This document shows, one piece after another, positions 1 through 64,000 of a stretch of DNA of 64,000 nucleotides; position 1 is the stretch's first letter; every line of letters begins with the position of its first letter. The DNA is from an uncultured Syntrophobacteraceae bacterium. Its GTDB lineage: Bacteria; Desulfobacterota; Binatia; UBA9968. Location of the stretch: the NCBI GenBank assembly GCA_964404195.1, contig CAYOJC010000001.1:57940-121939 (forward strand). The letters run 5' to 3'. A model generated the notes under the pieces. That model saw only the letters and a list, made by a program, of their open reading frames with translations. It was not told where the DNA came from and searched no databases. A program made the translations under genes and the position numbers.

Positions 1-1
1 A

Positions 2-622
2 GCGAAGACGCGCGTGACCGAGGGTCCGCACGGCGAATCGCACGGGTTTTACGGCGATGAAAAAGAGGGGCTCGTCTTCAAAGTCAAATGTGTGACGCAC
101 AGAAAGAATCCGATCCATCAGGGACTGATCTGCAATTATATGGAAGACGGCGGCAAACGCATCACGCGCTCGGCGGTTTTGTGGGGCAAGTTAAAAAGTC
201 TCGGCACGCCCGGCGTGGTCGACGTCCGCTTTCCCGATCCGGGCTGCGGGCGCGAAATCTGCGTCGTCGCCGCCGATATCAAAGAACCGGGGCAGGTGAT
301 GCAGATCGTCGAGACGGTCTGGGGCGTCAACGCCATGGGGCCGAACTGGATCATCGTGGTCGACGCCGACGCCGATCTCGACGACTGGAACGATATTTGG
401 TGGCGCATTTATTCTAGAAGTGAGCCGCACCGCGACGTTTGGATCACGCCGCCGCGCCAGCACGGCGGGCACCAGCCGCTGGTGAAGCACGGCTTCACCT
501 CGCGCATCGCGATCGACGCGACCTCCAAGTTCAAGGGCGTGGAATTTCCCGAAGTGAACGACGTGAGCCGCGAGCTGACGCAGAAAGTCCTGAGACGGTG
601 GTCGGAGTTGGGCCTGGAGTAG
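2..622 (+). CDS. UbiD-family (prFMN-dependent) decarboxylase, C-terminal fragment; the 5' end lies upstream of the window
   Basis: The frame is open from the window edge. The translation aligns with the C-terminal region of the four complete UbiD paralogs in this window (…IVVDADADLDDWNDIWWRIYSRSEP… matches …IVVVDDDIDPTDLNEVIWAIGTRSNP…). Confidence 0.6.
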   Translation, partial: AKTRVTEGPHGESHGFYGDEKEGLVFKVKCVTHRKNPIHQGLICNYMEDGGKRITRSAVLWGKLKSLGTPGVVDVRFPDPGCGREICVVAADIKEPGQVMQIVETVWGVNAMGPNWIIVVDADADLDDWNDIWWRIYSRSEPHRDVWITPPRQHGGHQPLVKHGFTSRIAIDATSKFKGVEFPEVNDVSRELTQKVLRRWSELGLE

Positions 623-624
623 AT

Positions 625-775
625 CAGTGTGCGCGATGAATACTCACCACGAAGGACACGAAGTTGCGGAATCGACAAGAAAATATGATCTCACCACGAA
701 GCCCACGAAGGCCACGAAGGTTTGGGATATGAATAATTTTGAACTTCGTGTCCTTCGTGCCTTCGTGGTGAATCC
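625..775. repeat. REP/MITE-like element built from direct and inverted CACGAAGG/CCTTCGTG repeats
   Basis: caccacgaaggacacgaag … caccacgaagcccacgaaggccacgaagg … cttcgtgtccttcgtgccttcgtggtga. The same family occurs at 5479-5697 and 46630-46760. Confidence 0.5.
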
Positions 776-861
776 TACTTTTCTTATTTTGGTTGTGGCA
801 TTGCCGCGCTGGGCGCTTCGTGGTGAAAAGAACTTGAACCTGAAAAGTGGGAGACAGTCGA

Positions 862-3114
862 ATGGCGCATAAGGTTGTCGGGCGCTCGCTGCCCCGCGTC
901 GAGGGGGCGGCGAAGGTCAGCGGCGCGTTGAGTTACACGGCGGACATTCTTCGGCCCGGCTCTCTCTGGGGCAAAGTTCTGCGCAGCCCGCTGCCCCACG
1001 CGCGCATCCTTAATATAGATACCAGCCGGGCCATGAGCCTCCCCGGCGTGAAGGCGATCGTCACCGCCGCCGACATGAAAACGACGCTCGTCGGCGCGAC
1101 CTTGAGAGACATGCCGGTGATGGCGCGCGACCGCGTGCGCTTCGTCGGCGAGGAGATCGCCGCCGTCGCCGCCGTGGATGCCAACACGGCGGAAGAAGCG
1201 GTTGAATTGATCGACGTCGAATACGAAGATCTGCCGGCGGTTTTCGATCCGCTTGAGGCGATGAAGCCCGAGGCGCCCATCCTGCATCCGGATTACCCGA
1301 CTTATAAAGGACCGAAGACCATGGCGCTGGAACTCAAGAACGTCCAGACGCTCGTGCGCGGCCGGAAGGGCGAGATCGAAAAAGGCTTCGCCGAATCGGA
1401 TTTCATCTTCGAGAAAACTTATCGCACCCAGCTCGTGCACCAGGGCTACATCGAGCCTTACGCCTGCACGGTGGAAGTCGACGATCAGGGGCGCGTCGCC
1501 ATCTGGGTGGCGAACCAGGCGTTCTTCAAGCTCAGGCGCGTGCTGGCGGAATATTTGGAGCTTCCTCCGGAAGATATCACGATCTACCCAAGCAACATGG
1601 GCGGCTCGTTTGGCGCCAAAGATTTTCTGTTCCTGAATCCGGCGGCTTATTATCTCTCGAAAAAAACCGGCCGGCCCGTGCGCTTTGTGAAAAGCTACGG
1701 CGAAGAACTCGGAGCCACCACGCCGCGCCACTCCGCGGTGATCTCTCTCCGTGTCGGTGTAAAAAAGGACGGCCGCCTCTGGGCATGGGACGGAAAGACC
1801 TTCTACAACGGCGGCGCTTACGGCGCGTTCAAGCCCAACCCCAAAGGCTCGATGAGCGGCGCGTACATGGTCGCGGGCTCTTATAATATCCCCAACACGC
1901 GCCTCGAAGGGTATTGCGTTTACACCAATCAAGTCCCGTGCGGCTACTTCCGCGCGCCGGGGGAAGCCCAGACCCTGTTCGCGGTCGAAAGCCATATGGA
2001 CCTAATGGCCGAAGCGCTCGGCATGGATCCGATCGAGTTCCGCCGGCTGAACGCGCTGAAAGAAGGCGACACGCGCGCGACGGGCGAATCGCTGGAAGAT
2101 CCGCACTGCCTCGAAGTTCTCGATCGCGTGGCGAAAATTTCCGGATGGAAAAAGAAGCAAGCCAAAGCATCTGCCGAAAATAAATTAACCGGGCGCGGCG
2201 TGGCGCTCGGCGACCGCCACGTGGGCCACGGCGAGTCGAGCTTCGAATTGCTTCTCGAGCGCGGCGGAACGCTCCGGCTCTTGAGCGGCGTCGGTGATCA
2301 GGGGGTCGGCGCCTACACGATGCACCGCCAGGTCGCGGCCGAGCTGCTCGGAGTCAAGCCGGGCTTGATCGAGATCGAGGTCAGGGACACCTCCAACGCG
2401 CCATACGACCAGGGGATCAAGGGCGCCAGGGGGACGCACGTCGAGGGACAGGCGGTCGCGCGCGCGGCCGGCGCGTTGATCGACAATCTGCGTTCTCTCG
2501 CCGCGTCGCGATGGGGCGTGCCGGTCGAAAAGATTTCCTGGACCGATGGAGCCGCTCTCTTCAAAAACCACGGAAAAAGAAAAAAGCTGAGCTTGAAAGA
2601 ATTGGCGGGCCTTTCGGAAGCGCCGGTCAAGGGATTCGGCGAGTACACGGGACACAAGCCGCACGTCTATTCCTTTCAGGCGATCGTCGTCGACGCGGAG
2701 GTCGATCAGGAGACCGGCGCGGTCGAGTTGCAACACCTCTACTTCGTCTACGATGTCGGCACGATCATCAATCCGCTCAATCACCAGGGGCAGATCGAAG
2801 GCGGCATCGTCCAAGGCCTGGGCTACGCGCTGACCGAAGAGCTGAAAGTCGATGAAGGGCGCGTCACCACGGTGACGCTGGGCGATTACAAAATTCCCAA
2901 CATCGCCGACAATGTGCCGCTCACGACTTCGCTGGTTCAAGCGAAGGTCGGCCCCGGCCCGTTCGGCGCTAAGTCGGTGGCCGAGGCCGGAGTCAGCATC
3001 GTCGCGCCGGCGGTGGCGAACGCGGTCTACAACGCGACCGGCGTGCGGATCACTGAGCTGCCGGTCACCGCGGAAAAAATTATCGAGGGTCTCGCATGCC
3101 GTTCCAAAGTTTGA
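862..3114 (+). CDS. xanthine dehydrogenase/aldehyde oxidase-family molybdopterin-binding large subunit (copy 1)
   Basis: The protein is ~750 aa with an N-terminal a/b-hammerhead (RVEGAAKVSG..YTADI, LWGKVLRSPLPHARI) and the MoCo-domain motifs GGSFG, GYFRAPGE and GQGxxT. The ATG at 862 has a GGGAG RBS; the track start at 847 is a GTG. Confidence 0.85.
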   Translation: MAHKVVGRSLPRVEGAAKVSGALSYTADILRPGSLWGKVLRSPLPHARILNIDTSRAMSLPGVKAIVTAADMKTTLVGATLRDMPVMARDRVRFVGEEIAAVAAVDANTAEEAVELIDVEYEDLPAVFDPLEAMKPEAPILHPDYPTYKGPKTMALELKNVQTLVRGRKGEIEKGFAESDFIFEKTYRTQLVHQGYIEPYACTVEVDDQGRVAIWVANQAFFKLRRVLAEYLELPPEDITIYPSNMGGSFGAKDFLFLNPAAYYLSKKTGRPVRFVKSYGEELGATTPRHSAVISLRVGVKKDGRLWAWDGKTFYNGGAYGAFKPNPKGSMSGAYMVAGSYNIPNTRLEGYCVYTNQVPCGYFRAPGEAQTLFAVESHMDLMAEALGMDPIEFRRLNALKEGDTRATGESLEDPHCLEVLDRVAKISGWKKKQAKASAENKLTGRGVALGDRHVGHGESSFELLLERGGTLRLLSGVGDQGVGAYTMHRQVAAELLGVKPGLIEIEVRDTSNAPYDQGIKGARGTHVEGQAVARAAGALIDNLRSLAASRWGVPVEKISWTDGAALFKNHGKRKKLSLKELAGLSEAPVKGFGEYTGHKPHVYSFQAIVVDAEVDQETGAVELQHLYFVYDVGTIINPLNHQGQIEGGIVQGLGYALTEELKVDEGRVTTVTLGDYKIPNIADNVPLTTSLVQAKVGPGPFGAKSVAEAGVSIVAPAVANAVYNATGVRITELPVTAEKIIEGLACRSKV

Positions 3115-3176
3115 GAGAGTTCGTGCGCGAGTTTCACTTGTCACGACAATGGGACGCAACCCAGGGGGCTTTATGA
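3096..3176 (+). pseudogene. remnant of a UbiD 5' end (MPFQSLREFVREFHL…*) overlapping the XDH copy-1 stop
   Basis: gcatgccgttccaaagtttgagagagt (3092-3118) is 22/27 identical to the true UbiD start at 5749-5775 (gcatgccgttccaaagcctaagagatt; MPFQSLRDYL). Confidence 0.4.
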
Positions 3177-4732
3177 ACTGCTTGCGCATTGCGGCGTCTT
3201 TGTTGAGCGTATTTCTTGCCGTGGGTTTGTCCGAGGGAGCGGAGTCTCCGAGATACGGGGGGCGTTTGGTTTTTGGCCTGGCTAGAGACATCACCGGCCT
3301 GAATCCTTTCGTTCGCACCCGCTCAACCAACAAGTACGTACGGCAGATTGCCTACGAAGCGCTTTTCGACTACGACACAAAGGCTCAGCTCGTTCCGGCG
3401 CTTGCCGACTCCTGGACTGTTTCTCCCGATAGCAAGGTTTACACGATCAGGCTGCGGCGGGGGGTAAAATTTCACAACGGCGAGGAGCTGACCGCCGAAG
3501 ATGTGAAATGGAGCGCCGAATACGCCAAGGACCCCAAGAACGCGGCAACCGGAATCACCTTCTTGGAAAGAGTGCAGGCAGTGAGCGTCAAGGACAAGTA
3601 CACGGTGGAGTTCCTCCTAAAAGAGCCCCAGGCAATCTTTCTTAACCTGTTGGCATCCATGGAGGCCTCCTTCCCCGTTCTTCCCAAGGGGTCGGTGCCG
3701 GCTGCGCAGAGCAATTTGCCCAGTCCCCCTCCCGGGACCGGACCTTTTGAATTCAAAGAATACAAGCCGGCAAGAGAACTAGTCTTTGTGCGCAACAAAA
3801 ACTACTGGCAGAAAGGCCTTCCCTATCTCGACGAGCTGGTGCTCAAACCGGTGGAGGATGAGCAGGTTCGTTTTGCTTCGCTGCGCGCCGGGGACCTGGA
3901 TATGATCGAGCGAACCGCCTACGTATTCGTGAAGAAAATATTAAACAGAGAATACCCGGAGATCGGGGTTACAGAAGCCAAATATGCCGGCTTTCGGCGC
4001 CTGATATTCAACGTCGTGAATCCGCCCTTCAACGATCTCAAGCTGCGTCAGGCCGTGCTTTATGCTCTGGACAAAAAAGGCTACCTCGAAGGGGCCTTCT
4101 GGGGTCTTGGGGAGCCGGCGAACCAGGCGATTCCGACGGAGAGCCCCTGGTACGTCAAGCTGCCGGAGGCCAAGCGGGATTTGGCCAAGGTCAAGGCTCT
4201 TTTAAAGGAATCGAAAGCCGGCCCCGACTTTGAAGTGGAAATCCTGGCCCGGAGAGGGGAAGAGCCCGAGACCCAGATCCTTCGAGAGCAACTGACGACC
4301 GCCGGGATCAAAACCAGGATTGCGCTGCTGGAGAGCGCGGCGCGTGAGGCGCGGACCCGCGCAGGTGATTTTATGATAGTCCTGAGCGGGATGGATGTGC
4401 CCAACGATCCGGGGGACGATTATTCGGTGGAGTATGGCTGTAATCCCGAGGAAGTGTCGGCCAAACGACGAGGCCAGAACCAGGCCGGTTATTGCAATAA
4501 AGAATTCGACCGGCTGATGGCGGAGGCGTCGAAGATCCAGGATACGAAAAAGCGTTATGGGCTTTACGCCAATGCACTTGGGATTCTCAATCAAGAAATT
4601 CCGGCTATCTCCATGGCGTTCGTGCCGCGCTATTTCAGCTATCGACAGAAGGTGCGGGGCTTCAGGACCGACGGAGGCGATCGCTTCAACACGATCACTA
4701 CGGGACTTTCACGGGTTTGGATCGAACCTTAG
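3173..4732 (+). CDS. ABC transporter substrate-binding protein, family 5 (DppA/OppA-like), copy 1
   Basis: Signal peptide MNCLRIAASLLSVFLAVGLSEG, then RYGGRLVFGL…GLNPF…KFHNGEELTAEDV…PPGTGPF. An alternative ATG lies at 3149. It is paralogous to 20310, 25467(-) and 28635. Confidence 0.85.
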   Translation: MNCLRIAASLLSVFLAVGLSEGAESPRYGGRLVFGLARDITGLNPFVRTRSTNKYVRQIAYEALFDYDTKAQLVPALADSWTVSPDSKVYTIRLRRGVKFHNGEELTAEDVKWSAEYAKDPKNAATGITFLERVQAVSVKDKYTVEFLLKEPQAIFLNLLASMEASFPVLPKGSVPAAQSNLPSPPPGTGPFEFKEYKPARELVFVRNKNYWQKGLPYLDELVLKPVEDEQVRFASLRAGDLDMIERTAYVFVKKILNREYPEIGVTEAKYAGFRRLIFNVVNPPFNDLKLRQAVLYALDKKGYLEGAFWGLGEPANQAIPTESPWYVKLPEAKRDLAKVKALLKESKAGPDFEVEILARRGEEPETQILREQLTTAGIKTRIALLESAAREARTRAGDFMIVLSGMDVPNDPGDDYSVEYGCNPEEVSAKRRGQNQAGYCNKEFDRLMAEASKIQDTKKRYGLYANALGILNQEIPAISMAFVPRYFSYRQKVRGFRTDGGDRFNTITTGLSRVWIEP

Positions 4733-4759
4733 GTGGTCACTCGATAAAGGAGGATCAAG

Positions 4760-5479
4760 ATGCCAAAGCCGCCTGACGAATTCGTCGAAGAGCTTTTGCG
4801 CGGGAGGCTACCCCGTCGCGAGGAACGGCCGACTCGAGCGCTGATCGTTCAGGGAAAGCTCAGCAAAGAACAAGTGAAGCTATGGGTCAAGCAGCTTCAC
4901 TATTATCGCGTCAACGTGCCGCGCAAGGAGCTCTATATCCTGGCCAATTGCCCGATCAAAGAGATCCGGATGGAGCGATTGAAAAAGTATCTTGAAGAGG
5001 AGGACGATCGCGTGATGGGCGGGAAAGCCGGACCTCATGCCGAGCTGTGGGCCCAGTTGGGCGAAGGCCTGGGGATAAGCCGCGCGGAGATGGAAGACTT
5101 CGACGCCATGTGCCCGGAATACCGCCTCCTCGTCGACTCATGGGTCAACTACGCGCGCGATCACACTTGGCTGGGAGGCTCGGCCATGAGCTTCGATGAA
5201 GACGGCGGCACGGGGACCTCGGGCGAAGGAATGAACATGGCGCGGGCCTTGTCCAAATTCTACGGCGTTCCCGATTCGGGGTTGGCACATTTCACGCTCC
5301 ATTCCGAGCTTGACATCGAGCACGGCGCGTCGACCCACGACTTGATCCGAAAATACTCCCTTACGGACGAGCAACAGGAGGGCGTTCGCAACGCGGTCCG
5401 CTTCAAAAGAGCCTTCCATACGATGGAGGACCAGTGCATGCGGATCGCTTGCCGAATCGACCCGCAATTATATGCTTAG
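4760..5479 (+). CDS. PqqC-like (cofactor-independent oxygenase, haem-oxygenase-like fold) protein
   Basis: LSKEQVKLWVKQLHYYRVNVPRKELYILANCP and HAELWAQLGEGLGISRAEM align with the PqqC motifs TREQIQGWVANRFYYQ..IPLKDAAI.ANCP and IEAWLRLGEAVGLSRDDL. An AAAGGAGG RBS is present. No pqqA/B/D/E genes are nearby. Confidence 0.7.
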   Translation: MPKPPDEFVEELLRGRLPRREERPTRALIVQGKLSKEQVKLWVKQLHYYRVNVPRKELYILANCPIKEIRMERLKKYLEEEDDRVMGGKAGPHAELWAQLGEGLGISRAEMEDFDAMCPEYRLLVDSWVNYARDHTWLGGSAMSFDEDGGTGTSGEGMNMARALSKFYGVPDSGLAHFTLHSELDIEHGASTHDLIRKYSLTDEQQEGVRNAVRFKRAFHTMEDQCMRIACRIDPQLYA

Positions 5480-5697
5480 CCTGGATTATTCATCGACCGA
5501 GGAAAGATCGTGACACACTGTAGATGAGAAAAGCGTTCTTTGAGTCTTGGCGCGAGGACTTAAAAACTTCGTAACCTTCGTGCTCTTCGTGGTGATAAAC
5601 TTTTTGACCACGAAGGACACGAAGCACACGAAGGAAGAGGCGCAAAGAAAGAAGCCGTACCTCACGGAGAGGATGTATAACGGTGAATAATCCGGGC
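5479..5697. mobile_element. MITE-like element: 14-bp terminal inverted repeats (gcctggattattca / tgaataatccgggc) flanking a CACGAAGG hairpin
   Basis: The TIRs are 13/14 complementary. The core ccttcgtgctcttcgtggtg…accacgaaggacacgaagcacacgaagg is palindromic. The copy at 46630 starts with a similar TIR (ccggaatgattca). Confidence 0.45.
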
Positions 5698-5750
5698 TAG
5701 TTCGATTTGAATCGGGACAAACAGCGACCGGCAGACCTCGGAGACTTAGC

Positions 5751-7184
5751 ATGCCGTTCCAAAGCCTAAGAGATTACCTCAAGAAGGTCGAAGAGCACGG
5801 CGATCTTCTTAAGATCGACGGCGCGTCCCGCGAGGAGGAGATCGGCGCGCTGGCGGAAATCGTCGCGAGCACGGCCAAGCACCCGATGCTGCTCTTTGAC
5901 AACATCAAAGGATACCCCGCGGGATATCGCGTTTCGGCCAGCACGATGGGCGGCGTGCGCCGGATGGCTCTCGGCCTCGGCTTGGACCCGTCGCTCGCCA
6001 ATGTCGAGCTGGTAAAGGCATGGAAAGAGAAGCTCAAGACGTTCAAGCGGATCGAGCCGCGCGAAGTCGCCGACGGTCCGGTGCGGGAAAATGTTTTCTC
6101 CGGCGAAAAAATTGACTTGCTCAAATTCCCCGCGCCGAAGTGGCACGAACGCGACGGCGGCTACTACATCGGCACCGGCTGCTGCGTGATCACGCGCGAC
6201 CCCGACGATGGCTGGGTCAACATGGGCGTCTATCGCGTCGTGGTCCACGATAAGAAAACTCTCGGGATTTTTATCAACCACATCCAGCACGGCCGGCTCA
6301 TCGTCGAGAAGTACTGGTCGCAAGGAAAAAGTTGCCCGGTGATTATCTCTTTCGGACAAGACCCCGCGCTTTTTCTCGCCGCCGCGCAGCGCGAGCCGTG
6401 GGGCGTGGGCGAGCTCGACGTCGCGGGATGGCTTCGCGGCGAGCCGGTGGAAATTCTGAAAGGCGAGAGGACGGGTCTGCCGATTCCCGCGCACGCGGAG
6501 ATCGTCGTCGAAGGAGAGATCCCTCCGATCGAGAAAGAAGCGCGGCCCGAAGGGCCGTTCGGCGAGCGCACGGGTTACTACGCGACCGGGACGAGAAACG
6601 AGCCGGTCGTCCGCGTGTCGTCGCTGATGCACCGCAACGATCCGATCATCCAGGGTGATCCGCCGCTGAAGCCGGTGCCCGGCATGGACCACTTCGGCAT
6701 CCCGCTGCCCGCGGCGGGTGTGTGGTCGGCGTTGGAATCCGCCGGCATTCAAGACATCCGCGGGGTCTGGCTGCACGGCCCGTTCGCGACGGTGATCTCG
6801 CTCAAGCAGCGCTACGAAGGCCACGCGCGCCAGGCGGCGGCGATCGCGCTCGGCGCGCGCGCCACGGTGCACCTCGGAAGATTCGTCATTCTTGTCGACG
6901 ATGATATTGACCCGTCGGATCTCAGCGACGTCTTCTGGGCGGTCACGACGCGCTGCGATCCGGCGGAGCAAACGGAAGTCTTGAAAGGATTTCCGACGAG
7001 CGGCATCAATCCGCGCGTCGCGCCGGCGGACCGTGAAGAGGGACACTTTGTCTCTTCCAAGATGATCATCGACGCGTGCCGGCCGTACCGTTGGATCAAG
7101 GATTTTCCGGCGACGAACGTCATGAGCCCGGAGCTGAAAACGAAAGTAGCGGAGAAGTGGAAGCGATTGCTGGAGCGGCAGTGA
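5751..7184 (+). CDS. UbiD-family decarboxylase (copy 2)
   Basis: 477 aa. The N-terminus MPFQSLRDYL…LLFDNIKGYPAGYR matches the canonical UbiD PALLFENPKGY region, and the full-length architecture fits the family. Confidence 0.85.
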   Translation: MPFQSLRDYLKKVEEHGDLLKIDGASREEEIGALAEIVASTAKHPMLLFDNIKGYPAGYRVSASTMGGVRRMALGLGLDPSLANVELVKAWKEKLKTFKRIEPREVADGPVRENVFSGEKIDLLKFPAPKWHERDGGYYIGTGCCVITRDPDDGWVNMGVYRVVVHDKKTLGIFINHIQHGRLIVEKYWSQGKSCPVIISFGQDPALFLAAAQREPWGVGELDVAGWLRGEPVEILKGERTGLPIPAHAEIVVEGEIPPIEKEARPEGPFGERTGYYATGTRNEPVVRVSSLMHRNDPIIQGDPPLKPVPGMDHFGIPLPAAGVWSALESAGIQDIRGVWLHGPFATVISLKQRYEGHARQAAAIALGARATVHLGRFVILVDDDIDPSDLSDVFWAVTTRCDPAEQTEVLKGFPTSGINPRVAPADREEGHFVSSKMIIDACRPYRWIKDFPATNVMSPELKTKVAEKWKRLLERQ

Positions 7185-7278
7185 GTTTTCCATGCCGGCG
7201 ACCGTGCCGCGCGAGGCATCGCGTCCGGCTTCAAGGACGAATTATACAAACAAGCCCCGTGAGAAGAATGCAAGGCCA

Positions 7279-9531
7279 ATGGATTTTCTGACGATCGGCC
7301 AGCCGGTCCCGCGCGTCGACGGCCCCGCCAAGGTGAGCGGCGCGTGCGTTTACACGGCCGACGTTCCCGGCGCGGGAACGCTGTGGGGAAAATTTTATCG
7401 CAGCCCGCTGCCGCACGCGCGCATCCTGAACGTCGATACGGGAAAAGCCAAGAAAGTTCCCGGCGTCAAAGCCGTGATCTCCGCCGGCGACGTGTCGCCG
7501 CGGCGCGAGGGCTACACGCTGCAGGACAAGCCGATCTTCGCGCGGAAAAAAGTTTTATATTGCGGGGAAAAGGTCGCGGGAGTCGCGGCCGTCGATAAGG
7601 ACGCGGCGGAAGAGGCCGTCGCGTTGATCGAAGTCGAGTACGAAGAGCTGCCGGCGGTGTTCGATCCGCTCGAGGCGATGAAACCGGAAGCGCCCCTGCT
7701 TCACCCCGACTATGCCTCCTACCTTGGGCCGCCGAGCATGGCGCCGGATCTGAAAAACGTCCAGAGCGTGATGCGCGCCGCCAAAGGCGACACCGCCAGA
7801 GGATTCGCGGAATCGGACGAGATTTTTGAAAACTCTTTTCGCACGCAGATGGTCCACCAGGGCTTCATCGAGCCGCGCGCGTGCCGGGTCGAGATCGACC
7901 GCGACGGACGGATCCAGGTCTGGTTTTGCCATCAATCGAGCTTCAAGGTCCGCCGCTGGATGGCGACGCACCTCGGAATTGCCGAGGAGAAAATCGTCGT
8001 CCATCCGGTCGCGCTCGGCGGCTCGTTCGGCGGCAAAGAAGGCTATGAGGAGGCGCTCTGCACCTATTACCTGGCCGCGGCCGCCGGCAAGCCGGTGAAA
8101 GTGGTGGATAGCTACGCCGAGGAGCTGCTCGACGGCGAGCCGCGCCACGCGGCGGTAATCCGGCTTGGCACCGGCGTGAAGCGGGACGGCCGGCTGTGGG
8201 CGTGGGAGGGAAAGATATTTTACAACGGCGGCGCCTACGCCGCGCGAAAGCCCAGCCCGAAGGCCAACATGAGCGGCACCTTCATGCTGGCGGGCTCGTA
8301 CAACATCCTGCATACGCTCATGGAAGGCTACGCGGTTTACACCAATCAAATACCGTGCGGCTACTTTCGCGCGCCGGGAGAGCCGCAGACGCTCTTCGCC
8401 GTCGAATCACACGTCGACATGATCGCCGAAACCTTGGGCATCGATCCGCTCGAGTTTCGCTTGAAGAACGTGTTGCGCGCGGGAGATACGAGGGCGACGG
8501 GGGAGCCGCTCGCCGATCCGCGCGGCGCGGAAGCGCTCAGCGAGCTGGGAAAAATTTCGGCCTGGAAAAAAACTTCTCTAAAACCGACGCGAGGCCGGAA
8601 GCTCCGCGGGCGCGGGCTCGCCCTCGGCGACCGCCACGTGGGCCACGGCGAGTCCAGCGCCGAGATTTATCTCGAGCGCGACGGCGCGGTGCGCCTCGTC
8701 ACTTCCGTGAGAGATCAGGGCGTCGGCGCTTACACGATGCATCGCCAGGTCGCGGCGGAAACGTTGGGCATCGAGCCGGAGCGCGTTCGGGTCGAGATCA
8801 AAGGGACGGCCGACGGTCCTTACGACGAGGGCGTCCGGGGCGCCCGCGGCGCGCACGTCGAAGGCCGTGCGGTGTTGCGCGCGGCCGAAAACTTAATCGC
8901 ATGTCTCCGAAAACAGGCCGCGGCGTACTGGAGAGTCGACGCCGGCAAGGTCGAGTGGCAAGCGGGCAAGGCGTGGTTGGCGAACGGCCGAAAATCCAAA
9001 AACCTCGGACTTAACGATCTGGCCCGCATGATCGAAGCGCCGCTCAAAGGCTACGGCCATTACAAGGCCGAGAAAAAACCTTCGGTCTATTCCTTTCAGG
9101 CGATCGCCGCAGACGTCGAAGTCGACGCCGAAACCGGCGCAGCGCGCGTCGCGAAGCTCTATTTTACTTACGACGTGACCAAAGTCATCAATCCGGTCAT
9201 TCACCAGGGACAGATCGACGGCGCGATCGTCCAGGGATTGGGCTATTCGTTGATGGAGGAAATGGCCGTGGACGAAGGGCGGGTGCTCACGCTGAGCCTC
9301 GGCGATTACAAGATACCCAACATCAAAGACGTTCCGCCCCTCGTCACTTCTCTGGTGCAAGCCAAAAAAGGGCCCGGACCTTTCGGCGTGAAGGCCGTGG
9401 CGGAAGCGGGCATCAGCATCGTCGCTCCCGCGATCGCCAACGCCGTTTACAACGCGACCGGCGTGAGAATCACGGAGCTGCCGGTCACGGCGGAAAAAAT
9501 TCTCGCCGGTCTGGCGCGTCTTTCTAAATGA
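7279..9531 (+). CDS. xanthine dehydrogenase-family molybdopterin-binding large subunit (copy 2)
   Basis: It is paralogous to 862..3114 (PRVDGPAKVSGACVYTADV…GYFRAPGEPQTLFAVESH). The ATG at 7279 is in frame; the track ORF was extended upstream. Confidence 0.85.
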   Translation: MDFLTIGQPVPRVDGPAKVSGACVYTADVPGAGTLWGKFYRSPLPHARILNVDTGKAKKVPGVKAVISAGDVSPRREGYTLQDKPIFARKKVLYCGEKVAGVAAVDKDAAEEAVALIEVEYEELPAVFDPLEAMKPEAPLLHPDYASYLGPPSMAPDLKNVQSVMRAAKGDTARGFAESDEIFENSFRTQMVHQGFIEPRACRVEIDRDGRIQVWFCHQSSFKVRRWMATHLGIAEEKIVVHPVALGGSFGGKEGYEEALCTYYLAAAAGKPVKVVDSYAEELLDGEPRHAAVIRLGTGVKRDGRLWAWEGKIFYNGGAYAARKPSPKANMSGTFMLAGSYNILHTLMEGYAVYTNQIPCGYFRAPGEPQTLFAVESHVDMIAETLGIDPLEFRLKNVLRAGDTRATGEPLADPRGAEALSELGKISAWKKTSLKPTRGRKLRGRGLALGDRHVGHGESSAEIYLERDGAVRLVTSVRDQGVGAYTMHRQVAAETLGIEPERVRVEIKGTADGPYDEGVRGARGAHVEGRAVLRAAENLIACLRKQAAAYWRVDAGKVEWQAGKAWLANGRKSKNLGLNDLARMIEAPLKGYGHYKAEKKPSVYSFQAIAADVEVDAETGAARVAKLYFTYDVTKVINPVIHQGQIDGAIVQGLGYSLMEEMAVDEGRVLTLSLGDYKIPNIKDVPPLVTSLVQAKKGPGPFGVKAVAEAGISIVAPAIANAVYNATGVRITELPVTAEKILAGLARLSK

Positions 9532-10589
9532 ACATGGCGGTCCTTAAACCCGAAGAGCATGAGCGGATGGTGATGGAGTCGGTCCGCTTCGCCAAGGAAG
9601 AAGCGAAGCGGCGGCAACAGGCACCGGTGCAGATCAAGGCCGAGGAGATCCGCGCGCAGTTCGAAACGAATTCCCATCTCTATCTCGTCGATCCGCGGTT
9701 GGGCTTCAATCACCGGACGTTTCGCTTCTGGATCAACCGCATCCCCGCGGGCGAGGAAGAGGGGATGGGCTGGAAGACGCTCGGCCACCGCCACACGGTC
9801 GAGGCGGTGCTCCACGTGCTGCAAGGAACCGGCCACAGCATCGTCGACGGCGCGCGCTACGACTGGGCGCCGGGCGATTTTATCAGCGTGCCGATGTTTT
9901 CCTGGCACCGCCACGTGAACACCGGCGACGAAGATTTTATTTATCTGGCGGCGACCACCGGCCCGCTGTCGTTGTCTCTCGGATTGGCGGTCTACGAAGA
10001 CGAGCGGTATCCGGACTATTGGGTCTTCGGCCACAAGAGCGAGAGCGCGATGAAGTCGCTGATCCCCGGCGCGGACGACAGCACGCGCGTGCGCACTGCC
10101 GAGGAGGCGTCGCGGGAGCCGCTGAGCCCGACGGACGCCTATTACCGGCAGCACCTGTTGTTTTCCGGCGGCGAGGAGAAGCGCCGCCGCCAAAGCCGGG
10201 TGCTGGTGAAAGGGGCTCAAGTCGATTTCGAAAAGACCGCCATGGGACGCGTCCGTTATGTGATCGATCCGCGGACGGGCTTTCTCATGCGCGTCCTGGG
10301 GACGCTGTTGGCCGAGATCTCTCCGGGAAAACGCTCCGGCGCGCACCGGCATATGTACGAAGAGGTGAATTATGTCCTTTCAGGGCGCGGCTACAGCCTG
10401 ATCGAAGATCGGAGATACGACTGGGCGGCAGGCGACGTTCTTTGTATTCCGGTCTTCGGTTGGCATCAGCACTTCAACACCGGCAAGGAGCCGGCGCGGC
10501 TGTTGGTCCATCACAACCGGCCGCTGATGGAAAATCTGGGCTTCATGCACGTCGAACAAGGCGAAGAAGCAGAGGAGGAATCCTTATGA
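9528..10589 (+). CDS. bicupin dioxygenase, gentisate 1,2-dioxygenase-like
   Basis: Two cupin modules each carry His motifs (GHRHTVEAVLHVLQGTG…SWHRHVN and GAHRHMYEEVNYVLSGRG…GWHQHFN). The start ATG overlaps the XDH stop (ATGA). Confidence 0.7.
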   Translation: MNMAVLKPEEHERMVMESVRFAKEEAKRRQQAPVQIKAEEIRAQFETNSHLYLVDPRLGFNHRTFRFWINRIPAGEEEGMGWKTLGHRHTVEAVLHVLQGTGHSIVDGARYDWAPGDFISVPMFSWHRHVNTGDEDFIYLAATTGPLSLSLGLAVYEDERYPDYWVFGHKSESAMKSLIPGADDSTRVRTAEEASREPLSPTDAYYRQHLLFSGGEEKRRRQSRVLVKGAQVDFEKTAMGRVRYVIDPRTGFLMRVLGTLLAEISPGKRSGAHRHMYEEVNYVLSGRGYSLIEDRRYDWAAGDVLCIPVFGWHQHFNTGKEPARLLVHHNRPLMENLGFMHVEQGEEAEEESL

Positions 10590-11572
10590 GACGGACTCTA
10601 TACGTCGGCTTGCTGGCGTTGTGTTTTCTCCCGCAGCAGGTTCTTGCGGCGGAACGGGCCCTGCGCGTCTCCTATCCGTCTCCCGCCACCGTTTACCTGC
10701 CGCTCTGGGCGGCGAAAGAGGCGGGCTTTTTCGCCAAGCACAAGCTGGCCGTAGAACTGGTCCATGTGGGATCGTCGCCCATATCCCTCTCGGCTTTCCT
10801 GGCCGGTGAGATCGATATCCTGGGCGGCGGCGGCTCGGCCGTACCCAACGCGTTTCTTCAGGGTTTCCGCGATCTCCAGTTTTTCGCCTCCATGAACAAC
10901 AAGTTTGTCTTCTCGATCTATGCCCATCCGTCCATTTCAACCGCGGCGGAGCTTCGCGGCAAGAAGATCGGCGTGACGCGCCTGGGCGGCACGATGCACT
11001 TTGCCACTCGGTATTACCTCAAAGGGACGGGACTCGATCCTTACAAAGATGTCACGCTGGTGCAGGTCGGGAGGGCCGAAGACATCGTCACGGCGCTAGC
11101 GGGAGGGACCGTCGATGCGGGCACCATGTCTTTTCCGTTCGATCTCAAGACCAAGGAGTTGGGATACCGCGAGCTTGCCGATCTGAGCCAGAGCGGCGCG
11201 CGCTACGCGTCGTCCTCCTTTCTCGGCAAAAAACAGTTTCTTTTGGACAACCGTCTGCGCTTGGAAAGTTTTGTCAAGGCGATGATCGAGGCGATCCATT
11301 TCGTCAAGAGCCGGCCCCAGGAGGCAATAAAAATCCTCTCCCGCTATACCCGCCTTACCGACGTCAATACTCTCAAGAGCACCTTAGACCTTCACGTCGC
11401 AAAGATCTGGCCGCGAGTGCCTGAGATACAGCCGGAGGATCTCAAGCTGGTACTCGAAGAGCTGGGCGAAAGAAACCCCCGCGCGCGCGAGATCGCGCCG
11501 GCCGAGCTGATCCACGACCGGATCGTGAGGGATGTCGTCCAATCGGGCTTTGTCGAGCAGTTGTACAGATAG
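10586..11572 (+). CDS. periplasmic substrate-binding protein, NMT1/THI5-like (NitT/TauT SsuA/TauA family), copy 1
   Basis: Signal peptide MRRTLYVGLLALCFLPQQVLAA, then LRVSYPSPATVYLPLWAAKEAGFF. GAGGAGG RBS. The start overlaps the bicupin stop (ATGA). The track ORF 10019.. is an antisense-free upstream extension. Confidence 0.75.
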   Translation: MRRTLYVGLLALCFLPQQVLAAERALRVSYPSPATVYLPLWAAKEAGFFAKHKLAVELVHVGSSPISLSAFLAGEIDILGGGGSAVPNAFLQGFRDLQFFASMNNKFVFSIYAHPSISTAAELRGKKIGVTRLGGTMHFATRYYLKGTGLDPYKDVTLVQVGRAEDIVTALAGGTVDAGTMSFPFDLKTKELGYRELADLSQSGARYASSSFLGKKQFLLDNRLRLESFVKAMIEAIHFVKSRPQEAIKILSRYTRLTDVNTLKSTLDLHVAKIWPRVPEIQPEDLKLVLEELGERNPRAREIAPAELIHDRIVRDVVQSGFVEQLYR

Positions 11573-11595
11573 AAGGGGGTCGTGAAAAGCTGGCC

Positions 11596-13038
11596 ATGAA
11601 CACGGATCTGCGAGACTGGATCGTTGCGGTACAAGCCACCGGTGAGATCAAGACGCTCAGCGGCGCAGACTGGAACAGAGAGATCGGCACGCTGGTTGAG
11701 CTCAACGCCAAGGCGCGTGGGCCGGCCCTGCTCTTCGACGAGATCAGGGGCTACCCGGCGGGCTTCAGGCTGCTGGCCGGGGCGATGTCGAGCGCCAGAA
11801 GACTCGCCCTGACGCTTGGGCTTCCGCCCGATCTCGATGGGCTCGAACTCATCCGTTGCATGAAAGACAGCATGCGCGGCTGGAACGACCGCCTGGGTGA
11901 TTTTCCGCCGGTAGAGGTTCAAAGCGGCGTCGTCTTTGAAAACGTGGATGCCGAGGAAAAGACCAATCTGTTAAAGTTTCCATCCCCGCTTTGGCACGAA
12001 GAGGACGGCGGGCGCTATATCGGCACAGGCTCGGTTGCCATCATGCGAGACCCGGAAAGCGGCTGGATCAATCTAGGCACCTACAGGATCATGGTTCACG
12101 ATGAAAAGAGCGCCGGCATCTTCATGGCACCCGGCCACCATGGCGGAATCATCATGAAGAAATACTGGAAAGCGGGCAAACCCTGCCCGATTGCCGTCTC
12201 CGCCGGCCATCACCCGCTGATTTTTTTTGCCGGATCTTCTTCGCTTCCCGCGGAGACTTCGGAATACAACTACGTCGGTTCCATTCTGAAGGAGTCGGTG
12301 CCGGTCGTGATGGGACCCGTCACCGGGCTTCCGATTCCGGCCTACAGCGAAGTCGCATTCGAAGGCCACCTTTTTCCCGACGAAATGAAAACCGAGGGAA
12401 TATTCGGCGAATGGCCCGGCTACTACGTGAGCGAGGCCAAGCCGGAGCCGGTCATCCGGGTCAAGGCCGTGTATCACCGAAACGATCCGATTCTGCTCGG
12501 CGCCTGGCCCGGAAAACCACCCCACGACAGCACTTACCGAAACTCGATCATAAAGTCTGCAAGCCTTTGGGAGCTTCTCGAACGAGCGCGCATTCATGGC
12601 GTCACCGGCGTTTATCGCCCGGAGGCCGGGAGCGCAAATCTTTTGACGATCGTCAGGATCAAGCAGCTCTACGACGGCCACGCCCGCCAGGTGGGAACCG
12701 TAGCTTCGCAGCTTCTCCATCCGTCACATTCCACCCGCTATGTCATCGTCGTCGATGACGGCCTCGACATCACCAATCTTGAGGAGGTGATGTGGGCGGT
12801 CTGCACGCGCAGCGACCCGGCGCGCTCGATCGCCATCATTGACCAGACCCACGCCAACGCTCTCGACCCGATGGTTCGCTCACGCTATGACAAAGCGGCC
12901 GGCAACACGGCTTCCTGCGCGATCATCGACGCCTGCTGGCCCTACCGCGCGCTTGCCAAAGTCCCCAAGGTCGCAGAGTCGAGCGAGGAGTTTAAAAAAC
13001 AGGTCAAAGCCAAGTGGAGAGGAAAACTGTCTCTGTAA
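11596..13038 (+). CDS. UbiD-family decarboxylase (copy 3)
   Basis: 480 aa. GPALLFDEIRGYPAGFR and a UbiD-like C-terminus (VIVVDDGLDITNLEEVMWAV). Confidence 0.85.
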   Translation: MNTDLRDWIVAVQATGEIKTLSGADWNREIGTLVELNAKARGPALLFDEIRGYPAGFRLLAGAMSSARRLALTLGLPPDLDGLELIRCMKDSMRGWNDRLGDFPPVEVQSGVVFENVDAEEKTNLLKFPSPLWHEEDGGRYIGTGSVAIMRDPESGWINLGTYRIMVHDEKSAGIFMAPGHHGGIIMKKYWKAGKPCPIAVSAGHHPLIFFAGSSSLPAETSEYNYVGSILKESVPVVMGPVTGLPIPAYSEVAFEGHLFPDEMKTEGIFGEWPGYYVSEAKPEPVIRVKAVYHRNDPILLGAWPGKPPHDSTYRNSIIKSASLWELLERARIHGVTGVYRPEAGSANLLTIVRIKQLYDGHARQVGTVASQLLHPSHSTRYVIVVDDGLDITNLEEVMWAVCTRSDPARSIAIIDQTHANALDPMVRSRYDKAAGNTASCAIIDACWPYRALAKVPKVAESSEEFKKQVKAKWRGKLSL

Positions 13039-13052
13039 GCCGTTCTTTTTTA

Positions 13053-14246
13053 TCAGGTATGTTCTTTCTGGAGGAACCAATCGGTGGGGATCTCGTGGCC
13101 CAGCTCCAGGCGACGCGCGCCGGCGAGAATCCGCGCGCCGGTCGCCGCATGCTGGATGCCGAGGCCGATGTTGTTACAGTGAAAGGTGATCTCATCGTCC
13201 TTTCTCCTACCCTTGATTTTTCCCGTCAGCAGCTCGCCGAGCTCGTGCATCGAGGCCCAGTCGAGCTGCCGCGATTTTTTGTTGATGTTGCTCCCGACCG
13301 TATCCATCTTCTTCCCCATGACGAAGTCGCGCACCAGATCGCTCCCGCCGGAGAAGGGGCGCGCGTTGACGACGATGAGATCGCTGATCTTAAAGCTCGC
13401 CGCGTCCGCCTCGACGATGTTGATGCTGCCGAAATGCGCGCCTTCCTCGATCCAGCGCGCGCGAAAGACCGGCGTCAGAGAGGTCGTGGCGCTCAACACA
13501 ATTTCCGAACCGGGGCAAACGTCTTGCGGCTTATCGACTGGAACGATCTCGATTCCCGTGGCCCGCTCCATGCTGGCGGCGAAGGCTTTGCGGTGGCCGG
13601 CGTTGGGGCTGAACACTTTGACGCGCTTAAGCTTTCTCACCAGAGCGGCCGCCATCACCTGGCCCTCGGCCTGGAAACCAGTGCCAAAAAGGCCCAGCGT
13701 CTGAGCCTCCTTTCGCGCCAGGTGCTTGATCCCGACGGCGGAAGTCGCCGCCACGCGGTTTCTCTGCAGCGGTCCGAGCGGCAGAATGGCGAGCAGCTCG
13801 CCGCTTACGATATCGAAGAGAAGCATCATGCCCGTGTAGCGCCAGCCCGATCCAAGTGGCAGCTTTACGCTCCGCTTGACGCCGTTGACGACGGGGTTGG
13901 TGTCCGTCGTCGAGTCGATTTTCAGCGCCATGATGCCGCACTTCGGATAGCCGCCCGGAATGGTCTTGAGCCGATAGTTCAGCTCCTCGGTTCGCTTGGC
14001 GGCGCGAACCCACAGAGGGGACTGATGCGGATCGGCGTCGACCGGGAGATCGCGCAGCAGTTTCTTTGCCTTTCGGCTGACCTCAGCGGAAGCGCCGTAT
14101 TTGAGAAGCGGAATGCCGGTCTCGGTGCGCGGCGCGTTGATCGCCGCTCCTTTGCCCAACTCCGTGAAGGCCTCTTCCATCGCCTCGATGTAGCCCTTGA
14201 GATCCAGGGCCCGCAGGACCTCTTCCGTATTCAAGACCAGCGTCAT
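13053..14246 (-). CDS. ornithine cyclodeaminase/mu-crystallin family protein
   Basis: Rossmann motif LGLFGTGFQAEGQV and OCD-family architecture (~397 aa). It is the only minus-strand gene in the first 25 kb. The overlapping + ORF 13014..14390 is an R-rich artefact. Confidence 0.75.
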   Translation of the reverse strand: MTLVLNTEEVLRALDLKGYIEAMEEAFTELGKGAAINAPRTETGIPLLKYGASAEVSRKAKKLLRDLPVDADPHQSPLWVRAAKRTEELNYRLKTIPGGYPKCGIMALKIDSTTDTNPVVNGVKRSVKLPLGSGWRYTGMMLLFDIVSGELLAILPLGPLQRNRVAATSAVGIKHLARKEAQTLGLFGTGFQAEGQVMAAALVRKLKRVKVFSPNAGHRKAFAASMERATGIEIVPVDKPQDVCPGSEIVLSATTSLTPVFRARWIEEGAHFGSINIVEADAASFKISDLIVVNARPFSGGSDLVRDFVMGKKMDTVGSNINKKSRQLDWASMHELGELLTGKIKGRRKDDEITFHCNNIGLGIQHAATGARILAGARRLELGHEIPTDWFLQKEHT

Positions 14247-14352
14247 TTTGCCCCCGCCGGACGATTTTCCCGGTTTAAGATTTTTTCGTTTTCGCCGACC
14301 GGCTTTTTTATAGGCCAGCCTGGTCGGAAAGACAACCGATCTATTGACCGAT

Positions 14353-14428
14353 GCCGGCGCGGCTGTTGGTCCATCACAACCGGCCGCTGATGGAAAATCT
14401 GGGATTCATGCACGTCGAACAAGGCGAA
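14353..14428 (+). repeat. 76-bp remnant of the bicupin 3' end (75/76 identical to 10491-10566)
   Basis: Direct comparison of gccggcgcggctgttggtccatcacaaccggccgctgatggaaaatctggg[c/a]ttcatgcacgtcgaacaaggcgaa. It lies immediately upstream of NMT1-like SBP copy 2, in the same position as the intact bicupin relative to copy 1. Confidence 0.8.
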
Positions 14429-14435
14429 TCGAGCG

Positions 14436-15431
14436 ATGATTAAAATAACATTGTTTTTGCTCTACATGATTTTTCTACTCGCGCGCGCGGATATCTCCCT
14501 CGCGCAGAAGCGGCCGCTGCGGGCTTCTTATCCGGCGCCGACCACCGTGTATCTCCCTCTTTGGGTCGCCAAGGACGCAGGTTTTTTCACCAAGCAGGGC
14601 GTCGATGTCGAGCTGGTTCACGTCGGTTCTTCTCCGATCGCCATGGCCGCGTTTTTGGCCGGGGAGATCGACATCCTGGGCGGCGGCGGCTCGAGCGGCC
14701 CCAATGCCTATCTCAGGGGACAGCGCGACCTGGCGTTTTTCGTTTCGATGAACAACAAATTTGTCTTTTCCATCTATGGCCCACCGACGATGGCGAATCT
14801 GTCCGCCGTGCGCGGCAAGCGCATCGGCGTGACGCGCTTCGGCGGGACCATGGACTTCGCCACGCGCCATTTCCTGCGGCTCAGCGGGCTCGATCCCGCG
14901 CGCGACGTGGCGATGGTCCAGGTCGGCAGGGTGCAGGATATTCTGTCGGCGATGGCGGCGGGCTCGGTGGACGTCGGCACGATGGCGTTTCCCTACGATA
15001 TTAAAGCGAGGGAGAGCGGCTATCGCGAGCTCGCCGATCTCGCGCAGAGCGGAGCGCGTTACGCTTCGTCGTCTTTTTTGGGGAAGCGGCAATTTCTCGC
15101 GCAGCAGAAGCCCCGCATCGAGTCGTTCGTGCGTGGACTGATCGAGGCGATTCACTTTATCCGGACGCGGCGCGACGAAGGCATAAAAATTCTCGCGCGC
15201 TATACGCGCATGTCGGATATGAACATCCTGCAGCAGACCTACGATTTCCACAGCAGGGTGATCTGGCCCCGGGTGCCGGAGCTGCAGCCCGAGGATCTGA
15301 AGCTCGTCCTGGAAGAACTGGCGGACGCCAACCCCAAGGCGCGCGAGATCGATCCCGCGGAGCTGATTTACGGCGCCGCAATAAAAGACGTGGTCGCGAG
15401 CGGATTCGTCGAGAAGCTTTATGCGCGGTGA
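14436..15431 (+). CDS. NMT1/THI5-like periplasmic substrate-binding protein, copy 2
   Basis: Paralog of 10586..11572 (LRASYPAPTTVYLPLWVAKDAGFF…GGGGSSGPNAY). Confidence 0.75.
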   Translation: MIKITLFLLYMIFLLARADISLAQKRPLRASYPAPTTVYLPLWVAKDAGFFTKQGVDVELVHVGSSPIAMAAFLAGEIDILGGGGSSGPNAYLRGQRDLAFFVSMNNKFVFSIYGPPTMANLSAVRGKRIGVTRFGGTMDFATRHFLRLSGLDPARDVAMVQVGRVQDILSAMAAGSVDVGTMAFPYDIKARESGYRELADLAQSGARYASSSFLGKRQFLAQQKPRIESFVRGLIEAIHFIRTRRDEGIKILARYTRMSDMNILQQTYDFHSRVIWPRVPELQPEDLKLVLEELADANPKAREIDPAELIYGAAIKDVVASGFVEKLYAR

Positions 15432-16430
15432 GTTAAAGAAGGGCCCGCGAATCGCCTGGCTGCTTCTCTTGATCTGGATCGGGCCGATTCCAGCGAACGG
15501 CGCCGTTGCGCCGGCGCCGCTGCGGGTTTCGTACCCGGCGCCGACGGCTTCTCAGCTTCCTCTCTGGGTGGCCAAAGAATGGAAATTTTTCGACAAACAC
15601 GGCGTAGGCGTCGAGCTCGTCTACGTCGGCTCGTCGTCCATCGCCATCGCCGCGCTCTTAGCGGGAATCTGGACGTCGTCGCCGGCGGCGGGGTCGGCGG
15701 CATCGCCTCTTACCTGCAGGGCTATCGCGACCTGGCGCTCTTCGCCAGCTTGAACAACCGCTTGAATTTTTTCGTCTACGCGCATCCCTCGATCACAGAT
15801 CCGTCCGGACTTCGCGGCAAGCGGTTCGGCGTCAGCCGCTTCGGCGGCGTCGGCGATTTCGCGGCGCGTTATTTCTTGAAGCGCTCGGGTCTCGATCCGC
15901 GTAAGGACCTGGCCATGATCCAGGTGGGCAGCCAGTTGGAATTGACTCCGGCGCTGGCGCGCGGCGCCGTCGACGCGGGCACCGTATCGGTGCCGCAGAA
16001 CTTTGCAGCCAAGAAGCTGGGCTATCGAGAGCTGGCCGACTTGACGCAGAGCGGCGCGCGATACGCCTCGAACGCTTTTTTGGCCAAGAAGCAATTCCTC
16101 ATCGACAACAGAGCGCGCATGGAAACTTTCCTGCGGGCCGTGATCGAATCGATCCATTTCATTAAAACGCGCCGGCCGGAGGCTTTGAGCGTCCTCGCCC
16201 GTTATACGAGAACGAACGACACGGAAGCTTTGGGTTTGATTTACGACGAATACGTCCACAAGGTCTGGCCGCAGATCCCTGGAATCGAGCCCGAAGATTT
16301 GAAGGCGGTCTTTGAACAGCTGGGGGAAACCAATCCTAAAGCGCTGGAAGTCAATCCCGCCGAGCTGGTGTACGCGCCGCTCATGGATAATGTGGTCAAG
16401 TCGGGTTTTGTGAAGGAACTTTACCGCTGA
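15421..16430 (+). pseudogene. NMT1/THI5-like substrate-binding protein, copy 3, disrupted by a -1 frameshift near 15666
   Basis: Frame 1 (15421..15753) carries the N-terminus and frame 3 (15579..16430) the rest. Restoring one A in gggaa(a)tctg gives LLAGNLDVVAGGGVGGIASYLQGYRDL, which is collinear with the paralogs. This may be a true pseudogene or a homopolymer sequencing error. Confidence 0.6.
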
Positions 16431-17434
16431 TGGGAAGAACGCGAGTCATCGCCGCGATCATTTTTGCTTGGATCGCGATTGCCGCGGGCGGCGCGAGCGG
16501 CGCCGCTGCGCCGGCTTCTCTGCGCATCGCCTACCCGGCGCCGACCGCTTCTTTTCTTCCGCTCTGGACGGCCCAGGACGCAGGGTTTTTCAAGAAGCAC
16601 GATCTCGCGGTGGAAGTGATCCGGGTCGGATCCTCGACCCGCGGCATGGCCGCTTTGCTCGCGGGCCAGATCGACGTGCTCGCGGGCGGCGGCACCGGCG
16701 GCCTGGTGGCGCAGTTGCAAGGCTTCACCGATCTCGCGGTCTTCGGCACCAACGTGCATACTTGGGTGTTTTCGGTCTACACGGCGCCGTCGATCAAAGA
16801 CGTCGCGCAGCTCCGCGGCAAGAAGTTGGGCGTGACCCGGTTCGGCGGGACTATGGATTTCGCGGCGCGCCACTTTCTCAAAGGACAGGGGTTAGAGCCG
16901 GGGAAGGACGTCGTTCTGGTTCAGCTCGGCAGCGCGGCGGACATCGTCACCGCTTTGGCCAACGGAGTCGTCGATTCCGGGATGATGTCGGTCCCTTATG
17001 TGTTCGTCGCAAAAAGGTTGGGACTCCGGGAGCTGACCGATCTCTCCCAAACCGGGATACGCTACGCGCAGGCGGCGCTGGTTGCGAAGAGAAGTTTTCT
17101 GCGCGACAAACGGGAAGTTGTGACTCGGTTTATCAAGTCGCAGATCGAGGCGATTCATTTTTTAAAGACGCGTCCGGCCGACGGCATGCGCGTCCTGGGC
17201 CGCTATACGCGAACCGATGACGAGGAAATTTTGAAGCAGGCGTACCATTACCACGTGGACCGGCTGCTCTCGCGCGTTCCCGACATTCATCCGGACGATG
17301 TCAGATTATTGTTGGAGGAAGCCGCGCTCACCAATCTCAAAGCCAAGGGCGCGAATCCGCAGGATTTCATCGACGAGGGACCGGTGCGCGAAGTCGTGCG
17401 CTCCGGCTTCGTCGAGCAGCTTTACAAGAAATAA
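16430..17434 (+). CDS. NMT1/THI5-like periplasmic substrate-binding protein, copy 4
   Basis: LRIAYPAPTASFLPLWTAQDAGFF. The start overlaps the copy-3 stop (TGATG). Confidence 0.75.
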   Translation: MGRTRVIAAIIFAWIAIAAGGASGAAAPASLRIAYPAPTASFLPLWTAQDAGFFKKHDLAVEVIRVGSSTRGMAALLAGQIDVLAGGGTGGLVAQLQGFTDLAVFGTNVHTWVFSVYTAPSIKDVAQLRGKKLGVTRFGGTMDFAARHFLKGQGLEPGKDVVLVQLGSAADIVTALANGVVDSGMMSVPYVFVAKRLGLRELTDLSQTGIRYAQAALVAKRSFLRDKREVVTRFIKSQIEAIHFLKTRPADGMRVLGRYTRTDDEEILKQAYHYHVDRLLSRVPDIHPDDVRLLLEEAALTNLKAKGANPQDFIDEGPVREVVRSGFVEQLYKK

Positions 17435-17465
17435 CTTTGCGCGGGTAGTTTCCGAGGAGGAGACC

Positions 17466-18896
17466 ATGGATGACTTGAGAGCTTGGTTGAAAGAGATAGA
17501 CGCGCTGGGTCAACTGAAGCAGGTGAACGGCGCGTCAACGAACCTGGAGATCGGCGTGATCACGGAGATCAACGGACAGCGGAGGGGCCCGGCGCTTTTG
17601 TTCGACAACATACCGGGCTTTCAAAAAGGTTTCAGGATTTTGTCCGGTTCGAGCCTCAACGCCAAGAGGCTCGCCTTGACGCTCGGCTTCCGCGACATCG
17701 ACACCGACCGGCAGCTCATCTCGCGCCTCGAAGGAAAGATGAGCGAGTTCGAGCGCAAGGCGCGGGATTATCCCACGAAGGACGTTTCGAGCGGCTCCGT
17801 CTTGCAGAATCGACTTTCCGAGCAGCAAGTCGATCTGCTGAAATTTCCCGCGCCCAAGTGGCACGAGCACGACGGCGGCAACTATCTCGGCACGGGCTGC
17901 ATCGTCGTCACCAAGGATCCCGACAGCGGCAGGATCAACTTCGGGTCGTACCGGCTGATGGTGCAGGATAAAAAAACCGTCACGCTGCACATTTCTCCGG
18001 CGCATCACGGCGCGATCAACGTGAGAAAATATCACGAGCGCGGGGAAGCCGCGCCGGTCGCCGTTTCGTTAGGCCACCATCCGCTCTATCTCATCATCTC
18101 GGGCATGGGGATTTCCTACGGCATTTCGGAATACGAATATTTCGGCGCGGTGACGGGGGAATCCGCTGCGGTGATTCGCGGTGAGGCGACGGGATTGCCG
18201 ATTCCGGCGGCGAGCGAGATCGCCTTCGAAGGTTTCTGTCCTCCCGGCGAGTTGCGCGAAGAGGGGCCTTTCGGCGAATATACCGGCTACTATGCATCGG
18301 GCCGGGGCAAAGAGCCGATCATCGACGTCAAGGCGGTCTACCACAGGGACGATCCGATTATCCTCGGCGTGCCGCCGGGACGTCCGCCGCACGACTACTC
18401 TTACGCCAGCGTGCTGATGAAATCCGTCAACGTCAAAGAGTCGCTCGTCAAAGACGGCATCCCGGACGTCAAAGGCGTGTGGTTTCACGAGGCGGCCGGT
18501 GTGAATTTTTTCGGCGTCGTGTCCATACGCCAGAGATATCCCGGTCACGCGCGCCAGGCGGGCCACGTCGCGGCGCAGTGCCAGGCGGCGGGAAATCACC
18601 TGGGCCGCTACATCGTCGTCGTGGACGACGATATCGATCCGACGGATCTGAATGAAGTCATCTGGGCGATCGGAACCAGGTCCAATCCGGAAAAGGATAT
18701 CGACTTGATCCGCAACACCTACACGAGCCCGCTCGATCCGATCTATTCCAGGGAGAAAAAAGGCGGCTTCGGCACTCGCGCGGTCATCGATGCCTGCAAG
18801 CCCTACGATTGGATCAACGAATTTCCCAAGGTCGCGTCGACGAGCGCGGAGGAAAGAAAAAAAGTGCTGACGAAGTGGAAACAGCTCTTCGAATAG
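17466..18896 (+). CDS. UbiD-family decarboxylase (copy 4)
   Basis: MDDLRAW…GPALLFDNIPGFQKGFR. GAGGAGGA RBS. The track ORF 17298.. is an upstream extension. Confidence 0.85.
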   Translation: MDDLRAWLKEIDALGQLKQVNGASTNLEIGVITEINGQRRGPALLFDNIPGFQKGFRILSGSSLNAKRLALTLGFRDIDTDRQLISRLEGKMSEFERKARDYPTKDVSSGSVLQNRLSEQQVDLLKFPAPKWHEHDGGNYLGTGCIVVTKDPDSGRINFGSYRLMVQDKKTVTLHISPAHHGAINVRKYHERGEAAPVAVSLGHHPLYLIISGMGISYGISEYEYFGAVTGESAAVIRGEATGLPIPAASEIAFEGFCPPGELREEGPFGEYTGYYASGRGKEPIIDVKAVYHRDDPIILGVPPGRPPHDYSYASVLMKSVNVKESLVKDGIPDVKGVWFHEAAGVNFFGVVSIRQRYPGHARQAGHVAAQCQAAGNHLGRYIVVVDDDIDPTDLNEVIWAIGTRSNPEKDIDLIRNTYTSPLDPIYSREKKGGFGTRAVIDACKPYDWINEFPKVASTSAEERKKVLTKWKQLFE

Positions 18897-19093
18897 ACTC
18901 TGAGAGTGTGTGAGAAAATTCGTTCATGGTTCGACAAGCTCACCACGAGCGGAATAGCGTAGATGGTAATTCAAGCACTTATCCGTTTGTCCTGAGCTTG
19001 TTGAAGGGCGATCGGCAATTTTTTCACACATTCTGAGAGGATCTCCTATGGACCGGGAAACGATCGGTCGCATTATCGTGAGGCCATTCTTTT

Positions 19094-20194
19094 ATGAAAT
19101 ATGCTAGCGACCAAAGAGTAGACACCTATCGCGACTGGCAGGCGGCGCAAAAAATCCCGATCAACAGGGGATTTTTTATCGGAGACTTGAAAAAAGTGGA
19201 AGTGGCTCCCTGGGATCTCAAGGGCGGGCTGGGGGCATTCATCAACCTCGAGGGCACCGGCGAGGCCAACGATGCCTACGTATGCGAGATCCCGCCCGGA
19301 AACCAATTAAGACCGCAAAAACACCTCTTCGAGGAGATGGTCTTCATCGTCGACGGACACGGCGCGACCTCCGTCTGGCAGGAAAACGGCAAGAAGCACA
19401 TCTTCGAGTGGCATCCCGGCAGTTTATTTGCGATTCCGCTCAATGCCAGGTACCAGCACTTCAACGGACAGGGAAACGCCCCGGCGCGGTATTTTGCCGT
19501 GACCAACGCTCCTTTTATGATGAATCTGTTCCACAACCTGGATTTCATCTTCGATAACGTGTTCACTTTTACGGACCGCTTTTCGACCGAGGAGGACGAC
19601 TATTTCAGCGGCGAAGGGCAGTTGTGGGGAGACAAGCTGTCGGTCAACCTCGTCCCGGATACGCGAAAAATCCGGCTCTATGAAAAAAAAGCGCGCGGCG
19701 CCGGAGGGAATAGGCAAGTCTTATTCGACCTCGCCGGCAATACCATGATGGCTCACATCTCGGAATTCGGCGTCGGCTCCTACAAGAAGGCGCACCGCCA
19801 CGGTCCGGGGGCTCACGTGACCATTTTAAGCGGCCAGGGCTACTCTCTTTTATGGCCGGAAGGAAAAGAGCCGGCGCGCGTGGACTGGAAACCCGGCAGC
19901 GTCGTGGTACCGCCGAACCAGTGGTTTCACCAGCATTTCAACACCAGCGCCGAGCCGGTCCGCTATCTGGCGCTCCGCTGGAACAGTTGGCGTTATCGTT
20001 TTCCCATATTCAAAAACGAAAACACACCGACGGACAAAAGTGTCAAAGAGGGAGGCACGCAGATCGAGTACGAAGATGAAGACCCGAAGATTCACGAATT
20101 GTTCGAAGCCGCTCTCGTAAAGGCGGGGGCCCCATGCAGGATGGGCGCCGCGGTGCCCTGGTGCACGCAGAAGGAAGCTGCGCGGGCGGTCTGA
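19094..20194 (+). CDS. bicupin-fold protein (paralog family A, copy 1)
   Basis: 366 aa. The C-terminal cupin has KAHRHGPGAHVTILSGQGYS…PPNQWFHQHFN. Close paralogs lie at 21899 and 27155(-). Confidence 0.65.
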   Translation: MKYASDQRVDTYRDWQAAQKIPINRGFFIGDLKKVEVAPWDLKGGLGAFINLEGTGEANDAYVCEIPPGNQLRPQKHLFEEMVFIVDGHGATSVWQENGKKHIFEWHPGSLFAIPLNARYQHFNGQGNAPARYFAVTNAPFMMNLFHNLDFIFDNVFTFTDRFSTEEDDYFSGEGQLWGDKLSVNLVPDTRKIRLYEKKARGAGGNRQVLFDLAGNTMMAHISEFGVGSYKKAHRHGPGAHVTILSGQGYSLLWPEGKEPARVDWKPGSVVVPPNQWFHQHFNTSAEPVRYLALRWNSWRYRFPIFKNENTPTDKSVKEGGTQIEYEDEDPKIHELFEAALVKAGAPCRMGAAVPWCTQKEAARAV

Positions 20195-20199
20195 TCACC

Positions 20200-20250
20200 C
20201 ACCGTTTGCCCTTCGACAAGCTCAGGGCGAACGGTGGCGAGTTTTTTTCC
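20200..20250 (+). terminator. REP hairpin doubling as an intrinsic terminator after the bicupin copy-1 gene
   Basis: The 13-bp stem caccgtttgccct/agggcgaacggtg (20200-20236) is followed by gcgagttttttt. Confidence 0.45.
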
Positions 20251-20278
20251 GTTCGTGCTGAGCGTGTCGAAGCACGAA
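20200..20278. repeat. REP-like composite element (hairpin A 'FDKLRANG-type' plus hairpin B ttcgtgct…agcacgaa)
   Basis: Two palindromes. The same pair, inverted, lies at 27044-27150 downstream of the bicupin copy-3 gene. Degenerate remnants lie at 18900-19020. Confidence 0.55.
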
Positions 20279-20309
20279 GATGTGACACGTTCGTTTCAGG
20301 AGATTTTTT

Positions 20310-21860
20310 ATGATGCACGTTCTCGTCGCCGTTTCGACATTTTTATTTTTCGCCGCTTCCGCTCCCGCCGCGGAAGCGCCCCGCTATGGAGGGCGGCTGG
20401 TTTTCGGCATTCGCAGCGATATCTCCTCCCTGAATCCTTTTCTCCGCACCAGCTCCACCAACTACTACGTGCGCGGTCTGGCCTACGAGGCGCTCCTGGA
20501 TTTCGACAAGACTGGAAAATTGGTGCCATCGCTGGCGCAGTCCTGGAGTGTATCTCCCGACGGCAAAAGCTACACCTTCAAGCTCAGGACAGGCGTAAGA
20601 TTCCATAACGGAAAGGAATTGTCCGCCGAGGATGTGAAGTGGAGCGCGGATTATGCGCTCGACCCCAAGAACGCGGCATCGGGGTTTACGATCTTGAAAC
20701 ACCTGCAAGCGGTCAACGTCAAGGACAGCCTCACCGTAGAGTTCGTTCTGAAGCAGCCGATGGGCGCATTTCTCAATCTGCTCGCGACGGTCCGCGCCTT
20801 TCCGATTATTCCGAAGGAGTCGCTCCCGGAAGGAACGGCCAGGGTGCTGAGTCCCCCTCCCGGCACGGGCCCTTTTATATTCAAGGAACACAAGCCGGCG
20901 CGGGAAATGGTCTTCGCGCGCAACAAAAACTACTGGCAAAAAGGTCTCCCCTACCTGGACGAGCTGGTGCTGAAGACGGTGGTGGAGGACCAGGTCCGTT
21001 TCATCTCCGTGCGCAGCGGCGATCTGGATATGATCGAGAGAACTCCCTACGCCGCTATCCGAAAGCTGCTCACGGGCGGATCTCCCGACCTCAAGACTAC
21101 CGAGGTCAAATACGCCGGCTATCGCCGCCTGCTTTTCAACGTCGCCGATCCGCCGTTCAACAATCTCAAATTGCGCCAGGCGGTGCTCTATGCCCTGGAC
21201 AAAAGGAAGTATATCGAAGGGGCGTTCTGGGGCTTTGGACAGCCGGTGGATCAGGTGTTTCCCCAGGAGAGTCCCTGGAAGGTGAAGCTCGCTGAGATTA
21301 AACCGGATCCGGCCAAGGCGAGGGCGCTGTTGAAAGAGGCCGGCCTCGGGCCGGATGTGGAAGTCGAGCTTTCGGGGCTAAAGTCGGAGGAAGAAGAGCT
21401 GCAAGTCATTCAACAGCAATTGGTCGGCGCCGGCTTCAAGGCAAAAGTTTTAGTCCTGGAAAGAGGCGCGCGGGGGTCGCGCGAGAGCCGGGGCGATTTC
21501 ATGATGGTGCTCAGCGGAAGCGATATCCCCAATGACCCGGAAGAGGAGTACCCGAGCGAGTTCGGGTGCGCCGAGGAAGAGGTCAAGGCCAAAAATCGGA
21601 CCGAGAACACGTCCGGCTACTGCAACCCGGAGGTGGACCGGCTGCTGGCGGAGGCGTCGAAGACCATGGATCATAAAAAACGCTACGAGGTTTTTGCTCG
21701 GGTCACCCGCATCCTTCACGAGGAAATACCGGGCATCCCTTTGGTCTTCGTGCCGCGCTTTTTCACCTACCAAAATAAAGTGAGAGGATTCGAGACCGAC
21801 TTCGACGGCCGCTTCAATTTGACTACGGCCGGTTTTTCCCGGGTATGGATAGCGCGGTGA
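20310..21860 (+). CDS. ABC transporter substrate-binding protein, family 5 (DppA-like), copy 2
   Basis: MMHVLVAVSTFLFFAASAPAAEAPRYGGRLVFGIRSDISSLNPF. GGAG RBS. Confidence 0.85.
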   Translation: MMHVLVAVSTFLFFAASAPAAEAPRYGGRLVFGIRSDISSLNPFLRTSSTNYYVRGLAYEALLDFDKTGKLVPSLAQSWSVSPDGKSYTFKLRTGVRFHNGKELSAEDVKWSADYALDPKNAASGFTILKHLQAVNVKDSLTVEFVLKQPMGAFLNLLATVRAFPIIPKESLPEGTARVLSPPPGTGPFIFKEHKPAREMVFARNKNYWQKGLPYLDELVLKTVVEDQVRFISVRSGDLDMIERTPYAAIRKLLTGGSPDLKTTEVKYAGYRRLLFNVADPPFNNLKLRQAVLYALDKRKYIEGAFWGFGQPVDQVFPQESPWKVKLAEIKPDPAKARALLKEAGLGPDVEVELSGLKSEEEELQVIQQQLVGAGFKAKVLVLERGARGSRESRGDFMMVLSGSDIPNDPEEEYPSEFGCAEEEVKAKNRTENTSGYCNPEVDRLLAEASKTMDHKKRYEVFARVTRILHEEIPGIPLVFVPRFFTYQNKVRGFETDFDGRFNLTTAGFSRVWIAR

Positions 21861-21898
21861 CGCGCAGAGCAGAGCGCGGGCAGAATGGGGGATAAGAT

Positions 21899-23026
21899 AT
21901 GAGCGACTTCGACAGGCTGATGAATGCATTGCAGCAGACGGGCTATCATCAGTGGATGAAGAGCGAGGGACTCCCCGTGGTCGTCGGTCACGGCGTCGAG
22001 GATGTCCGCGACATAAAACTTCTTCCCTGGCGGCGCACCGGCGGCCTGGGCGCCTTCGTTCATCTCCACGGGATGGAAGGGGTCACCGGCATGTACGTAG
22101 CCGAAATCCCGCCCGGAGCGGCATTGGAGCCGGAAAGACACATCTATGAAGAGCTCATCTGCATCCTCGACGGGCAGGGAGCGACGGAAGTCTGGCAGGA
22201 GGGCAAGAAAAAAAGTCTCTTCGAGTGGGGACGCATGAGCCTCTTTTCCCCGCCGCTCAACAGTTGGCATCGATTGATCAACGGAGGACGGGAGCCGGTC
22301 AAGTTTTTGGCCGTGACGAACGCGCCGATGATTTTGGACGCTTACCGCAACTCCGAGTTCGTTTTTAACAACTCGTTTGTGTTTTCGGACCGCTTTGCCG
22401 GAGAAGAGGGTTATTTCAACGTGGGCCAAAAACGCTACGCGAGCGGAAACGCCAACGTCTGGGAGACCAACTTCGTTCCCGACATTCTTGCGGCGCGCGT
22501 GGACGAACACGAGTCGAAAGGAACCGGGGTCAAGCTGACCCAGTTTCAGATGACGGGAAATTCGATGATCGCCCATGTGGCTCACTGGCCCGCCGCCCGC
22601 TATCAAAAGGCGCATTATCATGGGCCCGGCGCCGTTCTGCTGGGCCTGGAATCGGAAGGTTACGTGATCATGTGGTCCAAAGACCTGGGTGTCAGACCTT
22701 ACCAGAACGGGCATGCAGAAGAGGTGTTGGAGTTGAAATGGAAAGCGGGGAGCATCTATTGCCCCCCGGGCGGCTGGTTTCACCAACACTTCAATACCGC
22801 GGGGAAGCCCGCGCGCCACATCGCGCTCCGCTACAGCGGGAGGAATCACCCCACGGGTCTTTTGCTGGCCGGCAAGCGCCATGAAGACGGAACGACGACA
22901 TCCATTAAGAGAGGCGGTACGTTAATCGAATACGAAGACGAAGACCCTGAGATTCGCCGGCGATTTGAAGCCGCATTGAAACAGGAAGGAGTGCGGTCGG
23001 ACATGCCGCAGGTCGCGTACGCATAG
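21899..23026 (+). CDS. bicupin-fold protein (paralog family A, copy 2)
   Basis: 375 aa. KAHYHGPGAVLLGLESEGY…PPGGWFHQHFN. Confidence 0.65.
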   Translation: MSDFDRLMNALQQTGYHQWMKSEGLPVVVGHGVEDVRDIKLLPWRRTGGLGAFVHLHGMEGVTGMYVAEIPPGAALEPERHIYEELICILDGQGATEVWQEGKKKSLFEWGRMSLFSPPLNSWHRLINGGREPVKFLAVTNAPMILDAYRNSEFVFNNSFVFSDRFAGEEGYFNVGQKRYASGNANVWETNFVPDILAARVDEHESKGTGVKLTQFQMTGNSMIAHVAHWPAARYQKAHYHGPGAVLLGLESEGYVIMWSKDLGVRPYQNGHAEEVLELKWKAGSIYCPPGGWFHQHFNTAGKPARHIALRYSGRNHPTGLLLAGKRHEDGTTTSIKRGGTLIEYEDEDPEIRRRFEAALKQEGVRSDMPQVAYA

Positions 23027-23030
23027 GAAA

Positions 23031-23111
23031 ATGGAGTGTTGGAGTAAAGGAGTATTGGAGTGTTGGGTCTCAAGCGGTACTCCATCCCTCCACCACTCCA
23101 ATACTCCAACT
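23031..23111. promoter_or_regulatory. cluster of direct and inverted GGAGTNTTGGAGT repeats forming an ~18-bp imperfect stem
   Basis: ggagtgttggagt (23033-45), ggagtattggagtgttgg (23049-66) and the inverted ccaccactccaatactcc (23091-108). It sits between the bicupin copy-2 stop and the XDH copy-3 start, and is low in GC relative to its surroundings. Confidence 0.35.
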
Positions 23112-23140
23112 CATGACAACGCTGATGAGGAAATAGCAGC

Positions 23141-25390
23141 ATGGCTAAATTTCGTGTCATCGGCCGACCGCTTGAACGCGAGGACGGGCTGGGGAAAGTC
23201 AACGGCGAGGCGCGCTACACGGCCGACGTGATCCGTCCGGGGACGCTCTGGGGCAAAGTTTTGCGGAGCCCTTTGCCGCACGCGCGCATTATCAATATAG
23301 ACACGAGCCGGGCGAAGGCGTTGCCCGGCGTCAAAGCCGTCATCACCGCCGCGGACGTGAGCCCGAAGTTGATCGGCCATACGTTCCCCGATTCGCCGGC
23401 GCTGGCGCGCGAGCGCGTGCGTTTTGTCGGCGACAAAGTCGCCGCCGTCGCCGCCGTGGACAAGGACATCGCCGAAGAGGCGGTGAGTCTGATCGACGTG
23501 GAGTACGACGAGCTGCCGGCGGTCTTCGATCCGCTGGAGGCGATGAAGCCCGACGCGCCTCTGATCCATCCGGATTACGCGAGTTATAATCTGCCAAAGA
23601 GCAAGGCGCCGGAGCGCCGCAACGTGCAGAACATGCTGACCGCCGGGAAGGGTAACGTCGAGCAGGGCTTCGCCGAATCGGACAAAATATTCGAGCATAC
23701 GTTCCGCACGCAGATGGTGCACCAGGGCTACATCGAGCCCAACACGTGCTCGGTGGAGATCGACGGCGAAGGCAGAGTTTTAGTCTGGGCAGCGACGCAG
23801 TCGCCCTTCAGCGTGCGCGATCAAATGGCGCACTACCTGGAGGTGCCAAAGGACCGGGTGATCCTGCACCCGGTGGTCGTCGGCGGATCGTTCGGCGGCA
23901 AGGATTACTTGACCGACATTCCCCTCGCCTATTATTTAGCCAGGGCGACCGGCAAGCCCGTCCGTTTCGTCAGGACTTATGCGGAGGAGCTGATGGCCGC
24001 CTCGCCGCGCCATCCTTCGATCATTGTTCTTCGCACCGGCATCAAAAGCGACGGCCGCTTGTGGGCGCGGGAAGCGCGGGTGATCTATAACGGCGGCGCT
24101 TACGGCGCCTTCAAGCCGAGCCCGCCGGCGCACATGAGCGGCGGACTGACAATGGGCGGCGCGTACCGCGTTCCCCACACCCGCCACGAAAGTATGTGTG
24201 TCTATACGAATCAGGTTCCGGGCGGTTACATGCGCGCCTCAGGCGAGTTGCAGACTGTCTTCGCGACCGAGACACACATGGACATGATCGCGCACGAATT
24301 AAAAATAGATCCGTTGGAGTTTCGCTTCATGAACGCGTTGGTCGAGGGCGATTCCAATTACGCCGGCTTCGAGTATCGGGACATCAAGTGCCGCGAAGTG
24401 CTCGAACGCGCGCGGAAGGTTTGGAAAAAACCCAGGTTGAAGCCGCAGAAACCGGGAAATTTGACCGGCCGCGGCATCGCGTTGACGTGCCGGCACATTG
24501 GCCAGGGTCAGTCTGAAGCCGAGCTCCTGCTGGGAAAAGACGGAAACGTCCGGCTCAACGTCGGGATTCTCGACGTCGGCACCGGAGTTCACGTCATCCA
24601 AAAGCAGATCGTAGCGGAGATTCTCGGCATCGAGCCGGAGCGCGTCAGCGTCGAAGTGCCGGACACGAACCACGCGCCCTATCACGACGGAATCAAGGGG
24701 CAGGGCGCGACGCACGTCATCGGCCAAGGGGTCGCGCGCGCGACGCAGGCGCTGATCGAAAGTTTGAAGGCGCGCGCGGCAATTCAATGGGAAGTCGAGC
24801 CCGCGCAGGTCGAATGGAAGGACGGCGGCGTTCATCTCATCACCGGCAAGCAAAGGCTCGATCTCAAGCAGCTCGCGGCGCTGGCGCCCGGCGAGCCGGG
24901 CCGCGGCTTTGCATATTACGATGGACGGATACGACCGCGGGAGCACATCTTTCAGGCGGCGATCTCGGATGTCGAAGTCGACCGTGACACCGGACAGGTC
25001 GAGGTGAGGCGAATGAGCACGTTCCACGATGTCTCGGTGGTCATCAATCCAACCACGCACCAGGGGCAGATCGAAGGCGGGATGATGCAAGGACTGGGAA
25101 TGGCTTTATGCGAGGAGATCGTCCTCGACGAGGGGCGCGTGACGACGCTGACGCTGGGCGATTACAAGATGCTCACGGCGCGCGATATCCCGGCGCGCGA
25201 GACCACGCTCGTTCACGGCGCCACGCATGGACCGGGCCCGTTCAACGCCAAACCGGCGGCCGAGCACGCCATCACGCCGATTCCTCCGGCGGTGGGAAAT
25301 GCGGTTTTCAATGCGACCGGCGTTCGGCTTACCAGCCTGCCGATAACGGCGGAGAAGGTCCACCAGGGACTAAAAAAGCCGTGCTCGTGA
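23141..25390 (+). CDS. xanthine dehydrogenase-family molybdopterin-binding large subunit (copy 3)
   Basis: MAKFRVIGRPLEREDGLGKVNGEARYTADV…GGYMRASGELQTVFATETH. 749 aa. Confidence 0.85.
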   Translation: MAKFRVIGRPLEREDGLGKVNGEARYTADVIRPGTLWGKVLRSPLPHARIINIDTSRAKALPGVKAVITAADVSPKLIGHTFPDSPALARERVRFVGDKVAAVAAVDKDIAEEAVSLIDVEYDELPAVFDPLEAMKPDAPLIHPDYASYNLPKSKAPERRNVQNMLTAGKGNVEQGFAESDKIFEHTFRTQMVHQGYIEPNTCSVEIDGEGRVLVWAATQSPFSVRDQMAHYLEVPKDRVILHPVVVGGSFGGKDYLTDIPLAYYLARATGKPVRFVRTYAEELMAASPRHPSIIVLRTGIKSDGRLWAREARVIYNGGAYGAFKPSPPAHMSGGLTMGGAYRVPHTRHESMCVYTNQVPGGYMRASGELQTVFATETHMDMIAHELKIDPLEFRFMNALVEGDSNYAGFEYRDIKCREVLERARKVWKKPRLKPQKPGNLTGRGIALTCRHIGQGQSEAELLLGKDGNVRLNVGILDVGTGVHVIQKQIVAEILGIEPERVSVEVPDTNHAPYHDGIKGQGATHVIGQGVARATQALIESLKARAAIQWEVEPAQVEWKDGGVHLITGKQRLDLKQLAALAPGEPGRGFAYYDGRIRPREHIFQAAISDVEVDRDTGQVEVRRMSTFHDVSVVINPTTHQGQIEGGMMQGLGMALCEEIVLDEGRVTTLTLGDYKMLTARDIPARETTLVHGATHGPGPFNAKPAAEHAITPIPPAVGNAVFNATGVRLTSLPITAEKVHQGLKKPCS

Positions 25391-25466
25391 TCGTGGCTCG
25401 TGCTCGTGCCGAAAAAACGAACACGAAACTTTGTAGGCCGCCTTCGAAGTGACACGAACACGTTTT

Positions 25467-27011
25467 CTACGGCGCGATCCAAACCCGGGAAAAACCCGCC
25501 GTCGTCATGTTGAAGCGGCCGTCCCAGTCGGTTTCGAAGCCGCGCACCTTCTTATGATACGTGTAGTAGCGCGGGATAAACGCCAGCGGGATTTCCGGAA
25601 CTTCTTCGTTGACGATGCGCACCACCTTGGCCCAGACTTCGTAGCGCTTCTTGGGGTCGATGGTCTTCGCCGCCTCCGCCATCAAGCGGTCCACTTCTTT
25701 GTTGCAATAGCCGGACGAATTCTCGCCGCGTTTTTTCGCTTTGACCTCGTCCTCGTTGCAGCTAAGCTCTCCGGGATATTCCATGCCCAGTTCGGTCGGC
25801 ACGTCGCTGCCGCTCAGAATCATCATGAAATCGCCCCTGCTTTCACGCGTCTCGCGCGCGCCTCTTTCCAATATCGTGACTTTGGTTTTTATCCCCGCCG
25901 AGGACAACAGGCTCTGAATCACTTGCAGTTCCTCGCCTTCGGTCTGCAAGCCCATCAGCTCGACTTCGAGGTTGGGCGAAACGCCCGCTTCCTTGAGGAG
26001 CGCCTTGACCTTTTCCAGGTCGCGCTTCACCTCGGGAAGTTTCATGTGCCAGGGACTCTCCTTCGGAACCAACTGGTCCGCGGGCTCGCCCAGTCCCCAG
26101 AACGCGCCTTCGATAAATTGTTTTTTGTCGAGCGCGTAGCGCACCGCCTGGCGCAGCTTTAAATTATTAAACGGCGGATCCACGACGTTAAACAGCATGC
26201 GGCGAAAGCCGGCGTACTTAGCCTCGGTTGCCCTGAGATCGGGATATTCCCCTTTGAGAACGCTCCGCACGGAACCGTAAGCCGTTCTTTCAACCATATC
26301 GACGTCGCCGGCGCGCACCGAGGTGAAGCGGACCGTCTCGTCGCGAATCGGGCGCAGGACCAGCTCGTCGAGATAGGGAAGCCCCTTATGCCAGTAATCC
26401 GCGTGGCGCATGAAGACGATCTCCCGGTCGGGTTTGTAGTCTTTGAACGCGAACGGGCCCGTTCCCGGCGGCATCGTTTGCGCGCGCGGATCGGTAATCG
26501 ACCCTTCAGGCACGATGGGAAACGGACGGATCGAACCCAGCGTGGCCAAAAAAGCCGAATCGACTTCCTTCATTACGAACTCGACGGTGTACTTGTCCTT
26601 GACGTTGACCGCGCCGACGTTTCGGAGCGGAACCAGACCGGTGGGGGCGTTCTTCGGATCCATGGCGTAGGCGACGCTCCATTTCACGTCCGCCGCGGTC
26701 ATCTCCTTGCCGTTGTGGAATTTGACCCCGCGCCGCAAGTTGAAGGTATAAAGTTTTCCGTCGGGCGAAACTTTCCACGACGTGGCGAGCGCGGGGACCA
26801 TCTTGCTGTCCTTGTCGAAGTCGATCAGCGGCTCGTAAACGATGCCGCGCACGGCGAAATTCGTGGATGTGGTGCGCTGGAAGGGATTGACCGCCGTAAT
26901 GTCGTTGCGCAGTCCTAAAATAAGACGGCCGCCACGCCGCGGAGTTTCCGCGGCGTGCGCGGAGGCGGTGAAAAGTAAAAGCGTCAAACCGGCGACGATG
27001 ATGTGGATCAT
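25467..27011 (-). CDS. ABC transporter substrate-binding protein, family 5 (DppA-like), copy 3
   Basis: MIHIIVAGLTLLLFTASAHAAETPRRGGRLILGL. GGAG RBS. The track ORF is extended to 27428. Confidence 0.8.
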   Translation of the reverse strand: MIHIIVAGLTLLLFTASAHAAETPRRGGRLILGLRNDITAVNPFQRTTSTNFAVRGIVYEPLIDFDKDSKMVPALATSWKVSPDGKLYTFNLRRGVKFHNGKEMTAADVKWSVAYAMDPKNAPTGLVPLRNVGAVNVKDKYTVEFVMKEVDSAFLATLGSIRPFPIVPEGSITDPRAQTMPPGTGPFAFKDYKPDREIVFMRHADYWHKGLPYLDELVLRPIRDETVRFTSVRAGDVDMVERTAYGSVRSVLKGEYPDLRATEAKYAGFRRMLFNVVDPPFNNLKLRQAVRYALDKKQFIEGAFWGLGEPADQLVPKESPWHMKLPEVKRDLEKVKALLKEAGVSPNLEVELMGLQTEGEELQVIQSLLSSAGIKTKVTILERGARETRESRGDFMMILSGSDVPTELGMEYPGELSCNEDEVKAKKRGENSSGYCNKEVDRLMAEAAKTIDPKKRYEVWAKVVRIVNEEVPEIPLAFIPRYYTYHKKVRGFETDWDGRFNMTTAGFSRVWIAP

Positions 27012-27043
27012 AAAAAATCTCCTGAAAGGAACTTGTCGGCATC

Positions 27044-27150
27044 TTCGTGCTTCGACAGGCTCAGCACAAACGGAAAAATGAACCTCGCCACCGTTCGCCC
27101 TGAGCCCTTCGGCTTCGCTCGGGACAGGCCCGTCGAAGGGTGAACGGTGG
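27044..27150. repeat. REP-like composite element, an inverted copy of 20200-20278
   Basis: Hairpin B is ttcgtgct…agcacaaa (27044-70). Hairpin A is gccaccgttcgccct…agggtgaacggtgg (27087-150). On the minus strand it is followed by a T-run (catttttcc). Confidence 0.5.
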
Positions 27151-27154
27151 GTTG

Positions 27155-28258
27155 TCAGACCGCGCGAGCGGCTTCCTTCTGCGTGCACCAGGGAATGGCG
27201 TGCCCCATGCGGCAGCGCGCCGACGCCTTGGCCAAAGCTTCCTCGAACACGGCATGAATTCTCCGATCTTCGTCCTCGTATTCGATCTGCGCGCCGCCCT
27301 GCTTGACGCTTTTGTCGGTCGGCGCGTCCTCGTGATTGAACATCGAGAAACGGTAGCGCCAGGTGTTCCAGCGAAGCGCCAGGTAGCGCGCCGGGTCGGC
27401 GCTGGAGTTGAAGTGCTGGTGGAACCATTGGTTGGGCGGCACGACGACGCTGCCCGGCTTCCAGTCGACGCGCATCCGCTCTTTGCCTTCCGGCCAGAGC
27501 AGCGAGTAGCCCTGGCCGGTGAGGATGATGACGTGCGCGCCGGGGCCGTGGCGATGCGCTTTCTTGTAGGTGCCGACGCTGAACTCCGATATGTGCGACA
27601 TCATGATGTTGCCGGCGAGGTCGAACATGACGTGGCGGTTGCCGCCTGCCCCGCGTGCCGGCTTGTCGTAAAGCGGTACCGTGTAGACGTCGGGAACGAA
27701 GTTGACGGAGAGCTTGTCGCCCCAGAGCTGACCGACGCCGCTGAAGTAATCGTTTTCTTCCTCCGGATTGAAGCGGTCGAGAAAAGCGTAATCCGCGTTG
27801 AAGACGAAATCGACGTTATGAAACAAGCTCAGCATGAAAGGCGCGTTGGTCACGGCGAAGTAACGCACCGGCGCGTTGCCCTGGCCGTTGAAGTGTTGGT
27901 ACGAGGCGTTCAAAGGGATGGCAAAGAGGCTGCCGGGATGCCATTCGAAGGTGTGTTTCCTCCCGTCTTTTTGCCAGATGGTGGTGGCCCCGTGGCCTTC
28001 CACGATGAAAACCATCTCTTCATAGAGGTGCCTCTGCGGCTTGAGCGACTTCCCCGGCGGAATGACGCACACGTAGCCGTCGTTGGTCCCTCCCGTGCCG
28101 TCGAGATTAATGAACGCTCCCAGGCCGCCCTTGAGATCCCAGGGCGCGACTTCGACTTTGCGCAGGTCCTCGATGAAAAATCCCCGGTGGATGGGAATTT
28201 TCTGCGCGATCTGCCAGGTCTCGTACGTATCGATCATCTGATCGTCGGTGTATTTCAT
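27155..28258 (-). CDS. bicupin-fold protein (paralog family A, copy 3)
   Basis: MKYTDDQMIDTYETWQIAQKIPIHRGFF… is ~80% identical to copy 1. GGAGG RBS 7 nt upstream of the ATG at 28258. Confidence 0.65.
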   Translation of the reverse strand: MKYTDDQMIDTYETWQIAQKIPIHRGFFIEDLRKVEVAPWDLKGGLGAFINLDGTGGTNDGYVCVIPPGKSLKPQRHLYEEMVFIVEGHGATTIWQKDGRKHTFEWHPGSLFAIPLNASYQHFNGQGNAPVRYFAVTNAPFMLSLFHNVDFVFNADYAFLDRFNPEEENDYFSGVGQLWGDKLSVNFVPDVYTVPLYDKPARGAGGNRHVMFDLAGNIMMSHISEFSVGTYKKAHRHGPGAHVIILTGQGYSLLWPEGKERMRVDWKPGSVVVPPNQWFHQHFNSSADPARYLALRWNTWRYRFSMFNHEDAPTDKSVKQGGAQIEYEDEDRRIHAVFEEALAKASARCRMGHAIPWCTQKEAARAV

Positions 28259-28373
28259 AAACTTCCGCCTCCTCGCTAATCCAAATCGACAAATAGTTTC
28301 GGATCGATCCTTTGTGGAAGAGATCTCTTCCACTCATGAGTTCTTGAATGAAATCATCCGGCGGCTTAGGCAT
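28259..28373 (-). pseudogene. 5' remnant of a second PqqC-like gene (MPKPPDDFIQELMSGR…)
   Basis: The first ~16 codons match the 4760 PqqC-like start (MPKPPDEFVEELLRGR) at both protein and DNA level. The frame then diverges and runs into the bicupin gene. Confidence 0.45.
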
Positions 28374-28448
28374 GGTCTGACCGTTGGTAAGCTTTAACAG
28401 CCGATCGGCAAAGCTCCGGCCCGGCGACCTTGGTAGGCACAGCTATCA

Positions 28449-28476
28449 AAATGGGTTTGGTTTGGCAAGCGGAGGT
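28449..28476. promoter_or_regulatory. 9-bp inverted repeat GGTTTGGCA-N10-TGCCAAACC in the divergent intergenic region
   Basis: A perfect palindrome lies between the minus-strand bicupin/PqqC-remnant genes and plus-strand SBP copy 4. A TATAAA lies ~100 bp downstream. Confidence 0.3.
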
Positions 28477-28634
28477 CTGCCAAACCGGTCCACGATGACT
28501 GTGCGGGAAGCCCTCGTCGGACGCCGTAAGATGACCTGCGTCTTCCGCCTTGGTCCTCTTGCACCGATTTCACCCTGAGTATAAAAGATATGCCTACTGA
28601 ACGTCCTGACACCGGCAAACAAAGGGGGGTCCCA

Positions 28635-30179
28635 ATGAAACTCTTCTGTCTGTTGATTTCGCTGATCTGTTCGGCGGTTCCCTCATGGAGCGGGGCGCAG
28701 GAGAAGCCCCGATCCGGAGGCACGCTCAACGTGGGGATTCACGCCGACCTGTACGGACTGAACCCGTTCGTGCGCATGCGCTCGATCGACCGCAACATTC
28801 GGGCGCTGGTCTATGAGAGCCTGGTCATGATCGACGGCAAAGGCGAGGTGAAGCCGTTTCTGGCCGAGTCGTGGAAAATCTCTCCCGACGGCAAGGAATA
28901 TACTTTCGTTCTCCGCAAAGGAGTGAAATTTCACAACGGCGAGGAGATGACCGCCGAAGATATCAAGTGGGCGGTGGAATACGCCAAGGACCCGCAGCAC
29001 GGCGCGACGGCCAAGCCCAACCTCGACGACGTGGATGCGGTCCGCGTGGTGGACAAATATACCGTTCGGTTCGTCATGAAGCGGCCGGTGGTTTCGTTTC
29101 TCCCGGGGCTCAGCGAATTGGGCGTGCTCTTTGTACTGCCCAAGAATTCCATCCCCACGGGACAGACCAAAGTCCAGGCGATGCCGCCGGGCACCGGCCC
29201 GTTCGCCTTCAAAGAATGGCGCGCCGGCTCGCACGCGACCTTCGAGCGCCACAAGGACTACTGGCAAAAAGGCTATCCTTATCTCGACCGGGTCGTGCTG
29301 AAGCCGGTGCCGGACGCCTCGGCGCGGCTCGCGGCGCTCCGGGCCGGCGATCTCCATATCATCACACGCCTTCCTTCGCAGTGGGTGGCCAAGGTCCAGA
29401 AGGGCGAAATGCCCGAGGTCTCGCTGGTGGCGGCCAAGTACGCCGGCATGAGAGAGCTGTATTTAAATACGGTCCGGCCGCCGTTCGACAATCCCAAGAT
29501 CCGCCAGGCCGTCGTTTATGCCGTGGACAAGCAAAAACTTCTCGAAGGCGCGTATTGGGGCCAGGGAGAAGCGGCGGAAGAGCGCTTTTACAAGGGATCG
29601 CCGTGGAACTTCGGCTTCCCGGAAAGAAAGCGCGACCTGGCAAAATCCAAGGCGCTTCTTAAGGAGGCCGGCTACAAAGGCGAAAAAATCGTCTTCGTTT
29701 CGCGCCAGGGTCAGGATGAAGTCGCGTTCATAGTCCCTATGTTGCAGGAGGCCGGTCTGAATGTGGTGGTGGAGACGCTCGAAGCCGGCACGTATCGGAC
29801 CCGCTCCCGCACCGGCGACTATGACATGAGCCCAGGCGGCGGCGACCTGCCCGCCGATCCCGCGCAGATCGCGGTCGAGTTCATGTGCGACGAGGAGTCG
29901 GTCAAGCTCAAAGCCCGCGATAACAATCGCACGGGCTACTGCAACAAGCAGTTGGACGCGCTGGTGAACCAAGCGGACGGCACGCTCGATCCGAAAAAAC
30001 GAAAAGAGATTTACAAAAAGGCGTTCGAAATTCTCTACAACGAGACGCCGGAAGTATTTCTCGCGTTCGAGCACCGTTATTTCGGCGTCCATCCGACCGT
30101 GCGCGGCTTCGTAACGGATAATAACGAATCCCTGGACACCGCAGAGGGAGGAATCTTCAGGGTTTGGCTGACGAAATAG
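28635..30179 (+). CDS. ABC transporter substrate-binding protein, family 5 (DppA-like), copy 4
   Basis: MKLFCLLISLICSAVPSWSGAQEKPRSGGTLNVGIHADLYGLNPF. AAGGGGGG RBS. The more divergent paralog; it is the one directly upstream of the permease genes. Confidence 0.8.
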   Translation: MKLFCLLISLICSAVPSWSGAQEKPRSGGTLNVGIHADLYGLNPFVRMRSIDRNIRALVYESLVMIDGKGEVKPFLAESWKISPDGKEYTFVLRKGVKFHNGEEMTAEDIKWAVEYAKDPQHGATAKPNLDDVDAVRVVDKYTVRFVMKRPVVSFLPGLSELGVLFVLPKNSIPTGQTKVQAMPPGTGPFAFKEWRAGSHATFERHKDYWQKGYPYLDRVVLKPVPDASARLAALRAGDLHIITRLPSQWVAKVQKGEMPEVSLVAAKYAGMRELYLNTVRPPFDNPKIRQAVVYAVDKQKLLEGAYWGQGEAAEERFYKGSPWNFGFPERKRDLAKSKALLKEAGYKGEKIVFVSRQGQDEVAFIVPMLQEAGLNVVVETLEAGTYRTRSRTGDYDMSPGGGDLPADPAQIAVEFMCDEESVKLKARDNNRTGYCNKQLDALVNQADGTLDPKKRKEIYKKAFEILYNETPEVFLAFEHRYFGVHPTVRGFVTDNNESLDTAEGGIFRVWLTK

Positions 30180-30254
30180 AGGCGAAGGGTTTCCGAAGAA
30201 ACATTTTGCTCGTAGGCGGCATGTGAACCGTTCAGGAATGAAAAGCTGGCCGGC

Positions 30255-31202
30255 GTGATTCTCTACATTCTCAGACGACTCCTTCAACTGATCCCGGTTC
30301 TTTTTATCGCCTCGTTCATTGTTTTTTTTATTATTCATCTGATCCCGGGCGACCCGGTCGAGATCATGCTCGGCGAGGAGCGCTACGACCGGGCGCAGTA
30401 CGAGATTCTGCGTAAAAAAATGAATCTCGACCAGCCGATATACGTCCAGTACCTGACTTGGCTCGGACGCGTCGCGCAAGGAGACCTGGGACAATCGCTG
30501 CGCACGCAGCGGCCCGTCCTCGACACCGTCGTCGAGCGCTTTCCCGCCACGCTTTATCTCGCCCTCGCCTCTCTCATCATAGGCATCGTGATCGCGATCC
30601 CCGCCGGAACACTGGCGGCCGTGAAGCAAAACACTGTCTACGATTACGGCGCCATGGGCTTTGCGCTGTTCGGCATCGCCGTGCCTAATTTTTTTTTCGC
30701 GCTCTTGTTGATCCTGGGCTTCGGCCTTTACCTGGGCTGGTTTCCGACGCTCGGCTACATCGACCCCTCGGCCAACTTCCCGCGCTTTCTCTGGCATCTC
30801 ACGCTGCCGGCCCTGGTGTTGGGAACCGATCTGGCTTCAACGGTGACCCGCTACGTGCGCGCGGAAATGCTCGAGCAGCTCCGGCTCGACTACGTGCGCA
30901 CGGCCAGAGCCAAGGGCGTGCCGCGCCGGCTGGTCATCTATAAACACACGCTGAAGAATTCTTTGATCTCGGCCACGACCGTCATCGGTCTTCAGGTGGG
31001 CCGGCTGCTCGGTGGCTCTACGATCATTGAGACGGTCTTTGCCTGGCCCGGCGTCGCGCGCCTGGTCCTGGAGGCGGTTTACTCGCGCGACTACCCGCTC
31101 CTGCAGGGCGCGGTCTTGTTTCTGGCGTTCACGTACGTGGGCGTGAATCTGGTCGTCGACGTGCTATACAAATGGCTGGACCCGCGCATCTCGCTTAAAT
31201 GA
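30255..31202 (+). CDS. ABC transporter permease (DppB/OppB-like)
   Basis: MILYILRRLLQLIPVLF (GTG start) and multi-TM composition. The stop/start overlaps the next gene. Confidence 0.85.
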   Translation: MILYILRRLLQLIPVLFIASFIVFFIIHLIPGDPVEIMLGEERYDRAQYEILRKKMNLDQPIYVQYLTWLGRVAQGDLGQSLRTQRPVLDTVVERFPATLYLALASLIIGIVIAIPAGTLAAVKQNTVYDYGAMGFALFGIAVPNFFFALLLILGFGLYLGWFPTLGYIDPSANFPRFLWHLTLPALVLGTDLASTVTRYVRAEMLEQLRLDYVRTARAKGVPRRLVIYKHTLKNSLISATTVIGLQVGRLLGGSTIIETVFAWPGVARLVLEAVYSRDYPLLQGAVLFLAFTYVGVNLVVDVLYKWLDPRISLK

Positions 31203-32110
31203 TTACGGCAGAAAGAGAAAAACTTCCCGGGGAACTCCCCGCCGCGACCGAGCTCGGCGCGCTCGGGCAGCGCGTGGGCGCGTCGCTGGTCATTCTCTTG
31301 CGCAATCGGCTCGCAGCTCTGGGGCTGTTCCTCGTCCTCTTGGTTTTGCTCACCGCGCTGTTTGCGCCCTACTTGATAACCCACGATCCGTTCCAAATGA
31401 ATCTGCCCGACCGCCTCAAAGGTTCCTCCGCCGAGCACCTGCTGGGAACCGACATCTACGGCCGGGATATATTAACCCGCCTTATCCTCGGCTCCCGGAT
31501 CGCCATGCGCGTCGCTTTCGGCGCGGTTCTTCTCGCGGTTCTGATCGGGGTCCCCGTAGGCGCCGTCTCGGCGTACGCGGGGGGCTGGACGGACGCCGTG
31601 GTGATGAGGTTCGTCGACGCATTTCTCGCCTTTCCCGGAAGGCTTCTTGCTATTGCGTTGGTGGCCGCCATGGGACCGAGCTTTCTAACCTTTTATTTGG
31701 CGATCGGCTTGACTTCGATACCCGGATATATCCGCGTGGTGCGCGCCACCGTCCTATCGCAAAAAGAGCGGGAATACGTCGAAGCGGCGCGCATGACGGG
31801 CGAGTTCGAATTCCGGATTCTTTTCTTCCAGATACTTCCCAACTGCATCGCGCCGATTCTGGTGCTTGTCAGTCTCGATTTCGCGCACGCCATACTCGTG
31901 GAGTCCTCGCTGAGTTTTCTAGGATTGGGCTTTCCGCCTCCAGCGCCAAGCTGGGGCCTGATGCTCAGCGAAGCGCGCGGGTATATGGAACTCGCGCCTC
32001 ACGTTGCCATTTTCCCGGGTCTGGTGATCTCGCTCGCCATCCTGGGCTTCAATCTTCTCGGCGATGGACTGCGGGATATTTTCGACCCGCGCCAATACGA
32101 ACGGCAATGA
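31199..32110 (+). CDS. ABC transporter permease (DppC/OppC-like)
   Basis: An EAA-like loop and TM-rich sequence. The ATGA overlap indicates translational coupling. Confidence 0.85.
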   Translation: MITAEREKLPGELPAATELGALGQRVGASLVILLRNRLAALGLFLVLLVLLTALFAPYLITHDPFQMNLPDRLKGSSAEHLLGTDIYGRDILTRLILGSRIAMRVAFGAVLLAVLIGVPVGAVSAYAGGWTDAVVMRFVDAFLAFPGRLLAIALVAAMGPSFLTFYLAIGLTSIPGYIRVVRATVLSQKEREYVEAARMTGEFEFRILFFQILPNCIAPILVLVSLDFAHAILVESSLSFLGLGFPPPAPSWGLMLSEARGYMELAPHVAIFPGLVISLAILGFNLLGDGLRDIFDPRQYERQ

Positions 32111-33078
32111 GCGATCCACTGCTCCAGGTCAGAGACCTCACGGTCCAGTTTCAGATAGGGCGCGGCACTCTGATCGCCGTGGATCATGTTTCCTTCACCA
32201 TCCGGGAAAAAGAAACTCTGGGCATCGTCGGCGAAACCGGTTGCGGCAAGAGCGCAACCGCGCTCGCCATCCTTCGCCTCATCGCCTCGCCGCCCGGCGA
32301 GATCGCCGGCGGGCAGATTCTTTTCGAAGGCGAAGATCTGTTGAAGAAGAGCGAGAGAGAGATGGAGAAAATCCGCGGCCGTCGGATATCCATGATCTTT
32401 CAGGAGCCCATGACCTCGCTCAATCCCTCTTTTACCGTCGGCGAGCAGATTGCCGAATGCTATCGGATTCACCTGGGCCACTCCAACAAGGTCGCGCTCG
32501 ACTGGTCCCAGCATATTCTCAGCTCGGTGCGCGTTCCCTCTCCCCGGACCGTCATGGCGCGCTACCCTCATGAGCTCTCCGGCGGCATGCGCCAGCGGGT
32601 GATGATCGCGATGGCGCTCGCCTGCCAGCCCAAGCTGCTGATCGCCGACGAGCCGACCACCGCCCTGGACGTGACCATCCAGGCGCAGATTTTAGAATTG
32701 CTGGAAGAGCTGCAGGAGAAAATGGGCATGGCGCTGCTCTTCATCTCTCATAACCTGGGCGTCGTCGCCCGCCTGTGCGACCGGATCGGCGTCATGTATG
32801 CGGGCTCGCTCGTGGAGCTGGCCGACAAGCGGGAACTGTTCACTTCGCCGCTTCACCCTTACACGATCGGACTCTTGCACGCGTTTCCGCGCCCCGAACG
32901 GCGCGACGAACCGCTGCGCGCGATTCCCGGCAACGTTTGCAATCTGCTCGACGCGCCGAGCGGCTGCCGGTTTCATCCGCGCTGCTTCAAGGCGAGAGAG
33001 ATCTGCAAGGCCGACGTTCCTCCCTTTGAGAAAAAATCCGACAACCACAGGGTCGCCTGTTACTTTCCCGGTGAATGA
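32107..33078 (+). CDS. ABC transporter ATP-binding protein (DppD-like)
   Basis: Walker A GETGCGKS, signature LSGGMRQR, Walker [13 protein letters not shown], and an oligopeptide-type C-terminal extension. Confidence 0.85.
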
Positions 33079-34049
33079 TGCCGCTTCTCGAAGTCAAAGG
33101 CCTGACGAAGTACTACGACCTCAGCGGCGATCCGCTGAGCCGTCTGTTCCGCGGCACCAAGCTGCTCAAAGCGGTCGATCATATCAACTTCTCGATCGAC
33201 GAAGGCGAGACCTTCGGGCTGGTCGGCGAAAGCGGCTGCGGAAAATCGACCACCGCGCGCCTTATCACGCGCTTGATCGAGACGACCGAAGGAGAAGTGA
33301 TTTTTCAGAACCGAAACATTCTTAGCCTGCCGAAGAAGCGAGTCCGGGAAATCAGGAGCGATATCCAGATGGTCTTTCAGGACCCATTCGCGTCGCTGAA
33401 TCCGCGCATGAAGGTCCTGGAGATCGTCGGCCGGCCGGTGACGCTTTATCAGGGACTCAAGGGGAAAAAGAAACTCGACACGGTCGCCGAGCTTCTAGGA
33501 CTGGTCGGACTCCAGCCGGAGGCCATGCACCGCTATCCGCACGAATTCAGCGGCGGGCAGCGCCAGCGGATCGGCATCGCGCGCGCTCTGGCGGCGAACC
33601 CAAAGCTGATCATCGCCGACGAGCCGGTATCTTCTTTGGACGTTTCGGTCCAGGCGCAAGTTTTGAATCTGTTCAAGAAGCTGCAAAAGGAACTGAAGCT
33701 CACGATGCTCTTCATCTCGCACGACCTCAACGTCGTCGAGTACCTCGCCGACACCGTCGCCGTGATGTACGCGGGAAAGATCATGGAGATCGCGCCCGTG
33801 CAGGAGATTTTTCAATTCCCCAAGCACCCGTACACTCAGGGCCTGATGGCCTCCAACCTGACTCCCGATTCCTTCGAAGTCAAAAAGACGCCCACGCTGA
33901 GGGGCGAAGTCCTTCTGCCGCTGAATCCTCCTCCCGGCTGCCGCCTCGAGCCGCGCTGCCCGATTCGCGTCGAGCGCTGCAAGACCATCGAGCCTCCGCT
34001 CGAACAAAAACGCCCCGGCCACTCTGCCGCGTGTCACGAAGTGACGTGA
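33075..34049 (+). CDS. ABC transporter ATP-binding protein (DppF-like)
   Basis: GESGCGKST, FSGGQRQR, LIIADEPVSSLD. Confidence 0.85.
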   Translation: MMPLLEVKGLTKYYDLSGDPLSRLFRGTKLLKAVDHINFSIDEGETFGLVGESGCGKSTTARLITRLIETTEGEVIFQNRNILSLPKKRVREIRSDIQMVFQDPFASLNPRMKVLEIVGRPVTLYQGLKGKKKLDTVAELLGLVGLQPEAMHRYPHEFSGGQRQRIGIARALAANPKLIIADEPVSSLDVSVQAQVLNLFKKLQKELKLTMLFISHDLNVVEYLADTVAVMYAGKIMEIAPVQEIFQFPKHPYTQGLMASNLTPDSFEVKKTPTLRGEVLLPLNPPPGCRLEPRCPIRVERCKTIEPPLEQKRPGHSAACHEVT

Positions 34050-34095
34050 CGACGGGGTTAAAAAGTAGAATGTCCCTTTTTTCCCGCTTCTTTTG

Positions 34096-34932
34096 TTAGC
34101 CCGCCTTCTTAGGATACGAGAAGACTACATCGCGCGGGCACCAAATTGCTGCGGTATCGTCGCCGAGGGCAACTGTTCTTCCGGCGAGAAACTCCATACC
34201 AACCCAGGCGCAAACCAATGCGTCCAAGGCATCTTCGTACCTCTTTAAATAAACCAATTTCTGTACACTTCCCTCCGCGGGTATCGGGATGTTTAGCGGT
34301 CCGAATGCAGCTGCGAGGGCGCTGTGAATCGCAACAAACTCGGTGAGCAGAGCCTGAATGCGCTGCAGGAGCGTGAACGATGGCCAATAGTCGCGCGACT
34401 TGGAGACTTTGTAGGGTATCCGACGCGAACGCTTCAGCAACGAGAGCAGCGCCGGATGTGGATACACCTCGAGCATACATGGCGCGCCGGCGACGGAAGT
34501 CCCCACCGTGGCGAGTGGGTAGCCGGCTGCGCCGAACGCATTCGAAAGAGCAGCGCCAAGTGGCCCCGGTCGCTTCTGATTAGGACTGTGTGCTGAACAC
34601 CAACACGCTCCGAACTCTGTGGAAATGGCATCGTCTGCTCGTCGCCGGCAAGAAATCGAGACTGTTGCGACAGGCATGTCGATGGTAATGATGTCGATGG
34701 TACATCCAGCAAGCTGCTGCGCAGCTGCGAGCAGCTTGACCACATCTGGAACGCCACCGTGGAAGGTGGGTAGGTCCCAATCAATGCTCCACCCACGCGC
34801 GAGCGCGAGAAATTCATCGTAACTTGGGGCTGCCGCAACGTACCGCCATCCAGATTCCTCGGAGCGAACGACCGCCACGCCACTTGGTTCGGTGGTCGTC
34901 CAGGCCGCGTCGATAGCAAGTATTGTGGGCAT
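34096..34932 (-). CDS. DUF429-family protein (predicted RNase H-like fold)
   Basis: MPTILAIDAAW…ITIDMPV…EVYPHPAL are collinear with the DUF429 family motifs. It is separated from the upstream gene by 34 bp. Confidence 0.6.
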   Translation of the reverse strand: MPTILAIDAAWTTTEPSGVAVVRSEESGWRYVAAAPSYDEFLALARGWSIDWDLPTFHGGVPDVVKLLAAAQQLAGCTIDIITIDMPVATVSISCRRRADDAISTEFGACWCSAHSPNQKRPGPLGAALSNAFGAAGYPLATVGTSVAGAPCMLEVYPHPALLSLLKRSRRIPYKVSKSRDYWPSFTLLQRIQALLTEFVAIHSALAAAFGPLNIPIPAEGSVQKLVYLKRYEDALDALVCAWVGMEFLAGRTVALGDDTAAIWCPRDVVFSYPKKAG

Positions 34933-34965
34933 ATGAGGGGTACTGGGTCGCGCTAACGTCCAAAG

Positions 34966-35913
34966 TCACCGGCCCGCTGTAAGCGGGTCCGGTGCACTGG
35001 TGGGTTGGGCATTGCCTTCGTAGGCGGCGATCGTCCAGCTACAACCGGGATTGACGCCGTTACCGTCGTCATCCTCGAACTTTGTACGCAAACCCGACCG
35101 AGCTTTCATGACCTTCATCTTCTTCGCAGGCGAGAACTCCGCCGGCAGCAGTTGCGTATCGTCGCTTAGTTGGCTCAACAGTCCGAGGTAATGCCGCGTA
35201 TTTTTCTGTTTTGCGGGATCGCCATGCATGTGCTGAAGTCCCGCCTCGATGACTGCGGGTGATAAGAAGTGAGACCAGTTTAGGCACCACCGCACCTCCG
35301 GCTGTTCGGTCGAATCTTTTCTCGGTATCGGCATGCAGTGTAACGGGGAGGACCGCGGCAGATTGTTAGGTCCCGTGTTCCCAAGCAACGACGAAACCAC
35401 AACCTCCTCCGCTTCAGGCAAGAGGACACAACCGGTCCATTGTTGGTTTTCCTCGTCAATTCGCAATCGCTTAAACGCGTTGCTGAGGAAAATCTGGGCC
35501 ACCTCGTCAGCGCAGAAGTCCCCAATACCAATCGAGCCGCGCAACGGAAACTTCTCGGCAAAGAAAATCTCCATCAAGAGTATCGACGCGAACACGAAGC
35601 GATATGCTGACTTGACATCGACCGGATAGGACACCAGCACAAGCGTGTCGAAGACGAACTGACCGTACTCGAAATTAGGTTCAGGTTCGTTGGGACTCCC
35701 CGGCACCGCTCTAGGAGAAAACATGTGCCCTCTAGCGTGACTGATTAGCTCTGCATACCTCGTAGTAGTGCTCTCCAGCCCTTCTCGGGTCTGAATCCGG
35801 TCAGCAAAACCCAACACATCAACCATAGCAATGAGTCGGTTCTCAATATACATATGGTGCTCGATGAGGCGGTGCCCAACGTATAGCGTTTTATCCCCAA
35901 AGCCTGGAAGCAA
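34966..35913 (-). CDS. hypothetical protein with weak class-III nucleotidyl-cyclase/GGDEF-fold-like motifs
   Basis: IAMVDVLGFADRI, FVFDTLVLVS and RGSIGIGDF are weakly reminiscent of the cyclase metal-binding and GxGxHxG segments. There is no confident family assignment. GC is lower than the surroundings. Confidence 0.4.
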   Translation of the reverse strand: MLPGFGDKTLYVGHRLIEHHMYIENRLIAMVDVLGFADRIQTREGLESTTTRYAELISHARGHMFSPRAVPGSPNEPEPNFEYGQFVFDTLVLVSYPVDVKSAYRFVFASILLMEIFFAEKFPLRGSIGIGDFCADEVAQIFLSNAFKRLRIDEENQQWTGCVLLPEAEEVVVSSLLGNTGPNNLPRSSPLHCMPIPRKDSTEQPEVRWCLNWSHFLSPAVIEAGLQHMHGDPAKQKNTRHYLGLLSQLSDDTQLLPAEFSPAKKMKVMKARSGLRTKFEDDDGNGVNPGCSWTIAAYEGNAQPTSAPDPLTAGR

Positions 35914-36211
35914 TCAAGCCTCGGATAGGTTGGCGAAGTGGCGACGGGGGGATAAAACGTGTTGGACTAAACCGCGAAGCAGCGCGTCAGTTGCGGCTAT
36001 GCGGATTGTAAAGTGACGCAGCGGCGCAGAGTGGAGTGCTGTGTTGGCAATCGAACGGCGTGTGGGTGAAGGTCGAGTTCGACGCTGATAGATTTTCCGT
36101 GATTACCACGGTGCCATGGGGTTTGGCAGCCACTTCTTGGTGTCGGCAGACACACCTGTGCGAAGAGGGCAAGTTGAGAGTTAAAGAAGCACAAGAGCCG
36201 TTGAGTTTTTC

Positions 36212-37387
36212 TCATGAGGAATCCCATTGGGGTGAGTACGGCAGCGCTGGCAGATCAGCGACGACGATCATGGTTCCCTTCTGGCAACGAGGGCAGCGGG
36301 AAAGGTCGATGCCGGTGATCTCCCGCAAAAGGTCTTGGGCTGATCTGTTGGGAAGTTGGGGCAAGGCGGGATTAAGTCCCAACAGCTTGCGGCATTGAGG
36401 GAGAGCTTGCTTCTTGGAGCGGTTAGCGAGAAAGCCGAAGTGACGGACGCGCATGAAGCCATCGGGCAAGACGTGCAGCAAGAAGCGGCGGATAAATTCT
36501 TGGGCATCGAGGGTGAGGGTCTTCTTTCGATCCCCGTCTTTTCGATCTCTATAGCTCAAGATGACCTGGCCGTTTTGCGCGTTGAGGATGCGGTCGTTGG
36601 ACAGAGCCACGCGGTGAGTGTAGCGGCCGAGGTAATCAAGCACGGTCTGTGGAGAACCGAACGGCTTTTTCGCGTAGACGACCCAGCTCTTTTGGCGTGA
36701 TGCTTTGATCTCGTTGTCGGCCGCTGGGATTTTTCCTTTATCACAGGCCTGTTGTAACAGACCCAGAAACTTTCCACGAAAGACCTGGCTCAGAGCTGTG
36801 ACCGGGAACAGAAAGTTTTTGCGCGCCGAGATCCAGCGGCTGCCATCGAATGACAGAGCGCCTGCGGGGACGAGACAGTGTAGATGGAAATGATCTTTGA
36901 GCGTTTGATCCCAGGTATGGAGCACGGCGGTAATGCCCACCGTTGCGCCAAAGCGCCTTTGGCCGAACTCCAGGAGCGTTTCACTGACGGCTTTGAACAG
37001 AAGAGCCAACAGAATCTTTTTGTGGGCGAGAATCAGAGGATTAAATTCATGCGGCAAGGTGAAGACCAGATGGAAGTATCCCACCGGCAAAAGCTCAGAG
37101 GTTTGCCTCTCTAGCCACTTGGCCTTGGCCAGCGACTGGCATTTCGGGCAGTGGCGGTTACGGCAGGAGTTATAGGTCGGGTGCTCAAAACCGCAAGTGT
37201 CGCACTTCTTTAGATGCCCTCCCAGCTCTTGGGTGCGGCAGACCTCAACGGCCCGCATCACCTTTTTGTGGGAGGCCGGCAAACGATGCGCACGGCGGTA
37301 GCTCTCCCCGTGGCTACGAAAGATATCGGCCAGCTCGGGGCGCGCCTTTTTTTCTCCTGCCGCCCGCGCATGAGCGAGAGGCAGCAA
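36212..37387 (-). CDS. IS91-family transposase (HUH endonuclease, rolling-circle)
   Basis: Zn-binding N-terminus (CDTCGFEH…CRNRHCPKCQ) and the HUH motif AVLHTWDQTLKDHFHLHCLVP. Confidence 0.85.
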   Translation of the reverse strand: MLPLAHARAAGEKKARPELADIFRSHGESYRRAHRLPASHKKVMRAVEVCRTQELGGHLKKCDTCGFEHPTYNSCRNRHCPKCQSLAKAKWLERQTSELLPVGYFHLVFTLPHEFNPLILAHKKILLALLFKAVSETLLEFGQRRFGATVGITAVLHTWDQTLKDHFHLHCLVPAGALSFDGSRWISARKNFLFPVTALSQVFRGKFLGLLQQACDKGKIPAADNEIKASRQKSWVVYAKKPFGSPQTVLDYLGRYTHRVALSNDRILNAQNGQVILSYRDRKDGDRKKTLTLDAQEFIRRFLLHVLPDGFMRVRHFGFLANRSKKQALPQCRKLLGLNPALPQLPNRSAQDLLREITGIDLSRCPRCQKGTMIVVADLPALPYSPQWDSS

Positions 37388-37402
37388 AGATCAAGGCGCC
37401 TT

Positions 37403-38239
37403 TCAGTCAGGGAATCTCAACAGGTCCAGCGGATTCGCCGTGCTTGTGAGTTTGTGCTGGCGGATCTGCAAATAACGCTGGGTGCTCTGAAGAGAGTTGT
37501 GACCCAACAGCGTCTTAATGGTCACCAGATCCACCCCGGCTTCTAACAGATGCGTGGCAAAGCAGTGGCGCAGCGTGTGGATGCCGTGGCCTTTTTGGAT
37601 GCCGGCCTTCAGCTTGGCAAGATTGTAAATGCGCTGGGCGTAGTCGATCGAAAGCGGACCGCCCTTTCGGTTGGGAAAAAGCCACGTTGGGGAACGGTGC
37701 TCTTTCCAATACGAGCGCAGCTCGGTCAACAGCCGGTGGGACAAAATCGTGTAACGGTCTTTTCTCCCCTTGCCTTGCTCCACCTTAACCATCATCCGTT
37801 CGCTGTCGATGTCGCTCACTTTGAGCCGCACCAGCTCACTTACCCGAAGCCCCGTCGCATAGGCCGTCATCAAAAGACAGCGGTCGCGAAGCTTGCCGTT
37901 GGCACAACGCAAACGCTCCACTTCCTTCTGGCTTAATACCTCCGGCAATCGCCAGCTCCCTTTTCGCGGTGGCAAAAACAACTTCTCTTCATTCCATCCC
38001 AGAATCTGGTGATAGAAAAACTTCATCCCCGAGATCGCCACGTTGCGCGAACTCGGCGAGAGGCCCCGCTCTTTGAGGTGCAACAGATAAGAGCGAATCT
38101 GCTCTTGAGTGAGCTGATGCGGTGACTGACGGAAATGCTTGACCAGTCCCACCATCGCTGAAACGTAGGACTGCTCGGTCCTGGGCGAGAAGTTGCGCAG
38201 CCTCATCTCCTCGATCATCTTGGTCCGTAGTGCTCCCAT
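37403..38239 (-). CDS. tyrosine site-specific recombinase (phage-integrase family) associated with IS91
   Basis: C-terminal catalytic region HTLRHCFATHLLEAGVDLVTIKTLLGHNSLQSTQRYL (R..HxxR..Y). Confidence 0.85.
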   Translation of the reverse strand: MGALRTKMIEEMRLRNFSPRTEQSYVSAMVGLVKHFRQSPHQLTQEQIRSYLLHLKERGLSPSSRNVAISGMKFFYHQILGWNEEKLFLPPRKGSWRLPEVLSQKEVERLRCANGKLRDRCLLMTAYATGLRVSELVRLKVSDIDSERMMVKVEQGKGRKDRYTILSHRLLTELRSYWKEHRSPTWLFPNRKGGPLSIDYAQRIYNLAKLKAGIQKGHGIHTLRHCFATHLLEAGVDLVTIKTLLGHNSLQSTQRYLQIRQHKLTSTANPLDLLRFPD

Positions 38240-38714
38240 AACAAACCCTCCTTGGATTTAAATTTGGGAGCGAGGGTATCACAGGGAACACTGATCGATG
38301 AGATGATCTGAATGAGTCAGGAACGTGAATAGAAAACGAGAAGGTGAGTGAAAAGCACTGGCTCTACAGAAGCAGAGCCACCGCGAAGCGGTTTAGTTCA
38401 ACTATTAATTGAACAGGTCAATCTATCCCCATCCGACAGTTTCGAAATTCGGGGCAATTCTACAATCCTTCCCGCCTCTTAACAACAAAAACACTTCCCC
38501 GACAAACACTGCAAATATGTCAGCCTTTGCCGTTACCGTCGGACAGTGATCGAAGAGGCCTTGGGCAATCCTTTTTAAATTTGGACCAGCCATAGACCGT
38601 TTCTTAATGGGTGGATTGAAAAGCTTGGGCAAGCAATACTCCAAACCGAACCTGCACGTCAAGCGGCACGCGGCTGGTCTCGTAGACGTCCCCGCAATAG
38701 GAACAAGCGTCGCG

Positions 38715-39416
38715 CTACTGTTCGCTGAGCCGCTTTACCTGAGAAAAGAGATTTCCGGCCGTGATGACGGAGGAGGGGTTTACGGGCAATCCGGCTGCCT
38801 CTAAAGCTTCAGCGACCCATGTATTGCAGTTTCTAAACAGGTGAAACTTTTCTCGCGCCGGATAGAAGCGGCTGTTCGGAAAAAGCCCTTGCCGGGACTC
38901 TTCCGGCGTTCCCGACCGCAGGAACGAGTCGGACACGAACTGAGTCAATCGCTGATATCCCTCTGCGGAAAGCGTGAGCCCATAAATCTCCGCGCCGCGA
39001 AAATGATCCTCAACGGCGCCGTCGAAGGCCGTGACGTGCACAACACTGCCGCCGGAAAAGAAAGCGGCCTTGATCGCCAATCCTATTCCGGCGTCGGGAG
39101 TCAGGTAAAAGTCCCGGTCGCCCCATCCGATCTCCAGGTTCTCTCCGGGCAAGTCTTGAGCCTCCGGTAAAAGACCGGAAGGAATGTCCGCTTTGCTGAT
39201 AGCGATCCCGGTGTGCCAGCCATAATTGACGACCAAGACGCGTTTCCCCGTTTCTCCGGGAGCCGGCCGCGCGAAGGGTTGTTCGACGGCCGTCGCGCAA
39301 GCGGAAAGAAAAACGAAAAGAAAGGTTGCACAAAATGCTTTCCGCGCCGGATACCAATAAGAAAGATCGTTTGCTCTGTCCCGTATTTTATCTCGAATAT
39401 TCATAGTTCCAATCAC
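38715..39416 (-). CDS. hypothetical lipoprotein
   Basis: Signal plus lipobox (FVFLSAC). No confident family assignment. Confidence 0.4.
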   Translation of the reverse strand: MIGTMNIRDKIRDRANDLSYWYPARKAFCATFLFVFLSACATAVEQPFARPAPGETGKRVLVVNYGWHTGIAISKADIPSGLLPEAQDLPGENLEIGWGDRDFYLTPDAGIGLAIKAAFFSGGSVVHVTAFDGAVEDHFRGAEIYGLTLSAEGYQRLTQFVSDSFLRSGTPEESRQGLFPNSRFYPAREKFHLFRNCNTWVAEALEAAGLPVNPSSVITAGNLFSQVKRLSEQ

Positions 39417-39438
39417 GTCAGCATGCTACCTTAAAAGT

Positions 39439-39900
39439 ATGCACGCTCTTGAGCTTAAGGTTCCGCCTCTCGCATTTGTTCTTTTCATAGCGCTGCTCAT
39501 GTGGCTGGTCACATGGGCCGTACCCCAACTCGGATTCGCCTTTCCCGGACGCGCTGTCGTCGTAGTGGCTCTCGCTGTCGCCGGAACAATCACAATCGTC
39601 TTAGGCGTTGCGTCGTTCAGGCGGGCAAGAACGACTCTCAACCCCATGAAGCCCGAGTCATCGACTTCTTTGGTTGTTTCCGGCGTCTACAAGTTTACGC
39701 GGAACCCGATGTACCTGGGGGTTCTTTTGGTCTTGGCCGGGTGGGCGGTTTTCTTGTCGAACTTGCCTGCGTCCCTTCTGCTTCCTGCTTTCGTCCTCTA
39801 CATGAACCGCTTTCAAATCGAACCTGAGGAGAGGGCGCTCAGGTCCAAGTTTCCGGAGAAGTTCTTGGCGTATCAATGTCGGGCACGCAGGTGGCTGTGA
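39439..39900 (+). CDS. isoprenylcysteine carboxyl methyltransferase/phospholipid methyltransferase-family membrane protein
   Basis: Several TM helices and the ICMT/PEMT motif SGVYKFTRNPMYLG. Confidence 0.7.
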   Translation: MHALELKVPPLAFVLFIALLMWLVTWAVPQLGFAFPGRAVVVVALAVAGTITIVLGVASFRRARTTLNPMKPESSTSLVVSGVYKFTRNPMYLGVLLVLAGWAVFLSNLPASLLLPAFVLYMNRFQIEPEERALRSKFPEKFLAYQCRARRWL

Positions 39901-39930
39901 GCCGTAACCGTAAGATGTTATCGTATCCTC

Positions 39931-40833
39931 ATGTCCCATCACGAAAGTCCAAAGATTCGCCGCGTCGAAACCAGCCTCCTAAACATCGCCTATGAAGAGC
40001 GCGGACCGAGCGGCGGTTTTCCGGTTATTCTTCTACACGGATGGCCGGATGATGTTCGCACGTGGGACGGCGTGGTCGCGACATTGAATGACGCGGGTTT
40101 TCGCACGATCGCGCTCTACCTGCGCGGCTTCGGCCCGACGCGATTTCGCGATGGCTCGACGATGCGAAGCGGTCAGTTGTCGGCGTTGGGCGGCGACGTG
40201 ATTGAGATGGCGCAGGCGCTCGGTTTGGATCGCTTCGCCATCGTCGGGCACGACTGGGGCGCGCGCGCCGCTTATATCGCGGCGACCGAGCTTAGTGAGC
40301 GCGTCACGCGGCTCGTTGCGATTTCAGTCGGCTACGGCACGAACAGTTCGGACCAGCAACTGCCACTGACTCAAGTCAAGAATTACTGGTACCACTGGTA
40401 CTTTTCCTTGCCGCGCGGCATCGAGCTGGTGAGAAACGCGCGGCGCGAGCTTGGCAAATTCATGTGGCGGACCTGGTCGCCGACGTGGCAATTCTCCGAG
40501 TCCGACTATTCCGAGACCGCGGCTTCGTTCGAGAACCCGGATTGGGCGGACGTGACGATCCACTCTTACCGCCACCGCTGGGGACTCGCCGAGGGCGATC
40601 CGCGCTATGCGGATCTTGAGCGTCGATTGGCATTGCTGCCGCAGATCTCTATTCAAACGCTTGTCCTGCACGGCGGCGCGGACGCGTGCAATGATCCGGC
40701 GACTTCCGCCGGCAAGGAAATTTTTTTCACCGGCCGCTACGAGCGCAAGCTGTTGCCAAACCTCGGCCACTTTCCGCAGCGTGAGAATCCCAAAATCGTA
40801 GCCCAAGAGATCATCGCCTGGCTGCGAAGTTAA
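39931..40833 (+). CDS. alpha/beta-fold hydrolase (epoxide hydrolase/haloalkane dehalogenase-like)
   Basis: HGWPDDVRTW oxyanion region and GHDWGA nucleophile elbow. Confidence 0.8.
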   Translation: MSHHESPKIRRVETSLLNIAYEERGPSGGFPVILLHGWPDDVRTWDGVVATLNDAGFRTIALYLRGFGPTRFRDGSTMRSGQLSALGGDVIEMAQALGLDRFAIVGHDWGARAAYIAATELSERVTRLVAISVGYGTNSSDQQLPLTQVKNYWYHWYFSLPRGIELVRNARRELGKFMWRTWSPTWQFSESDYSETAASFENPDWADVTIHSYRHRWGLAEGDPRYADLERRLALLPQISIQTLVLHGGADACNDPATSAGKEIFFTGRYERKLLPNLGHFPQRENPKIVAQEIIAWLRS

Positions 40834-40852
40834 ATCCAGGAGAGAATCTGAA

Positions 40853-41392
40853 TTGATCACGACTCCGATTCTCATTCTTCCCGGCCTGGGAAATTCCGGC
40901 CCCGATCACTGGCAGAGCTTGTGGGAAGCGGCAGATCCCGCGATTCGCCGCGTGGTCCAACACGACTGGAATCGTCCCGATCCCGCGGAATGGCTGGAGA
41001 CGTTGCATCGGCACATCATCGGCCGCGAAGCGCCGCCGGTTTTAGTCGCGCACAGTCTCGGCTGCACGTTGGTCGCGCACTACGCGAAAAACTTGGCGCA
41101 CCCAATCAAAGGCGCGTTACTGGTCTCTCCATCAGACGTGGATTCGCCGGCGCACACACCCGACGAGGCGCGGGGCTTTAGCCCGATGCCTCTCGCTCGA
41201 TTTTCCTTTCCCAGCATCGTGGTCGCGAGCACGAACGATCCTTACGTCGAGCTGGAACGCGCGAAATTTTTTGCCGAGCGCTGGGACAGCCGTTGGGTGA
41301 CCATAAAGGAAGGCGGCCACCTCAACGCCGCTTCAGGATTGGGCGCCTGGCCGGAAGGCAGGAAATTGCTCAACGAGTTGCTAAGCCAATGA
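40853..41392 (+). CDS. RBBP9/YdeN-like serine hydrolase (alpha/beta fold)
   Basis: ~180 aa. LILPGLGNSGPDHW…VAHSLGC. Confidence 0.6.
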   Translation: MITTPILILPGLGNSGPDHWQSLWEAADPAIRRVVQHDWNRPDPAEWLETLHRHIIGREAPPVLVAHSLGCTLVAHYAKNLAHPIKGALLVSPSDVDSPAHTPDEARGFSPMPLARFSFPSIVVASTNDPYVELERAKFFAERWDSRWVTIKEGGHLNAASGLGAWPEGRKLLNELLSQ

Positions 41393-41404
41393 CGCGATGC
41401 ATTC

Positions 41405-42265
41405 TCACATCGCCGCGACGAGAATCCGAATTCCGACGAAGGCAAGAGCGACGGCCAGCCCTCGAATGATCCAGTCGCCGTGAATGCGATCCGACAGGGC
41501 TGCCCCGACCGGCGCTCCAATTATGACGCCGATACCCAGAGCTATCGTCCGCCTCACTCCATGCGTGAAGGCGCCGGTTACAACATGCACGAGCGTGCCG
41601 GTAAAGGCCATGACGGCCAAAATAAACTGCGAAGTCGCGGTGGCAATGTGCACCGGAAAGTTAAGTACGTTCACCAGAACGGGAACATGGATAAAGCCCC
41701 CGCCCACACCCAGCAAACTCGAAACATAACCTACCAGAAAGCTTACGCCCACCCCGATTGCAGGATTATAATTAAATTTGTAGGCATGACCCTCGCCGTC
41801 AACGAGTTCTCGCGTCGTGTAAGAAAGGGAGTTCTTCATAGCTCGGCCACCCAAGCCGGTTATTCCCAGTTGTGAAGCCGCCTTGGGATACATCAAGAGG
41901 TAGATCGACGCCAAAATCATCAAGACACCGAAGACCGAATCAAAAAGGCTGCGGGGTATATAGACCGTCGTGAGCGCGCCCAAAATGGCGCCGGGAACGG
42001 TAGCCAGCGAAAAAATGAAACCCGACTTGTAGTCGATGCGCTTCTTGCGTCCATAGGCGACAGAGCCCGCCGCGGCATTTAAAAACACCACCGCTAAAGA
42101 AATACTGACGATGATTTCGGGCGGCTCTTTCGGATATAGCAACAACAGCAGCGGAACCAACACGAAGCCGCCGCCGGCCCCGATGAGCGTTCCATAAGCG
42201 CCGAGGACAAATCCGGCCGGAATCAGCCACCAATACTGCTCGAACGAGCTCAACACCTCAGCCAT
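41405..42265 (-). CDS. TauE/SafE (DUF81) family anion/sulfite exporter
   Basis: Two 4-TM repeats, each with a GxGGG motif (GAGGGFVLVPLL and GVGGGFIHVPVL). Confidence 0.8.
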   Translation of the reverse strand: MAEVLSSFEQYWWLIPAGFVLGAYGTLIGAGGGFVLVPLLLLLYPKEPPEIIVSISLAVVFLNAAAGSVAYGRKKRIDYKSGFIFSLATVPGAILGALTTVYIPRSLFDSVFGVLMILASIYLLMYPKAASQLGITGLGGRAMKNSLSYTTRELVDGEGHAYKFNYNPAIGVGVSFLVGYVSSLLGVGGGFIHVPVLVNVLNFPVHIATATSQFILAVMAFTGTLVHVVTGAFTHGVRRTIALGIGVIIGAPVGAALSDRIHGDWIIRGLAVALAFVGIRILVAAM

Positions 42266-42438
42266 TTTGGATTTATCGAATCTCGGATTGCAGCATCTTC
42301 GATCTATTGAAGAGACACTTCGGTGAGTGAGACCCTACGCCACAAAATTTTCCGACGAGCCGGACGTCACTCCGATGCGCTAAAATTTCACTGTAATTTA
42401 CTACAGAAGAGCGAAGCCCGAAAGTATAGGCGCCTTAC

Positions 42439-44220
42439 TCACCGCATCTGCACGACCACGTCCACCAGCGCCGGCTTGCCGCTTTTCACGATTTTGATCG
42501 CGTCGCGCAGCGCTTTGGCGAGATCTTTCGGATCGGTCACCGGGCCGGCGCCCCAGACGCCGTAGGATTTTGCGTTGGCGGCGAAGTCGACGGCGGGATC
42601 TTCGATGCGGATGCCGACGGTTTTGTTTTCCACCGGGCGGTGGCGCGCTATGGCGACGCGCTCCTGGTGCTCTTCGTCGTTGAAGTAAGAACGGTTGCTG
42701 CAGACCACGACCAGGAGCGGAATCTGGTGGTGCACCGCGGTCCAAAGAGCGCTGATGGTGAACAACAAGCAGCCGTCGGGCTGGATGTCGACGCAGAATT
42801 TCCCCGAGCCTTTGTGCGCTAGCGCCGCCCCTAAGGACGCCGGCAAACCGTAACCCAGGCCGCCACCTTTATACTTGCCCAGAATCTGGTTGAACCTGGT
42901 CGCGGGCATGTAAAGATTTTCTTTTCCCTGTGAGCTGCCATTGGTCAACACCCAGTCTTCGCCTTTCAACGCCTCGGCCAGCTCCGTGTAGATTCGCGTC
43001 ATCGCAATCGGCTTCTCGTCCCACTTGGCTTTCAGCTCTTTGTCCAGAGCAGCCTTTTTCTGCTCGTGAATCTTGCCCCAATCGGCGCGCCGCTTGTCGA
43101 TCTCGCCTTGTGACGCGGCAAGCTTCTTCTCCGCCTTCAAACGCCGTACCAGCTCGGGCAGGAAAACCGCGGTGTCCGCCATGATCATGAGATCGGCTTC
43201 CCGGAGCTTGTTGAAGTCCGTCGCCCAGGCGCGCACGAGCAGATCGTCGAGCGCGACATTGATGACCTTGGCGTTGGCCGGCATCAAGGGAATCGGCCGC
43301 CGATTGCCTCCCTCCTGCGCTCTCTTGGTCGTGGCGCCCTCGAGATCGGGAACGTCGAGCGCCAGGATGAGATCCGCTTGCGGAATGACTTTGTCGGCTT
43401 GTCCGGTAAGATTCAGCGGATGCTGCACGGGAAAATTGAGCCTGCCGAGTTGGTCCAGCACCGGCGCGGCGAGCATTTCGGCCAATTCGCCCAGCGCTTT
43501 GAAACCGGCTTCTTTCCTGCCGACCCAGTCCGCCAGGATCACCGGCCGCTTCGCTTCGAGCAGCATCTTAATTGTTTTCTCGAATCCTTCTTCCGGCGCC
43601 TGTAACGGCAGCGGCGCGGGATAGCGATCCAGCGACACGGAAGGAACGTCGCCGTCGAGCTTCTTCTCCTGCACGTCGCCGTCGTAGCAGATGTAAACCG
43701 GTCCCTGCGGATCGGTAGTGGCCAAACGGTAAGCGCGGATAAAAGAATCCGGCACCGCCTCGACGCTCGCCGGCTGGTCGTCCCACTTGCAGAAGTCGCG
43801 AACCAGATTGCCTTGCACGTTCGCCGTATGAACCCAATCGATCCATGGCCGGCGGTTGGCGGTGTCCATCGGGCCGGTGCCGCCGAGAACGATGACGGGC
43901 AATCGGTCGGCCCAGGCATTGTAAATCGCCATCGAAGCATGCTGCAGGCCGACCACGTTGTGCACCGCCGCGGCCATCGGTCTCCCCTTGGCGCGCGCGT
44001 AGCCGTGCGCGAAGGCCACGGCGATCTCTTCGTGGTTGCAAAGTATAATTTCGGGCGCGCGGTTGCCGCCGTAGTTGACGAGCGAATCGTGCAACCCGCG
44101 GAACGTGGCTCCGGGATTGATCGCGATGTACTCGATCTCGAAAGCTTTGAGTAGGTCGACGATCACGTCGGAGCCCCATTCGGCCCGGGGTTTCTCGACT
44201 ATTCGCGCTGCTTTGCTCAT
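42439..44220 (-). CDS. thiamine-diphosphate-dependent enzyme (acetolactate synthase large subunit/benzoylformate decarboxylase/Xsc-like)
   Basis: 593 aa. TPP-enzyme N-terminal Pyr domain (CNHEEIAVAFAHGYARAKGRP…VIVLGGTG) and C-terminal PP domain (GGGLGYGLPASLGAAL). Confidence 0.8.
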   Translation of the reverse strand: MSKAARIVEKPRAEWGSDVIVDLLKAFEIEYIAINPGATFRGLHDSLVNYGGNRAPEIILCNHEEIAVAFAHGYARAKGRPMAAAVHNVVGLQHASMAIYNAWADRLPVIVLGGTGPMDTANRRPWIDWVHTANVQGNLVRDFCKWDDQPASVEAVPDSFIRAYRLATTDPQGPVYICYDGDVQEKKLDGDVPSVSLDRYPAPLPLQAPEEGFEKTIKMLLEAKRPVILADWVGRKEAGFKALGELAEMLAAPVLDQLGRLNFPVQHPLNLTGQADKVIPQADLILALDVPDLEGATTKRAQEGGNRRPIPLMPANAKVINVALDDLLVRAWATDFNKLREADLMIMADTAVFLPELVRRLKAEKKLAASQGEIDKRRADWGKIHEQKKAALDKELKAKWDEKPIAMTRIYTELAEALKGEDWVLTNGSSQGKENLYMPATRFNQILGKYKGGGLGYGLPASLGAALAHKGSGKFCVDIQPDGCLLFTISALWTAVHHQIPLLVVVCSNRSYFNDEEHQERVAIARHRPVENKTVGIRIEDPAVDFAANAKSYGVWGAGPVTDPKDLAKALRDAIKIVKSGKPALVDVVVQMR

Positions 44221-44376
44221 GTCAATAGCTCCTTATGAATTCATCGGCTGCGGTCGTTTCGTTGGCACCATATTCTAAGAATTTGCCCGTGGCAAGCGAG
44301 ATGAAGTCTCCTCGCTTCCCGTCGCGTTGACGAAGCGCGCGCCGCGAAGTAAGTTCCGCTCAGAGGGAGATCGCGC

Positions 44377-45651
44377 ATGAATAAAGAAAAGGTCTACGAC
44401 GACCTGCTGTCCGGCATCGAAGGCGATCGCACCGAGCTGGTCGATCTCTGTCTCAAGCTCGGCAATATCCCGAGCCATCACGGCAAAGAAAGAAAAGTGG
44501 GCGAGGCCGTGCTCGCGTGGCTCACAGAATGCGGCATTCACGGCGCGCTTCAATTCATCACCGACGAGAGCGTCAACGCGGTGGCAACGATGCCGGGCAG
44601 CGGCGACGGGACCAGCCTGATCCTCAACGCGCATATGGATACCGGACCCGAATTGGGACCCGACGCCACGGAGGCCGACAAGAAAATCGACGGCGCGTGG
44701 ACGGAGGGCGAGCTCATCTTCGGCCGAGGAGTGATCAACGACAAGGCGCAGCTTTGCGCGTTCATGATCGCGGCGCGAGCGATCCAAAGGTCCGGAATTC
44801 GCTTGCGCGGCGATCTCACGATCACGGCGGTGGCGTTCGAGACCGGCGCGCCGTCGATCGACGAGTATCAAGGCGTCAATTTTCCCGGCGAGGGCTTCGG
44901 CACCAAATGGGTCGTCGACCGCGGAGTCACGGCGGACTACGCGCTCGTGGGCGAGACTTCCGGCTTCGGCATCGTCCGCGCAGAGTGCGGCGCCGTCTGG
45001 CTCAAGGTGCGGGTGAAAGGAAAAGAGGTCTACACGCCGCGCTTCGAGCGCGGCGCGTCGATCCAGGAAAATCCCAACGCCTTCGCCAAGGCGGCGCACG
45101 TGATCCTGGCGCTTGAGGAATGGGCGGTCCGGTACCAGCAGAAAGAAAAACTGGAGTTAGAAGGCGGCGCGATCGTCCCCAAGGCGCAGATAATGAATAT
45201 CCGCGGCAATAACGAGATCAGTCAGGCGAGCCCCTTCTGCGACATCTATATGGATATCCGCCTTGTTCCCGGCAAAAAGCCCGAAGCGGTCAAGAAAGAC
45301 GTCGCGCGCGCGGTGCGCGCGTTGGGCATCGAGTGCGAGGTCTCCGCGTTTCAATATTCGCGCGGCCATATCGCCGAGAATGCCGAGGCGCTGATTTCCG
45401 CGCTCACCGATGCGCACCGTTACGTTTTCGGGACCGAGCCGCCACTGCCGCCTTCCGCCGAAGTGAGCATGTGGCGCGATCTCAACGTCTTCAACGAGGT
45501 CGGCATCCCCTCGGTCTGCTACGGCCCGCCGCGGCAGCGAGACCCGTTCAGCGGCGCGGGCAATCGCGCGATGAAAATCTCCGACCTCGTCGCCGCGACG
45601 AAAGTCTACGCGCTGACGGCATTGCTTGTTTGCGGAGTGTCGGACCGCTGA
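44377..45651 (+). CDS. M20-family metallopeptidase/deacylase (ArgE/DapE-like)
   Basis: NAHMDTG…GRGVINDK…GETSG metal-ligand motifs. 424 aa. Confidence 0.75.
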   Translation: MNKEKVYDDLLSGIEGDRTELVDLCLKLGNIPSHHGKERKVGEAVLAWLTECGIHGALQFITDESVNAVATMPGSGDGTSLILNAHMDTGPELGPDATEADKKIDGAWTEGELIFGRGVINDKAQLCAFMIAARAIQRSGIRLRGDLTITAVAFETGAPSIDEYQGVNFPGEGFGTKWVVDRGVTADYALVGETSGFGIVRAECGAVWLKVRVKGKEVYTPRFERGASIQENPNAFAKAAHVILALEEWAVRYQQKEKLELEGGAIVPKAQIMNIRGNNEISQASPFCDIYMDIRLVPGKKPEAVKKDVARAVRALGIECEVSAFQYSRGHIAENAEALISALTDAHRYVFGTEPPLPPSAEVSMWRDLNVFNEVGIPSVCYGPPRQRDPFSGAGNRAMKISDLVAATKVYALTALLVCGVSDR

Positions 45652-46131
45652 AAAAGGCCCATCTACCATAGCCCGCCACCGGCGGGCGTTCAGATAGTTG
45701 CGCGTCGAAACGCGACAATCTTGACGCTTGCCGGTGGGCAAGCTATGCGACGTACTAGAAGAGTACGCCTGCGCTCAGCCCGTCCTGAGCGAAGCCGAAG
45801 GATCGATTTCTCGCGCGCCTTGTAGCTGGAACCTTTTTGACCGGTCTGAAAAAGTCATTGACGAATCGTCTGCGCGAGCGGGCCGCCTCGCGCCGAAGGG
45901 GGGCCTGTTCCGAAGCAGCGAGACGTCCGACACTGAAGTCTCTCAGATACAGTGCGGATTCAAGCAGACACTTCGAGACAGAACGGCAGAGACCCATCGG
46001 CTCGCGCGGAGGAGCAGGCCCCTCTTCGGCGCGCATCCTATAATGGAGCGTGACAATTATAAATTGCAGTAGCCGATTGCGTGTGTTAAGGCACACTCGT
46101 TGTCGTAGCTCGGGACGAAGGAGGGCAAACT

Positions 46132-46629
46132 ATGGGAATTAAGATCAAAAGAACCGGCCACTTAGTATTGCGCGTCAAAGATATCGAGCGCTCGAAAAAA
46201 TTCTTCACCGAAGTCCTGGGACTACCCGTAGTCGGCGAGGCGCCCAACGGCATGCTCTTCTTCAGCCCCGACGTCGAAGCGAACCATCATCTGCTGGCGA
46301 TCCGCCAGGCCGCCGACGGCGCGCGCATGCCCGACCACGAGCAGGTCGGCATGGAACACGTCGCGTACGAGCTGGGTTCATTTGCCGAGCTGCAAGAGGC
46401 CTATCGGATTTTTAAGGCGAACAACGTCAAGTTCAAGCACGTCGTCTTTCACGGCATCACCAAGAGCATTTATTTTTACGATCCCGACGACAACTTGCTG
46501 GAAGTTTACTGCAACGTGCCGCCGGAGGAGTATCGCAAAACCGTTAAAAATCCATATGGGCTTTACGGCGACATCTCAGCCGAGCTGGAAGGCGAACAAC
46601 CGCAGAAGCCCGGCACCGTAGCGCCGTAA
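46132..46629 (+). CDS. VOC-family protein (glyoxalase/extradiol dioxygenase fold)
   Basis: GHLVLRVKDIERSKKFFTEVLGL…HVAYEL. AAGGAGGG RBS. A palindrome gtgtgttaaggcacac and a TATAAT lie upstream. Confidence 0.75.
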   Translation: MGIKIKRTGHLVLRVKDIERSKKFFTEVLGLPVVGEAPNGMLFFSPDVEANHHLLAIRQAADGARMPDHEQVGMEHVAYELGSFAELQEAYRIFKANNVKFKHVVFHGITKSIYFYDPDDNLLEVYCNVPPEEYRKTVKNPYGLYGDISAELEGEQPQKPGTVAP

Positions 46630-46760
46630 CCGGAATGATTCAAACTTCGTGTGCTTCGTGCTCTTCGTGGTGAGAGGATTTTAACCACGAAGGATCGGCC
46701 TTAAAAACTGTGGCTGATCCGTCCTCTGGCGGACACGAAGGTCTCGAAGGAAGACAACAT
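46630..46760. repeat. REP/MITE-like CACGAAGG element (third copy)
   Basis: ccggaatgattcaaacttcgtgtgcttcgtgctcttcgtggtgag…aaccacgaagg, directly after the VOC stop. Confidence 0.45.
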
Positions 46761-46807
46761 GACTCGCGCAAAGGCGCAAAGGGCGCCAAAGGAAACCTGG
46801 AGTTTTT

Positions 46808-47776
46808 ATGATGGAGCCGCTGCCGAGAGGCGCTAATTTCCAGCGCTGCAAAATACTCTGGGAAATAGGTCTGCAGATCGCGGGGAATCCCGCTACGCCT
46901 TACTACGGCAACCGCGACATGTGTATCGCCGTCGGCGCGGGCTCGGGCGAAAATTTTCAGCCGTGGCTGCGCATGGCGACGGGATCGCCGCATCTCGCGC
47001 ACGCCGTCTGCGACGGAAGCTTGGAGATGGCGATGGTGAATCCCTCGGGGTTTCTCACGCAGGCGTACCGCGGCAGAGGACTTTTTCCCGAGCCGCTGCC
47101 GGTCCGCGTTCTCGCGATTTATCCCTCGTGGGACCGTTTTGTGTATGTCTTCCATCCGCGCACCGGCTTGAATTCGCTGGCTGAGATCAAAACGAAACGT
47201 TATCCATTACGGTTGTCCATCCGCGAGGACCCGCACCATTCGACGCGCGTGCTGGTGGATCAAACGCTTGCCGCGTACGGCTTCACGCTTGCCGATATCG
47301 AATCGTGGGGCGGAAGCCTGCAGCTCAACGGCGGTCCGGGGGATCAAAGACGGCTCGATGCGTTGCGCGCGGGAACCATCGACGCGATCTTCGACGAAGG
47401 CCTGGTGCTCTGGTTCGACGAAGCGCTCGCCGCCGGCATGCGGCCGGTTCCGCTCGATGAGACGGCGTTCAAAAAACTGGAAGCGATCGGCTGGCGCAGA
47501 GTCACCATCCCAGTCGGGCGCTTTCCTCATCTCAAGTCGGACTACGTCTGCTTGGACTACGGCGGCTGGCCGCTCTACACGCGCGCCTCATTGCCGGACG
47601 AGGATGCCTACAAAGTTTGCGACGCGATTCACGCGCGCCAAAAAGAAATTTACTGGGAAGATTCTTTCACGGGCATCGGCCAATTAGGCCAGGACACCGA
47701 CGCGACTCCGCGTGACGTGCCGCTGCATCCGGGCGCGGCGAAATGGTACACGGAGCACGGCTTTAAAATCTCTTGA
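46808..47776 (+). CDS. TAXI-family (TRAP-transporter solute-receptor-like) protein without a signal peptide
   Basis: The C-terminal LHPGAAKWYTEHG resembles the TAXI signature LHPGAxKYYKE. There is no N-terminal hydrophobic signal. Confidence 0.4.
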   Translation: MMEPLPRGANFQRCKILWEIGLQIAGNPATPYYGNRDMCIAVGAGSGENFQPWLRMATGSPHLAHAVCDGSLEMAMVNPSGFLTQAYRGRGLFPEPLPVRVLAIYPSWDRFVYVFHPRTGLNSLAEIKTKRYPLRLSIREDPHHSTRVLVDQTLAAYGFTLADIESWGGSLQLNGGPGDQRRLDALRAGTIDAIFDEGLVLWFDEALAAGMRPVPLDETAFKKLEAIGWRRVTIPVGRFPHLKSDYVCLDYGGWPLYTRASLPDEDAYKVCDAIHARQKEIYWEDSFTGIGQLGQDTDATPRDVPLHPGAAKWYTEHGFKIS

Positions 47777-47839
47777 GGTAGGGGCGGTTCGCGAACCGCC
47801 CCTACGCCTGCCATGGGCCTGTCGTCCGCGTTTGTTAAT

Positions 47840-49063
47840 TTATCTGTTTTCGACGCGCTCTCTCAGCGATTCGAGCGTCGGGAGAATCGGGCGCAGCTCC
47901 TCTTCCGAGACTCGAATGGCGGAGGGCTGTTTGAGGCCGTGGCCCGTGATGGTGCAGACAACCAGTTCATTCTGCTGAATCACTCCCTGCCGTCTCAGTT
48001 TCCCCGCAGCCCCGACGGAGATCGCGCCCGCAGGCTCGGCAAAGATTCCGGCAAGTCGCGCCAGCAGCGATTGAGCTTCTAAGATTTCGTCGTCGCTCAG
48101 CGTCACTGCCGTGCCGTTTGAAGCGCGGATCGCGGCGAGAGTCCGCCGGCCGAGGGCGGCCGGATTCCCCACCTGGATGCTTTCCGCGACCGTGTCCCTC
48201 GCCGTAACCGGCTCCACTTCATCGAGCCCTTTCTCCAAGGAGCGAACGATGGGCGCCGCCGCCGCGCTCTGGGCCGCGACCAAACGCGGAATTTTCTCTA
48301 TCCAGCCGAGCTTGTGAAACTCATTGTACCCCTTCCACATGGCGCATATCCCGGCGCCGCCCGCCGTGGGATGGATGACCCAGTCGGGCATTTCACCGTC
48401 CAGTTGATCGAGCATCTCATAGGCGTAAGATTTCTTTCCTTCGTTCCGGTACGGATTGCTCGACAGGCAGTCGTACCAGCCGAACTCCTGCAGCGCTTCC
48501 TGGTAAAGCCGCGCGACTTCATCGTCGAAACTTCCCTGGACCACCACGACGGTCGCGCCGTAGGCAGCGGCTTGCAGAACTTTCGACGCGGAGGTTCCTT
48601 GGGGAACCATGACGACGCTTTTTAAGCCGGCGGCAGCGGCATAGGCGGCGACCGACGCGGCCGCATTCCCGGTCGAGATAACAGCCGCGGTCGAGAAGCC
48701 CAGTTCTTTGGCTCGCGATATGCCGACCGCATTGCTCCGATCTTTCAGCGAGCCCGTCGGTAGGAGCGTATCGTTTTTCAGAAAGAGCCGAGGAAGCGCT
48801 AATTTTTCCGACAGTCGGGAGGATTGAACTAACGGCGTGCAGCCTTCGCCCAAAGAAACGATGTTGGAGTGGTCTTCAACCGGGAGAAATTCGAACCAGC
48901 GCCAGATGCTGCGCTCTTTTCTCTTGCGGATCTCCGATAGCTGCGGATTTCCGATCTCAAGAATGACTTCCAGGACCGCGCCGCAAGAGAAACATTTGAA
49001 TGTCGTCCAGGAGGGAGATTTCCATCCGCACTTGGGACAGCGAAGCGCAGCGATCCTTCCCAC
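47840..49063 (-). CDS. threonine synthase-like PLP-dependent enzyme with an N-terminal zinc ribbon
   Basis: CPKCGW…CFSCG ribbon, PLP-lysine region PTGSLKDRS, and Trp-synthase-beta fold motifs. Proposed GTG start at 49063, 2 nt after the ferritin-like stop. The track start at 49183 would overlap the upstream gene by 119 nt. Confidence 0.65.
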   Translation of the reverse strand: MGRIAALRCPKCGWKSPSWTTFKCFSCGAVLEVILEIGNPQLSEIRKRKERSIWRWFEFLPVEDHSNIVSLGEGCTPLVQSSRLSEKLALPRLFLKNDTLLPTGSLKDRSNAVGISRAKELGFSTAAVISTGNAAASVAAYAAAAGLKSVVMVPQGTSASKVLQAAAYGATVVVVQGSFDDEVARLYQEALQEFGWYDCLSSNPYRNEGKKSYAYEMLDQLDGEMPDWVIHPTAGGAGICAMWKGYNEFHKLGWIEKIPRLVAAQSAAAAPIVRSLEKGLDEVEPVTARDTVAESIQVGNPAALGRRTLAAIRASNGTAVTLSDDEILEAQSLLARLAGIFAEPAGAISVGAAGKLRRQGVIQQNELVVCTITGHGLKQPSAIRVSEEELRPILPTLESLRERVENR

Positions 49064-49064
49064 C

Positions 49065-49721
49065 TTACCAAATCGCTTTCCCCATCGCCCAACGGTCGAG
49101 GCTGGCGAGATATTCGCGGAACAAGACCATGCGCATCGCCACGGCGCGGCGCACGCGATCTTGACGCTCGTTCGTAGTGGCATAACGTTTGAGAAATTCT
49201 TGCGGGATGCTGCCGTGCTCCGCCTCGTCCTCGGTGATCCGGCGATACGGCTGTTTGATCCAGTCCGGCACGGCGGGCGAATTGAGGCACATCTGGATCA
49301 AGTAGTACGCCACGGTCTCGCCGGCGAGCGAAAGACCGGCAACACGCTCGCAGGTCTCGCCCAGCCCTTCCATCGCGTTGAACATCGCAATCTGCGCCGG
49401 CAGCGGCTTGTAGTCAAAAGGATCGTGGCCGAGATCCTGAATTCTTTTCGACAGGAGTCCGGCGTGAGTCATCTCCTCGTGCGCCGACTCGGCCATCGTC
49501 GCCTTGACGTCCAATTCCGGAGTCGTCTTAAGCCACGTGCCGTAGAGATCCGCCGCTCGGAGCTCGTTGAACAGACGGCTCTTCATCACGCGGATGCGCT
49601 CCGCGTCGCTTGAGAGCGGGATATAGCTGTAAGCCGGCGGGGCGCCGTCGAGCGCGCGACAGAACTCGTAGATCGGTATCAGCAGCTCTTTGACGAACTC
49701 TTCGCTGTTCATAGACTCCAC
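49065..49721 (-). CDS. ferritin-like diiron-carboxylate protein
   Basis: Two ExxH motifs (AESAHEEMTH and EDEAEHG) plus additional Glu ligands. 218 aa. Confidence 0.6.
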   Translation of the reverse strand: MESMNSEEFVKELLIPIYEFCRALDGAPPAYSYIPLSSDAERIRVMKSRLFNELRAADLYGTWLKTTPELDVKATMAESAHEEMTHAGLLSKRIQDLGHDPFDYKPLPAQIAMFNAMEGLGETCERVAGLSLAGETVAYYLIQMCLNSPAVPDWIKQPYRRITEDEAEHGSIPQEFLKRYATTNERQDRVRRAVAMRMVLFREYLASLDRWAMGKAIW

Positions 49722-49779
49722 CCTCTTCGTTTTGCCTTTTTACGGGCGCGATAAATCGCGCCCCTACACATTTGCCTTT

Positions 49780-50289
49780 TTACCGTTTTCTTTGCTCCAG
49801 CTCGCGCAGCGATTTGTTCAACTCTTCCTCCAGATCGCCGACGTCGAAGCCGGCGGCGCGCGCGCCGTCGAGAATCGCGATCGAGATCATCGTGAGATCG
49901 AGGCATTCTTTCGGCGGCGCGTCGTCCCGATGGTCGAACAGATAATGATCGACGCGCTGTTTGAGAGTTAGAAAATCTCTCAGGCAGACGACCGGCGGCA
50001 GATCGCCGAGCGGCCCCGTGTTCGCCGTCGACGGCTCGAAGGCGACGCCGCCCGGATCGACCAAAGCGATCTGTCGGCCGTCTTCGAATTGAAGAACCAG
50101 ATAGGCGTCTTTGGTTTCCGGATGTACTTTTTCCTCGAACGCTTTCACGTCGCGCCAGTTTAGCCGTACGCTCTTGCCCGAAGCGACGTCGAGAAGGGTC
50201 GAACTTTCCTCGTCGTACAACGCAGCCTGACGGTGGCGTTGCGCCCACTCTTGCACTTTCTGTTTTGCCTGGTCAATAGGTTCGAGCAC
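49780..50289 (-). CDS. hypothetical protein
   Basis: It is the first gene of a minus-strand three-gene operon that is divergent from the NRPS genes. No motif was recognised. Confidence 0.35.
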   Translation of the reverse strand: MLEPIDQAKQKVQEWAQRHRQAALYDEESSTLLDVASGKSVRLNWRDVKAFEEKVHPETKDAYLVLQFEDGRQIALVDPGGVAFEPSTANTGPLGDLPPVVCLRDFLTLKQRVDHYLFDHRDDAPPKECLDLTMISIAILDGARAAGFDVGDLEEELNKSLRELEQRKR

Positions 50290-50317
50290 CGCTCGATTTT
50301 AGCACTTTCATAGCGGA

Positions 50318-50347
50318 TTGACATAACACGCCGACATCGGATATTTT
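50318..50347 (+). promoter_or_regulatory. candidate sigma70-type promoter for the NRPS operon (TTGACA-N17/18-ATATTT)
   Basis: A perfect -35 hexamer at 50318-50323 and an AT-rich -10 at ~50341-50347, 28 nt before the ATG at 50375. It lies in a divergent intergenic region. Confidence 0.3.
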
Positions 50348-50374
50348 TCGTCTGTTGTCTCCCGGCAAATCACA

Positions 50375-53300
50375 ATGACCAAGGCTGTTGCTCTTTCCAA
50401 ATCGCGCGAATCCCGGACTCTTCACCGCATTCTTCAAAAATGGGCTGAGCTGACTCCCGAAGCGATCGCCATCGCGGCGCCCGGCCGCGCGCCGCTGACC
50501 TATCGCCGCCTGTTCGCCCACGTCGAGACCGTGATCGAGAGTCTCAATGCGGCGGGCGTCGGACCGAACGATCGCGTCGTCGTCGCCCTTCCCGACGGCC
50601 CTGAGACGGCCGTCGCTTTTCTCGCCGTCGCCGCGGCGGCGAGCTGCGTTCCGCTCAATCCCGCGTATCGCGCCGGCGAGCTGACTTCTTATATGGCGCA
50701 TCTCGGCGCCAAGGCCTTGATCGCTCCCGCAGAGACCGATTCTCATGCGCGGACGGTCGCTCGCTCTCTCGGCATTCCGGTCCTTGAGCTGTCCACTCTG
50801 CCGCACGCCGAGGCGGGCTTGTTCAAACTTTCCGGCGCGGCCAACGCGCGCGCGGCGCGCAGCGGCTTCGCGGCGCCGGACGACGTTGCTTTGATGCTCT
50901 ACACTTCCGGCACCACGTCGAATCCGAAGCTCGTTCCGCTCACGCAGGCAAACCTGTGCGCGTCCGCGCGGAACATCCGCGCGGCGCTCGAGCTGACTCA
51001 GGCAGACCGTTGTCTCAACGTGATGCCGCTTTTTCACATTCACGGGCTCGTCGGCGCCGTTCTTTCTTCGCTCGCCGCGGGCGCGAGCGTGATTTGTCCT
51101 CCGGGATTTAACGCGCCGAAGATCTTCGAATGGCTCGAAGAATTTCGCCCGACCTGGTACACGGCTGTGCCGACGATACATCAATCTATTCTCGTCCGAG
51201 CGGCGGCGAACCGCGAAATCATCGCGCGCTCGGAGTTGCGATTCATCCGCTCGTGCTCCGCTCCGCTGCCTGCGCGGCTGGCGTCGGAGTTGGAAACAAC
51301 CTTCGCCGTTCCGGTAATCGATTCCTACGGCATGACCGAGGCCTGTCATCAGATCGCGAGCACGCCGCCGGGCAGGCGAAAGCCCGGCTCGGTCGGCGTG
51401 GCGGCGGGGCCGGAGATCGCGATCATCGACGAAACGGGAGGCCGATTGCCGGCCGAAGCCGACGGCGAGATCGCGATCCGCGGCGCAAACGTCATGTCAG
51501 GCTACGATGGAGCGCCGGAAATCCATCGGCAGACATTTACCGGCGACTGGTTCAGAACCGGCGATCTAGGTCACATCGATGGCGAAGGCTACCTGTTTAT
51601 CACTGGGCGCTTGAAGGAAATCATCAACCGCGCCGGAGAAAAGATTTCTCCGGCGGAAGTCGAAGAGGCGCTGCTCGCGCACCCGGCCGTGAAAGAGGCG
51701 GTTGTCTTTGCGATGCCCCATCCCGAGCTCGGAGAAGAAATAGCCGCCGCCGCGGTGCTGCGCGCCAACGTCTCCGCCACGGGAAAAGAAATTCAAGAAT
51801 TCGCGGCGAAACGGCTGGCCGATTTCAAAGTTCCGTCGCGGGTCGTTTTCGTCGCGGCGATCCCGACCGGCGCAACCGGAAAAGTCGAGCGGCTGAAATT
51901 GGCCGAACAACTCGCTTTGCTCCCTGAATCGATCGACGTAATGGCTGACTACGTTTCGCCGCGCACGCCGCTGGAAAATCAACTCGCGGATCTCTGGAGC
52001 GAAGTCCTCGGCGTGGCGCGCGTGGGAATCCACGACAACTTTTTCGCGCTCGGCGGCGATTCCATTCTCGCGGCGCAATTGTTGAGCCGCATACGCGCCA
52101 AGCTAAACGCCGAAATTTCGTTTGTCTCTTTCTTCGACGCGCCGACCATCGCCGGCATCGCCGCCTTGCTCCAAAGCGCGCCGCGGCCGGCGGCGGCGCT
52201 TGACGGCATCGCCCGCTCGCAGGACGGCGACGCGCCTCCGCTCTCCTACGCTCAAGAGCGCATGTGGTTCCTGGATCAGCTCGATCCCGGCAATCCCGCC
52301 TACAACCGTCCGACCGGCTATCGTCTCCACGGCCCTCTCGATGCCGCCGTGCTCGAGCGCTGCCTGGGAGAAATCGTCGAGCGCCACGAAGTCTTGCGAA
52401 CCACGTTCTCATCGAGAGACGGACTTCCTTTTCAAGTTGTCTCGCGCGACCCGTCCCTATCGTTTGAAATCGTCGATCTCAAAGAATTGCCCGGGGCCCG
52501 ACGCCGGATGGAGTCGGAGCGTTTGGCCGCCGCAGAAGCCCAGCGCCCGTTCGATTTGGCGAAAGGGCCGCTGTTGCGCGCCACGCTGATAGCGTTACAC
52601 GAAACGGAACACATTCTTCTCCTGGTCACGCACCACATCGTCTTCGACGGCTGGTCCGAAGCGATCTTCCTCCGCGAGCTGACAACCCTCTACGAGGCGT
52701 TCGCTCGGGGCGAGCCGTCGCCGCTTCCGGCGCTTCCTACGCAATATGTCGACTACACCGTCTGGCAACGCCGGCGGCTGCACGGCAGAATTTTCGAAGA
52801 CCAGCTCTCCTACTGGAAGCGGCAACTCTCAGGCGCCGCGGTTCTCGACCTGCCGACCGACCGGCCGCGGCCCGCCGTTCAAACCTTCCGCGGCGCGAAA
52901 AAATTTGCCGCGTTCCCAAAAAATCTTGTCGAGGAGCTGAAAGCTCTCAGCCGGCGCGAAGGGGCGACGCTGTTCATGACGCTTTTGGCGGCGTTCCAGA
53001 CTCTGCTCCATCGATACACGGGACAAGATGACATCGTGGTGGGGTCGCCGATCGCGGGCCGGACCCTCCCTGAGCTCGAAGGGCTGATCGGAGTGTTTAT
53101 CAACACGCTCGTCTTGCGCGGCAACTTGTCGGGGAATCCCACATTCACGGAGCTACTGGCGCGCGTGCGCAAAGCGGCTTTGGAGGCCTACGAACACCAG
53201 GAGCTGCCGTTTGAAAAACTAGTGGAGGAACTGCGACCGGATCGCGATCCCGGACGCACTCCCCTGTTTCAAGTGATGTTCGTTTTCGAGAACACGCCCA

Positions 53301-55462
53301 GGGCGGCGCTGAACATCGGCGGCCTGGAGGCCGCTCCCTTCGAAGCCGACACCGGCGCTGCGAAGTTCGACCTGACGCTCTCGATTGCGGAAGCAGGCGG
53401 CTCGCTTGAAGCGACGTTGGAGTACAACACCGATCTTTTCGAACCGGCTACCGTCCGTCGCATGTCGGATCACTTTCAGACTCTGCTCGAAGGCATGGTT
53501 GCCAATCCGGAGCAGCGGCTCTCGGAGCTACCAATGCTCACCGAAGCGGAGAAACATCGATTGGTCGTCGAGTGGAACGACACGAAGAGAGACTATCCGC
53601 AAGACAAGTGCATCCACGAGCTTTTCGAAGAACAAGCGGAGCGGACGCCCGAGGCGACGGCCGTGGTCTTCGAGGAGAGGCATCTAATCTACCGGGAGCT
53701 GAATCGACGCGCCAACCAGGTGGCGCATCATCTGCGAAAGCTCGGAGTCAAGCCGGACGGCTTGGTGGGCCTCTACATGGAGCGCTCGTTGGAAATGGTC
53801 GTCGGGCTTTTGGGAATTCTCAAAGCCGGCGGCGCGTATGTGCCGTTAGACTCCGCTTATCCAAAAAAACGCCTGGCGTTCATGCTGGCTGAAACGCAGC
53901 CGACCCTGGTCATCGCCGATCGGCCGCCGGCGGATGATTTTCCGGAATTCGACGGGCAGGTGCTTTGCCTGGACCGTGACGAAAGCAAATACGCAGGCGA
54001 GGAAGAAAAAAATCCGGAACCGGCCGCGGGACCGGACAATCTGGCTTATATCATGTATACCTCCGGCTCCACGGGAAAGCCGAAGGGAGTCCTTATCCGT
54101 CACGCGGGAGTGGTCAACTATTTTTTCTATCTTCGTGAAACCTACAATCTCAACGGCGGCGACACGGTCCTGCAACTCCCGCCGATTTCATTCGACGCCT
54201 CGGTCCGGGACCTGCTCGGCCCGCTGACCGCGGGCGCGCGCGTGGTCCTCGTCAACGACTTCGACGCCCGGGCGCCCTCGGCGCTTCTCTCTGAAATCAG
54301 AAAGCGCCGGGTGACCTGTCTTCTAAGCGTCGTGCCTACGATGTTGAACGCGCTCCTCGAGGCGGCGCTCGATCGGCCGCGCGTCGATACGATGCGGCTT
54401 ATCCTCGTGAGCGGCGATGCGCTCAGCATGAGCAGTTGCCTAAAGGCAAAGGAAGTATTCGGGCACGACGTAGGGATTGTAAACCAATATGGGCCGACCG
54501 AAACGACTTTAACCTCTAGCTACCATCGTGTTGTCGATGACGATAGCGATCGCGACATCGCCCCGCTGGGGAAACCCATCCCGACCGCGCGAATATATAT
54601 TTTGGACCGTGATCTACAGATCGTGCCGACCGGAGTTGCCGGCGAATTGCACATCGGCGGCGCCGGTCTGGCGCGCGGCTACCTCAACTCTCCCGCGCTC
54701 ACCGCGGAGAAATTCATTCCCAATCCCTTCAGCGACGAGCCCGGCGCCCGCCTCTACAAGACCGGAGATCTCGCGCGCTATCTGCCCGACGGCAACATCG
54801 AATTCCTCGGACGCCTGGATACTCAGGTCAAGATCCGCGGCTTTCGCGTCGAGCCGGGAGAGATCGAGGCGGCGCTGGTAAAGCACCACGCCGTGCGCGC
54901 GGCGGCCGTCGCGGCGCGCGAGGAAGCTTCGACGGGCAGGCGGCTGGTCGCCTATGTCGTTCCGACCGGAACGCAAGTTCCCGCCGCCGAGCTGCGCGAT
55001 TTCCTAAAATCCAGACTACCCGACTACATGGTTCCGTCGGCCTTCGTCGCGCTCGCGGCCTTGCCGCTGACCCCGAATGGAAAAATCGACCGCCGCGCGC
55101 TGCCGGCGCCGGACCGGAGCAGGCCCTTCGACTTCGCTCAGGACAGGCCGGAACTAAAAAACACCTTCGTCGCGCCGCGCAATGCGCTCGAGACAACGCT
55201 CGCAGCCATTTGGGCCCAGGTGCTTGGGCTCGAGCAAGTCGGAGTGCATGACAACTTTTTCGATCTGGGAGGCCATTCGCTGTTGGCGACTCAGGTCATC
55301 TCGCGGGTGCGTGAGGCCCGTCGGGTAGAGGTAAATCTCAGGACCTTCTTTGAGAGACCGACGGTCGCCGGCCTCGCCGAGGTCATTGAGCGAGCCAAAG
55401 ACAGCGACGCCGAAAGCGCGACGCCTAAAATCCCCCGGGTTTCACGGCGGTCGCAACCATGA
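50375..55462 (+). CDS. NRPS: fatty-acyl-AMP-ligase-like A domain, T, C, A, T (loading plus module 1)
   Basis: Acyl-CoA-synthetase-type motifs (MLYTSGTTSNPK, YGMTEA, WFRTGDLG) and a GGDS T domain (~52050). The C domain has HHIVFDGWS (~52630). The NRPS A domain has YTSGSTGKPKG (~54060), NQYGPTE and YKTGDLARY. The second T domain has LGGHSL (~55268). Confidence 0.9.
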   Translation: MTKAVALSKSRESRTLHRILQKWAELTPEAIAIAAPGRAPLTYRRLFAHVETVIESLNAAGVGPNDRVVVALPDGPETAVAFLAVAAAASCVPLNPAYRAGELTSYMAHLGAKALIAPAETDSHARTVARSLGIPVLELSTLPHAEAGLFKLSGAANARAARSGFAAPDDVALMLYTSGTTSNPKLVPLTQANLCASARNIRAALELTQADRCLNVMPLFHIHGLVGAVLSSLAAGASVICPPGFNAPKIFEWLEEFRPTWYTAVPTIHQSILVRAAANREIIARSELRFIRSCSAPLPARLASELETTFAVPVIDSYGMTEACHQIASTPPGRRKPGSVGVAAGPEIAIIDETGGRLPAEADGEIAIRGANVMSGYDGAPEIHRQTFTGDWFRTGDLGHIDGEGYLFITGRLKEIINRAGEKISPAEVEEALLAHPAVKEAVVFAMPHPELGEEIAAAAVLRANVSATGKEIQEFAAKRLADFKVPSRVVFVAAIPTGATGKVERLKLAEQLALLPESIDVMADYVSPRTPLENQLADLWSEVLGVARVGIHDNFFALGGDSILAAQLLSRIRAKLNAEISFVSFFDAPTIAGIAALLQSAPRPAAALDGIARSQDGDAPPLSYAQERMWFLDQLDPGNPAYNRPTGYRLHGPLDAAVLERCLGEIVERHEVLRTTFSSRDGLPFQVVSRDPSLSFEIVDLKELPGARRRMESERLAAAEAQRPFDLAKGPLLRATLIALHETEHILLLVTHHIVFDGWSEAIFLRELTTLYEAFARGEPSPLPALPTQYVDYTVWQRRRLHGRIFEDQLSYWKRQLSGAAVLDLPTDRPRPAVQTFRGAKKFAAFPKNLVEELKALSRREGATLFMTLLAAFQTLLHRYTGQDDIVVGSPIAGRTLPELEGLIGVFINTLVLRGNLSGNPTFTELLARVRKAALEAYEHQELPFEKLVEELRPDRDPGRTPLFQVMFVFENTPRAALNIGGLEAAPFEADTGAAKFDLTLSIAEAGGSLEATLEYNTDLFEPATVRRMSDHFQTLLEGMVANPEQRLSELPMLTEAEKHRLVVEWNDTKRDYPQDKCIHELFEEQAERTPEATAVVFEERHLIYRELNRRANQVAHHLRKLGVKPDGLVGLYMERSLEMVVGLLGILKAGGAYVPLDSAYPKKRLAFMLAETQPTLVIADRPPADDFPEFDGQVLCLDRDESKYAGEEEKNPEPAAGPDNLAYIMYTSGSTGKPKGVLIRHAGVVNYFFYLRETYNLNGGDTVLQLPPISFDASVRDLLGPLTAGARVVLVNDFDARAPSALLSEIRKRRVTCLLSVVPTMLNALLEAALDRPRVDTMRLILVSGDALSMSSCLKAKEVFGHDVGIVNQYGPTETTLTSSYHRVVDDDSDRDIAPLGKPIPTARIYILDRDLQIVPTGVAGELHIGGAGLARGYLNSPALTAEKFIPNPFSDEPGARLYKTGDLARYLPDGNIEFLGRLDTQVKIRGFRVEPGEIEAALVKHHAVRAAAVAAREEASTGRRLVAYVVPTGTQVPAAELRDFLKSRLPDYMVPSAFVALAALPLTPNGKIDRRALPAPDRSRPFDFAQDRPELKNTFVAPRNALETTLAAIWAQVLGLEQVGVHDNFFDLGGHSLLATQVISRVREARRVEVNLRTFFERPTVAGLAEVIERAKDSDAESATPKIPRVSRRSQP
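55121..55149 (+). repeat. in-frame REP-like mini-insertion (encodes FDFAQDRP) in the A-T linker of the NRPS, flanked by an AGGCC direct repeat
   Basis: The paralogs read PAPDPTRPELGNPF. This gene reads PAPDRSRP-FDFAQDRP-ELKNTF. The DNA is aggcc|cttcgacttcgctcaggac|aggcc. Confidence 0.5.
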
Positions 55463-55544
55463 AGTTGTCCTGATAAGCAGTGATCCATATGAGAGAATTC
55501 TTGCGCGTGCCTGAACAACTTCCCGCGGAGCAGAAGATCATCCG
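55393..55544 (+). repeat. ~150-bp perfect direct repeat, copy 1, spanning the 3' end of the T domain, the 17-nt spacer and the 5' end of the next A-T gene
   Basis: Identical to 57379-57530. Similarity continues at ~95% for a further ≥170 bp. Confidence 0.85.
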
Positions 55545-57447
55545 GGCGAAGTGCTTCCATCCGAGCGGGAGCTTCATCGAGTTCACGAGGGACGAGGTGG
55601 AGCAGGCCATTGCGGGCCGTTTCGAAAAGATCGCGCGGCTCCATCCGTATCGCCTCGCCGTAAAGACGAGAAAGCGGGCGCTCACCTACGATGATTTGAA
55701 CCAGGCGGCCAATCGTGTGGCACATGCCCTTATTGAACGGCGCGGCGAAGCCAACGAACCGATCGCGCTGCTGCTCGAAAACGACGCGTCGATGATCGCC
55801 GCGATTCTCGGCGTGCTGAAGGCCGGGAAGATGTACGTGCCGCTGGATATTTCGCATCCGCGTGCGAGCATCGCATACATCTTAGAGGATTCTGAGGCAG
55901 GCGTCATCGCGACCAACAACAGAAATCTTCCGTTGGCTCGCGAATTGGCTCACTCTGAGCGCCAAGTCGTCAACGTCGATGAGATCGATTCCAATTCCCC
56001 GGCCCCGAACCCTAACTTAAACATTTCTCCGGATAGTCCCGCTAATATCCTTTACACTTCCGGCTCGACCGGACAACCTAAGGGGGTCGTCCAAAATCAC
56101 CGCAACGTGCTCCATGAAATCATGAACTACACCAACGGCGTTCACATCTGCGCCGACGATCGGCTCATTCTTGTTTCTTCTCCGAGCTTCTCCGGCACCG
56201 TGAGAACCGTTTACGGCGCGCTTCTAAACGGCGTCGGCCTGTATCCGTTCGACGTCAGAGAAGAAGGGCTGGCGCGCCTGGCCGAGTGGATGATCCGGCA
56301 AGGGATTACCATTTACCGCTCGGTCCCCGCGATCTTTCGCCACTTTCTCGGCGCGTCGAAAGAAAATCAAAATTTTTCCGACGTTCGCGTAGTCTACTTA
56401 GCGGGCGATTCGGTTTCCAAAGACGATGTGGAGTCGTATAAAAAATATTTTTCGCAGAAATGTATTTTGGTGAACAGCATGGGCTTGTCGGAAACCCTGA
56501 CCTGCCGATGGTATTTCCTCGATAAAGACACCCACGTTCCCGCCGGCGCGGTTCCCGTAGGCTATCCGGTCCCCGACATGGACGTCGTTTTGCTCGACGA
56601 TGACGGCAAAGAACTCGGCTTCGATCAGGCCGGCGAGATTGCAATTAAAAGTCTCTACCTTTCTTCCGGTTATTGGCGGAACCCGGAGCTGACCGCGGCC
56701 GCCTTTTCCGCCGGGGTCGATGGGGCAAGCCGGCTCTATCGCACCGGCGATCTCGGCCGGATGTCGCCCGACGGCTGCCTCGATCATCTTGGGCGCAAAG
56801 ACTTCCAGGTAAAAATCAGAGGGCACCGCATCGAAGTCAGCGCGATCGAGACGGCGCTGCTCGAGCTGGGTACAATCAAGGAAGCCGTCGTTGTGGCATG
56901 GGTCTACGCGCCCACGGACCCTTCGACCGCGCTCGGGACGGATTTGCGCCTGGCGGCTTATGTGGTTCCCCGCAAGCAACCGGGACCGGCCGTCAGCTCG
57001 CTCAGGAATTTCCTAAGAGAAAAGCTGCCGGACTATATGATCCCTGCGGTCTTTGTTCTGCTCGACGCCCTGCCGCTGACGCCAAACGGGAAAGTCGACC
57101 GCCTTGCGCTGCCGGCGCCGGATCCAACCAGGCCCGAGCTGGGAAATCCTTTCGTGGCCCCTCGATCCTCTATCGAGGAGATGATAGCCGGCATTTGGTC
57201 TCAGGTTCTTGGGCTGGAGCGGGTCGGAGTGCACGATAACTTTTTCGATTTGGGAGGCCATTCTCTGTTGGCGACTCAGGTCATCTCGCGCGTGTGGGAG
57301 ACTTATGAGATCGAGTTGTCCATGCGGAGCTTCTTCGAAGCGGCGACGGTCGCCGGAATCGCCGAGGCAATTCAGAAAGCCAAAGACAGCGACGCCGAAA
57401 GCGCGACGCCTAAAATCCCCCGGGTTTCACGGCGGTCGCAACCATGA
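55480..57447 (+). CDS. free-standing NRPS A-T didomain protein (copy 1)
   Basis: A3 ILYTSGSTGQPKGV, a divergent A5 NSMGLSETL, A7 YRTGDLG, A8 GRKDFQVKIRGHRIE, A10 PLTPNGKVDR, and a T domain LGGHSLLATQV. There is no C domain. GTG start; an alternative ATG lies at 55489. Confidence 0.85.
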   Translation: MIHMREFLRVPEQLPAEQKIIRAKCFHPSGSFIEFTRDEVEQAIAGRFEKIARLHPYRLAVKTRKRALTYDDLNQAANRVAHALIERRGEANEPIALLLENDASMIAAILGVLKAGKMYVPLDISHPRASIAYILEDSEAGVIATNNRNLPLARELAHSERQVVNVDEIDSNSPAPNPNLNISPDSPANILYTSGSTGQPKGVVQNHRNVLHEIMNYTNGVHICADDRLILVSSPSFSGTVRTVYGALLNGVGLYPFDVREEGLARLAEWMIRQGITIYRSVPAIFRHFLGASKENQNFSDVRVVYLAGDSVSKDDVESYKKYFSQKCILVNSMGLSETLTCRWYFLDKDTHVPAGAVPVGYPVPDMDVVLLDDDGKELGFDQAGEIAIKSLYLSSGYWRNPELTAAAFSAGVDGASRLYRTGDLGRMSPDGCLDHLGRKDFQVKIRGHRIEVSAIETALLELGTIKEAVVVAWVYAPTDPSTALGTDLRLAAYVVPRKQPGPAVSSLRNFLREKLPDYMIPAVFVLLDALPLTPNGKVDRLALPAPDPTRPELGNPFVAPRSSIEEMIAGIWSQVLGLERVGVHDNFFDLGGHSLLATQVISRVWETYEIELSMRSFFEAATVAGIAEAIQKAKDSDAESATPKIPRVSRRSQP

Positions 57448-57530
57448 AGTTGTCCTGATAAGCAGTGATCCATATGAGAGAATTCTTGCGCGTGCCTGAA
57501 CAACTTCCCGCGGAGCAGAAGATCATCCGC
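57379..57530 (+). repeat. ~150-bp perfect direct repeat, copy 2 (tandem-duplication junction)
   Basis: See 55393-55544. Confidence 0.85.
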
Positions 57531-59525
57531 GCGAAGTGCTTCCATCCGAGCGGGAGCTTCATCGAGTTCACGAAGGACGAGGTGGAGCAGGCCATTGCGC
57601 GCCGTTTCGAAAAGATCGCGCGGCTCCATCCGCATCGCCTCGCCTTAAAGACGAGAAAGCGGGCGCTCACCTACGATGATTTGAACCAGGCGGCCAACCG
57701 TGTGGCGCGCGCCATTCTTAAACGGCGCGGCGAAGGCAATGAGCCGATCGCGCTGCTACTGGAAAACGATGCGCCGATAATTGCGGCGATTCTCGGCGTG
57801 CTGAAGGCCGGGAAGATGTACGTGCCGCTGGATATTTCGTATCCGCGCGCGAGTCTCGCCCACATTTTAGAGGATTCCGGGGCCGGCGTCGTCGTGACCG
57901 ACACCGGAAGTTTTTCGTCGGCTAACGAGTTGGCTCACTCCGGGCTCCAGCTTGTCAACCTCGACGACATCGACGGCAACTCTCCCGCCCCGAATCCGGA
58001 CTTAACCATTTCACCGGAGAGCCTTGTCTATATCCTGTACACTTCCGGCTCGACCGGAAAACCCAAGGGCGTCGTCCACAATCACCGCAACGTGCTCCAT
58101 GAGATCATGAACTACACCAACGCCGTTCACATCGGCGTAGACGACCGGCTGGCGCTTCTTTCTTCTCCCAGCTTCGCCGATGCCGTGAGGACCACCTACG
58201 GCGCCCTGCTCAACGGCGCCGGCCTGTACCCGTTGAATATCAGAGCGGAGGGCTTGGCCCATTTGGGCGATTGGTTGATCGAGCAAGAGATTACCATTTA
58301 CCGCTCGGTGCCGGCGGTCTTTCGCCAGTTTGCCGGCGCCTTGACGGACAATGAGAACTTTCCCCGCCTGCGCGCCATCTACTCGGCGGGCGACACCGTC
58401 TCCAAGCACGATATAGATCTGTACAAAAAACATTTCTCCCCGCACTGTATTTTCGTCAACGGTCTGGGCGCGAGCGAGTGCCTGACCTTTTGTTGGCAAT
58501 TCTTCGACAAGCAGACTCGGATTTCCCACAGCACCGTTCCTGTCGGCCATGCGATAGAGGACATGGAAATTCTTTTGCTCGACGAAGACGGGAACCGAGT
58601 CGGTTTCGATCAAGTCGGAGAAATAACGATCGAGAGCCGCTACCTTTCACCCGGTTATTGGCGCAAGCCGGAGCTCACGGCGGCCGCCTTTTCCGATGCC
58701 AAAGGGGGAAGCGAACGAACTTACCGGACCGGCGACCTCGGCCGCATGTCGTCCGATGGCTGCCTGGAACACCTTGGGCGAAAAGACTTCCAGGTAAAAA
58801 TCAGAGGGTACCGCATCGAAGTGATCGAGATCGAGACTGCGCTGCTCGGCCTTGAGACGATCAAGGCGGCCGTTGTTGTCGCGCGCGAAAACGGTTCCGG
58901 CGATCCTTCGACCGGGCTCCCTTCGATTAACTCAGGGCTTGACCCCTCGACAGGCTCGGGACTAAAGGCTGTCGAGGGGGCCTGCCCTGAGGCCCCTCGA
59001 AGGGTCGAAGGCAGGACAGACCTGCGCTTAGTTGCTTATCTGGTTCCCCATGAGCGACCGGGGCCCGACGTCCATTCGCTCCGGCGCGCCCTCGAAGAGC
59101 GACTACCGGACTATATGATTCCTTCGGCTTTTGTTCTGCTGGATTCCTTGCCGCTGACGCCAAACGGGAAAGTCGACCGCCGTTCGCTGCCGGCCCCGGA
59201 TCCAACCAGGCCCGAGCTGGGAAATCCTTTCGTGGCGCCTCGTTCTCCGATCGAGGATACGCTCGCAAACATTTGCTCTCAGGTTCTTGGGCTGGAGCGA
59301 GTCGGAGTGCATGACAACTTTTTCGATCTCGGAGGCCATTCTCTTCTGGCGACTCAGGTCATCTCGCGCGTGCTGGACGCCTTTCGGATCGAGCTGTCTC
59401 TGCGGAGCTTCTTCGAGGCGCCGACGGTCGCCGGAATCGCCGAGGGAATTCAGAAAGCCAAGGAGCGCGACGCCGAAAGCACGCCGCCTAAGATATCCCG
59501 GGTGCCAAGGAGTCGCCTCGCATAA
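57465..59525 (+). CDS. free-standing NRPS A-T didomain protein (copy 2, diverged)
   Basis: The same architecture as 55480..57447. The N-terminal 50 aa are nearly identical; the A-domain core is ~75% identical. The C-terminal tail differs (…KERDAESTPPKISRVPRSRLA). Confidence 0.85.
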   Translation: MIHMREFLRVPEQLPAEQKIIRAKCFHPSGSFIEFTKDEVEQAIARRFEKIARLHPHRLALKTRKRALTYDDLNQAANRVARAILKRRGEGNEPIALLLENDAPIIAAILGVLKAGKMYVPLDISYPRASLAHILEDSGAGVVVTDTGSFSSANELAHSGLQLVNLDDIDGNSPAPNPDLTISPESLVYILYTSGSTGKPKGVVHNHRNVLHEIMNYTNAVHIGVDDRLALLSSPSFADAVRTTYGALLNGAGLYPLNIRAEGLAHLGDWLIEQEITIYRSVPAVFRQFAGALTDNENFPRLRAIYSAGDTVSKHDIDLYKKHFSPHCIFVNGLGASECLTFCWQFFDKQTRISHSTVPVGHAIEDMEILLLDEDGNRVGFDQVGEITIESRYLSPGYWRKPELTAAAFSDAKGGSERTYRTGDLGRMSSDGCLEHLGRKDFQVKIRGYRIEVIEIETALLGLETIKAAVVVARENGSGDPSTGLPSINSGLDPSTGSGLKAVEGACPEAPRRVEGRTDLRLVAYLVPHERPGPDVHSLRRALEERLPDYMIPSAFVLLDSLPLTPNGKVDRRSLPAPDPTRPELGNPFVAPRSPIEDTLANICSQVLGLERVGVHDNFFDLGGHSLLATQVISRVLDAFRIELSLRSFFEAPTVAGIAEGIQKAKERDAESTPPKISRVPRSRLA
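58915..59020 (+). repeat. in-frame ~93-105-nt REP-like double-hairpin insertion inside the A domain (between A9 and A10) of A-T copy 2
   Basis: It adds GLPSINSGLDPSTGSGLKAVEGACPEAPRRVEGR relative to the paralog. It contains the 11-bp palindrome cccctcgacag…ctgtcgagggg (58943-58979) and a second stem gcctgcc…ggcagg. Confidence 0.5.
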
Positions 59526-59592
59526 AGCCGCCCTTATGAAAATCGCCGGTAGTTTAGAAGGATCGAAGGGCGCAGGAGACCCGGACGAAACG

Positions 59593-62500
59593 ATGAAAAA
59601 AGAAATCGTTGTTTTTCCCACCTCGTTCGCCCAGCAACGTCTGTGGTTCCTGGATCAACTGGAGCCGGGCAACTCGACCTACAACATCGCCCAGGCCTTC
59701 AGGCTCAGCGGCCGGCTTCAGCCGGAAGCGCTCGAGCGAAGCTTGAATGAGATCGTACGGCGCCATGAAACTCTGCACACCACGTTCGTCGAGATCGAGG
59801 GCGAACCCATGCAGATCATCGGCGCGCCGTCGCACCAGCCGCTCAACGTCATCAACCTTTTGGGGATTCCCGCCGGCGAGCGGGAGAGCGAAGCTGGGCG
59901 ATTGCTCGAAGCCGAGGCGCATCGGCCGTTCGACTTGGCCAAGGGACCCCTATTTCGCGCCGTTCTCTTCAGGCTGGACGAAGAAGAAAATATTCTGCTG
60001 TTCGTCATGCATCACATTGTGTCGGACGGCTGGTCCATGTCGGTGCTCTATCGCGAGCTCTCCGCTCTCTACGAGGCGTTTTGCCGGGGCAAGGTCGCGT
60101 CCTTGCCGGAGCTTCCGATCCAGTACGCGGACTTTGCCGTTTGGCAGCGTGAATATCTCGCGGGAGGCATTATCGAAGCCGAGCTCGAATACTGGAAAAA
60201 ACAACTCGCGGGGATGCCTCGTGGCTTGACGTTCCCCGGAGATCCCGATCGACCTCCCGTTCTCAGCCGGCAAGCCGCGCGGCAGTCATTCTCGCTGTCG
60301 AAGATTTTATCCGATGCGTTGAGAGCGCTCGGCCGCCAGGGAGAGGCGACGCATTTCATGACGCTGTTGGCGGCATTTTACGTCTGGCTCCGGCGTTATA
60401 CAGGACAGGAAGACATCGTCATCGGAAGCCCGGTTGCCGGTCGGAATCGCGCCGAGATCGAGGGACTGATCGGTTTTTTCGTCAACACCTTGCTTTTGCG
60501 GGCCGACCTTTCCGGCGATATCACGTTTCGCGAGCTGCTTTCGCAAGTGCGAACGGTGAGTCTGGAGGCGCTGACCAACCAGAACGTCCCTTACGAAAAG
60601 CTGGTCGCGGCACTGCCCCGGCGGAGCGCGCGCCAGGACGCTCTCGTCCAGGCCGCTTTTGCATTTCAGACCGGGACCGCGCCGCTGCGCCTCAGCGGAC
60701 TGACAACCCGCCGCATGAACATAAAACCGGGCGCCGCCAAGCTTGAGTTGACTCTCTTCATGTGGGACGAAGCGGAAGGACTCGCCGGCGCGCTGGAATA
60801 CGACACCGGTCTGTTTAACGATCGCGCCGCCACCGCAATGATCGAGGATTTCCACAAATTGCTGGAGGCGATCGTCGCCGGTCCCGAACGCCGCTTGTCG
60901 GAATTGGCGCCGGTGATCGCGCCAACCGCAAGACCCGATAAAAAGCGCGAGCCCGACATCTACGAACGCGCCAACTTGACGAAGAATCAGCTTCTTGTCT
61001 GGCTAGGTCAGAAGCTCCAGCCGGAAGTCCCGCTCTACAATGTCGCCGTGACCTTCGAATTTTCCGGGAAGATCGACCCGCTCCACTTCCGCAAAGCGTT
61101 TCAAACGCTCGTCGATTCCAGCGACGCGCTGCGCACCGCGATCGAGGAAACGGGCGGCGTGCCGCAACAAAAAGTGCTGGACCGTCTTCCTTACGAGATG
61201 GAATACCTTGACTTCTCGGCGCTTACCGATCCCGAGGCCGCCCTCGATGAATGGGCGGAGCGCCGCTGCCGCGTCCTGTTCGATTTGCGCGACCGCCTGT
61301 TCGATTCGGCGCTGCTCAAAATCGCCGAAGACCGGTTCGTCTGGTATTGGTGCCAGCACCACATCGTCACAGACGGAGCGGCCATCTTGCTGATTTACCG
61401 CCGCATGTCGGAGCTCTACGGCCGCTCGCTCGACGGGCGCCTGGAAGACGTCGTCGCGCTGCCGCAGTTTCAGGACTACATCGAGCACGAGCGGGAGCAG
61501 CGCGCTTCTCCGCGCTACGCCGAAACGGAAGCCTATTGGGAAAAACAGCTCGCGGAAAAAGCCGAGCCTTTGAACTTCTACGGCGGCCGCCAAACGGAGC
61601 GGACGGCGCGAGTCGAAAGGCTCTCGTTCGATTTGGGCGCCCGTCGGACGCAGGGGCTAAAGACGATCGCCGGCAGCAAAGAGATTTTCAGCGCGACGGA
61701 ACATGCATCGGTCTTCAACGTTTTGGCGGCGGCCCTCTTTGCCTATCTTTATCGGATCCATGGCGACCGGCGGCTCTCCATCGGCGTTCCGTTTCAAAAC
61801 CGGGCCAAAGTTTTCAGCGAGACGATCGGCCTTTTCATGGAGGTTTTTCCTCTGCAAATCGCCCTGGAAGAAAACGACAGCTTTCTTTCCGTCATCCAGA
61901 AAATTCGCGCCGGGATGTCCGAGATCCGCGCCTTCCGCGGAATTACGCTGGCAAACTCTCCGAGCAATAGGCTTTATGACGTCCTCCTGAACTATCACAC
62001 GGCGAGATTTTCCCGCTTTCACGGCATGCCCATGCGGCAGCGATGGATTCACACCGGATATGAAAACGATGCTTTGGCGCTGCAAGTGCGCGACTTCGAG
62101 GGCGCCGGCAGCTTCGTTTTGGATTTCGATTTTCATTGCGACGTTTTCAGTGAAGCGGAGCGCGGCCAGGCGATGCGCCATTTTCTCAAGGTTCTGGAAA
62201 GTTTTTTGGAAGATCCGGCCCAACCGTTACATAACGTAAGTCTTCTCACCTCGGAAGAAAAACAGCGCATCCTGGTGGAGTTCAACCGCTCGACGTGGAA
62301 ACCGTGCGGCGCGCAGGTGCTGCCGCGGCTCTTCGAGGCGCAGGCGCGGAAAACGCCCGGTCGCGTGGCGCTTGCCGTCGAAGACCAGACGCTGACCTAC
62401 GCGGCGTTGAATTCCCGCGCCAACCAGGTCGCCCGCTATCTCAGATCTCTTGGAGTCGGCGCGGAAGCCATCGTGGCCCTATGCGCGGAACCCTCGCCCG

Positions 62501-64000
62501 CGATGCTCGTGGGCATCTTGGGAATCCTCAAGGCCGGCGGCGCCTATCTTCCTCTCGATCCGCAATATCCCAAAGAGCGGTTGGAATTTATGCTTCAGGA
62601 CACGAGCGCGCCTTTCCTTGTGACCGAGAATAAATTGTCTGTCTCCTATCCTCATCTTGCCGGCATCGCCGCGCCTACTGTCGTCTATCTGGACGACGAC
62701 CGGGACGTCATCGCGAAACAGAACGAAGAAAACTTCGACGCCGGAACAACGCCCGGCAATCTCGCTTACGTGATTTATACTTCGGGCAGCACCGGGACGC
62801 CCAAGGGCGTCATGATCGAGCACGGCGCGATTTGCAATCGGGCGCAATGGGGAGGCGAATTTTACGGCTTGAACGAGTCGGACCGGGTGTTGCAAAAGTC
62901 TTCTTTGGCCTTCGACGCTTCGGTCTGGGAAATTTTCGAGCCGCTTTTGGCGGGAGCCCGCATCGTCATGGCCCGCCCCGGCGGCCGGCAGAATCTCGCT
63001 TACCTGGCCGAATTGATGGCCGAACAAAAAGTCACCGTCGCCGAATTCGCGCCTTCGACGCTGCGCGCGCTGTTGGAGGAAGGAAGCATCGCCCGTTGCA
63101 AGTCGCTGAAACGCGTCTTCTCGGGCGGCGAGGTTTTGACCGCCGAGCTCGAAAAAATGTTTTTCGAGCGGCTATCGGCCGAGTTGGTCAACACCTACGG
63201 CCCGACGGAGGCCTCGGTCGACGTCGCGCACTGGAAGTGCGAGGCCGGGATCGCCCAACGCAACGTCCCGATCGGAAGGCCCGTTGCCGGCATGCAAATC
63301 TATATTCTCGACGCGCGGCTTCAACCGGTGCCGGTCGGCGTGCCGGGCGAGCTGCTGATCGGCGGCGTGGGCGTCGCCCGCGGATATCTGAACCGCCCCG
63401 AGCTTAGCGCCGAGAAATTCGTTGCCAATACGATCAGCGGCGAGCCGGGCGCGCGGCTTTACAAGACCGGAGATCGGGCGCGCTACCTGCCGGACGGCAA
63501 CATTGAATTTCTCGGCCGCATCGACGACCAGGTAAAAATCCGCGGCTTTCGCATCGAGCCGGGCGAGATCGAGGCGATGCTCTCCCGGCACGCCGCAGTG
63601 AGGGAGGGCGTAGTCGTGGCGCGAGGGGATGCGACGGGAGAGAAGCGCCTCGTGGCCTATGTCGTACCCCACAGAGGCCGGACTCCCGCAACCGCTGACC
63701 TGCGGAGCTTTCTCAGATCGAAGTTGCCCGAGTATATGGTGCCTTCAGCTTTCATCTTGCTGGAGGCCCTGCCAAGGACTCCTCACGGCAAGTTGGACCG
63801 CCGGGCGCTGCCGGCGCCCGACCAGATCAGGCCCGAGCTGGAAACAACGTTTGTTGCCCCCCAGACTCCGGTGGAAAAAGTGCTTGCAGGGATCTTCGCC
63901 GACGTTCTTGGCATAGAGCGGGTCGGAATCCACGACGACTTCTTCGAGCTGGGCGGCCATTCTTTACTGGCGACGCTGGTCGTCTCCCGGATACGCGCCG
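59593..64000 (+). CDS. NRPS beginning with two consecutive C domains followed by A-T (C-C-A-T…); the 3' end lies beyond the window
   Basis: Frame 1 is open from the ATG at 59593 to the window end. The first C domain has MHHIVSDGWS (~60010). The second has CQHHIVTDGAA (~61360). The A domain has YTSGSTGTPKG (~62780), NTYGPTE and YKTGDRARY. The T domain has LGGHSLLATL (~63950). Confidence 0.85.
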   Translation, partial: MKKEIVVFPTSFAQQRLWFLDQLEPGNSTYNIAQAFRLSGRLQPEALERSLNEIVRRHETLHTTFVEIEGEPMQIIGAPSHQPLNVINLLGIPAGERESEAGRLLEAEAHRPFDLAKGPLFRAVLFRLDEEENILLFVMHHIVSDGWSMSVLYRELSALYEAFCRGKVASLPELPIQYADFAVWQREYLAGGIIEAELEYWKKQLAGMPRGLTFPGDPDRPPVLSRQAARQSFSLSKILSDALRALGRQGEATHFMTLLAAFYVWLRRYTGQEDIVIGSPVAGRNRAEIEGLIGFFVNTLLLRADLSGDITFRELLSQVRTVSLEALTNQNVPYEKLVAALPRRSARQDALVQAAFAFQTGTAPLRLSGLTTRRMNIKPGAAKLELTLFMWDEAEGLAGALEYDTGLFNDRAATAMIEDFHKLLEAIVAGPERRLSELAPVIAPTARPDKKREPDIYERANLTKNQLLVWLGQKLQPEVPLYNVAVTFEFSGKIDPLHFRKAFQTLVDSSDALRTAIEETGGVPQQKVLDRLPYEMEYLDFSALTDPEAALDEWAERRCRVLFDLRDRLFDSALLKIAEDRFVWYWCQHHIVTDGAAILLIYRRMSELYGRSLDGRLEDVVALPQFQDYIEHEREQRASPRYAETEAYWEKQLAEKAEPLNFYGGRQTERTARVERLSFDLGARRTQGLKTIAGSKEIFSATEHASVFNVLAAALFAYLYRIHGDRRLSIGVPFQNRAKVFSETIGLFMEVFPLQIALEENDSFLSVIQKIRAGMSEIRAFRGITLANSPSNRLYDVLLNYHTARFSRFHGMPMRQRWIHTGYENDALALQVRDFEGAGSFVLDFDFHCDVFSEAERGQAMRHFLKVLESFLEDPAQPLHNVSLLTSEEKQRILVEFNRSTWKPCGAQVLPRLFEAQARKTPGRVALAVEDQTLTYAALNSRANQVARYLRSLGVGAEAIVALCAEPSPAMLVGILGILKAGGAYLPLDPQYPKERLEFMLQDTSAPFLVTENKLSVSYPHLAGIAAPTVVYLDDDRDVIAKQNEENFDAGTTPGNLAYVIYTSGSTGTPKGVMIEHGAICNRAQWGGEFYGLNESDRVLQKSSLAFDASVWEIFEPLLAGARIVMARPGGRQNLAYLAELMAEQKVTVAEFAPSTLRALLEEGSIARCKSLKRVFSGGEVLTAELEKMFFERLSAELVNTYGPTEASVDVAHWKCEAGIAQRNVPIGRPVAGMQIYILDARLQPVPVGVPGELLIGGVGVARGYLNRPELSAEKFVANTISGEPGARLYKTGDRARYLPDGNIEFLGRIDDQVKIRGFRIEPGEIEAMLSRHAAVREGVVVARGDATGEKRLVAYVVPHRGRTPATADLRSFLRSKLPEYMVPSAFILLEALPRTPHGKLDRRALPAPDQIRPELETTFVAPQTPVEKVLAGIFADVLGIERVGIHDDFFELGGHSLLATLVVSRIRA

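Follow-up and report, generated by a model that had tools for sequence, protein, structure and literature searches.

The first 34,050 positions of the window, i.e. of the whole 64-kb stretch of DNA that was analysed, are best explained, with a probability of about 0.6, as belonging to a catabolic island of ~44 kb, with most genes co-directional, in an uncultured Candidatus Binatia-type soil bacterium; they would cover the island's downstream three quarters. This island would act as a peripheral ("upper") funnel for several related carboxylated (hetero)aromatics, most likely N-heteroaromatic or hydroxy-aromatic acids. The iterated supercluster of several gene families described in the original prediction proved largely correct, apart from its UbiD count and the label "regulator-free". 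Its reading as a multi-substrate hydroxylation and decarboxylation system for heteroaromatic or hydroxy-aromatic acids stays the best one and is strengthened by the PhdA-like character of UbiD1-3 and by the bicupins, which belong to the gentisate/salicylate 1,2-dioxygenase class.

Results

Coding sequence occupies 94% of positions 1-34,050 and the largest gap measures 373 nt, which leaves no space for a transcription-factor gene inside the visible array (Table 1). Pfam and NCBIfam identify three XDH-family Mo large subunits, four bicupins, one PqqC/CADD-like protein, one ornithine cyclodeaminase (OCD) homolog and one Dpp/Opp-type ABC importer with two permeases and two ATPases (30255-34049), together with eight binding proteins (four SBP_bac_5 and four NMT1/SsuA-like, one with a 1-nt frameshift). 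All enzyme classes had been named correctly from the letters alone, and the same holds for the numbers of XDH, bicupin, OCD, importer and periplasmic binding-protein genes, the latter in two families. Instead of five UbiD genes there are four, one of them cut by the window edge, and tblastn with the cluster proteins found no fifth in the 64 kb. No protein attains an equivalog-level family score in NCBIfam. The claimed near-complete co-directionality applies to 22 of the 25 genes, the other three lying on the minus strand. Overlapping stop/start codons were located as ATGA at 9528 (XDH2/Cup1), 10586 (Cup1/NMT1_1) and all three importer gene junctions (31199, 32107, 33075), and as TGATG at 16430 (NMT1_3/NMT1_4). 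The proposed module of XDH, binding protein, oxygenase and UbiD is exact at 847-7184 and recurs at 7192-13038 with the middle two genes swapped, but does not extend to XDH3. A 458-aa plus-strand ORF at 13014-14390 was rejected as a separate gene, as it merely reads the OCD gene in antisense.

Table 1. Features of the array at positions 1-34,050 of the window.
Feature	Position	Strand	Basis
UbiD0, 3' part of UbiD-family decarboxylase, cut by window edge	2..622	+	Pfam UbiD, UbiD_C
XDH1, xanthine-dehydrogenase-family molybdopterin-binding large subunit	847..3114	+	Pfam Ald_Xan_dh_C, MoCoBD_1, MoCoBD_2
SBP5_1, secreted family-5 (Dpp/Opp/Nik-type) solute-binding protein	3173..4732	+	Pfam SBP_bac_5 2e-84; signal-peptide-like N-terminus
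PqqC/CADD-like (heme-oxygenase-fold) protein	4760..5479	+	Pfam Haem_oxygenas_2, TENA_THI-4
UbiD1, PhdA-like prFMN decarboxylase	5751..7184	+	Three UbiD Pfam domains
XDH2, second Mo large subunit	7192..9531	+	Pfam
Cup1, bicupin, distant relative of gentisate/5-aminosalicylate 1,2-dioxygenases	9528..10589	+	Pfam Cupin_2 twice
NMT1_1, secreted NMT1/SsuA-like solute-binding protein	10586..11572	+	Pfam NMT1_2/NMT1; signal-peptide-like N-terminus
UbiD2, PhdA-like prFMN decarboxylase	11596..13038	+	Pfam
OCD/mu-crystallin family protein, imine reductase or cyclodeaminase type	13053..14246	-	Pfam OCD_Mu_crystall 1.8e-34
76-nt copy of Cup1 3' end (source 10490-10565), 99% identical	14353..14428	+	Repeat search; tblastn match of Cup1 C-terminus
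NMT1_2, secreted NMT1/SsuA-like solute-binding protein	14436..15431	+	Pfam; signal-peptide-like N-terminus
NMT1_3, NMT1-like binding protein with 1-nt deletion near 15660	15421..16430	+	Homology changes reading frame
NMT1_4, secreted NMT1/SsuA-like solute-binding protein	16430..17434	+	Pfam; SsuA_fam under cutoff (NCBIfam)
UbiD3, PhdA-like prFMN decarboxylase	17466..18896	+	Pfam; TIGR00148 305 bits (cutoff 245)
REP-like hairpin element	18930..19005		Further copies 20212-20271, about 27051-27140
Cup2, bicupin, conserved Cup2/3/4 family	19094..20194	+	Pfam Cupin_2
SBP5_2, secreted family-5 solute-binding protein	20310..21860	+	Pfam
Cup3, bicupin, gentisate/salicylate-dioxygenase-like fold	21899..23026	+	Pfam/NCBIfam
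XDH3, third Mo large subunit	23141..25390	+	Pfam
SBP5_3, secreted family-5 solute-binding protein	25467..27011	-	Pfam; signal-peptide-like N-terminus
Cup4, bicupin, Cup2 paralog	27155..28258	-	Pfam Cupin_2; 77% identical to Cup2
SBP5_4, family-5 solute-binding protein, first gene ahead of ABC importer	28590..30179	+	Pfam SBP_bac_5 6e-85
ABC importer permeases	30255-31202, 31199-32110	+	Pfam BPD_transp_1, OppC_N
ABC importer ATPases	32107-33078, 33075-34049	+	Pfam ABC_tran, oligo_HPY

Compared with characterised enzymes, as the original prediction had proposed, UbiD1-3 group with the phenazine-1-carboxylate decarboxylase PhdA, their nearest solved UbiD (431 bits; every other solved UbiD ≤168 bits), at identities of 45, 38 and 39%, respectively. 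UbiD1 matches PDB 7PDA (PhdA) at 4e-128, its 45% identity extending over 478 aligned positions, and has the N-x-G-x-YR and EGPFGE motifs; UbiD2 retains EGIFGE, is 46% identical to UbiD3 and has orthologs in contigs L006 and L007. Identities among the four paralogs range from 27 to 46%, with UbiD0 in a separate clade (27-31% to UbiD1-3). In L006 the ortholog of UbiD0 is complete (458 aa) and 98% identical to the fragment; the sole model that this ortholog passes is TIGR00148, a general one for the UbiD subfamily (295 bits, cutoff 245). The search for ubiX that had been suggested found none in the 64 kb, nor a PhdC-like or LpdD-like gene. Since UbiD enzymes are reversible, decarboxylation is the presumed rather than a proven direction.

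XDH1-3 share 55-62% identity (XDH2 62% and XDH3 55% to XDH1) and one clade, no member of which has an adjacent Fe-S subunit. Likewise, there is no Fe-S or FAD subunit gene near XDH1, and Pfam calls over the 64 kb gave no such partner for any of the large subunits. XDH1 retains the motifs GGSFGxK, PRH and C-terminal VAEAG with the catalytic Glu, and the real start of XDH2 is probably 7279. Orthologs of XDH2 occur in contig L005 and JGI 3300056388, those of XDH3 in L006, L007 and L090 (94, 77 and 76% identical, respectively).

Among the bicupins, Cup1 matches the gentisate dioxygenase (GDO) structure 3bu7 at 2.7e-26 and scores far under the cutoff on the NCBIfam models MabB (111 bits) and GDO (68 bits). 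Cup2, 40% identical to Cup3, carries the invariant H-x-H...H motif of the Cup2/3/4 family alignment. The Cup3 family has an invariant 3-His cupin motif and comes structurally closest to gentisate and salicylate 1,2-dioxygenases, and a 3-His metal site is predicted in the C-terminal barrel of Cup3. What had been called a PqqC-like oxygenase does belong to a PqqC/Haem_oxygenas_2-like family and is probably an O2-dependent oxidase, but it is not a true PqqC: it reaches 76 bits on TIGR02111 (cutoff 240), and most PQQ-binding residues are replaced; aligned to 3hml, it has a different residue or none at R50, H84, H154, R157, Y175 and R179. The OCD homolog attains no NCBIfam equivalog and best matches delta1-pyrroline-2-carboxylate reductase (6t3e, 1e-25).

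All seven binding-protein N-termini that were read have a signal-peptide-like sequence (for SBP5_4 the reading began one codon before its Met), and that of NMT1_2 fits the same pattern. SBP5_1, which attains no NCBIfam equivalog, is 46% identical to SBP5_4 (alternative start 28635), and the nearest PDB relatives of SBP5_2 are peptide/GsiB/AgaA/DppA-type binding proteins. NMT1_2 scores 70 bits on the SsuA_fam model (cutoff 164). NMT1_3 is either a pseudogene or a sequencing error; its ortholog in L089 is intact (89% identity over the C-terminal 257 aa). The island holds no cognate permease for the NMT1-like proteins.

These families are packed together far more densely than chance would allow, and the same is seen in at least 10 independent contigs. 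In Binatia and related MAG contigs, most enzyme paralogs have orthologs, in shuffled order, and the array is real and conserved in uncultured soil Binatia bacteria. Around UbiD1 homologs, 51 loci of at least 12 kb contain two or more UbiD genes in 27 cases, a bicupin in 26, an XDH in 15 and an NMT1 protein in 12. The left window edge truncates the array, the UbiD0 frame being already open at base 2, so that the absence of a transcription factor is valid for the visible part only. The contigs of closest synteny carry about 9-10 kb more of the array on its upstream side. A GntR/FCD regulator comes first there, and after it lie a luciferase-like monooxygenase, a bicupin resembling gentisate dioxygenase (323 bits on the GDO model) and more NMT1 proteins. 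In two syntenic relatives (XDH1 protein identity 88%) this regulator heads the array upstream of the position of the window's left edge, and more distant relatives also possess one; "regulator-free" was thus a window-edge artefact.

Apart from the 76-nt repeat, paralogs share 60-80% DNA identity, and Cup4-SBP5_3 is an inverted copy of Cup2-SBP5_2 (71-78% at the nucleotide level). The paralog sets are old duplicates that have stayed next to each other and therefore probably differ in substrate specificity. The 76-nt copy itself is a rearrangement scar; in relatives, the NMT1_2 ortholog directly follows Cup1. The arm of the REP-like hairpin, a 14-mer, has nine matches in the window (0.54 expected), and the fold z-scores of the three copies, in the order of Table 1, are -5.4, -5.8 and -1.0.

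Discussion

The family assignments, the conserved catalytic motifs, synteny with orthology and the missing partner genes are direct results, whereas which way the pathway runs, in what order its steps follow and to which class its substrates belong (N-heterocyclic versus homocyclic) is inferred. Substrates would be captured by the secreted binding proteins, of which the four family-5 proteins may supply the single importer and the four NMT1/SsuA-like proteins would rely on a permease encoded elsewhere. In the cytoplasm, the three XDH paralogs would hydroxylate electron-poor ring carbons or oxidise ring aldehydes, passing electrons to Fe-S/FAD subunits encoded outside the island, and the four prFMN-dependent UbiDs, three PhdA-like and one of another clade, would remove ring carboxyl groups with prFMN supplied by a UbiX encoded elsewhere. 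Ortho-hydroxy-carboxy rings could then be opened with O2 by the bicupins, while the PqqC/CADD-like protein may contribute an O2-dependent oxidation and the OCD-like enzyme an NAD(P)-dependent cyclic-imine step. The array is probably controlled by the GntR/FCD regulator at its upstream end, known from the syntenic relatives. Pfam on ORFs of at least 100 aa revealed nothing similar to a maleylpyruvate isomerase or hydrolase, an amidase or a CoA ligase, and without lower-pathway genes the island cannot be a complete route.

The same architecture might instead serve homocyclic substrates, phenolic or polycarboxylic acids that derive from lignin or humic matter (hydroxybenzoates, hydroxy-isophthalates, aromatic aldehydes), with the XDHs as aromatic aldehyde oxidoreductases producing acids for UbiD decarboxylation and gentisate-type ring cleavage; we regard this as possible, albeit unlikely. 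XDH-family enzymes may also be aldehyde oxidoreductases, which would favour homocyclic substrates, and those of the array are no less similar to PaoC and D. gigas AOR than to quinoline oxidoreductase. Besides, GntR/FCD regulators commonly sense carboxylates, and all five bicupins, including the relatives' upstream one, are of a class whose characterised substrates in our matches (gentisate, salicylate, 5-aminosalicylate, 5-nitrosalicylate) are homocyclic. However, UbiD1-3 group with PhdA and not with phenolic-acid decarboxylases: they reach 254-278 bits on the VdcC model (cutoff 650), and AroY-type protocatechuate decarboxylases ~148 bits compared with 431 for PhdA. OCD-like and PqqC/CADD-like proteins are also typical of N-containing substrates, and a close XDH relative lies in a quinoxaline-type gene context.

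An oxygen-independent phenol-type route, in which the UbiDs would carboxylate in the manner of phenylphosphate carboxylase and the XDHs would dehydroxylate reductively in that of 4-hydroxybenzoyl-CoA reductase, is very improbable. The top NCBIfam models do come from the anaerobic phenol pathway (phenylphosphate carboxylase beta, PpcB, for UbiD1 and UbiD2; 4-hydroxybenzoyl-CoA reductase alpha, HcrA, for XDH1-3), and the best PDB match of XDH1 is 1rm6_A (1.7e-96), yet every score is around half of its equivalog cutoff (XDH1: 495 versus 995 bits), phenylphosphate synthase, CoA ligase and HcrB/HcrC are missing from the island, and O2-dependent enzyme types abound, namely the bicupin dioxygenases, the PqqC/CADD-like protein and, upstream in relatives, the luciferase-like monooxygenase. 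Even less credit is due to a tailoring or biosynthetic cluster for secondary metabolites acting with the NRPS genes at 50-59 kb. These modules lie 16 kb downstream, and UbiD homologs are known in biosynthesis (TtnD; BagN/FevL among the NCBIfam models matched), but an IS91-type transposase, a tyrosine recombinase and unrelated metabolic genes intervene, the eight secreted binding proteins and the importer indicate uptake, and syntenic relatives have no NRPS within 10 kb of the array. Least probable is an artefact, be it a chimeric assembly of repeats or unrelated genes together by chance, two outcomes that the original prediction had named as speaking against it and that we did not find. The 76-nt repeat and the single NMT1_3 frameshift would fit such an origin, but the remaining paralog pairs are far less alike, the XDH tree separates orthologous subgroups clearly, and long collinear blocks of 79-90% nucleotide identity to three independent MAG contigs cross the paralog junctions. 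Chance scatter and chimerism are excluded for the whole island, as related Binatia contigs contain a separate ortholog for most of the enzyme paralogs.

The proposed funnel for carboxylated (hetero)aromatics has precedents in N-heterocycle catabolism. PhdA accepts phenazine-1-carboxylate and 2,3-dimethylquinoxaline-5-carboxylate (PMC10850782), and a Mo hydroxylase is paired with a UbiD decarboxylase on an N-heterocycle in lumazine degradation by Cupriavidus sp. LA-1 (PMC12391406). In another locus, an XDH with 65% identity to XDH1 adjoins a split TPP enzyme and a Rieske dioxygenase, a trio that parallels the quinoxaline stage of lumichrome catabolism (PMC12746152).

Gene content and organization of the island

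The first 34,050 nt of the window contain 25 genes according to the ORF listing and Pfam/NCBIfam scans, with a coding share of 94% and a widest gap of 373 nt (see table). The original prediction described this inventory correctly except for the UbiD-family decarboxylases: of the five copies claimed, four exist (UbiD0 to UbiD3), and tblastn with the cluster proteins found no fifth one in the 64 kb. The ATGA and TGATG stop/start overlaps that it had reported are real. A 458-aa ORF was rejected as a gene, as it represents the antisense frame of the gene encoding the ornithine cyclodeaminase (OCD)/mu-crystallin homolog. Megablast of window positions 1-25,000 against PLSDB returned a sole match of 44 nt to XDH genes of Deinococcus, and the region thus does not correspond to any known plasmid island. 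In the whole window, scans with Rfam (gathering thresholds) and for tRNAs gave zero matches, and with an empty Rfam scan no riboswitch explains the regulation. Scans for sigma-70 promoters and terminators yielded counts near the shuffled expectation and were uninformative. Downstream of the importer, the stretch with the transposase and the recombinase seems to delimit the island as a mobile-element boundary, and the NRPS genes further on appear to be unrelated to it.

Genes of the island and surrounding features (window positions unless another contig is named; XDH, XDH-family Mo large subunit; SBP5, family-5 binding protein; NMT1, NMT1/SsuA-like binding protein; Cup, bicupin)
Feature	Position	Strand	Remarks
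Gene 1			UbiD0; 3' fragment, frame open from base 2
Genes 2-3			XDH1, SBP5_1
Genes 4-5			PqqC/Haem_oxygenas_2-like protein, UbiD1
Genes 6-8			XDH2, Cup1, NMT1_1
Gene 9			UbiD2
Gene 10		minus	OCD/mu-crystallin homolog
Genes 11-13			NMT1_2, NMT1_3, NMT1_4
Genes 14-16			UbiD3, Cup2, SBP5_2
Genes 17-18			Cup3, XDH3
Genes 19-20		minus	SBP5_3, Cup4
Gene 21			SBP5_4
Genes 22-25			Dpp/Opp-type importer: two permeases, two ATPases
Rejected 458-aa ORF	13014-14390	plus	antisense to OCD gene
76-nt direct repeat	10490-10565, 14353-14428		Cup1 3' end, before NMT1_2
Frameshift in NMT1_3	near 15660 (15650-15670)		1-nt deletion
REP-like hairpin, copies 1-3	18930-19005, 20212-20271, 27051-27140		intergenic gaps of the island
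Region behind importer	34096-38239	minus	directly downstream of ABC importer; includes DUF429 protein and 315-aa protein without family match
IS91-family transposase	36212-37387	minus	Y2_Tnp and Zn_Tnp_IS91
Tyrosine recombinase	37403-38239	minus	
Mixed genes	38715-49183		DUF2459, PEMT/ICMT-like methyltransferase, two alpha/beta hydrolases, TauE exporter, 593-aa TPP enzyme (PRK08327-like), M20 peptidase, glyoxalase, TAXI-TRAP binding protein, threonine-synthase-like PLP enzyme with N-terminal zinc ribbon
NRPS genes	50375-59525		1,695-aa protein (AMP-binding, PP-binding, condensation, AMP-binding, PP-binding), then two stand-alone AMP-binding + PP-binding proteins
Upstream block in relatives	L089 and JGI contig 3300056388	same direction	GntR/FCD regulator, 328-aa hypothetical, glyoxalase/VOC protein, 333-aa hypothetical, luciferase-like monooxygenase, gentisate-1,2-dioxygenase-like bicupin, three NMT1 proteins, UbiD0
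Two paralogous ~330-aa proteins	L089, 95-1081 and 1471-2472		head of array
Truncated XDH2	L089, 17531-18508		325 aa
Split UbiD0	L010, 5936-7314		two frames
Locus with XDH1 relative	L091 (ENA ERZ25039531 contig_33283), 1-22343		orphan XDH large subunit

Conservation, rearrangements and the missing upstream part

When one genome per GTDB species was scanned, the closest relatives of UbiD1 turned up in Candidatus Binatia MAGs, with 93% and 89% identity; judging by these hits, the window most likely belongs to a soil bacterium of the Binatia type. Related contigs contain a separate ortholog for most enzyme paralogs (UbiD0-3, XDH1-3, Cup1, Cup3, Cup4, PqqC-like protein), although the order is shuffled, and collinear blocks with 79-90% nt identity cross the paralog junctions. 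Paralog pairs are 60-80% identical at the DNA level, and a neighbour-joining tree divides XDH1, XDH2 and XDH3 into three orthologous subgroups within one clade. Taken together, these observations exclude the two ways in which the cluster might have been spurious, namely genes scattered here by chance or a chimeric assembly.

The island has evidently been remodelled through gain, loss and inversion of modules. A direct repeat with 99% identity duplicates the 3' end of Cup1 before NMT1_2. Since the NMT1_2 ortholog lies directly after Cup1 in relatives, the block NMT1_1-UbiD2-OCD looks like an insertion here, and the repeat is probably either the scar of this insertion or a local assembly join. 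Furthermore, Cup2-SBP5_2 and SBP5_3-Cup4 form an inverted duplication (71-78% nt identity). The truncated XDH2 and the split UbiD0 in two comparison contigs suggest ongoing paralog decay or indel errors in long-read MAGs. Similarly, NMT1_3, which the deletion splits into two reading frames in the window, is either a pseudogene or the result of a sequencing error; its ortholog in L089 is intact and 89% identical.

The first 626 nt of the window align with about 90% identity to the contigs L089 and L006, and the window edge cuts an array that spans about 44 kb in full. As the syntenic relatives carry a GntR/FCD regulator upstream, the description of the cluster as regulator-free is true for the visible part only. 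Three further contigs (L006, L009, L090) show the same upstream block to the extent of their sequence, and more distant Binatia retain a compact core of GntR, hypothetical, monooxygenase, sometimes a bicupin, UbiD0, XDH1, UbiD1 and Cup1. The upstream bicupin of the relatives scores 323 bits on the gentisate dioxygenase model TIGR02272 (cutoff 442). Both paralogous ~330-aa proteins are conserved across Binatia contigs as part of the array's head and have zero Pfam or NCBIfam matches even at E = 1.

A search for a GntR-type operator shared by the intergenic gaps revealed no convincing common palindrome and turned up the REP-like long hairpins, whose arms read TTCGACAAGCTCAG and CTGAGC.TGTCGAA. 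The REP-like 14-mer has 9 occurrences across the window, where 0.54 would be expected. Copies 1 and 2 reach -40 and -43 kcal/mol (z about -5.4 and -5.8), whereas copy 3 is no better than shuffles (z -1.0), and the element has no Rfam match.

UbiD-family decarboxylases

In the UbiD family, N-x-G-x-Y-R serves as metal/prFMN-binding motif and E-G-P-x-G-E/D harbors the catalytic acid. UbiD1-3 contain all three Pfam domains (UbiD_N, UbiD, UbiD_C). Both motifs are kept in all four enzymes, the first in the variants NMGVYR, NLGTYR and NFGSYR and the second as EG(P/I)xGE (EGPFGE, EGIFGE, EGPFGE, EGPHGE). The only model passed by UbiD1-3 and by the full-length ortholog of UbiD0 is the general UbiD subfamily model (TIGR00148: 275, 269, 305 and 295 bits, cutoff 245). 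Identity among the four proteins is 27-46%. In a PDB search, the top solved relative of UbiD1 was 7PDA with 431 bits, compared to 168 bits for the runner-up; 7PDA is PhdA, the phenazine-1-carboxylate decarboxylase (PMC10850782). Over the full length, UbiD1, UbiD2 and UbiD3 share 45%, 38% and 39% identity with PhdA; for UbiD0 the value is 21%. With just 38-45% identity, substrate specificity is not transferable. A flavoprotein/UbiX Pfam domain is absent among ORFs of at least 100 aa in the 64 kb and no ubiX is present in the syntenic loci either; the UbiX for these enzymes may lie in another part of the genome.

Orphan molybdenum hydroxylase subunits

XDH1-3 have the complete large-subunit architecture in Pfam, with hammerhead and two Moco-binding domains, and share 55-62% protein identity. 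The alignment revealed the motifs GGSFGxK and PRH as well as the conserved catalytic Glu in a C-terminal VAEAG/AAEHA. Scored against the equivalog models, all three get to roughly half of each cutoff, and they qualify neither as HcrA, the best match (4-hydroxybenzoyl-CoA reductase alpha; TIGR03194, 462-495 bits, cutoff 995), nor as CoxL, the large subunit of aerobic CO dehydrogenase (270-282 bits, cutoff 991). Some of the homologs are named CoxL by JGI. The active-site loop of CoxL is AYxCSFR; such a loop is not visible in the XDH1-3 alignment, where the conserved loop GYFRAPGE/GYMRASGE presumably marks the CoxL-equivalent position.

Large subunits of the xanthine oxidoreductase family are accompanied by a [2Fe-2S] subunit or domain and usually by an FAD subunit. 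A search in all six frames of the window gave zero matches to the [2Fe-2S] motifs CxxGxCGxC and CRCTGY, and the 64 kb contain no gene for a [2Fe-2S] or FAD subunit that could accompany the three Mo subunits. This pattern extends to the relatives: none of the 19 distinct XDH1-3-clade members in the tree has an Fe-S-subunit neighbour within 6 kb, whereas more distant XDH genes in four comparison loci (L035, L044, L053, L054) do have one. Among the matches listed, close homologs of XDH1 comprise the three large-subunit domains only, with no fused Fe-S domain.

Bicupins, accessory enzymes and uptake proteins

Cup1 scores 68 bits on TIGR02272, for which the cutoff is 442, and Cup2-4 have no match to this model; judged by sequence, Cup1 is a distant relative of gentisate and 5-aminosalicylate dioxygenases. 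The Cup3 family shows the bicupin fold and the 3-His motif of gentisate dioxygenase, with the predicted 3-His site in the C-terminal barrel. Cup2, Cup3 and Cup4 share 40-77% protein identity.

PQQ is bound in PqqC by H84, H154, R157, Y175 and R179. The PqqC-like protein, described as a PqqC-like oxygenase in the original prediction, is not a true PqqC (PQQ synthase): it scores 76 bits against a cutoff of 240, and in the alignment with 3hml, H84 is replaced by E, the H154 position by S, R157 by G and Y175 by H, with R179 opposite a gap. As most PQQ-binding residues are unconserved, a role in PQQ catabolism or salvage was ruled out as well; no further pqq genes are present alongside. A function as prFMN maturase was also dismissed, since the known maturase PhdC is a member of the HpaC-like flavin-reductase family (PMC13040415). 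The protein may be a CADD-like oxidase. Its orthologs, being 71-90% identical, are too alike to single out important His, Glu or Asp residues. The OCD homolog belongs to the OCD_Mu_crystall family (119.6 bits, cutoff 24) and is nearest to delta1-pyrroline-2-carboxylate reductase, with no equivalog-level assignment.

The family-5 binding proteins resemble peptide, glutathione, opine or nickel binders, none reaching equivalog level, and the NMT1-like proteins are remote relatives of the SsuA family; those N-termini that were read are signal-peptide-like. One operon combines a family-5 binding protein, two BPD_transp_1 permeases and two oligo_HPY ATPases, with overlapping start/stop codons joining the importer genes.

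Proposed function

The island is most likely a peripheral catabolic funnel. Substrates would be taken up with the help of several binding proteins and undergo Mo-dependent hydroxylation, with electron-transfer subunits provided in trans. Ring carboxyl groups would then be taken off by the prFMN-dependent enzymes and ortho-hydroxy-carboxy rings opened by the bicupins of the gentisate dioxygenase class, while the PqqC/CADD-like and OCD-like enzymes may contribute side reactions and the GntR/FCD regulator would control the array. According to Pfam calls, a CoA ligase and lower-pathway genes are absent from the 64 kb. We infer both the substrates and the order of steps. N-heteroaromatic acids are favoured because UbiD1-3 are related to PhdA and because the pairing of a Mo hydroxylase with UbiD is already known from lumazine degradation. 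A third reason is the L091 locus, where an orphan XDH large subunit with 65% identity to XDH1 is found together with an Amidohydro_2 protein, a 2OG-Fe oxygenase, a bicupin, a two-subunit TPP enzyme, Rieske alpha and beta subunits and a TctCBA transporter: by analogy, this neighbourhood is reminiscent of lumichrome catabolism in its quinoxaline part, whose steps are matched by the trio of XDH, split TPP enzyme and Rieske dioxygenase. Due to the gentisate-type bicupins, homocyclic hydroxy-aromatic acids stay in play.

A more far-reaching version, which we regard as improbable, holds that the XDH1-3 clade comprises Mo-hydroxylase large subunits that work without dedicated Fe-S/FAD subunits, via an unconventional electron route or redox-neutral hydroxyl transfer. 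Genetically and functionally coupled to the prFMN decarboxylases, they would act with these as an iterated "hydroxylate, decarboxylate, cleave" machine by which uncultured Binatia strip polycarboxylated N-heteroaromatics (phenazine, pterin, flavin or pyrogenic-matter debris) in a pathway new to description. If the Mo subunits really lack their own Fe-S/FAD partners in function, the accepted working mode of the enzyme family would need revising.

The island is of broader relevance, as prenylated-flavin decarboxylases and Mo hydroxylases are sought-after biocatalysts. It supplies four uncharacterised UbiDs, three of them from the little-explored PhdA branch, three orphan Mo subunits and a large, well-conserved bicupin family without a characterised member, and the eight binding proteins are a possible handle for revealing substrates. 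Moreover, it would give the Binatia, a widespread uncultured soil lineage, a concrete role in carbon turnover.

Comparison with known systems

We found no description of the array in the searchable literature. UbiD1-3 are full-length homologs of PhdA from the phd operon of Mycolicibacterium fortuitum and keep the UbiD catalytic motifs; for all three, PhdA is the nearest solved relative by a large margin. In contrast to this operon, the island has no UbiX (PhdB) or PhdC-type maturase nearby, contains three PhdA-like paralogs plus a fourth UbiD clade, and surrounds them with genes for Mo hydroxylases, bicupins and binding proteins. The hmf cluster for furfural/HMF in Cupriavidus basilensis, reportedly encoding the furoyl-CoA dehydrogenase HmfABC and the decarboxylase/UbiX pair HmfFG, likewise combines a hydroxylase of the XDH family with a decarboxylase of the UbiD type, there in one heteroaromatic-acid pathway. 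It differs from the island in having the full set of three XDH subunits together with a CoA ligase and UbiX (HmfG), with every gene in single copy. In the ranked PDB list, the 6h6v/6h6x chains, presumably HmfF, score about 140 bits compared to 431 for PhdA.

The lumazine/pterin cluster of Cupriavidus sp. LA-1 encodes LuDH, a DHL isomerase and a xanthine-8-carboxylate decarboxylase with UbiX (PMC12391406), and thus also brings a Mo hydroxylase of the XOR family together with a decarboxylase of the UbiD family, in this case for an N-heterocycle. LuDH's own [2Fe-2S] and FAD subunits, UbiX and the amidohydrolase-type isomerase are lacking in the island, which has multiple paralogs and bicupins instead; Streptomyces clusters with the Mo-binding subunit only do exist (PMC12391406). 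Nocardioides simplex breaks down riboflavin/lumichrome via a quinoxaline stage (LumK/L, LumJ, LumA-D) in which decarboxylation of the heterocycle precedes an XO-type hydroxylation and the oxygenolytic opening of the ring (PMC12746152). The likeness lies in this sequence of reactions: Nocardioides uses a TPP-dependent decarboxylase, a single 140-kDa XO polypeptide and Rieske plus extradiol ring opening, whereas the island encodes UbiD enzymes, XDH large subunits of orphan status and bicupins. Compared to the gentisate, salicylate and 5-aminosalicylate 1,2-dioxygenases, which are ring-cleaving bicupins with 3-His Fe(II) sites, Cup1-4 score far below the family cutoffs, and the island lacks maleylpyruvate-processing genes. 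Every enzyme class and the general logic of hydroxylation, decarboxylation and cleavage are already known; what is unusual is the extent of conserved paralogy, the consistently orphan Mo subunits, the many binding proteins and the uncultured host lineage.

Follow-up and report, generated by a model that had tools for sequence, protein, structure and literature searches.

A probable uptake and breakdown island for (hetero)aromatic carboxylic acids in Binatia, with four UbiD decarboxylases and no UbiX gene in cis

PhdA, the phenazine-1-carboxylic acid decarboxylase of Mycolicibacterium fortuitum (PDB 7PDA), is encoded beside a UbiX gene, phdB, and HmfF, the 2,5-furandicarboxylate decarboxylase (6H6X), beside another, HmfG. 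In Cupriavidus basilensis (hmfABCDE and hmfFGH), HmfF is a UbiD that shares one pathway with the XDH-family hydroxylase HmfABC, and this HMF/furfural cluster supplies all three hydroxylase subunits, the adjacent HmfG and a CoA ligase. Lumazine/pterin cluster I of Cupriavidus sp. LA-1 holds together a Mo-containing N-heterocycle dehydrogenase and a UbiD-family decarboxylase—a single one—along with its own UbiX, LA1_0144 (PMC12391406). The pairing of UbiD with Mo-hydroxylase has precedents, then, in the HMF and lumazine clusters.

The locus described here occupies bases 1 to ~34,000 of a 64,000-nucleotide stretch of Binatia DNA ('the window'). We infer, with a probability of about 0.7, that it is a paralog-rich uptake and breakdown island for (hetero)aromatic carboxylic acids, with helper proteins supplied in trans. 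Binding proteins and an ABC importer would bring in aromatic or N-heteroaromatic carboxylic acids, four prFMN-dependent UbiDs would take carboxyl groups off the ring, three XDH-family Mo-hydroxylase subunits would put hydroxyls on it, and four gentisate-dioxygenase-like bicupins would cleave it. Like LA-1 cluster I, the island combines Mo-hydroxylase and UbiD genes, but here four UbiDs stand beside three orphan MoCo subunits, and UbiX is missing. The full set of hydroxylase subunits, the adjacent UbiX and the CoA ligase of the HMF/furfural cluster are all absent, and whereas the PhdA locus includes phdB, the UbiD neighbors here are Mo-hydroxylase and bicupin genes.

The initial annotation counted five UbiD paralogs, but only four loci are present, both by tblastn with each copy as query against the whole window and by a UbiD HMM run on its six-frame ORFs. 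'Five' is apparently a slip of numbering, since the gene order given at the time listed just UbiD0, 2, 3 and 4. The vacant 'UbiD1' slot (ORF 2912-4732) is by Pfam a SBP_bac_5 solute-binding protein. Coordinates below are on the plus strand unless marked (−), and gene identities are by Pfam. UbiD_A (2..622; UbiD + UbiD_C) is the 3' part of a gene, 206 codons, its ORF open to the start of the window and so cut there; a full-length ortholog in a related locus (L003:9176-10618), at 98% identity, shows the complete set of three UbiD domains. UbiD_B (5751..7184) likewise has all three, and two Logan contigs carry a protein identical to it. UbiD_C (11596..13038) has an 84% identical ortholog in L003, and UbiD_D (17466..18896) has orthologs in L003 and L006. 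UbiD_D is unlikely to begin at 17298, where the program opened its ORF; the more probable start is the ATG at 17466, which has a GAGGAGG ribosome-binding site. The UbiD core domain is matched at E-values of 1e-59 to 1e-64, and all four proteins show the architecture UbiD_N + UbiD (Rift-related) + UbiD_C above Pfam gathering scores and score 268-305 against the TIGR00148 cut-off of 245, architecture and score of UbiD_A being read via its L003 ortholog.

UbiD_B is the copy closest to a characterized enzyme. It aligns end to end with PhdA (4e-128, 45% identity), a level too low for the same substrate to be assumed; UbiD_C and UbiD_D are 38% identical to PhdA and belong to the same clade, UbiD_C being 41-46% identical to UbiD_B and UbiD_D, and the acid–base motif E-G-P-F-G-E is held in common. 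UbiD_A, with E-G-P-H-G-E, falls in the E. coli UbiD/HmfF-like branch, beside E. coli UbiD in the tree; these two are its best PDB matches and closest solved relatives (1e-57 and 5e-54, respectively), but at only 32% identity. None of the four reaches a specific NCBIfam equivalog or exception cut-off among the subfamilies compared—UbiD proper, VdcC, phenylphosphate carboxylase alpha/beta, the MK decarboxylase SCO4490 and BagN/FevL—with scores such as 302 against 469, 278 against 650 and 209 against 788. The last is that for UbiD proper, and so UbiD_A is not a quinone-pathway enzyme.

Several genes of one family this close together, one NMT1 copy among their neighbors apparently truncated, might suggest recent tandem duplicates, or non-catalytic paralogs in decay. 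We give this next to no credence. The UbiDs are just 25-46% identical to each other (27-46% by tblastn) and fall, in a neighbor-joining tree, into four distinct, old orthogroups, each with Binatia orthologs, those in other MAGs being 71-98% identical. Their ORFs are uninterrupted. The positions of Aspergillus niger Fdc1 N168 and E233 are kept in all four and that of H191 in UbiD_B, C and D, UbiD_A having the shifted HR pattern of E. coli UbiD; these residues are reported by Payne et al. 2015 to be the Mn2+/prFMN-phosphate ligands. The R-Xn-E-X4-(E/D) network (Fdc1 R173, E277, E282), which is required for catalysis (PMC5818171), is also intact in all four, the N-terminal part of UbiD_A, including the R173 position, being read from its 98% ortholog. 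With this network and the metal-ligand positions retained, four old orthogroups and so low an identity, the genes are neither recent duplicates nor dead copies, and all four are apparently capable of catalysis, judging from their residues. Residues, synteny and orthogroups together refute duplication or decay.

Three Mo-hydroxylase large subunits accompany the UbiDs. XDH1 (862..3114) is a xanthine-dehydrogenase-family molybdopterin-binding subunit composed of Ald_Xan_dh_C + MoCoBD_1 + MoCoBD_2, with HcrA (1rm6) as its best PDB match (3e-96). Its catalytic glutamate, in GAKSVAE, aligns with Glu763 of CODH, and the motif is visible in the sequences of XDH2 (7279..9531, or from an alternative start at 7192) and XDH3 (23141..25390) too. 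XDH2 is 62% identical to XDH1, and XDH3 53-55% identical to both; three domains and a catalytic Glu mark all of them as large subunits of this family. As with the UbiDs, none reaches an NCBIfam equivalog cut-off: against the HcrA model TIGR03194 they score 462-495, XDH1 the 495, where 995 is needed.

None of the three has Fe-S or FAD partner genes, an observation odder than the missing UbiX. 2Fe-2S small and FAD medium subunits, adjacent or fused, are absent from the window and its syntenic relatives by regular-expression search for the motifs CGxCTPG, CRCTGY and Cx4CGAC, and Fer2_2 is missing from the precomputed Pfam contexts of related loci. The sole trace of such partners is a decayed coxM/coxS-like remnant beside an unrelated paralog in L044, whose detection validates the approach. 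The stand-alone MoCo subunit and its flanking UbiDs might therefore be thought to form a new hydroxylation/decarboxylation complex that does without the canonical Fe-S/FAD subunits, the more so because the order UbiD_A-XDH1-UbiD_B is kept across the Binatia, the gap shrinking to 3 bp in L039. This is very unlikely: no XDH-family enzyme is known to turn over without Fe-S centers, and a shared pathway explains the synteny equally well. On our preferred reading of a catabolic island, the Fe-S/FAD electron-transfer subunits would be supplied in trans.

The other genes of the island fit uptake and ring cleavage. SBP5a (3173..4732), a family-5 periplasmic solute-binding protein (SBP_bac_5 at 2e-84), begins with a signal-peptide-like N-terminus if read from 3173, and its ORF may be the gene that was counted as a fifth UbiD. 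A Haem_oxygenase_2/TenA/PqqC-like gene follows it (4760..5479), and synteny shows the two to be an insert between XDH1 and UbiD_B, found in only some relatives. Cup1 (9528..10589; two Cupin_2 domains) is a putative ring-cleaving dioxygenase, with weak, sub-cut-off NCBIfam matches to 5-aminosalicylate and gentisate 1,2-dioxygenases; NMT1a (10586..11572; NMT1/NMT1_2) is an SsuA/NMT1-like periplasmic binding protein with a signal peptide and a ribosome-binding site. The genes are tightly packed on one strand: the start of Cup1 overlaps the XDH2 stop by 4 bp, and an overlap of that length recurs at Cup1/NMT1a. An ornithine cyclodeaminase/mu-crystallin family gene (13053..14246, −) is followed by three tandem NMT1/SsuA-like binding proteins (14436-15431, 15579-16430 and 16430-17434), the middle one lacking a signal peptide and possibly truncated. 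Beyond UbiD_D come the bicupin Cup2 (19094-20194), a SBP_bac_5 gene (20310-21860), the bicupin Cup3 (21899-23026) and, past XDH3, another SBP_bac_5 gene (25467-27011, −) and the bicupin Cup4 (27155-28258, −). A SBP_bac_5 gene with an Opp/Dpp-type ABC importer of two permeases and two ATPases (28635..34049) is probably the downstream end. The island counts five NMT1/SsuA-like and four family-5 binding proteins, with signal peptides on binding proteins.

These neighbors bear on an anaerobic, phenol-type pathway, in which the UbiDs would be phenylphosphate-carboxylase-like alpha/beta subunits and the XDHs 4-hydroxybenzoyl-CoA-reductase-like dehydroxylases. Phenylphosphate carboxylase beta is indeed the best NCBIfam match of UbiD_B and UbiD_C, and HcrA that of all three XDHs as well as the best structural match of XDH1, but no score comes near its equivalog cut-off (283-302 where 469 is required, and 462-495 where 995 is). 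The window lacks phenylphosphate synthase, the gamma/delta subunits and HcrB/HcrC; its AMP-binding (adenylate-forming) domains occur solely in NRPS genes downstream of the island; and the chemistry looks aerobic, given four O2-dependent bicupins and, in relatives, a luciferase-like monooxygenase. Sub-cut-off scores and missing partner genes already disfavor such a pathway, and we think its chances remote.

The Pfam scan of the window bears out the alternating order first proposed, UbiD-XDH-…-UbiD-XDH-…-UbiD-…-UbiD-…-XDH, and comparison with relatives upholds the linkage of UbiD with Mo-hydroxylase. UbiD_A is followed by XDH1 in all 27 of the related loci that extend past UbiD_A; UbiD_B comes after XDH1, directly or past the optional insert, in ~18 of those 27, and Cup1 after UbiD_B in most informative relatives. 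Related loci that extend far enough thus share the core unit UbiD_A - XDH1 - UbiD_B - bicupin, and this conservation speaks for a functional tie between decarboxylation and Mo-hydroxylation. Upstream of the core, relatives carry a GntR regulator, a 334-aa 4,5-dihydroxyphthalate-decarboxylase-like protein (matching 9jp7 at 5e-16), the luciferase-like monooxygenase and another bicupin; core and upstream genes together would suit a polycarboxylated ring that is decarboxylated and hydroxylated step by step.

That the window contains no UbiX held up in every search. Run with --max, an HMM built from four UbiX sequences finds no match at E<=1, while its positive control, E. coli ubiX, is recovered at 1e-96; tblastn with E. 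coli UbiX finds nothing; and none of the ~54 window ORFs scanned has the Flavoprotein/UbiX domain PF02441. The same HMM finds no UbiX in 43 related loci with 66 UbiD ORF matches (555 kb with the window), nor is a ubiX present just outside, on the upstream side, in relatives. The significance that the annotation implied for this absence finds no support. UbiX and UbiD often share an operon, but not in every case (PMC10865409); E. coli K-12 has ubiX at 2.428 Mb and ubiD at 4.025 Mb, no more adjacent than in the island, and with the two 1.6 Mb apart, the lack of UbiX in cis is unremarkable. It is largely ordinary, and signifies little by itself.

Absence from the window and from so many UbiD-bearing relatives, of a gene so frequently the operon partner, could also mean a lineage without UbiX, one that obtains prFMN through salvage or from a non-homologous prenyltransferase, or whose UbiDs work without it. 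The search covered just ~0.5 Mb, however, of scattered loci, each centered on this cluster or on paralogs of its XDHs; every prFMN/Mn2+ ligand is kept, which argues for the normal cofactor; unlinked ubiX is well known from E. coli; and the core operon contains no conserved candidate for an alternative gene. We consider such a lineage very improbable. Most likely, by analogy with E. coli, UbiX is encoded elsewhere in the genome, and one such enzyme would make prFMN for all of the UbiD paralogs. Taken together, the partnerless MoCo subunit between two UbiDs in a conserved Binatia operon, in a lineage where UbiX was not found, could signal new biochemistry, though this is unlikely. If complete genomes do lack UbiX and/or CoxS/CoxM-type subunits, that would point to a new route to prFMN or to a new MoCo-UbiD enzyme complex, and in the latter the hydroxylation and decarboxylation of polycarboxylated aromatics would be coupled.

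UbiD enzymes are in demand as catalysts of reversible (de)carboxylation, and substrates are known for few of their subfamilies. The island adds four uncharacterized UbiD subfamilies from an uncultured phylum, and its conserved context of Mo-hydroxylation and ring cleavage narrows the search for their substrates to (hetero)aromatic, probably polycarboxylated, acids.

The genes of the window (G+C ~60%) were mapped as stop-to-stop open reading frames (ORFs) with high third-position GC, combined with Pfam scans of ~54 ORFs. At its start lies UbiD_A (2-622, + strand), a UbiD-family decarboxylase gene whose 5' end is lost at the window start. On the same strand follow XDH1 (862-3114), the first of three large, molybdopterin-binding (MoCo) subunits of the xanthine dehydrogenase family; an SBP_bac_5 gene, SBP5a (3173-4732); a Haem_oxygenase_2/TenA-like gene (4760-5479); UbiD_B (5751-7184); XDH2 (7279-9531); a bicupin, Cup1 (9528-10589); an NMT1-like binding protein, NMT1a (10586-11572); and UbiD_C (11596-13038). 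An OCD/mu-crystallin gene (13053-14246) occupies the - strand, and then three NMT1-like genes (14436-17434) and UbiD_D (17466-18896) occupy the + strand again. Past UbiD_D come bicupins, SBP_bac_5 genes, XDH3 (23141-25390, in the downstream part) and an Opp/Dpp-type ABC importer, and the island ends near 34 kb. The genes are tightly packed, overlapping by 4 bp at XDH2/Cup1 and again at Cup1/NMT1a. The NMT1-like and family-5 proteins carry signal peptides and hence are periplasmic binding proteins; the bicupins weakly resemble gentisate and 5-aminosalicylate 1,2-dioxygenases. The middle of the three tandem NMT1-like genes (15579-16430) is short, 283 aa versus ~330, with an Arg-rich N-terminus; it lacks a signal peptide, has no alternative in-frame start on its upstream side, and is possibly truncated or in decay.

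The initial annotation had counted five UbiD genes. Searching the window with every copy by tblastn, and with a UbiD HMM, yields exactly four loci, so the count of five was wrong; its own gene order names only UbiD0, 2, 3 and 4, and the ORF at the expected place of the fifth is a solute-binding protein. Whether the copies had kept the cofactor-binding E-R-E network, and whether they were recent duplicates or distinct subfamilies, had been left to an alignment and a phylogeny. We aligned the four with PhdA, E. coli UbiD and a sequence of A. niger Fdc1 whose numbering reproduces N168, R173, H191, E233, E277 and E282; the N-terminal residues of UbiD_A were taken from a 98% ortholog in L003, a related locus. 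R173, E277 and E282 (Fdc1 numbering), which form the R-Xn-E-X4-(E/D) motif needed for catalysis (PMC5818171), are conserved in all four copies, as are the metal/phosphate ligands at N168 and E233. H191 is present in UbiD_B, C and D; UbiD_A has the shifted HR pattern of E. coli UbiD, instead.

UbiD_B, C and D are 41-46% identical to one another and 25-34% identical to UbiD_A (27-31% by tblastn). In a neighbour-joining tree the four fall into four orthogroups, each with orthologs from other Binatia MAGs; UbiD_A sits beside E. coli UbiD, and PhdA lies inside the B/C/D clade, closest to B. The closest solved structures are E. coli UbiD and HmfF for UbiD_A, and PhdA (PMC10850782) for UbiD_B, at 4e-128. 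The exact UbiD_B protein was found on two 2-kb Logan contigs only. Conserved residues, low identities and separate orthogroups rule out recent duplicates, pseudogenes or dead paralogs, and the copies represent subfamilies that are old, distinct and, to all appearances, functional. The housekeeping UbiD of the quinone pathway was rejected as well, because in NCBIfam only the generic TIGR00148 passed and none of the four reached an equivalog cut-off. No ORF resembling the small Cys-rich UbiD partners VdcD/LpdD was found in the first 30 kb.

How firmly UbiD and Mo-hydroxylase genes are joined can be judged from related loci. UbiD_A retrieved 12 from GTDB genomes, at 81-98% amino-acid identity (10 labelled Candidatus Binatia, one Candidatus Acidiferrales and one Deltaproteobacteria), and 24 from metagenomes, none in either set identical to the window; five more came from look-ups of XDH1 homologs, the exact XDH1 protein (start 862) having no database record. 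ORFs of all loci were labelled by best match to the window proteins and by precomputed Pfam contexts. XDH1 comes directly after UbiD_A in each of the 27 loci with sufficient downstream sequence. UbiD_B follows XDH1 in ~18 of the 27—directly, or past an optional SBP5a plus TenA-like insert, or past a second XDH—and a bicupin is usually next. XDH2, UbiD_C, UbiD_D and XDH3 are variable add-ons. The most compact version, on a 3.36-Mb contig (L041), runs GntR, a 334-aa protein, a luciferase-like monooxygenase, a bicupin, UbiD_A, XDH, UbiD_B and a bicupin, and then gives way to unrelated genes. In relatives the conserved operon upstream of UbiD_A starts with the GntR gene and the 334-aa protein (L041:5238-6242; L003:3696-4697; L039:1150-2163) and goes on with the luciferase-like monooxygenase and a bicupin. 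The 334-aa protein has no Pfam match but matches the 4,5-dihydroxyphthalate decarboxylase 9jp7 (5e-16), adding a third kind of decarboxylase to the operon. Conserved synteny and tight packing together support a functional link between UbiD and Mo-hydroxylase, so this part of the initial annotation's interpretation stands.

Cluster composition differs strongly among related MAGs. In one more distant relative (L035, an ERZ1370068 contig, 9-17 kb, 62% identity) the UbiD and XDH genes are broken into many short, frame-shifted ORFs, probably by error-prone long-read assembly rather than by pseudogenisation. Immediately past the ABC transporter and the downstream end of the island, an IS91-family transposase (Y2_Tnp + Zn_Tnp_IS91) adjoins a tyrosine recombinase (36212-38257, - strand), a possible sign that the boundary here is mobile or has been rearranged. 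REP-like palindromic elements, in which CACGAAG heptamers, spaced by 9 bp, face CTTCGTG heptamers (e.g. CTTCGTGTCCTTCGTGCCTTCGTGGTGA), occupy intergenic positions at 648-822, 5576-5633 and 46645-46740, two of these three clusters directly beside UbiD genes; the window holds 32 heptamer matches versus ~9 expected on both strands. Unrelated to the island is a large NRPS locus (50327-63999, + strand). Its products are an A-T-C-A-T protein of 1711 aa, two free-standing A-T proteins and a C-C-A-T protein whose gene continues beyond the window. Immediately upstream, the other strand encodes a PLP enzyme and a pair of small proteins without significant Pfam match, one of which, of 224 aa, has weak ferritin-like matches.

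The initial annotation also reported that the window lacks a gene for UbiX, the maker of the prenylated flavin (prFMN) on which UbiDs depend, and this holds. No Pfam-scanned ORF matched the Flavoprotein/UbiX family. An HMM built from three PDB sequences and a version of E. coli UbiX—not identical to the true sequence, yet matching all UbiX/Pad1 entries in the PDB—had no match at E<=1, with filters off, among window ORFs from all six frames, and recovered E. coli ubiX itself, the positive control, at 1e-96. The true E. coli UbiX (NC_000913) had no tblastn match in the window. Neither did the window and 43 related loci together (555 kb, with 66 UbiD ORF hits) contain a UbiX. A ubiX just outside the window had been named as evidence to the contrary; on the upstream side none was found within 10 kb of UbiD_A orthologs in relatives.

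The premise that UbiX should be nearby was fair, since according to Leys and co-workers (PMC10865409) UbiD genes 'frequently' share an operon with it. The weight placed on its absence was not: in the archetype, E. coli K-12, ubiX (2,428,057-2,428,626) and ubiD (4,024,988-4,026,481) are 1.6 Mb apart. A single UbiX can supply several UbiDs, as it does in P. aeruginosa. Because every cofactor-binding residue is intact, a UbiX acting in trans is much the most probable arrangement, and the gap is not significant by itself. The Binatota papers and their supplements mention neither ubiX, ubiD nor quinone biosynthesis genes.

Stranger than the UbiX gap is the absence of Fe-S and FAD partners for the Mo-hydroxylases. 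XDH1 keeps the catalytic Glu, which aligns with Glu763 of CO dehydrogenase; in place of the CODH active-site loop it has GYFRAPG, so it is not a CO dehydrogenase. Searches for Fe-S motifs and in Pfam contexts found no gene for a 2Fe-2S small or FAD medium subunit to go with the three XDHs, either in the window or in syntenic relatives, and the same lack of partners is seen at two XDH paralog loci located elsewhere in Binatia genomes. Orphan large subunits recur in the window (862-3114, 7279-9531, 23141-25390) and in L039, L041, L044 and L045. The sole trace of partners is a frameshifted coxM/coxS-like remnant (L044:8951-9504) beside an unrelated XDH paralog, with CGFCTPG present and the second motif, NLCRCTGY, mutated to NLRRCTGY; its detection validates the motif search. 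The absence leaves room for the reading, an improbable one, that these MoCo subunits might use other partners.

As for what the island does, the most economical model runs through five steps. A (hetero)aromatic carboxylate would be taken up and then decarboxylated by UbiD, the Mo enzyme or the monooxygenase would hydroxylate the product, a second decarboxylation would follow and, finally, the ring would be cleaved oxygenolytically. That each core unit has two or three decarboxylases suggests polycarboxylated substrates; pyridine dicarboxylates, degraded by a picolinate-like route, are one speculative example. In L044 and L045, other XDH paralogs of Binatia occur among Amidohydro_2 decarboxylases, split TPP enzymes and extra binding proteins, and L045 has Rieske oxygenases and TctABC transporters in addition; these surroundings suggest that aromatic-acid catabolism in the phylum is broad and little described. 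Aromatics go unmentioned in the main Binatota genome paper. Linkage of the UbiD and Mo-hydroxylase kind is not new: the HMF cluster brings HmfABC and HmfFG together, as the window does Mo-hydroxylase and UbiD. The lumazine cluster of Cupriavidus LA-1, in which a Mo-dehydrogenase is found together with UbiX/UbiD, likewise unites a Mo enzyme and a UbiD in one cluster (PMC12391406). The system described here is a new, uncharacterised case of a kind already known.

Follow-up and report, generated by a model that had tools for sequence, protein, structure and literature searches.

Known molybdenum hydroxylases and the window

The alpha subunit of 4-hydroxybenzoyl-CoA reductase, HcrA (Thauera aromatica, PDB 1RM6/1SB3), is encoded together with an FeS subunit (gamma) and a subunit with FAD and [4Fe-4S] (beta). 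The pathways of HcrA, among them anaerobic phenol metabolism, also employ (de)carboxylases of the UbiD family. Holoenzymes of the XDH family contain a 2x[2Fe-2S] subunit or domain and usually also an FAD subunit. In canonical operons of the family, the FeS and FAD genes lie 2–136 bp from the gene of the large subunit. A different organization is found in the Rieske oxygenases of sphingomonads, where many scattered, substrate-specific catalytic subunits go with one set of ferredoxin and reductase encoded elsewhere. In Cupriavidus LA-1, the lumazine pathway comprises an XOR-family dehydrogenase (large, FeS, and FAD subunits) with UbiX and a UbiD-like decarboxylase; on this N-heterocycle route, hydroxylation by the Mo enzyme comes first and prFMN-dependent decarboxylation later (PMC12391406).

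The window (the whole 64-kb stretch of DNA analyzed here) contains three paralogous molybdopterin large subunits of the XDH/CoxL family, L1 (862–3114), L2 (7192/7279–9531), and L3 (23141–25390), all on the + strand and with pairwise identities of 53%–55%. They share the fold family and the position of the catalytic Glu with HcrA, but neither of the HcrA partner subunits is encoded in the window. Unlike the HcrA context, the window carries genes of cupin dioxygenase type, which indicates aerobic chemistry. By gene content, it resembles the lumazine cluster (an XOR-family Mo enzyme and a UbiD-like decarboxylase in a catabolic cluster), but that cluster encodes its own [2Fe-2S] subunit, FAD subunit, and UbiX, and the window none of the three. 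With the sphingomonad oxygenases, an unrelated enzyme family, the likeness is in the hub-and-spoke logic proposed below; component sharing is experimentally established there, whereas for the window enzymes we infer it. L1–L3 match the large subunits of E. coli xdhABC and paoABC and of Rokubacteria-type operons in their three domains, active-site Glu, and MoCo motifs; the Rokubacteria-type relatives (with L-FeS-FAD order) are 45%–48% identical to L3. The FeS and FAD genes, close by in canonical operons, are never adjacent in the clade of the window proteins.

The best solved relative of L3 is the HcrA chain 1RM6_A (E = 6e-86, full-length match, residues 13–742), and the best NCBIfam model for the large subunits is that of the same subunit, TIGR03194. 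The scores (494.8, 462.2, and 462.5 bits for L1, L2, and L3) are far below its cut-off of 994.55, and assignment to that equivalog is rejected. The same holds for the XdhA/PucD equivalogs (396–431 bits against cut-offs of 780 for NF043082 and 783.65 for TIGR03196) and for CoxL of aerobic CO dehydrogenase (TIGR02416, 270–282 bits against 991). The active-site loop of form I CO dehydrogenase (AYxCSFR), for whose absence an earlier note on this DNA had proposed to look, is missing, and so is the loop of the putative form II (AYRGAGR).

Domains and integrity of the large subunits

Each of the three proteins contains Ald_Xan_dh_C, MoCoBD_1, and MoCoBD_2 (E-values from 1e-27 to 1e-68), and PF01315, PF02738, and PF20256 exceed their gathering scores in all three. 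No Fer2, Fer2_2, or FAD_binding_5 domain is found in them with Pfam. The N-termini lead straight into the hammerhead: MAHKVVGRSLPRVEGAAKVSG...YTAD in L1 (from ATG 862), MDFLTIGQPVPRVDGPAKVSG...YTAD in L2, and MAKFRVIGRPLEREDGLGKVNG...YTAD in L3. The 2Fe-2S domains are thus not fused, as had been noted earlier; of the motif string given then (RVEG/RVDG...KVSG...YTAD), YTAD is present in all three but L3 departs from the rest, with REDG and KVNG. The L1 frame opens with GTG at 847, and ATG 862 is the likely start (750 aa). For L2, ATG 7192 would add 29 residues of low complexity and the true start is likely 7279, which also gives 750 aa. L3 has 749 aa. With 5–7 scattered Cys each and no cluster of them, L1–L3 are unable to hold an Fe-S site of their own.

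The catalytic Glu of L1, L2, and L3 aligns with E692 of E. coli PaoC, as it does in 103 of 105 relatives; this residue is the catalytic glutamate near the C-terminus, E1261 in bovine XDH. GGSFG(A/G)K and VHQG are likewise conserved in L1–L3; GGxFGxK and the Gln of HQG are MoCo-contact motifs of the family. Inspection of the MoCo residues, also proposed earlier, thus finds these motifs in place. L1 is 88% identical to its orthologue L008_3113 and L3 89% identical to L008_9986, each with a dN/dS of 0.11. Judged from their sequences, L1–L3 are intact and under purifying selection.

Absence of FeS and FAD genes

With E. coli XdhB, XdhC, PaoA, and PaoB as queries (phmmer --max), the best match in the window has E = 1.4, the search space being every stop-to-stop frame of 30 aa or more on either strand of the 64 kb. 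Profile HMMs of 13 FeS and 16 FAD subunits give best E-values of 1 and 4.8 in the same frames, and neither kind of 2Fe-2S cysteine motif occurs in any of them. As a positive control, the same E. coli queries detect genes for both the FeS and the FAD subunit in 22 out of 80 related loci, with E-values of about 1e-13 to 1e-43 except for two matches cut by the end of the locus. The intergenic gaps across 1–34 kb are at most about 270 bp, which leaves no space for an overlooked gene of 160 aa. The earlier reading of three XDH-family large subunits with no FeS or FAD gene in 64 kb therefore stands in both the phmmer and the profile searches; these also reveal no small, divergent ORFs concealed between the genes, a finding that would have spoken against it.

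Gene content of the island

The window opens on the + strand inside a UbiD-family decarboxylase (2–622, Pfam UbiD/UbiD_C), of which only the C-terminal part is present. It starts a UbiD-L module and is 93%–95% identical to the UbiD directly upstream of the L1 orthologues in L008, L012, L015, and L016. Between L1 and L2 lie, on the same strand, an SBP_bac_5 solute-binding protein (3173–4732, its start following the call made on Logan contig L096), a TenA/PqqC/haem-oxygenase-like protein (Haem_oxygenas_2, 4760–5479), and a second UbiD (5751–7184). That UbiD scores above the cut-off of TIGR00148 and below those of the phenylphosphate carboxylase beta and VdcC models; it ends 8 bp before the L2 frame if L2 starts at 7192 and 94 bp before the likelier start at 7279.

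Downstream from L2, still on the + strand, a bicupin (9528–10589, two Cupin_2 domains) resembles gentisate or 5-aminosalicylate 1,2-dioxygenase, with partial NCBIfam matches under the family cut-offs. It is followed by an NMT1/ThiY-type solute-binding protein (10619–11572, NMT1_2/NMT1, start estimated from a phmmer match) and a third UbiD (11596–13038, Pfam and NCBIfam). An NAD(P) enzyme of the ornithine cyclodeaminase/mu-crystallin family (PF02423, E = 1.8e-34) occupies 13053–14246 on the - strand. The + strand frame at 13014–14390, with no family match and no homologue in related loci, is rejected as a shadow ORF. Three consecutive NMT1-type genes then span 14436–17434 (+): 14436–15431, a frameshifted copy at 15421–16430 (with phmmer fragments in two frames, 15457–15696 and 15654–16427), and 16430–17434. 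The fourth UbiD (17298–18896, +, TIGR00148) probably has its true start near 17470. Before L3, again on the + strand, come a cupin (19094–20194), an SBP_bac_5 protein (20310–21860), and another cupin (21899–23026), with the same calls on Logan contig L003. Beyond L3, the L003 gene calls and Pfam give an SBP_bac_5 protein (25467–27011) and a cupin (27155–28258), both on the - strand, and, on the + strand, an SBP_bac_5 protein (28635–30179) and the island's sole set of ABC permease and ATPase genes (30255–34049). An IS91 transposase and an integrase flank the island.

Nine binding-protein genes share one ABC transporter. No UbiX turns up in the window, despite its four UbiD genes, nor in some 90 related loci. 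Both imbalances suggest that shared components of this island are routinely encoded away from the specificity subunits.

Orphan large subunits and hub loci in related genomes

In a neighbor-joining tree, L1, L2, and L3 fall in one clade (clade A) of about 27 genes from Binatia and allies. None of its members has an adjacent FeS gene; their neighbors are UbiD decarboxylases, bicupin dioxygenases, and binding proteins, and in L005 and L012, as in the window, the TenA/Haem_oxygenas_2 family. A second orphan group, of about 38 genes, belongs to Dehalococcoidia. FeS-adjacent large subunits have 144 columns with a conservation of at least 85%; of these, 116 are equally conserved in the orphan clade, and in most of the other 28 the commonest residue is unchanged. 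This comparison is not specific for the subunit interface. Compared with partnered relatives, the only clade-specific indels are one 4-residue insertion and one 3-residue deletion.

The closest sequenced relative, the MAG DASXRG01, has the orthologues of L1 and L3 (88%–89%) on contig 367 (L008). The FeS and FAD subunits absent from the window are present in this MAG at a separate locus, on contig 124 (L090), with the order NMT1-UbiD-Glyoxalase-L-L-SBP-FAD-FeS-NMT1-UbiD. The FAD-FeS pair there is of CoxM/CoxS type, the FeS protein has all 8 cluster cysteines, and the locus shares the gene-family make-up of the island. The two large subunits at one such pair are only 36% identical to each other. 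The same architecture occurs in L088, L089, L092, L093, and L094, and the order FAD-FeS-NMT1-UbiD-L in L104, L105, and L109. In L023/L101, a clade-A large subunit shares a same-strand string with one FAD-FeS pair and two further large subunits, and the pair of L100 stands without a large subunit over the 7.8 kb on its upstream side and the 5.7 kb on its downstream side. Overall, such hub loci hold a single FAD-FeS pair, accompanied at variable distance by one to three divergent large subunits or, within the contig, by none. At least one FeS-FAD pair and four clade-A orphans, the latter spread over three contigs, occur in the Binatia MAG CBDCDW01.

Origin of the electron-transfer partners

Most likely, L1–L3 are ordinary subunits of XDH-family molybdenum hydroxylases and not a new kind of enzyme, and we consider it likely that their FeS and FAD partners are supplied in trans, with one pair common to several large subunits. 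The partners being most likely encoded once elsewhere and shared, the arrangement in the window would be an ordinary one. L1–L3 would be functional catalytic subunits that carry the MoCo and confer substrate specificity. The catabolic island to which they belong, in a Candidatus Binatia-like bacterium, most likely serves to import aromatic or N-heteroaromatic carboxylic acids (the presumed substrates) for hydroxylation, decarboxylation, and ring cleavage. A separate hub locus would encode a CoxS-like 2x[2Fe-2S] protein together with a CoxM-like FAD protein, and this single pair would serve several paralogues, with the usual electron path from Mo through the pterin, FeS I, and FeS II to FAD. 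Extrapolation from the 88%–89% relative suggests such a FAD-FeS hub in the genome of the window itself, and its products may physically assemble with L1–L3. Of the two alternatives in the earlier note, supply in trans agrees with the separate CoxM/CoxS-type pair of the relative MAG and with the related hub loci; an unusual electron transfer is disfavored, with no conserved redox partner in the neighborhood and no structural innovation compared with partnered relatives. Against sharing, no clade-A large subunit directly adjoins an FeS or FAD gene in the related loci, and each hub pair could serve nothing but the two large subunits of its own hub. We know of no biochemical demonstration in the XDH family that one FeS/FAD pair assembles with several paralogous large subunits.

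The size of the two orphan clades, nearly all of whose members lack an FeS or FAD gene within 10 kb, would suit stand-alone Mo enzymes in which the Mo center is reoxidized by O2 or a soluble acceptor, or which perform non-redox chemistry. Both clades are monophyletic and under purifying selection or well conserved, so that the orphan state is old and stable and no accident of one genome. We nevertheless regard this explanation as improbable: the proteins have gained neither a domain nor a Cys motif, their indels do not exceed 4 residues, they keep most family-conserved columns, and genomes with clade-A genes do encode FeS-FAD pairs, in clusters made up of the same gene families. We know of no XDH-family member that functions without FeS centers, which also counts against it. 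It is similarly unlikely that the Binatia-type and Dehalococcoidia clades are FeS/FAD-independent through direct electron transfer to an external acceptor or through a complex with the adjacent UbiD (prFMN). A local redox partner for L1–L3 (the TenA/haem-oxygenase-like protein of di-iron type, UbiD with its prFMN, or the ornithine cyclodeaminase/mu-crystallin NAD(P) enzyme) appears very unlikely. UbiD is immediately upstream of L1 and L2 in a conserved UbiD-L module, TenA-like genes flank clade-A large subunits, and in Dehalococcoidia a luciferase-like flavin enzyme is often directly upstream of the orphan. However, no neighbor is universal, and no alternative redox partner is conserved beside the orphan large subunits among related loci: L3 and the pairs of L006, L010, L011, and L014 are without a nearby UbiD, the TenA-like genes occur in only three clade-A contexts (window, L005, L012), and the window has no luciferase-like gene. 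Besides, a UbiD beside a Mo hydroxylase represents consecutive pathway steps in a characterized system that has its FeS and FAD subunits (PMC12391406).

L1–L3 would not be true orphans if partner genes were situated just outside the window, directly upstream of position 1. In the hub loci L088, L089, and L092, UbiD directly follows the FeS gene, and the window does open inside a UbiD. This UbiD is, however, only about 28% identical to hub UbiDs, and its 93%–95% orthologues belong to the NMT1-NMT1-UbiD-L module; in L012, the upstream 10 kb contain no FeS or FAD gene, and L2 and L3 would still be 7–23 kb from any such pair. Partners in that position are accordingly hardly to be expected. That L1–L3 are decaying remnants of former L-S-M operons might be suggested by the frameshifted NMT1 neighbor and by the flanking transposase and integrase, but the frames are intact and the orthologues conserved across many MAGs; with conserved catalytic residues and a dN/dS of 0.11, decay is effectively refuted.

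Implications

Only if the large subunits stand alone does a new mechanistic question arise, and FeS/FAD-independent clades would then add to the xanthine oxidase family a minimal form not known before. If partners are shared in trans, the window would be a clear example of a modular layout of Mo hydroxylases among uncultured lineages of soil and sediment (Binatia and possibly SAR202-type Dehalococcoidia). Specificity subunits that are cheap to duplicate would sit beside pathway genes (UbiD decarboxylases, cupin dioxygenases, and binding proteins), and the electron-transfer pair, UbiX, and the ABC translocator would each be encoded once, elsewhere. For heterologous expression of orphan large subunits, the FeS and FAD genes of the hub would be needed alongside. 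In annotation, "orphan coxL" genes should be taken neither as CO dehydrogenases nor as non-functional.

Gene content of the island

The first 34 kb of the window form a single densely packed island, with nearly all genes on the + strand. It contains three molybdenum-hydroxylase catalytic subunits (the large subunits L1, L2 and L3), four UbiD decarboxylases, four cupin-type proteins and uptake genes. The island begins with a UbiD fragment (2–622, +), L1 (862–3114, +), an SBP_bac_5 gene (3173–4732, +), a TenA/haem-oxygenase-like gene (4760–5479, +) and a UbiD (5751–7184, +). L2 (7192/7279–9531, +) is followed by a bicupin (9528–10589, +), an NMT1-type binding protein (about 10619–11572, +) and another UbiD (11596–13038, +). 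An ornithine cyclodeaminase (OCD)/mu-crystallin gene (13053–14246, −; PF02423, E = 1.8e-34) shares the minus strand with just two other genes of the island. The + strand ORF at 13014–14390 (458 aa), considered as a candidate novel partner, is rejected as the shadow of this gene; it has neither a family match nor a homologue in any related locus.

Downstream are three NMT1-type genes, one of them frameshifted (14436–17434, +), a UbiD (about 17470–18896, +), a cupin (19094–20194, +), an SBP_bac_5 gene (20310–21860, +), a cupin (21899–23026, +) and L3 (23141–25390, +). An SBP_bac_5 gene (25467–27011) and a cupin (27155–28258) are on the − strand, and the island closes with an SBP_bac_5 gene (28635–30179, +) and one set of Opp/Dpp-type ABC permease and ATPase genes (30255–34049, +). 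The NMT1-type paralogue at 15421–16430 spans two reading frames (fragments 15457–15696 and 15654–16427), and the frameshift near 15650–15700 may be real, making the copy a pseudogene, or may come from an assembly error. Nine solute-binding genes (four SBP_bac_5 and five NMT1-type; 3173–30179) accompany the single permease/ATPase set; either many of them share one translocator or some have no transport role.

About 2 kb past the end of the island, an IS91-family (Y2) transposase and a tyrosine recombinase occur (36212–38239, −), and the catabolic island may be mobile. Assorted enzymes follow, and then three NRPS genes (50375–59525, +; one A-T-C-A-T protein of 1695 aa and two A-T proteins) that have no bearing on the finding. 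Between 59600 and 64000, no tested ORF of 160–239 aa has a Pfam match, and Rfam, tRNA and tandem-repeat scans of the window, that segment included, gave no match.

Search for partner subunits

L1, L2 and L3 (53–55% pairwise identity) each match the Pfam domains Ald_Xan_dh_C, MoCoBD_1 and MoCoBD_2 and no other, and their N-termini lead directly into the hammerhead, so that, as the earlier note said, the 2Fe–2S domains are not fused. The 29 additional residues of L2 from the ATG at 7192 are probably untranslated. That note had also reported no partner gene for the three large subunits, with the caveat that short or divergent ORFs might have been missed. Both points were examined in both strands of the 64-kb window, taking every stop-to-stop frame of 30 aa or more. 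With the E. coli proteins XdhB, XdhC, PaoA and PaoB as queries (phmmer --max), the best match has E = 1.4; with profile HMMs built from the 13 FeS and 16 FAD subunits gathered in this analysis, the best values are E = 1 and 4.8. Neither 2Fe–2S cysteine motif is present in any of these frames, and the intergenic gaps are too small for a hidden 160-aa gene. The negative result is real, because, of 80 related loci, 22 yield FeS and FAD genes to the same E. coli queries (E values of about 1e-13 to 1e-43, except for two matches truncated at the locus end). The absence of both partners from the window is thus confirmed.

State of the catalytic subunits

The catalytic glutamate aligned with E692 of E. 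coli PaoC is kept in all three window proteins and in 103 of 105 relatives, and the motifs GGSFGxK and VHQG are present in L1, L2 and L3. The CODH loops AYxCSFR and AYRGAGR, the first of which the earlier note had proposed to look for, are not found in them. Cysteines are few (5–7 per large subunit) and scattered. Against the orthologues in L008 (a related contig; 88–89% identity), dN/dS is 0.11 for L1 and for L3. The closest solved structure is the alpha subunit of 4-hydroxybenzoyl-CoA reductase (1RM6_A, E 6e-86), and an AlphaFold2 model of L3 from a 12-sequence alignment is poor (mean pLDDT 58, pTM 0.48). Scores against the NCBIfam equivalog models HcrA, XdhA, PucD, CoxL and PaoC reach about half of the cut-offs. 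These findings place L1–L3 in an uncharacterised subfamily within the XDH family.

Orphan large subunits among relatives

Homologues derive almost exclusively from MAGs and metagenomes, the nearest (89–90% identical) from Candidatus Binatia. With one genome per species, 80 loci were collected (45–89% identity, 10-kb flanks); 22 carry an FeS or FAD gene and the other 58 carry neither. A neighbour-joining tree built from 95 large subunits separates into three groups. L1, L2 and L3 fall in clade A, which comprises about 27 genes from MAGs of Binatia, Acidiferrales and 'Deltaproteobacteria'; these genes lie among UbiD, bicupin and NMT1 genes and never adjoin an FeS gene. A Dehalococcoidia clade (about 38 genes) is likewise without partners inside 10 kb. 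The canonical group (Rokubacteria and others) has the order L-FeS-FAD, where L is the large subunit, with gaps of 2–136 bp. Since a whole clade lacks adjoining partners, the orphan state is an ancient trait of the clade and not a peculiarity of the window.

In eight canonical L-FeS-FAD loci of Rokubacteria and related MAGs (L030, L031, L032, L036, L040, L055, L060 and L062), the FeS and FAD matches share one called ORF (about 320–525 aa). This hints at a fused FeS-FAD subunit such as Rhodobacter XdhA, but the reading is tentative, as several of the ORFs overlap the large-subunit gene at its end. In 12 Dehalococcoidia loci (L028, L029, L035, L039, L041, L044, L048, L051, L064, L065, L067 and L087), the orphan large subunit has a luciferase-like (LLM) flavin enzyme gene 15–800 bp upstream, in the same orientation, and the two form a conserved pair.

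Where the electrons could go

In several loci of like gene families, two or more large subunits accompany a single FAD-FeS pair: L-FAD-FeS-L (L080), L-UbiD-FAD-FeS-L (L057), L-FAD-L-FeS (L085) and, on a single strand of L023, Cupin-NMT1-Cupin-UbiD-L(clade A)-NMT1-L-NMT1-L-SDR-SBP-FAD-FeS. The L023 FAD subunit has homologues annotated Candidatus Binatia at 61–91% identity. Around these homologues a recurrent hub, (NMT1-UbiD-Glyoxalase)-L-(NMT1)-L-(SDR)-SBP_bac_1-FAD-FeS-UbiD/NMT1, is seen in L088, L089, L090, L092, L093 and L094. L090 is contig 124 of the MAG DASXRG01, and L008, with the nearest orthologues of L1 and L3, is contig 367 of the same MAG; therefore the nearest sequenced relative has orphan modules and, elsewhere, an FeS-FAD pair. 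Its hub FeS protein keeps 8/8 cluster cysteines, and the genes of the pair lie at 10001–10858 and 10855–11340 of L090. The two hub large subunits represent two more orthologous groups (35% and 41–44% identical to the window proteins) and are only 36% identical to one another, yet flank just one pair. The metagenome scan gave FAD-FeS-NMT1-UbiD-L in L104, L105 and L109, about 8 kb between large subunit and pair in L097, and in L100 a pair whose flanks (7.8 kb upstream, 5.7 kb downstream) contain no large subunit. The Binatia MAG CBDCDW01 combines one or more FeS-FAD pairs with four clade-A orphans, which are spread over three contigs. In the contig index L1 has no match, the TenA-like gene is on a 3.3-kb contig and L3 on a 13.7-kb contig. 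Identical genes occur in Logan run SRR6868923. Of the two explanations offered in the earlier note, partners supplied in trans is well supported, by DASXRG01 and by the hubs with several large subunits, and we consider it likely.

A pair directly off the window edge is disfavoured. The truncated UbiD at 2–622 is a 93–95% orthologue of the UbiD genes (L008 1512–2912, L012 8404–9864, L015 1931–3466, L016 1321–2712) of a conserved NMT1-NMT1-UbiD-L module, against only about 28% identity to the hub UbiDs, and in L012 the 10 kb preceding the module contain neither an FeS nor a FAD gene. On these grounds the pair is probably not immediately beyond the edge. The other explanation, an unusual electron-transfer arrangement, gained nothing from the conservation, indel and neighbour tests, none of which is specific to the subunit interface. 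FeS-adjacent large subunits have 144 alignment columns with conservation of 85% or more; at the same stringency clade A retains 116 of them and the Dehalococcoidia clade 132, and in most of the others the commonest residue is unchanged. Indels specific to clade A are limited to an insertion of 4 residues and a deletion of 3. When 1503 neighbouring ORFs were clustered all against all, with cluster identities taken from representative sequences and precomputed Pfam labels, no ferredoxin, cytochrome or flavodoxin-like family proved common to the orphan loci. The families that recur as neighbours are luciferase-like flavoenzymes (chiefly in Dehalococcoidia and absent from the window), SDRs, amidohydrolase-2 decarboxylases, split TPP decarboxylases, MFS transporters and binding proteins. 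As the clusters are catabolic enzymes and transporters only, a conserved alternative redox partner is rejected. Among the clade-A contexts, TenA-like genes are confined to three, namely the window, L005 and L012. A truly FeS-free large-subunit enzyme is very improbable.

The module UbiD is 93–95% identical between MAGs that carry the labels Binatia, Acidiferrales and Deltaproteobacteria, whereas their large subunits seem more diverged in the tree; the NMT1-NMT1-UbiD-L module may have moved horizontally in recent times, or the contigs may be mis-binned.

A proposed pathway with shared components

L1–L3 add new and uncharacterised members to a known family, and their arrangement is likewise of a known kind. 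Searches of the literature for UbiD + XDH + cupin clusters, orphan coxL and COG1529/COG2080/COG1319 ratios gave nothing specific, and a paper on sponge-symbiont coxL is silent on L:M:S ratios. For the combination of Mo-hydroxylase with UbiD, a characterised precedent is the degradation of lumazine by Cupriavidus sp. LA-1; its cluster includes UbiX, and its dehydrogenase comes with FeS and FAD subunits of its own (PMC12391406). The window has no UbiX and no FeS or FAD subunit.

In the pathway that we propose, aromatic or N-heteroaromatic carboxylates would be imported by the binding proteins and the one ABC system, and hydroxylated at Mo with water as the oxygen source. Hydroxylation would prime them for prFMN-dependent decarboxylation, and the cupin dioxygenases would then cleave the ring. 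Electrons from Mo would exit through a trans-encoded CoxS-like and CoxM-like pair common to the paralogues. The flavin prenyltransferase UbiX is absent from the window and from about 90 related loci, despite four UbiD genes in the window and dozens elsewhere; the supplier of prFMN must likewise be encoded elsewhere. With nine binding proteins per transporter as well, shared parts kept apart from the specificity subunits would thus be the rule of the island.
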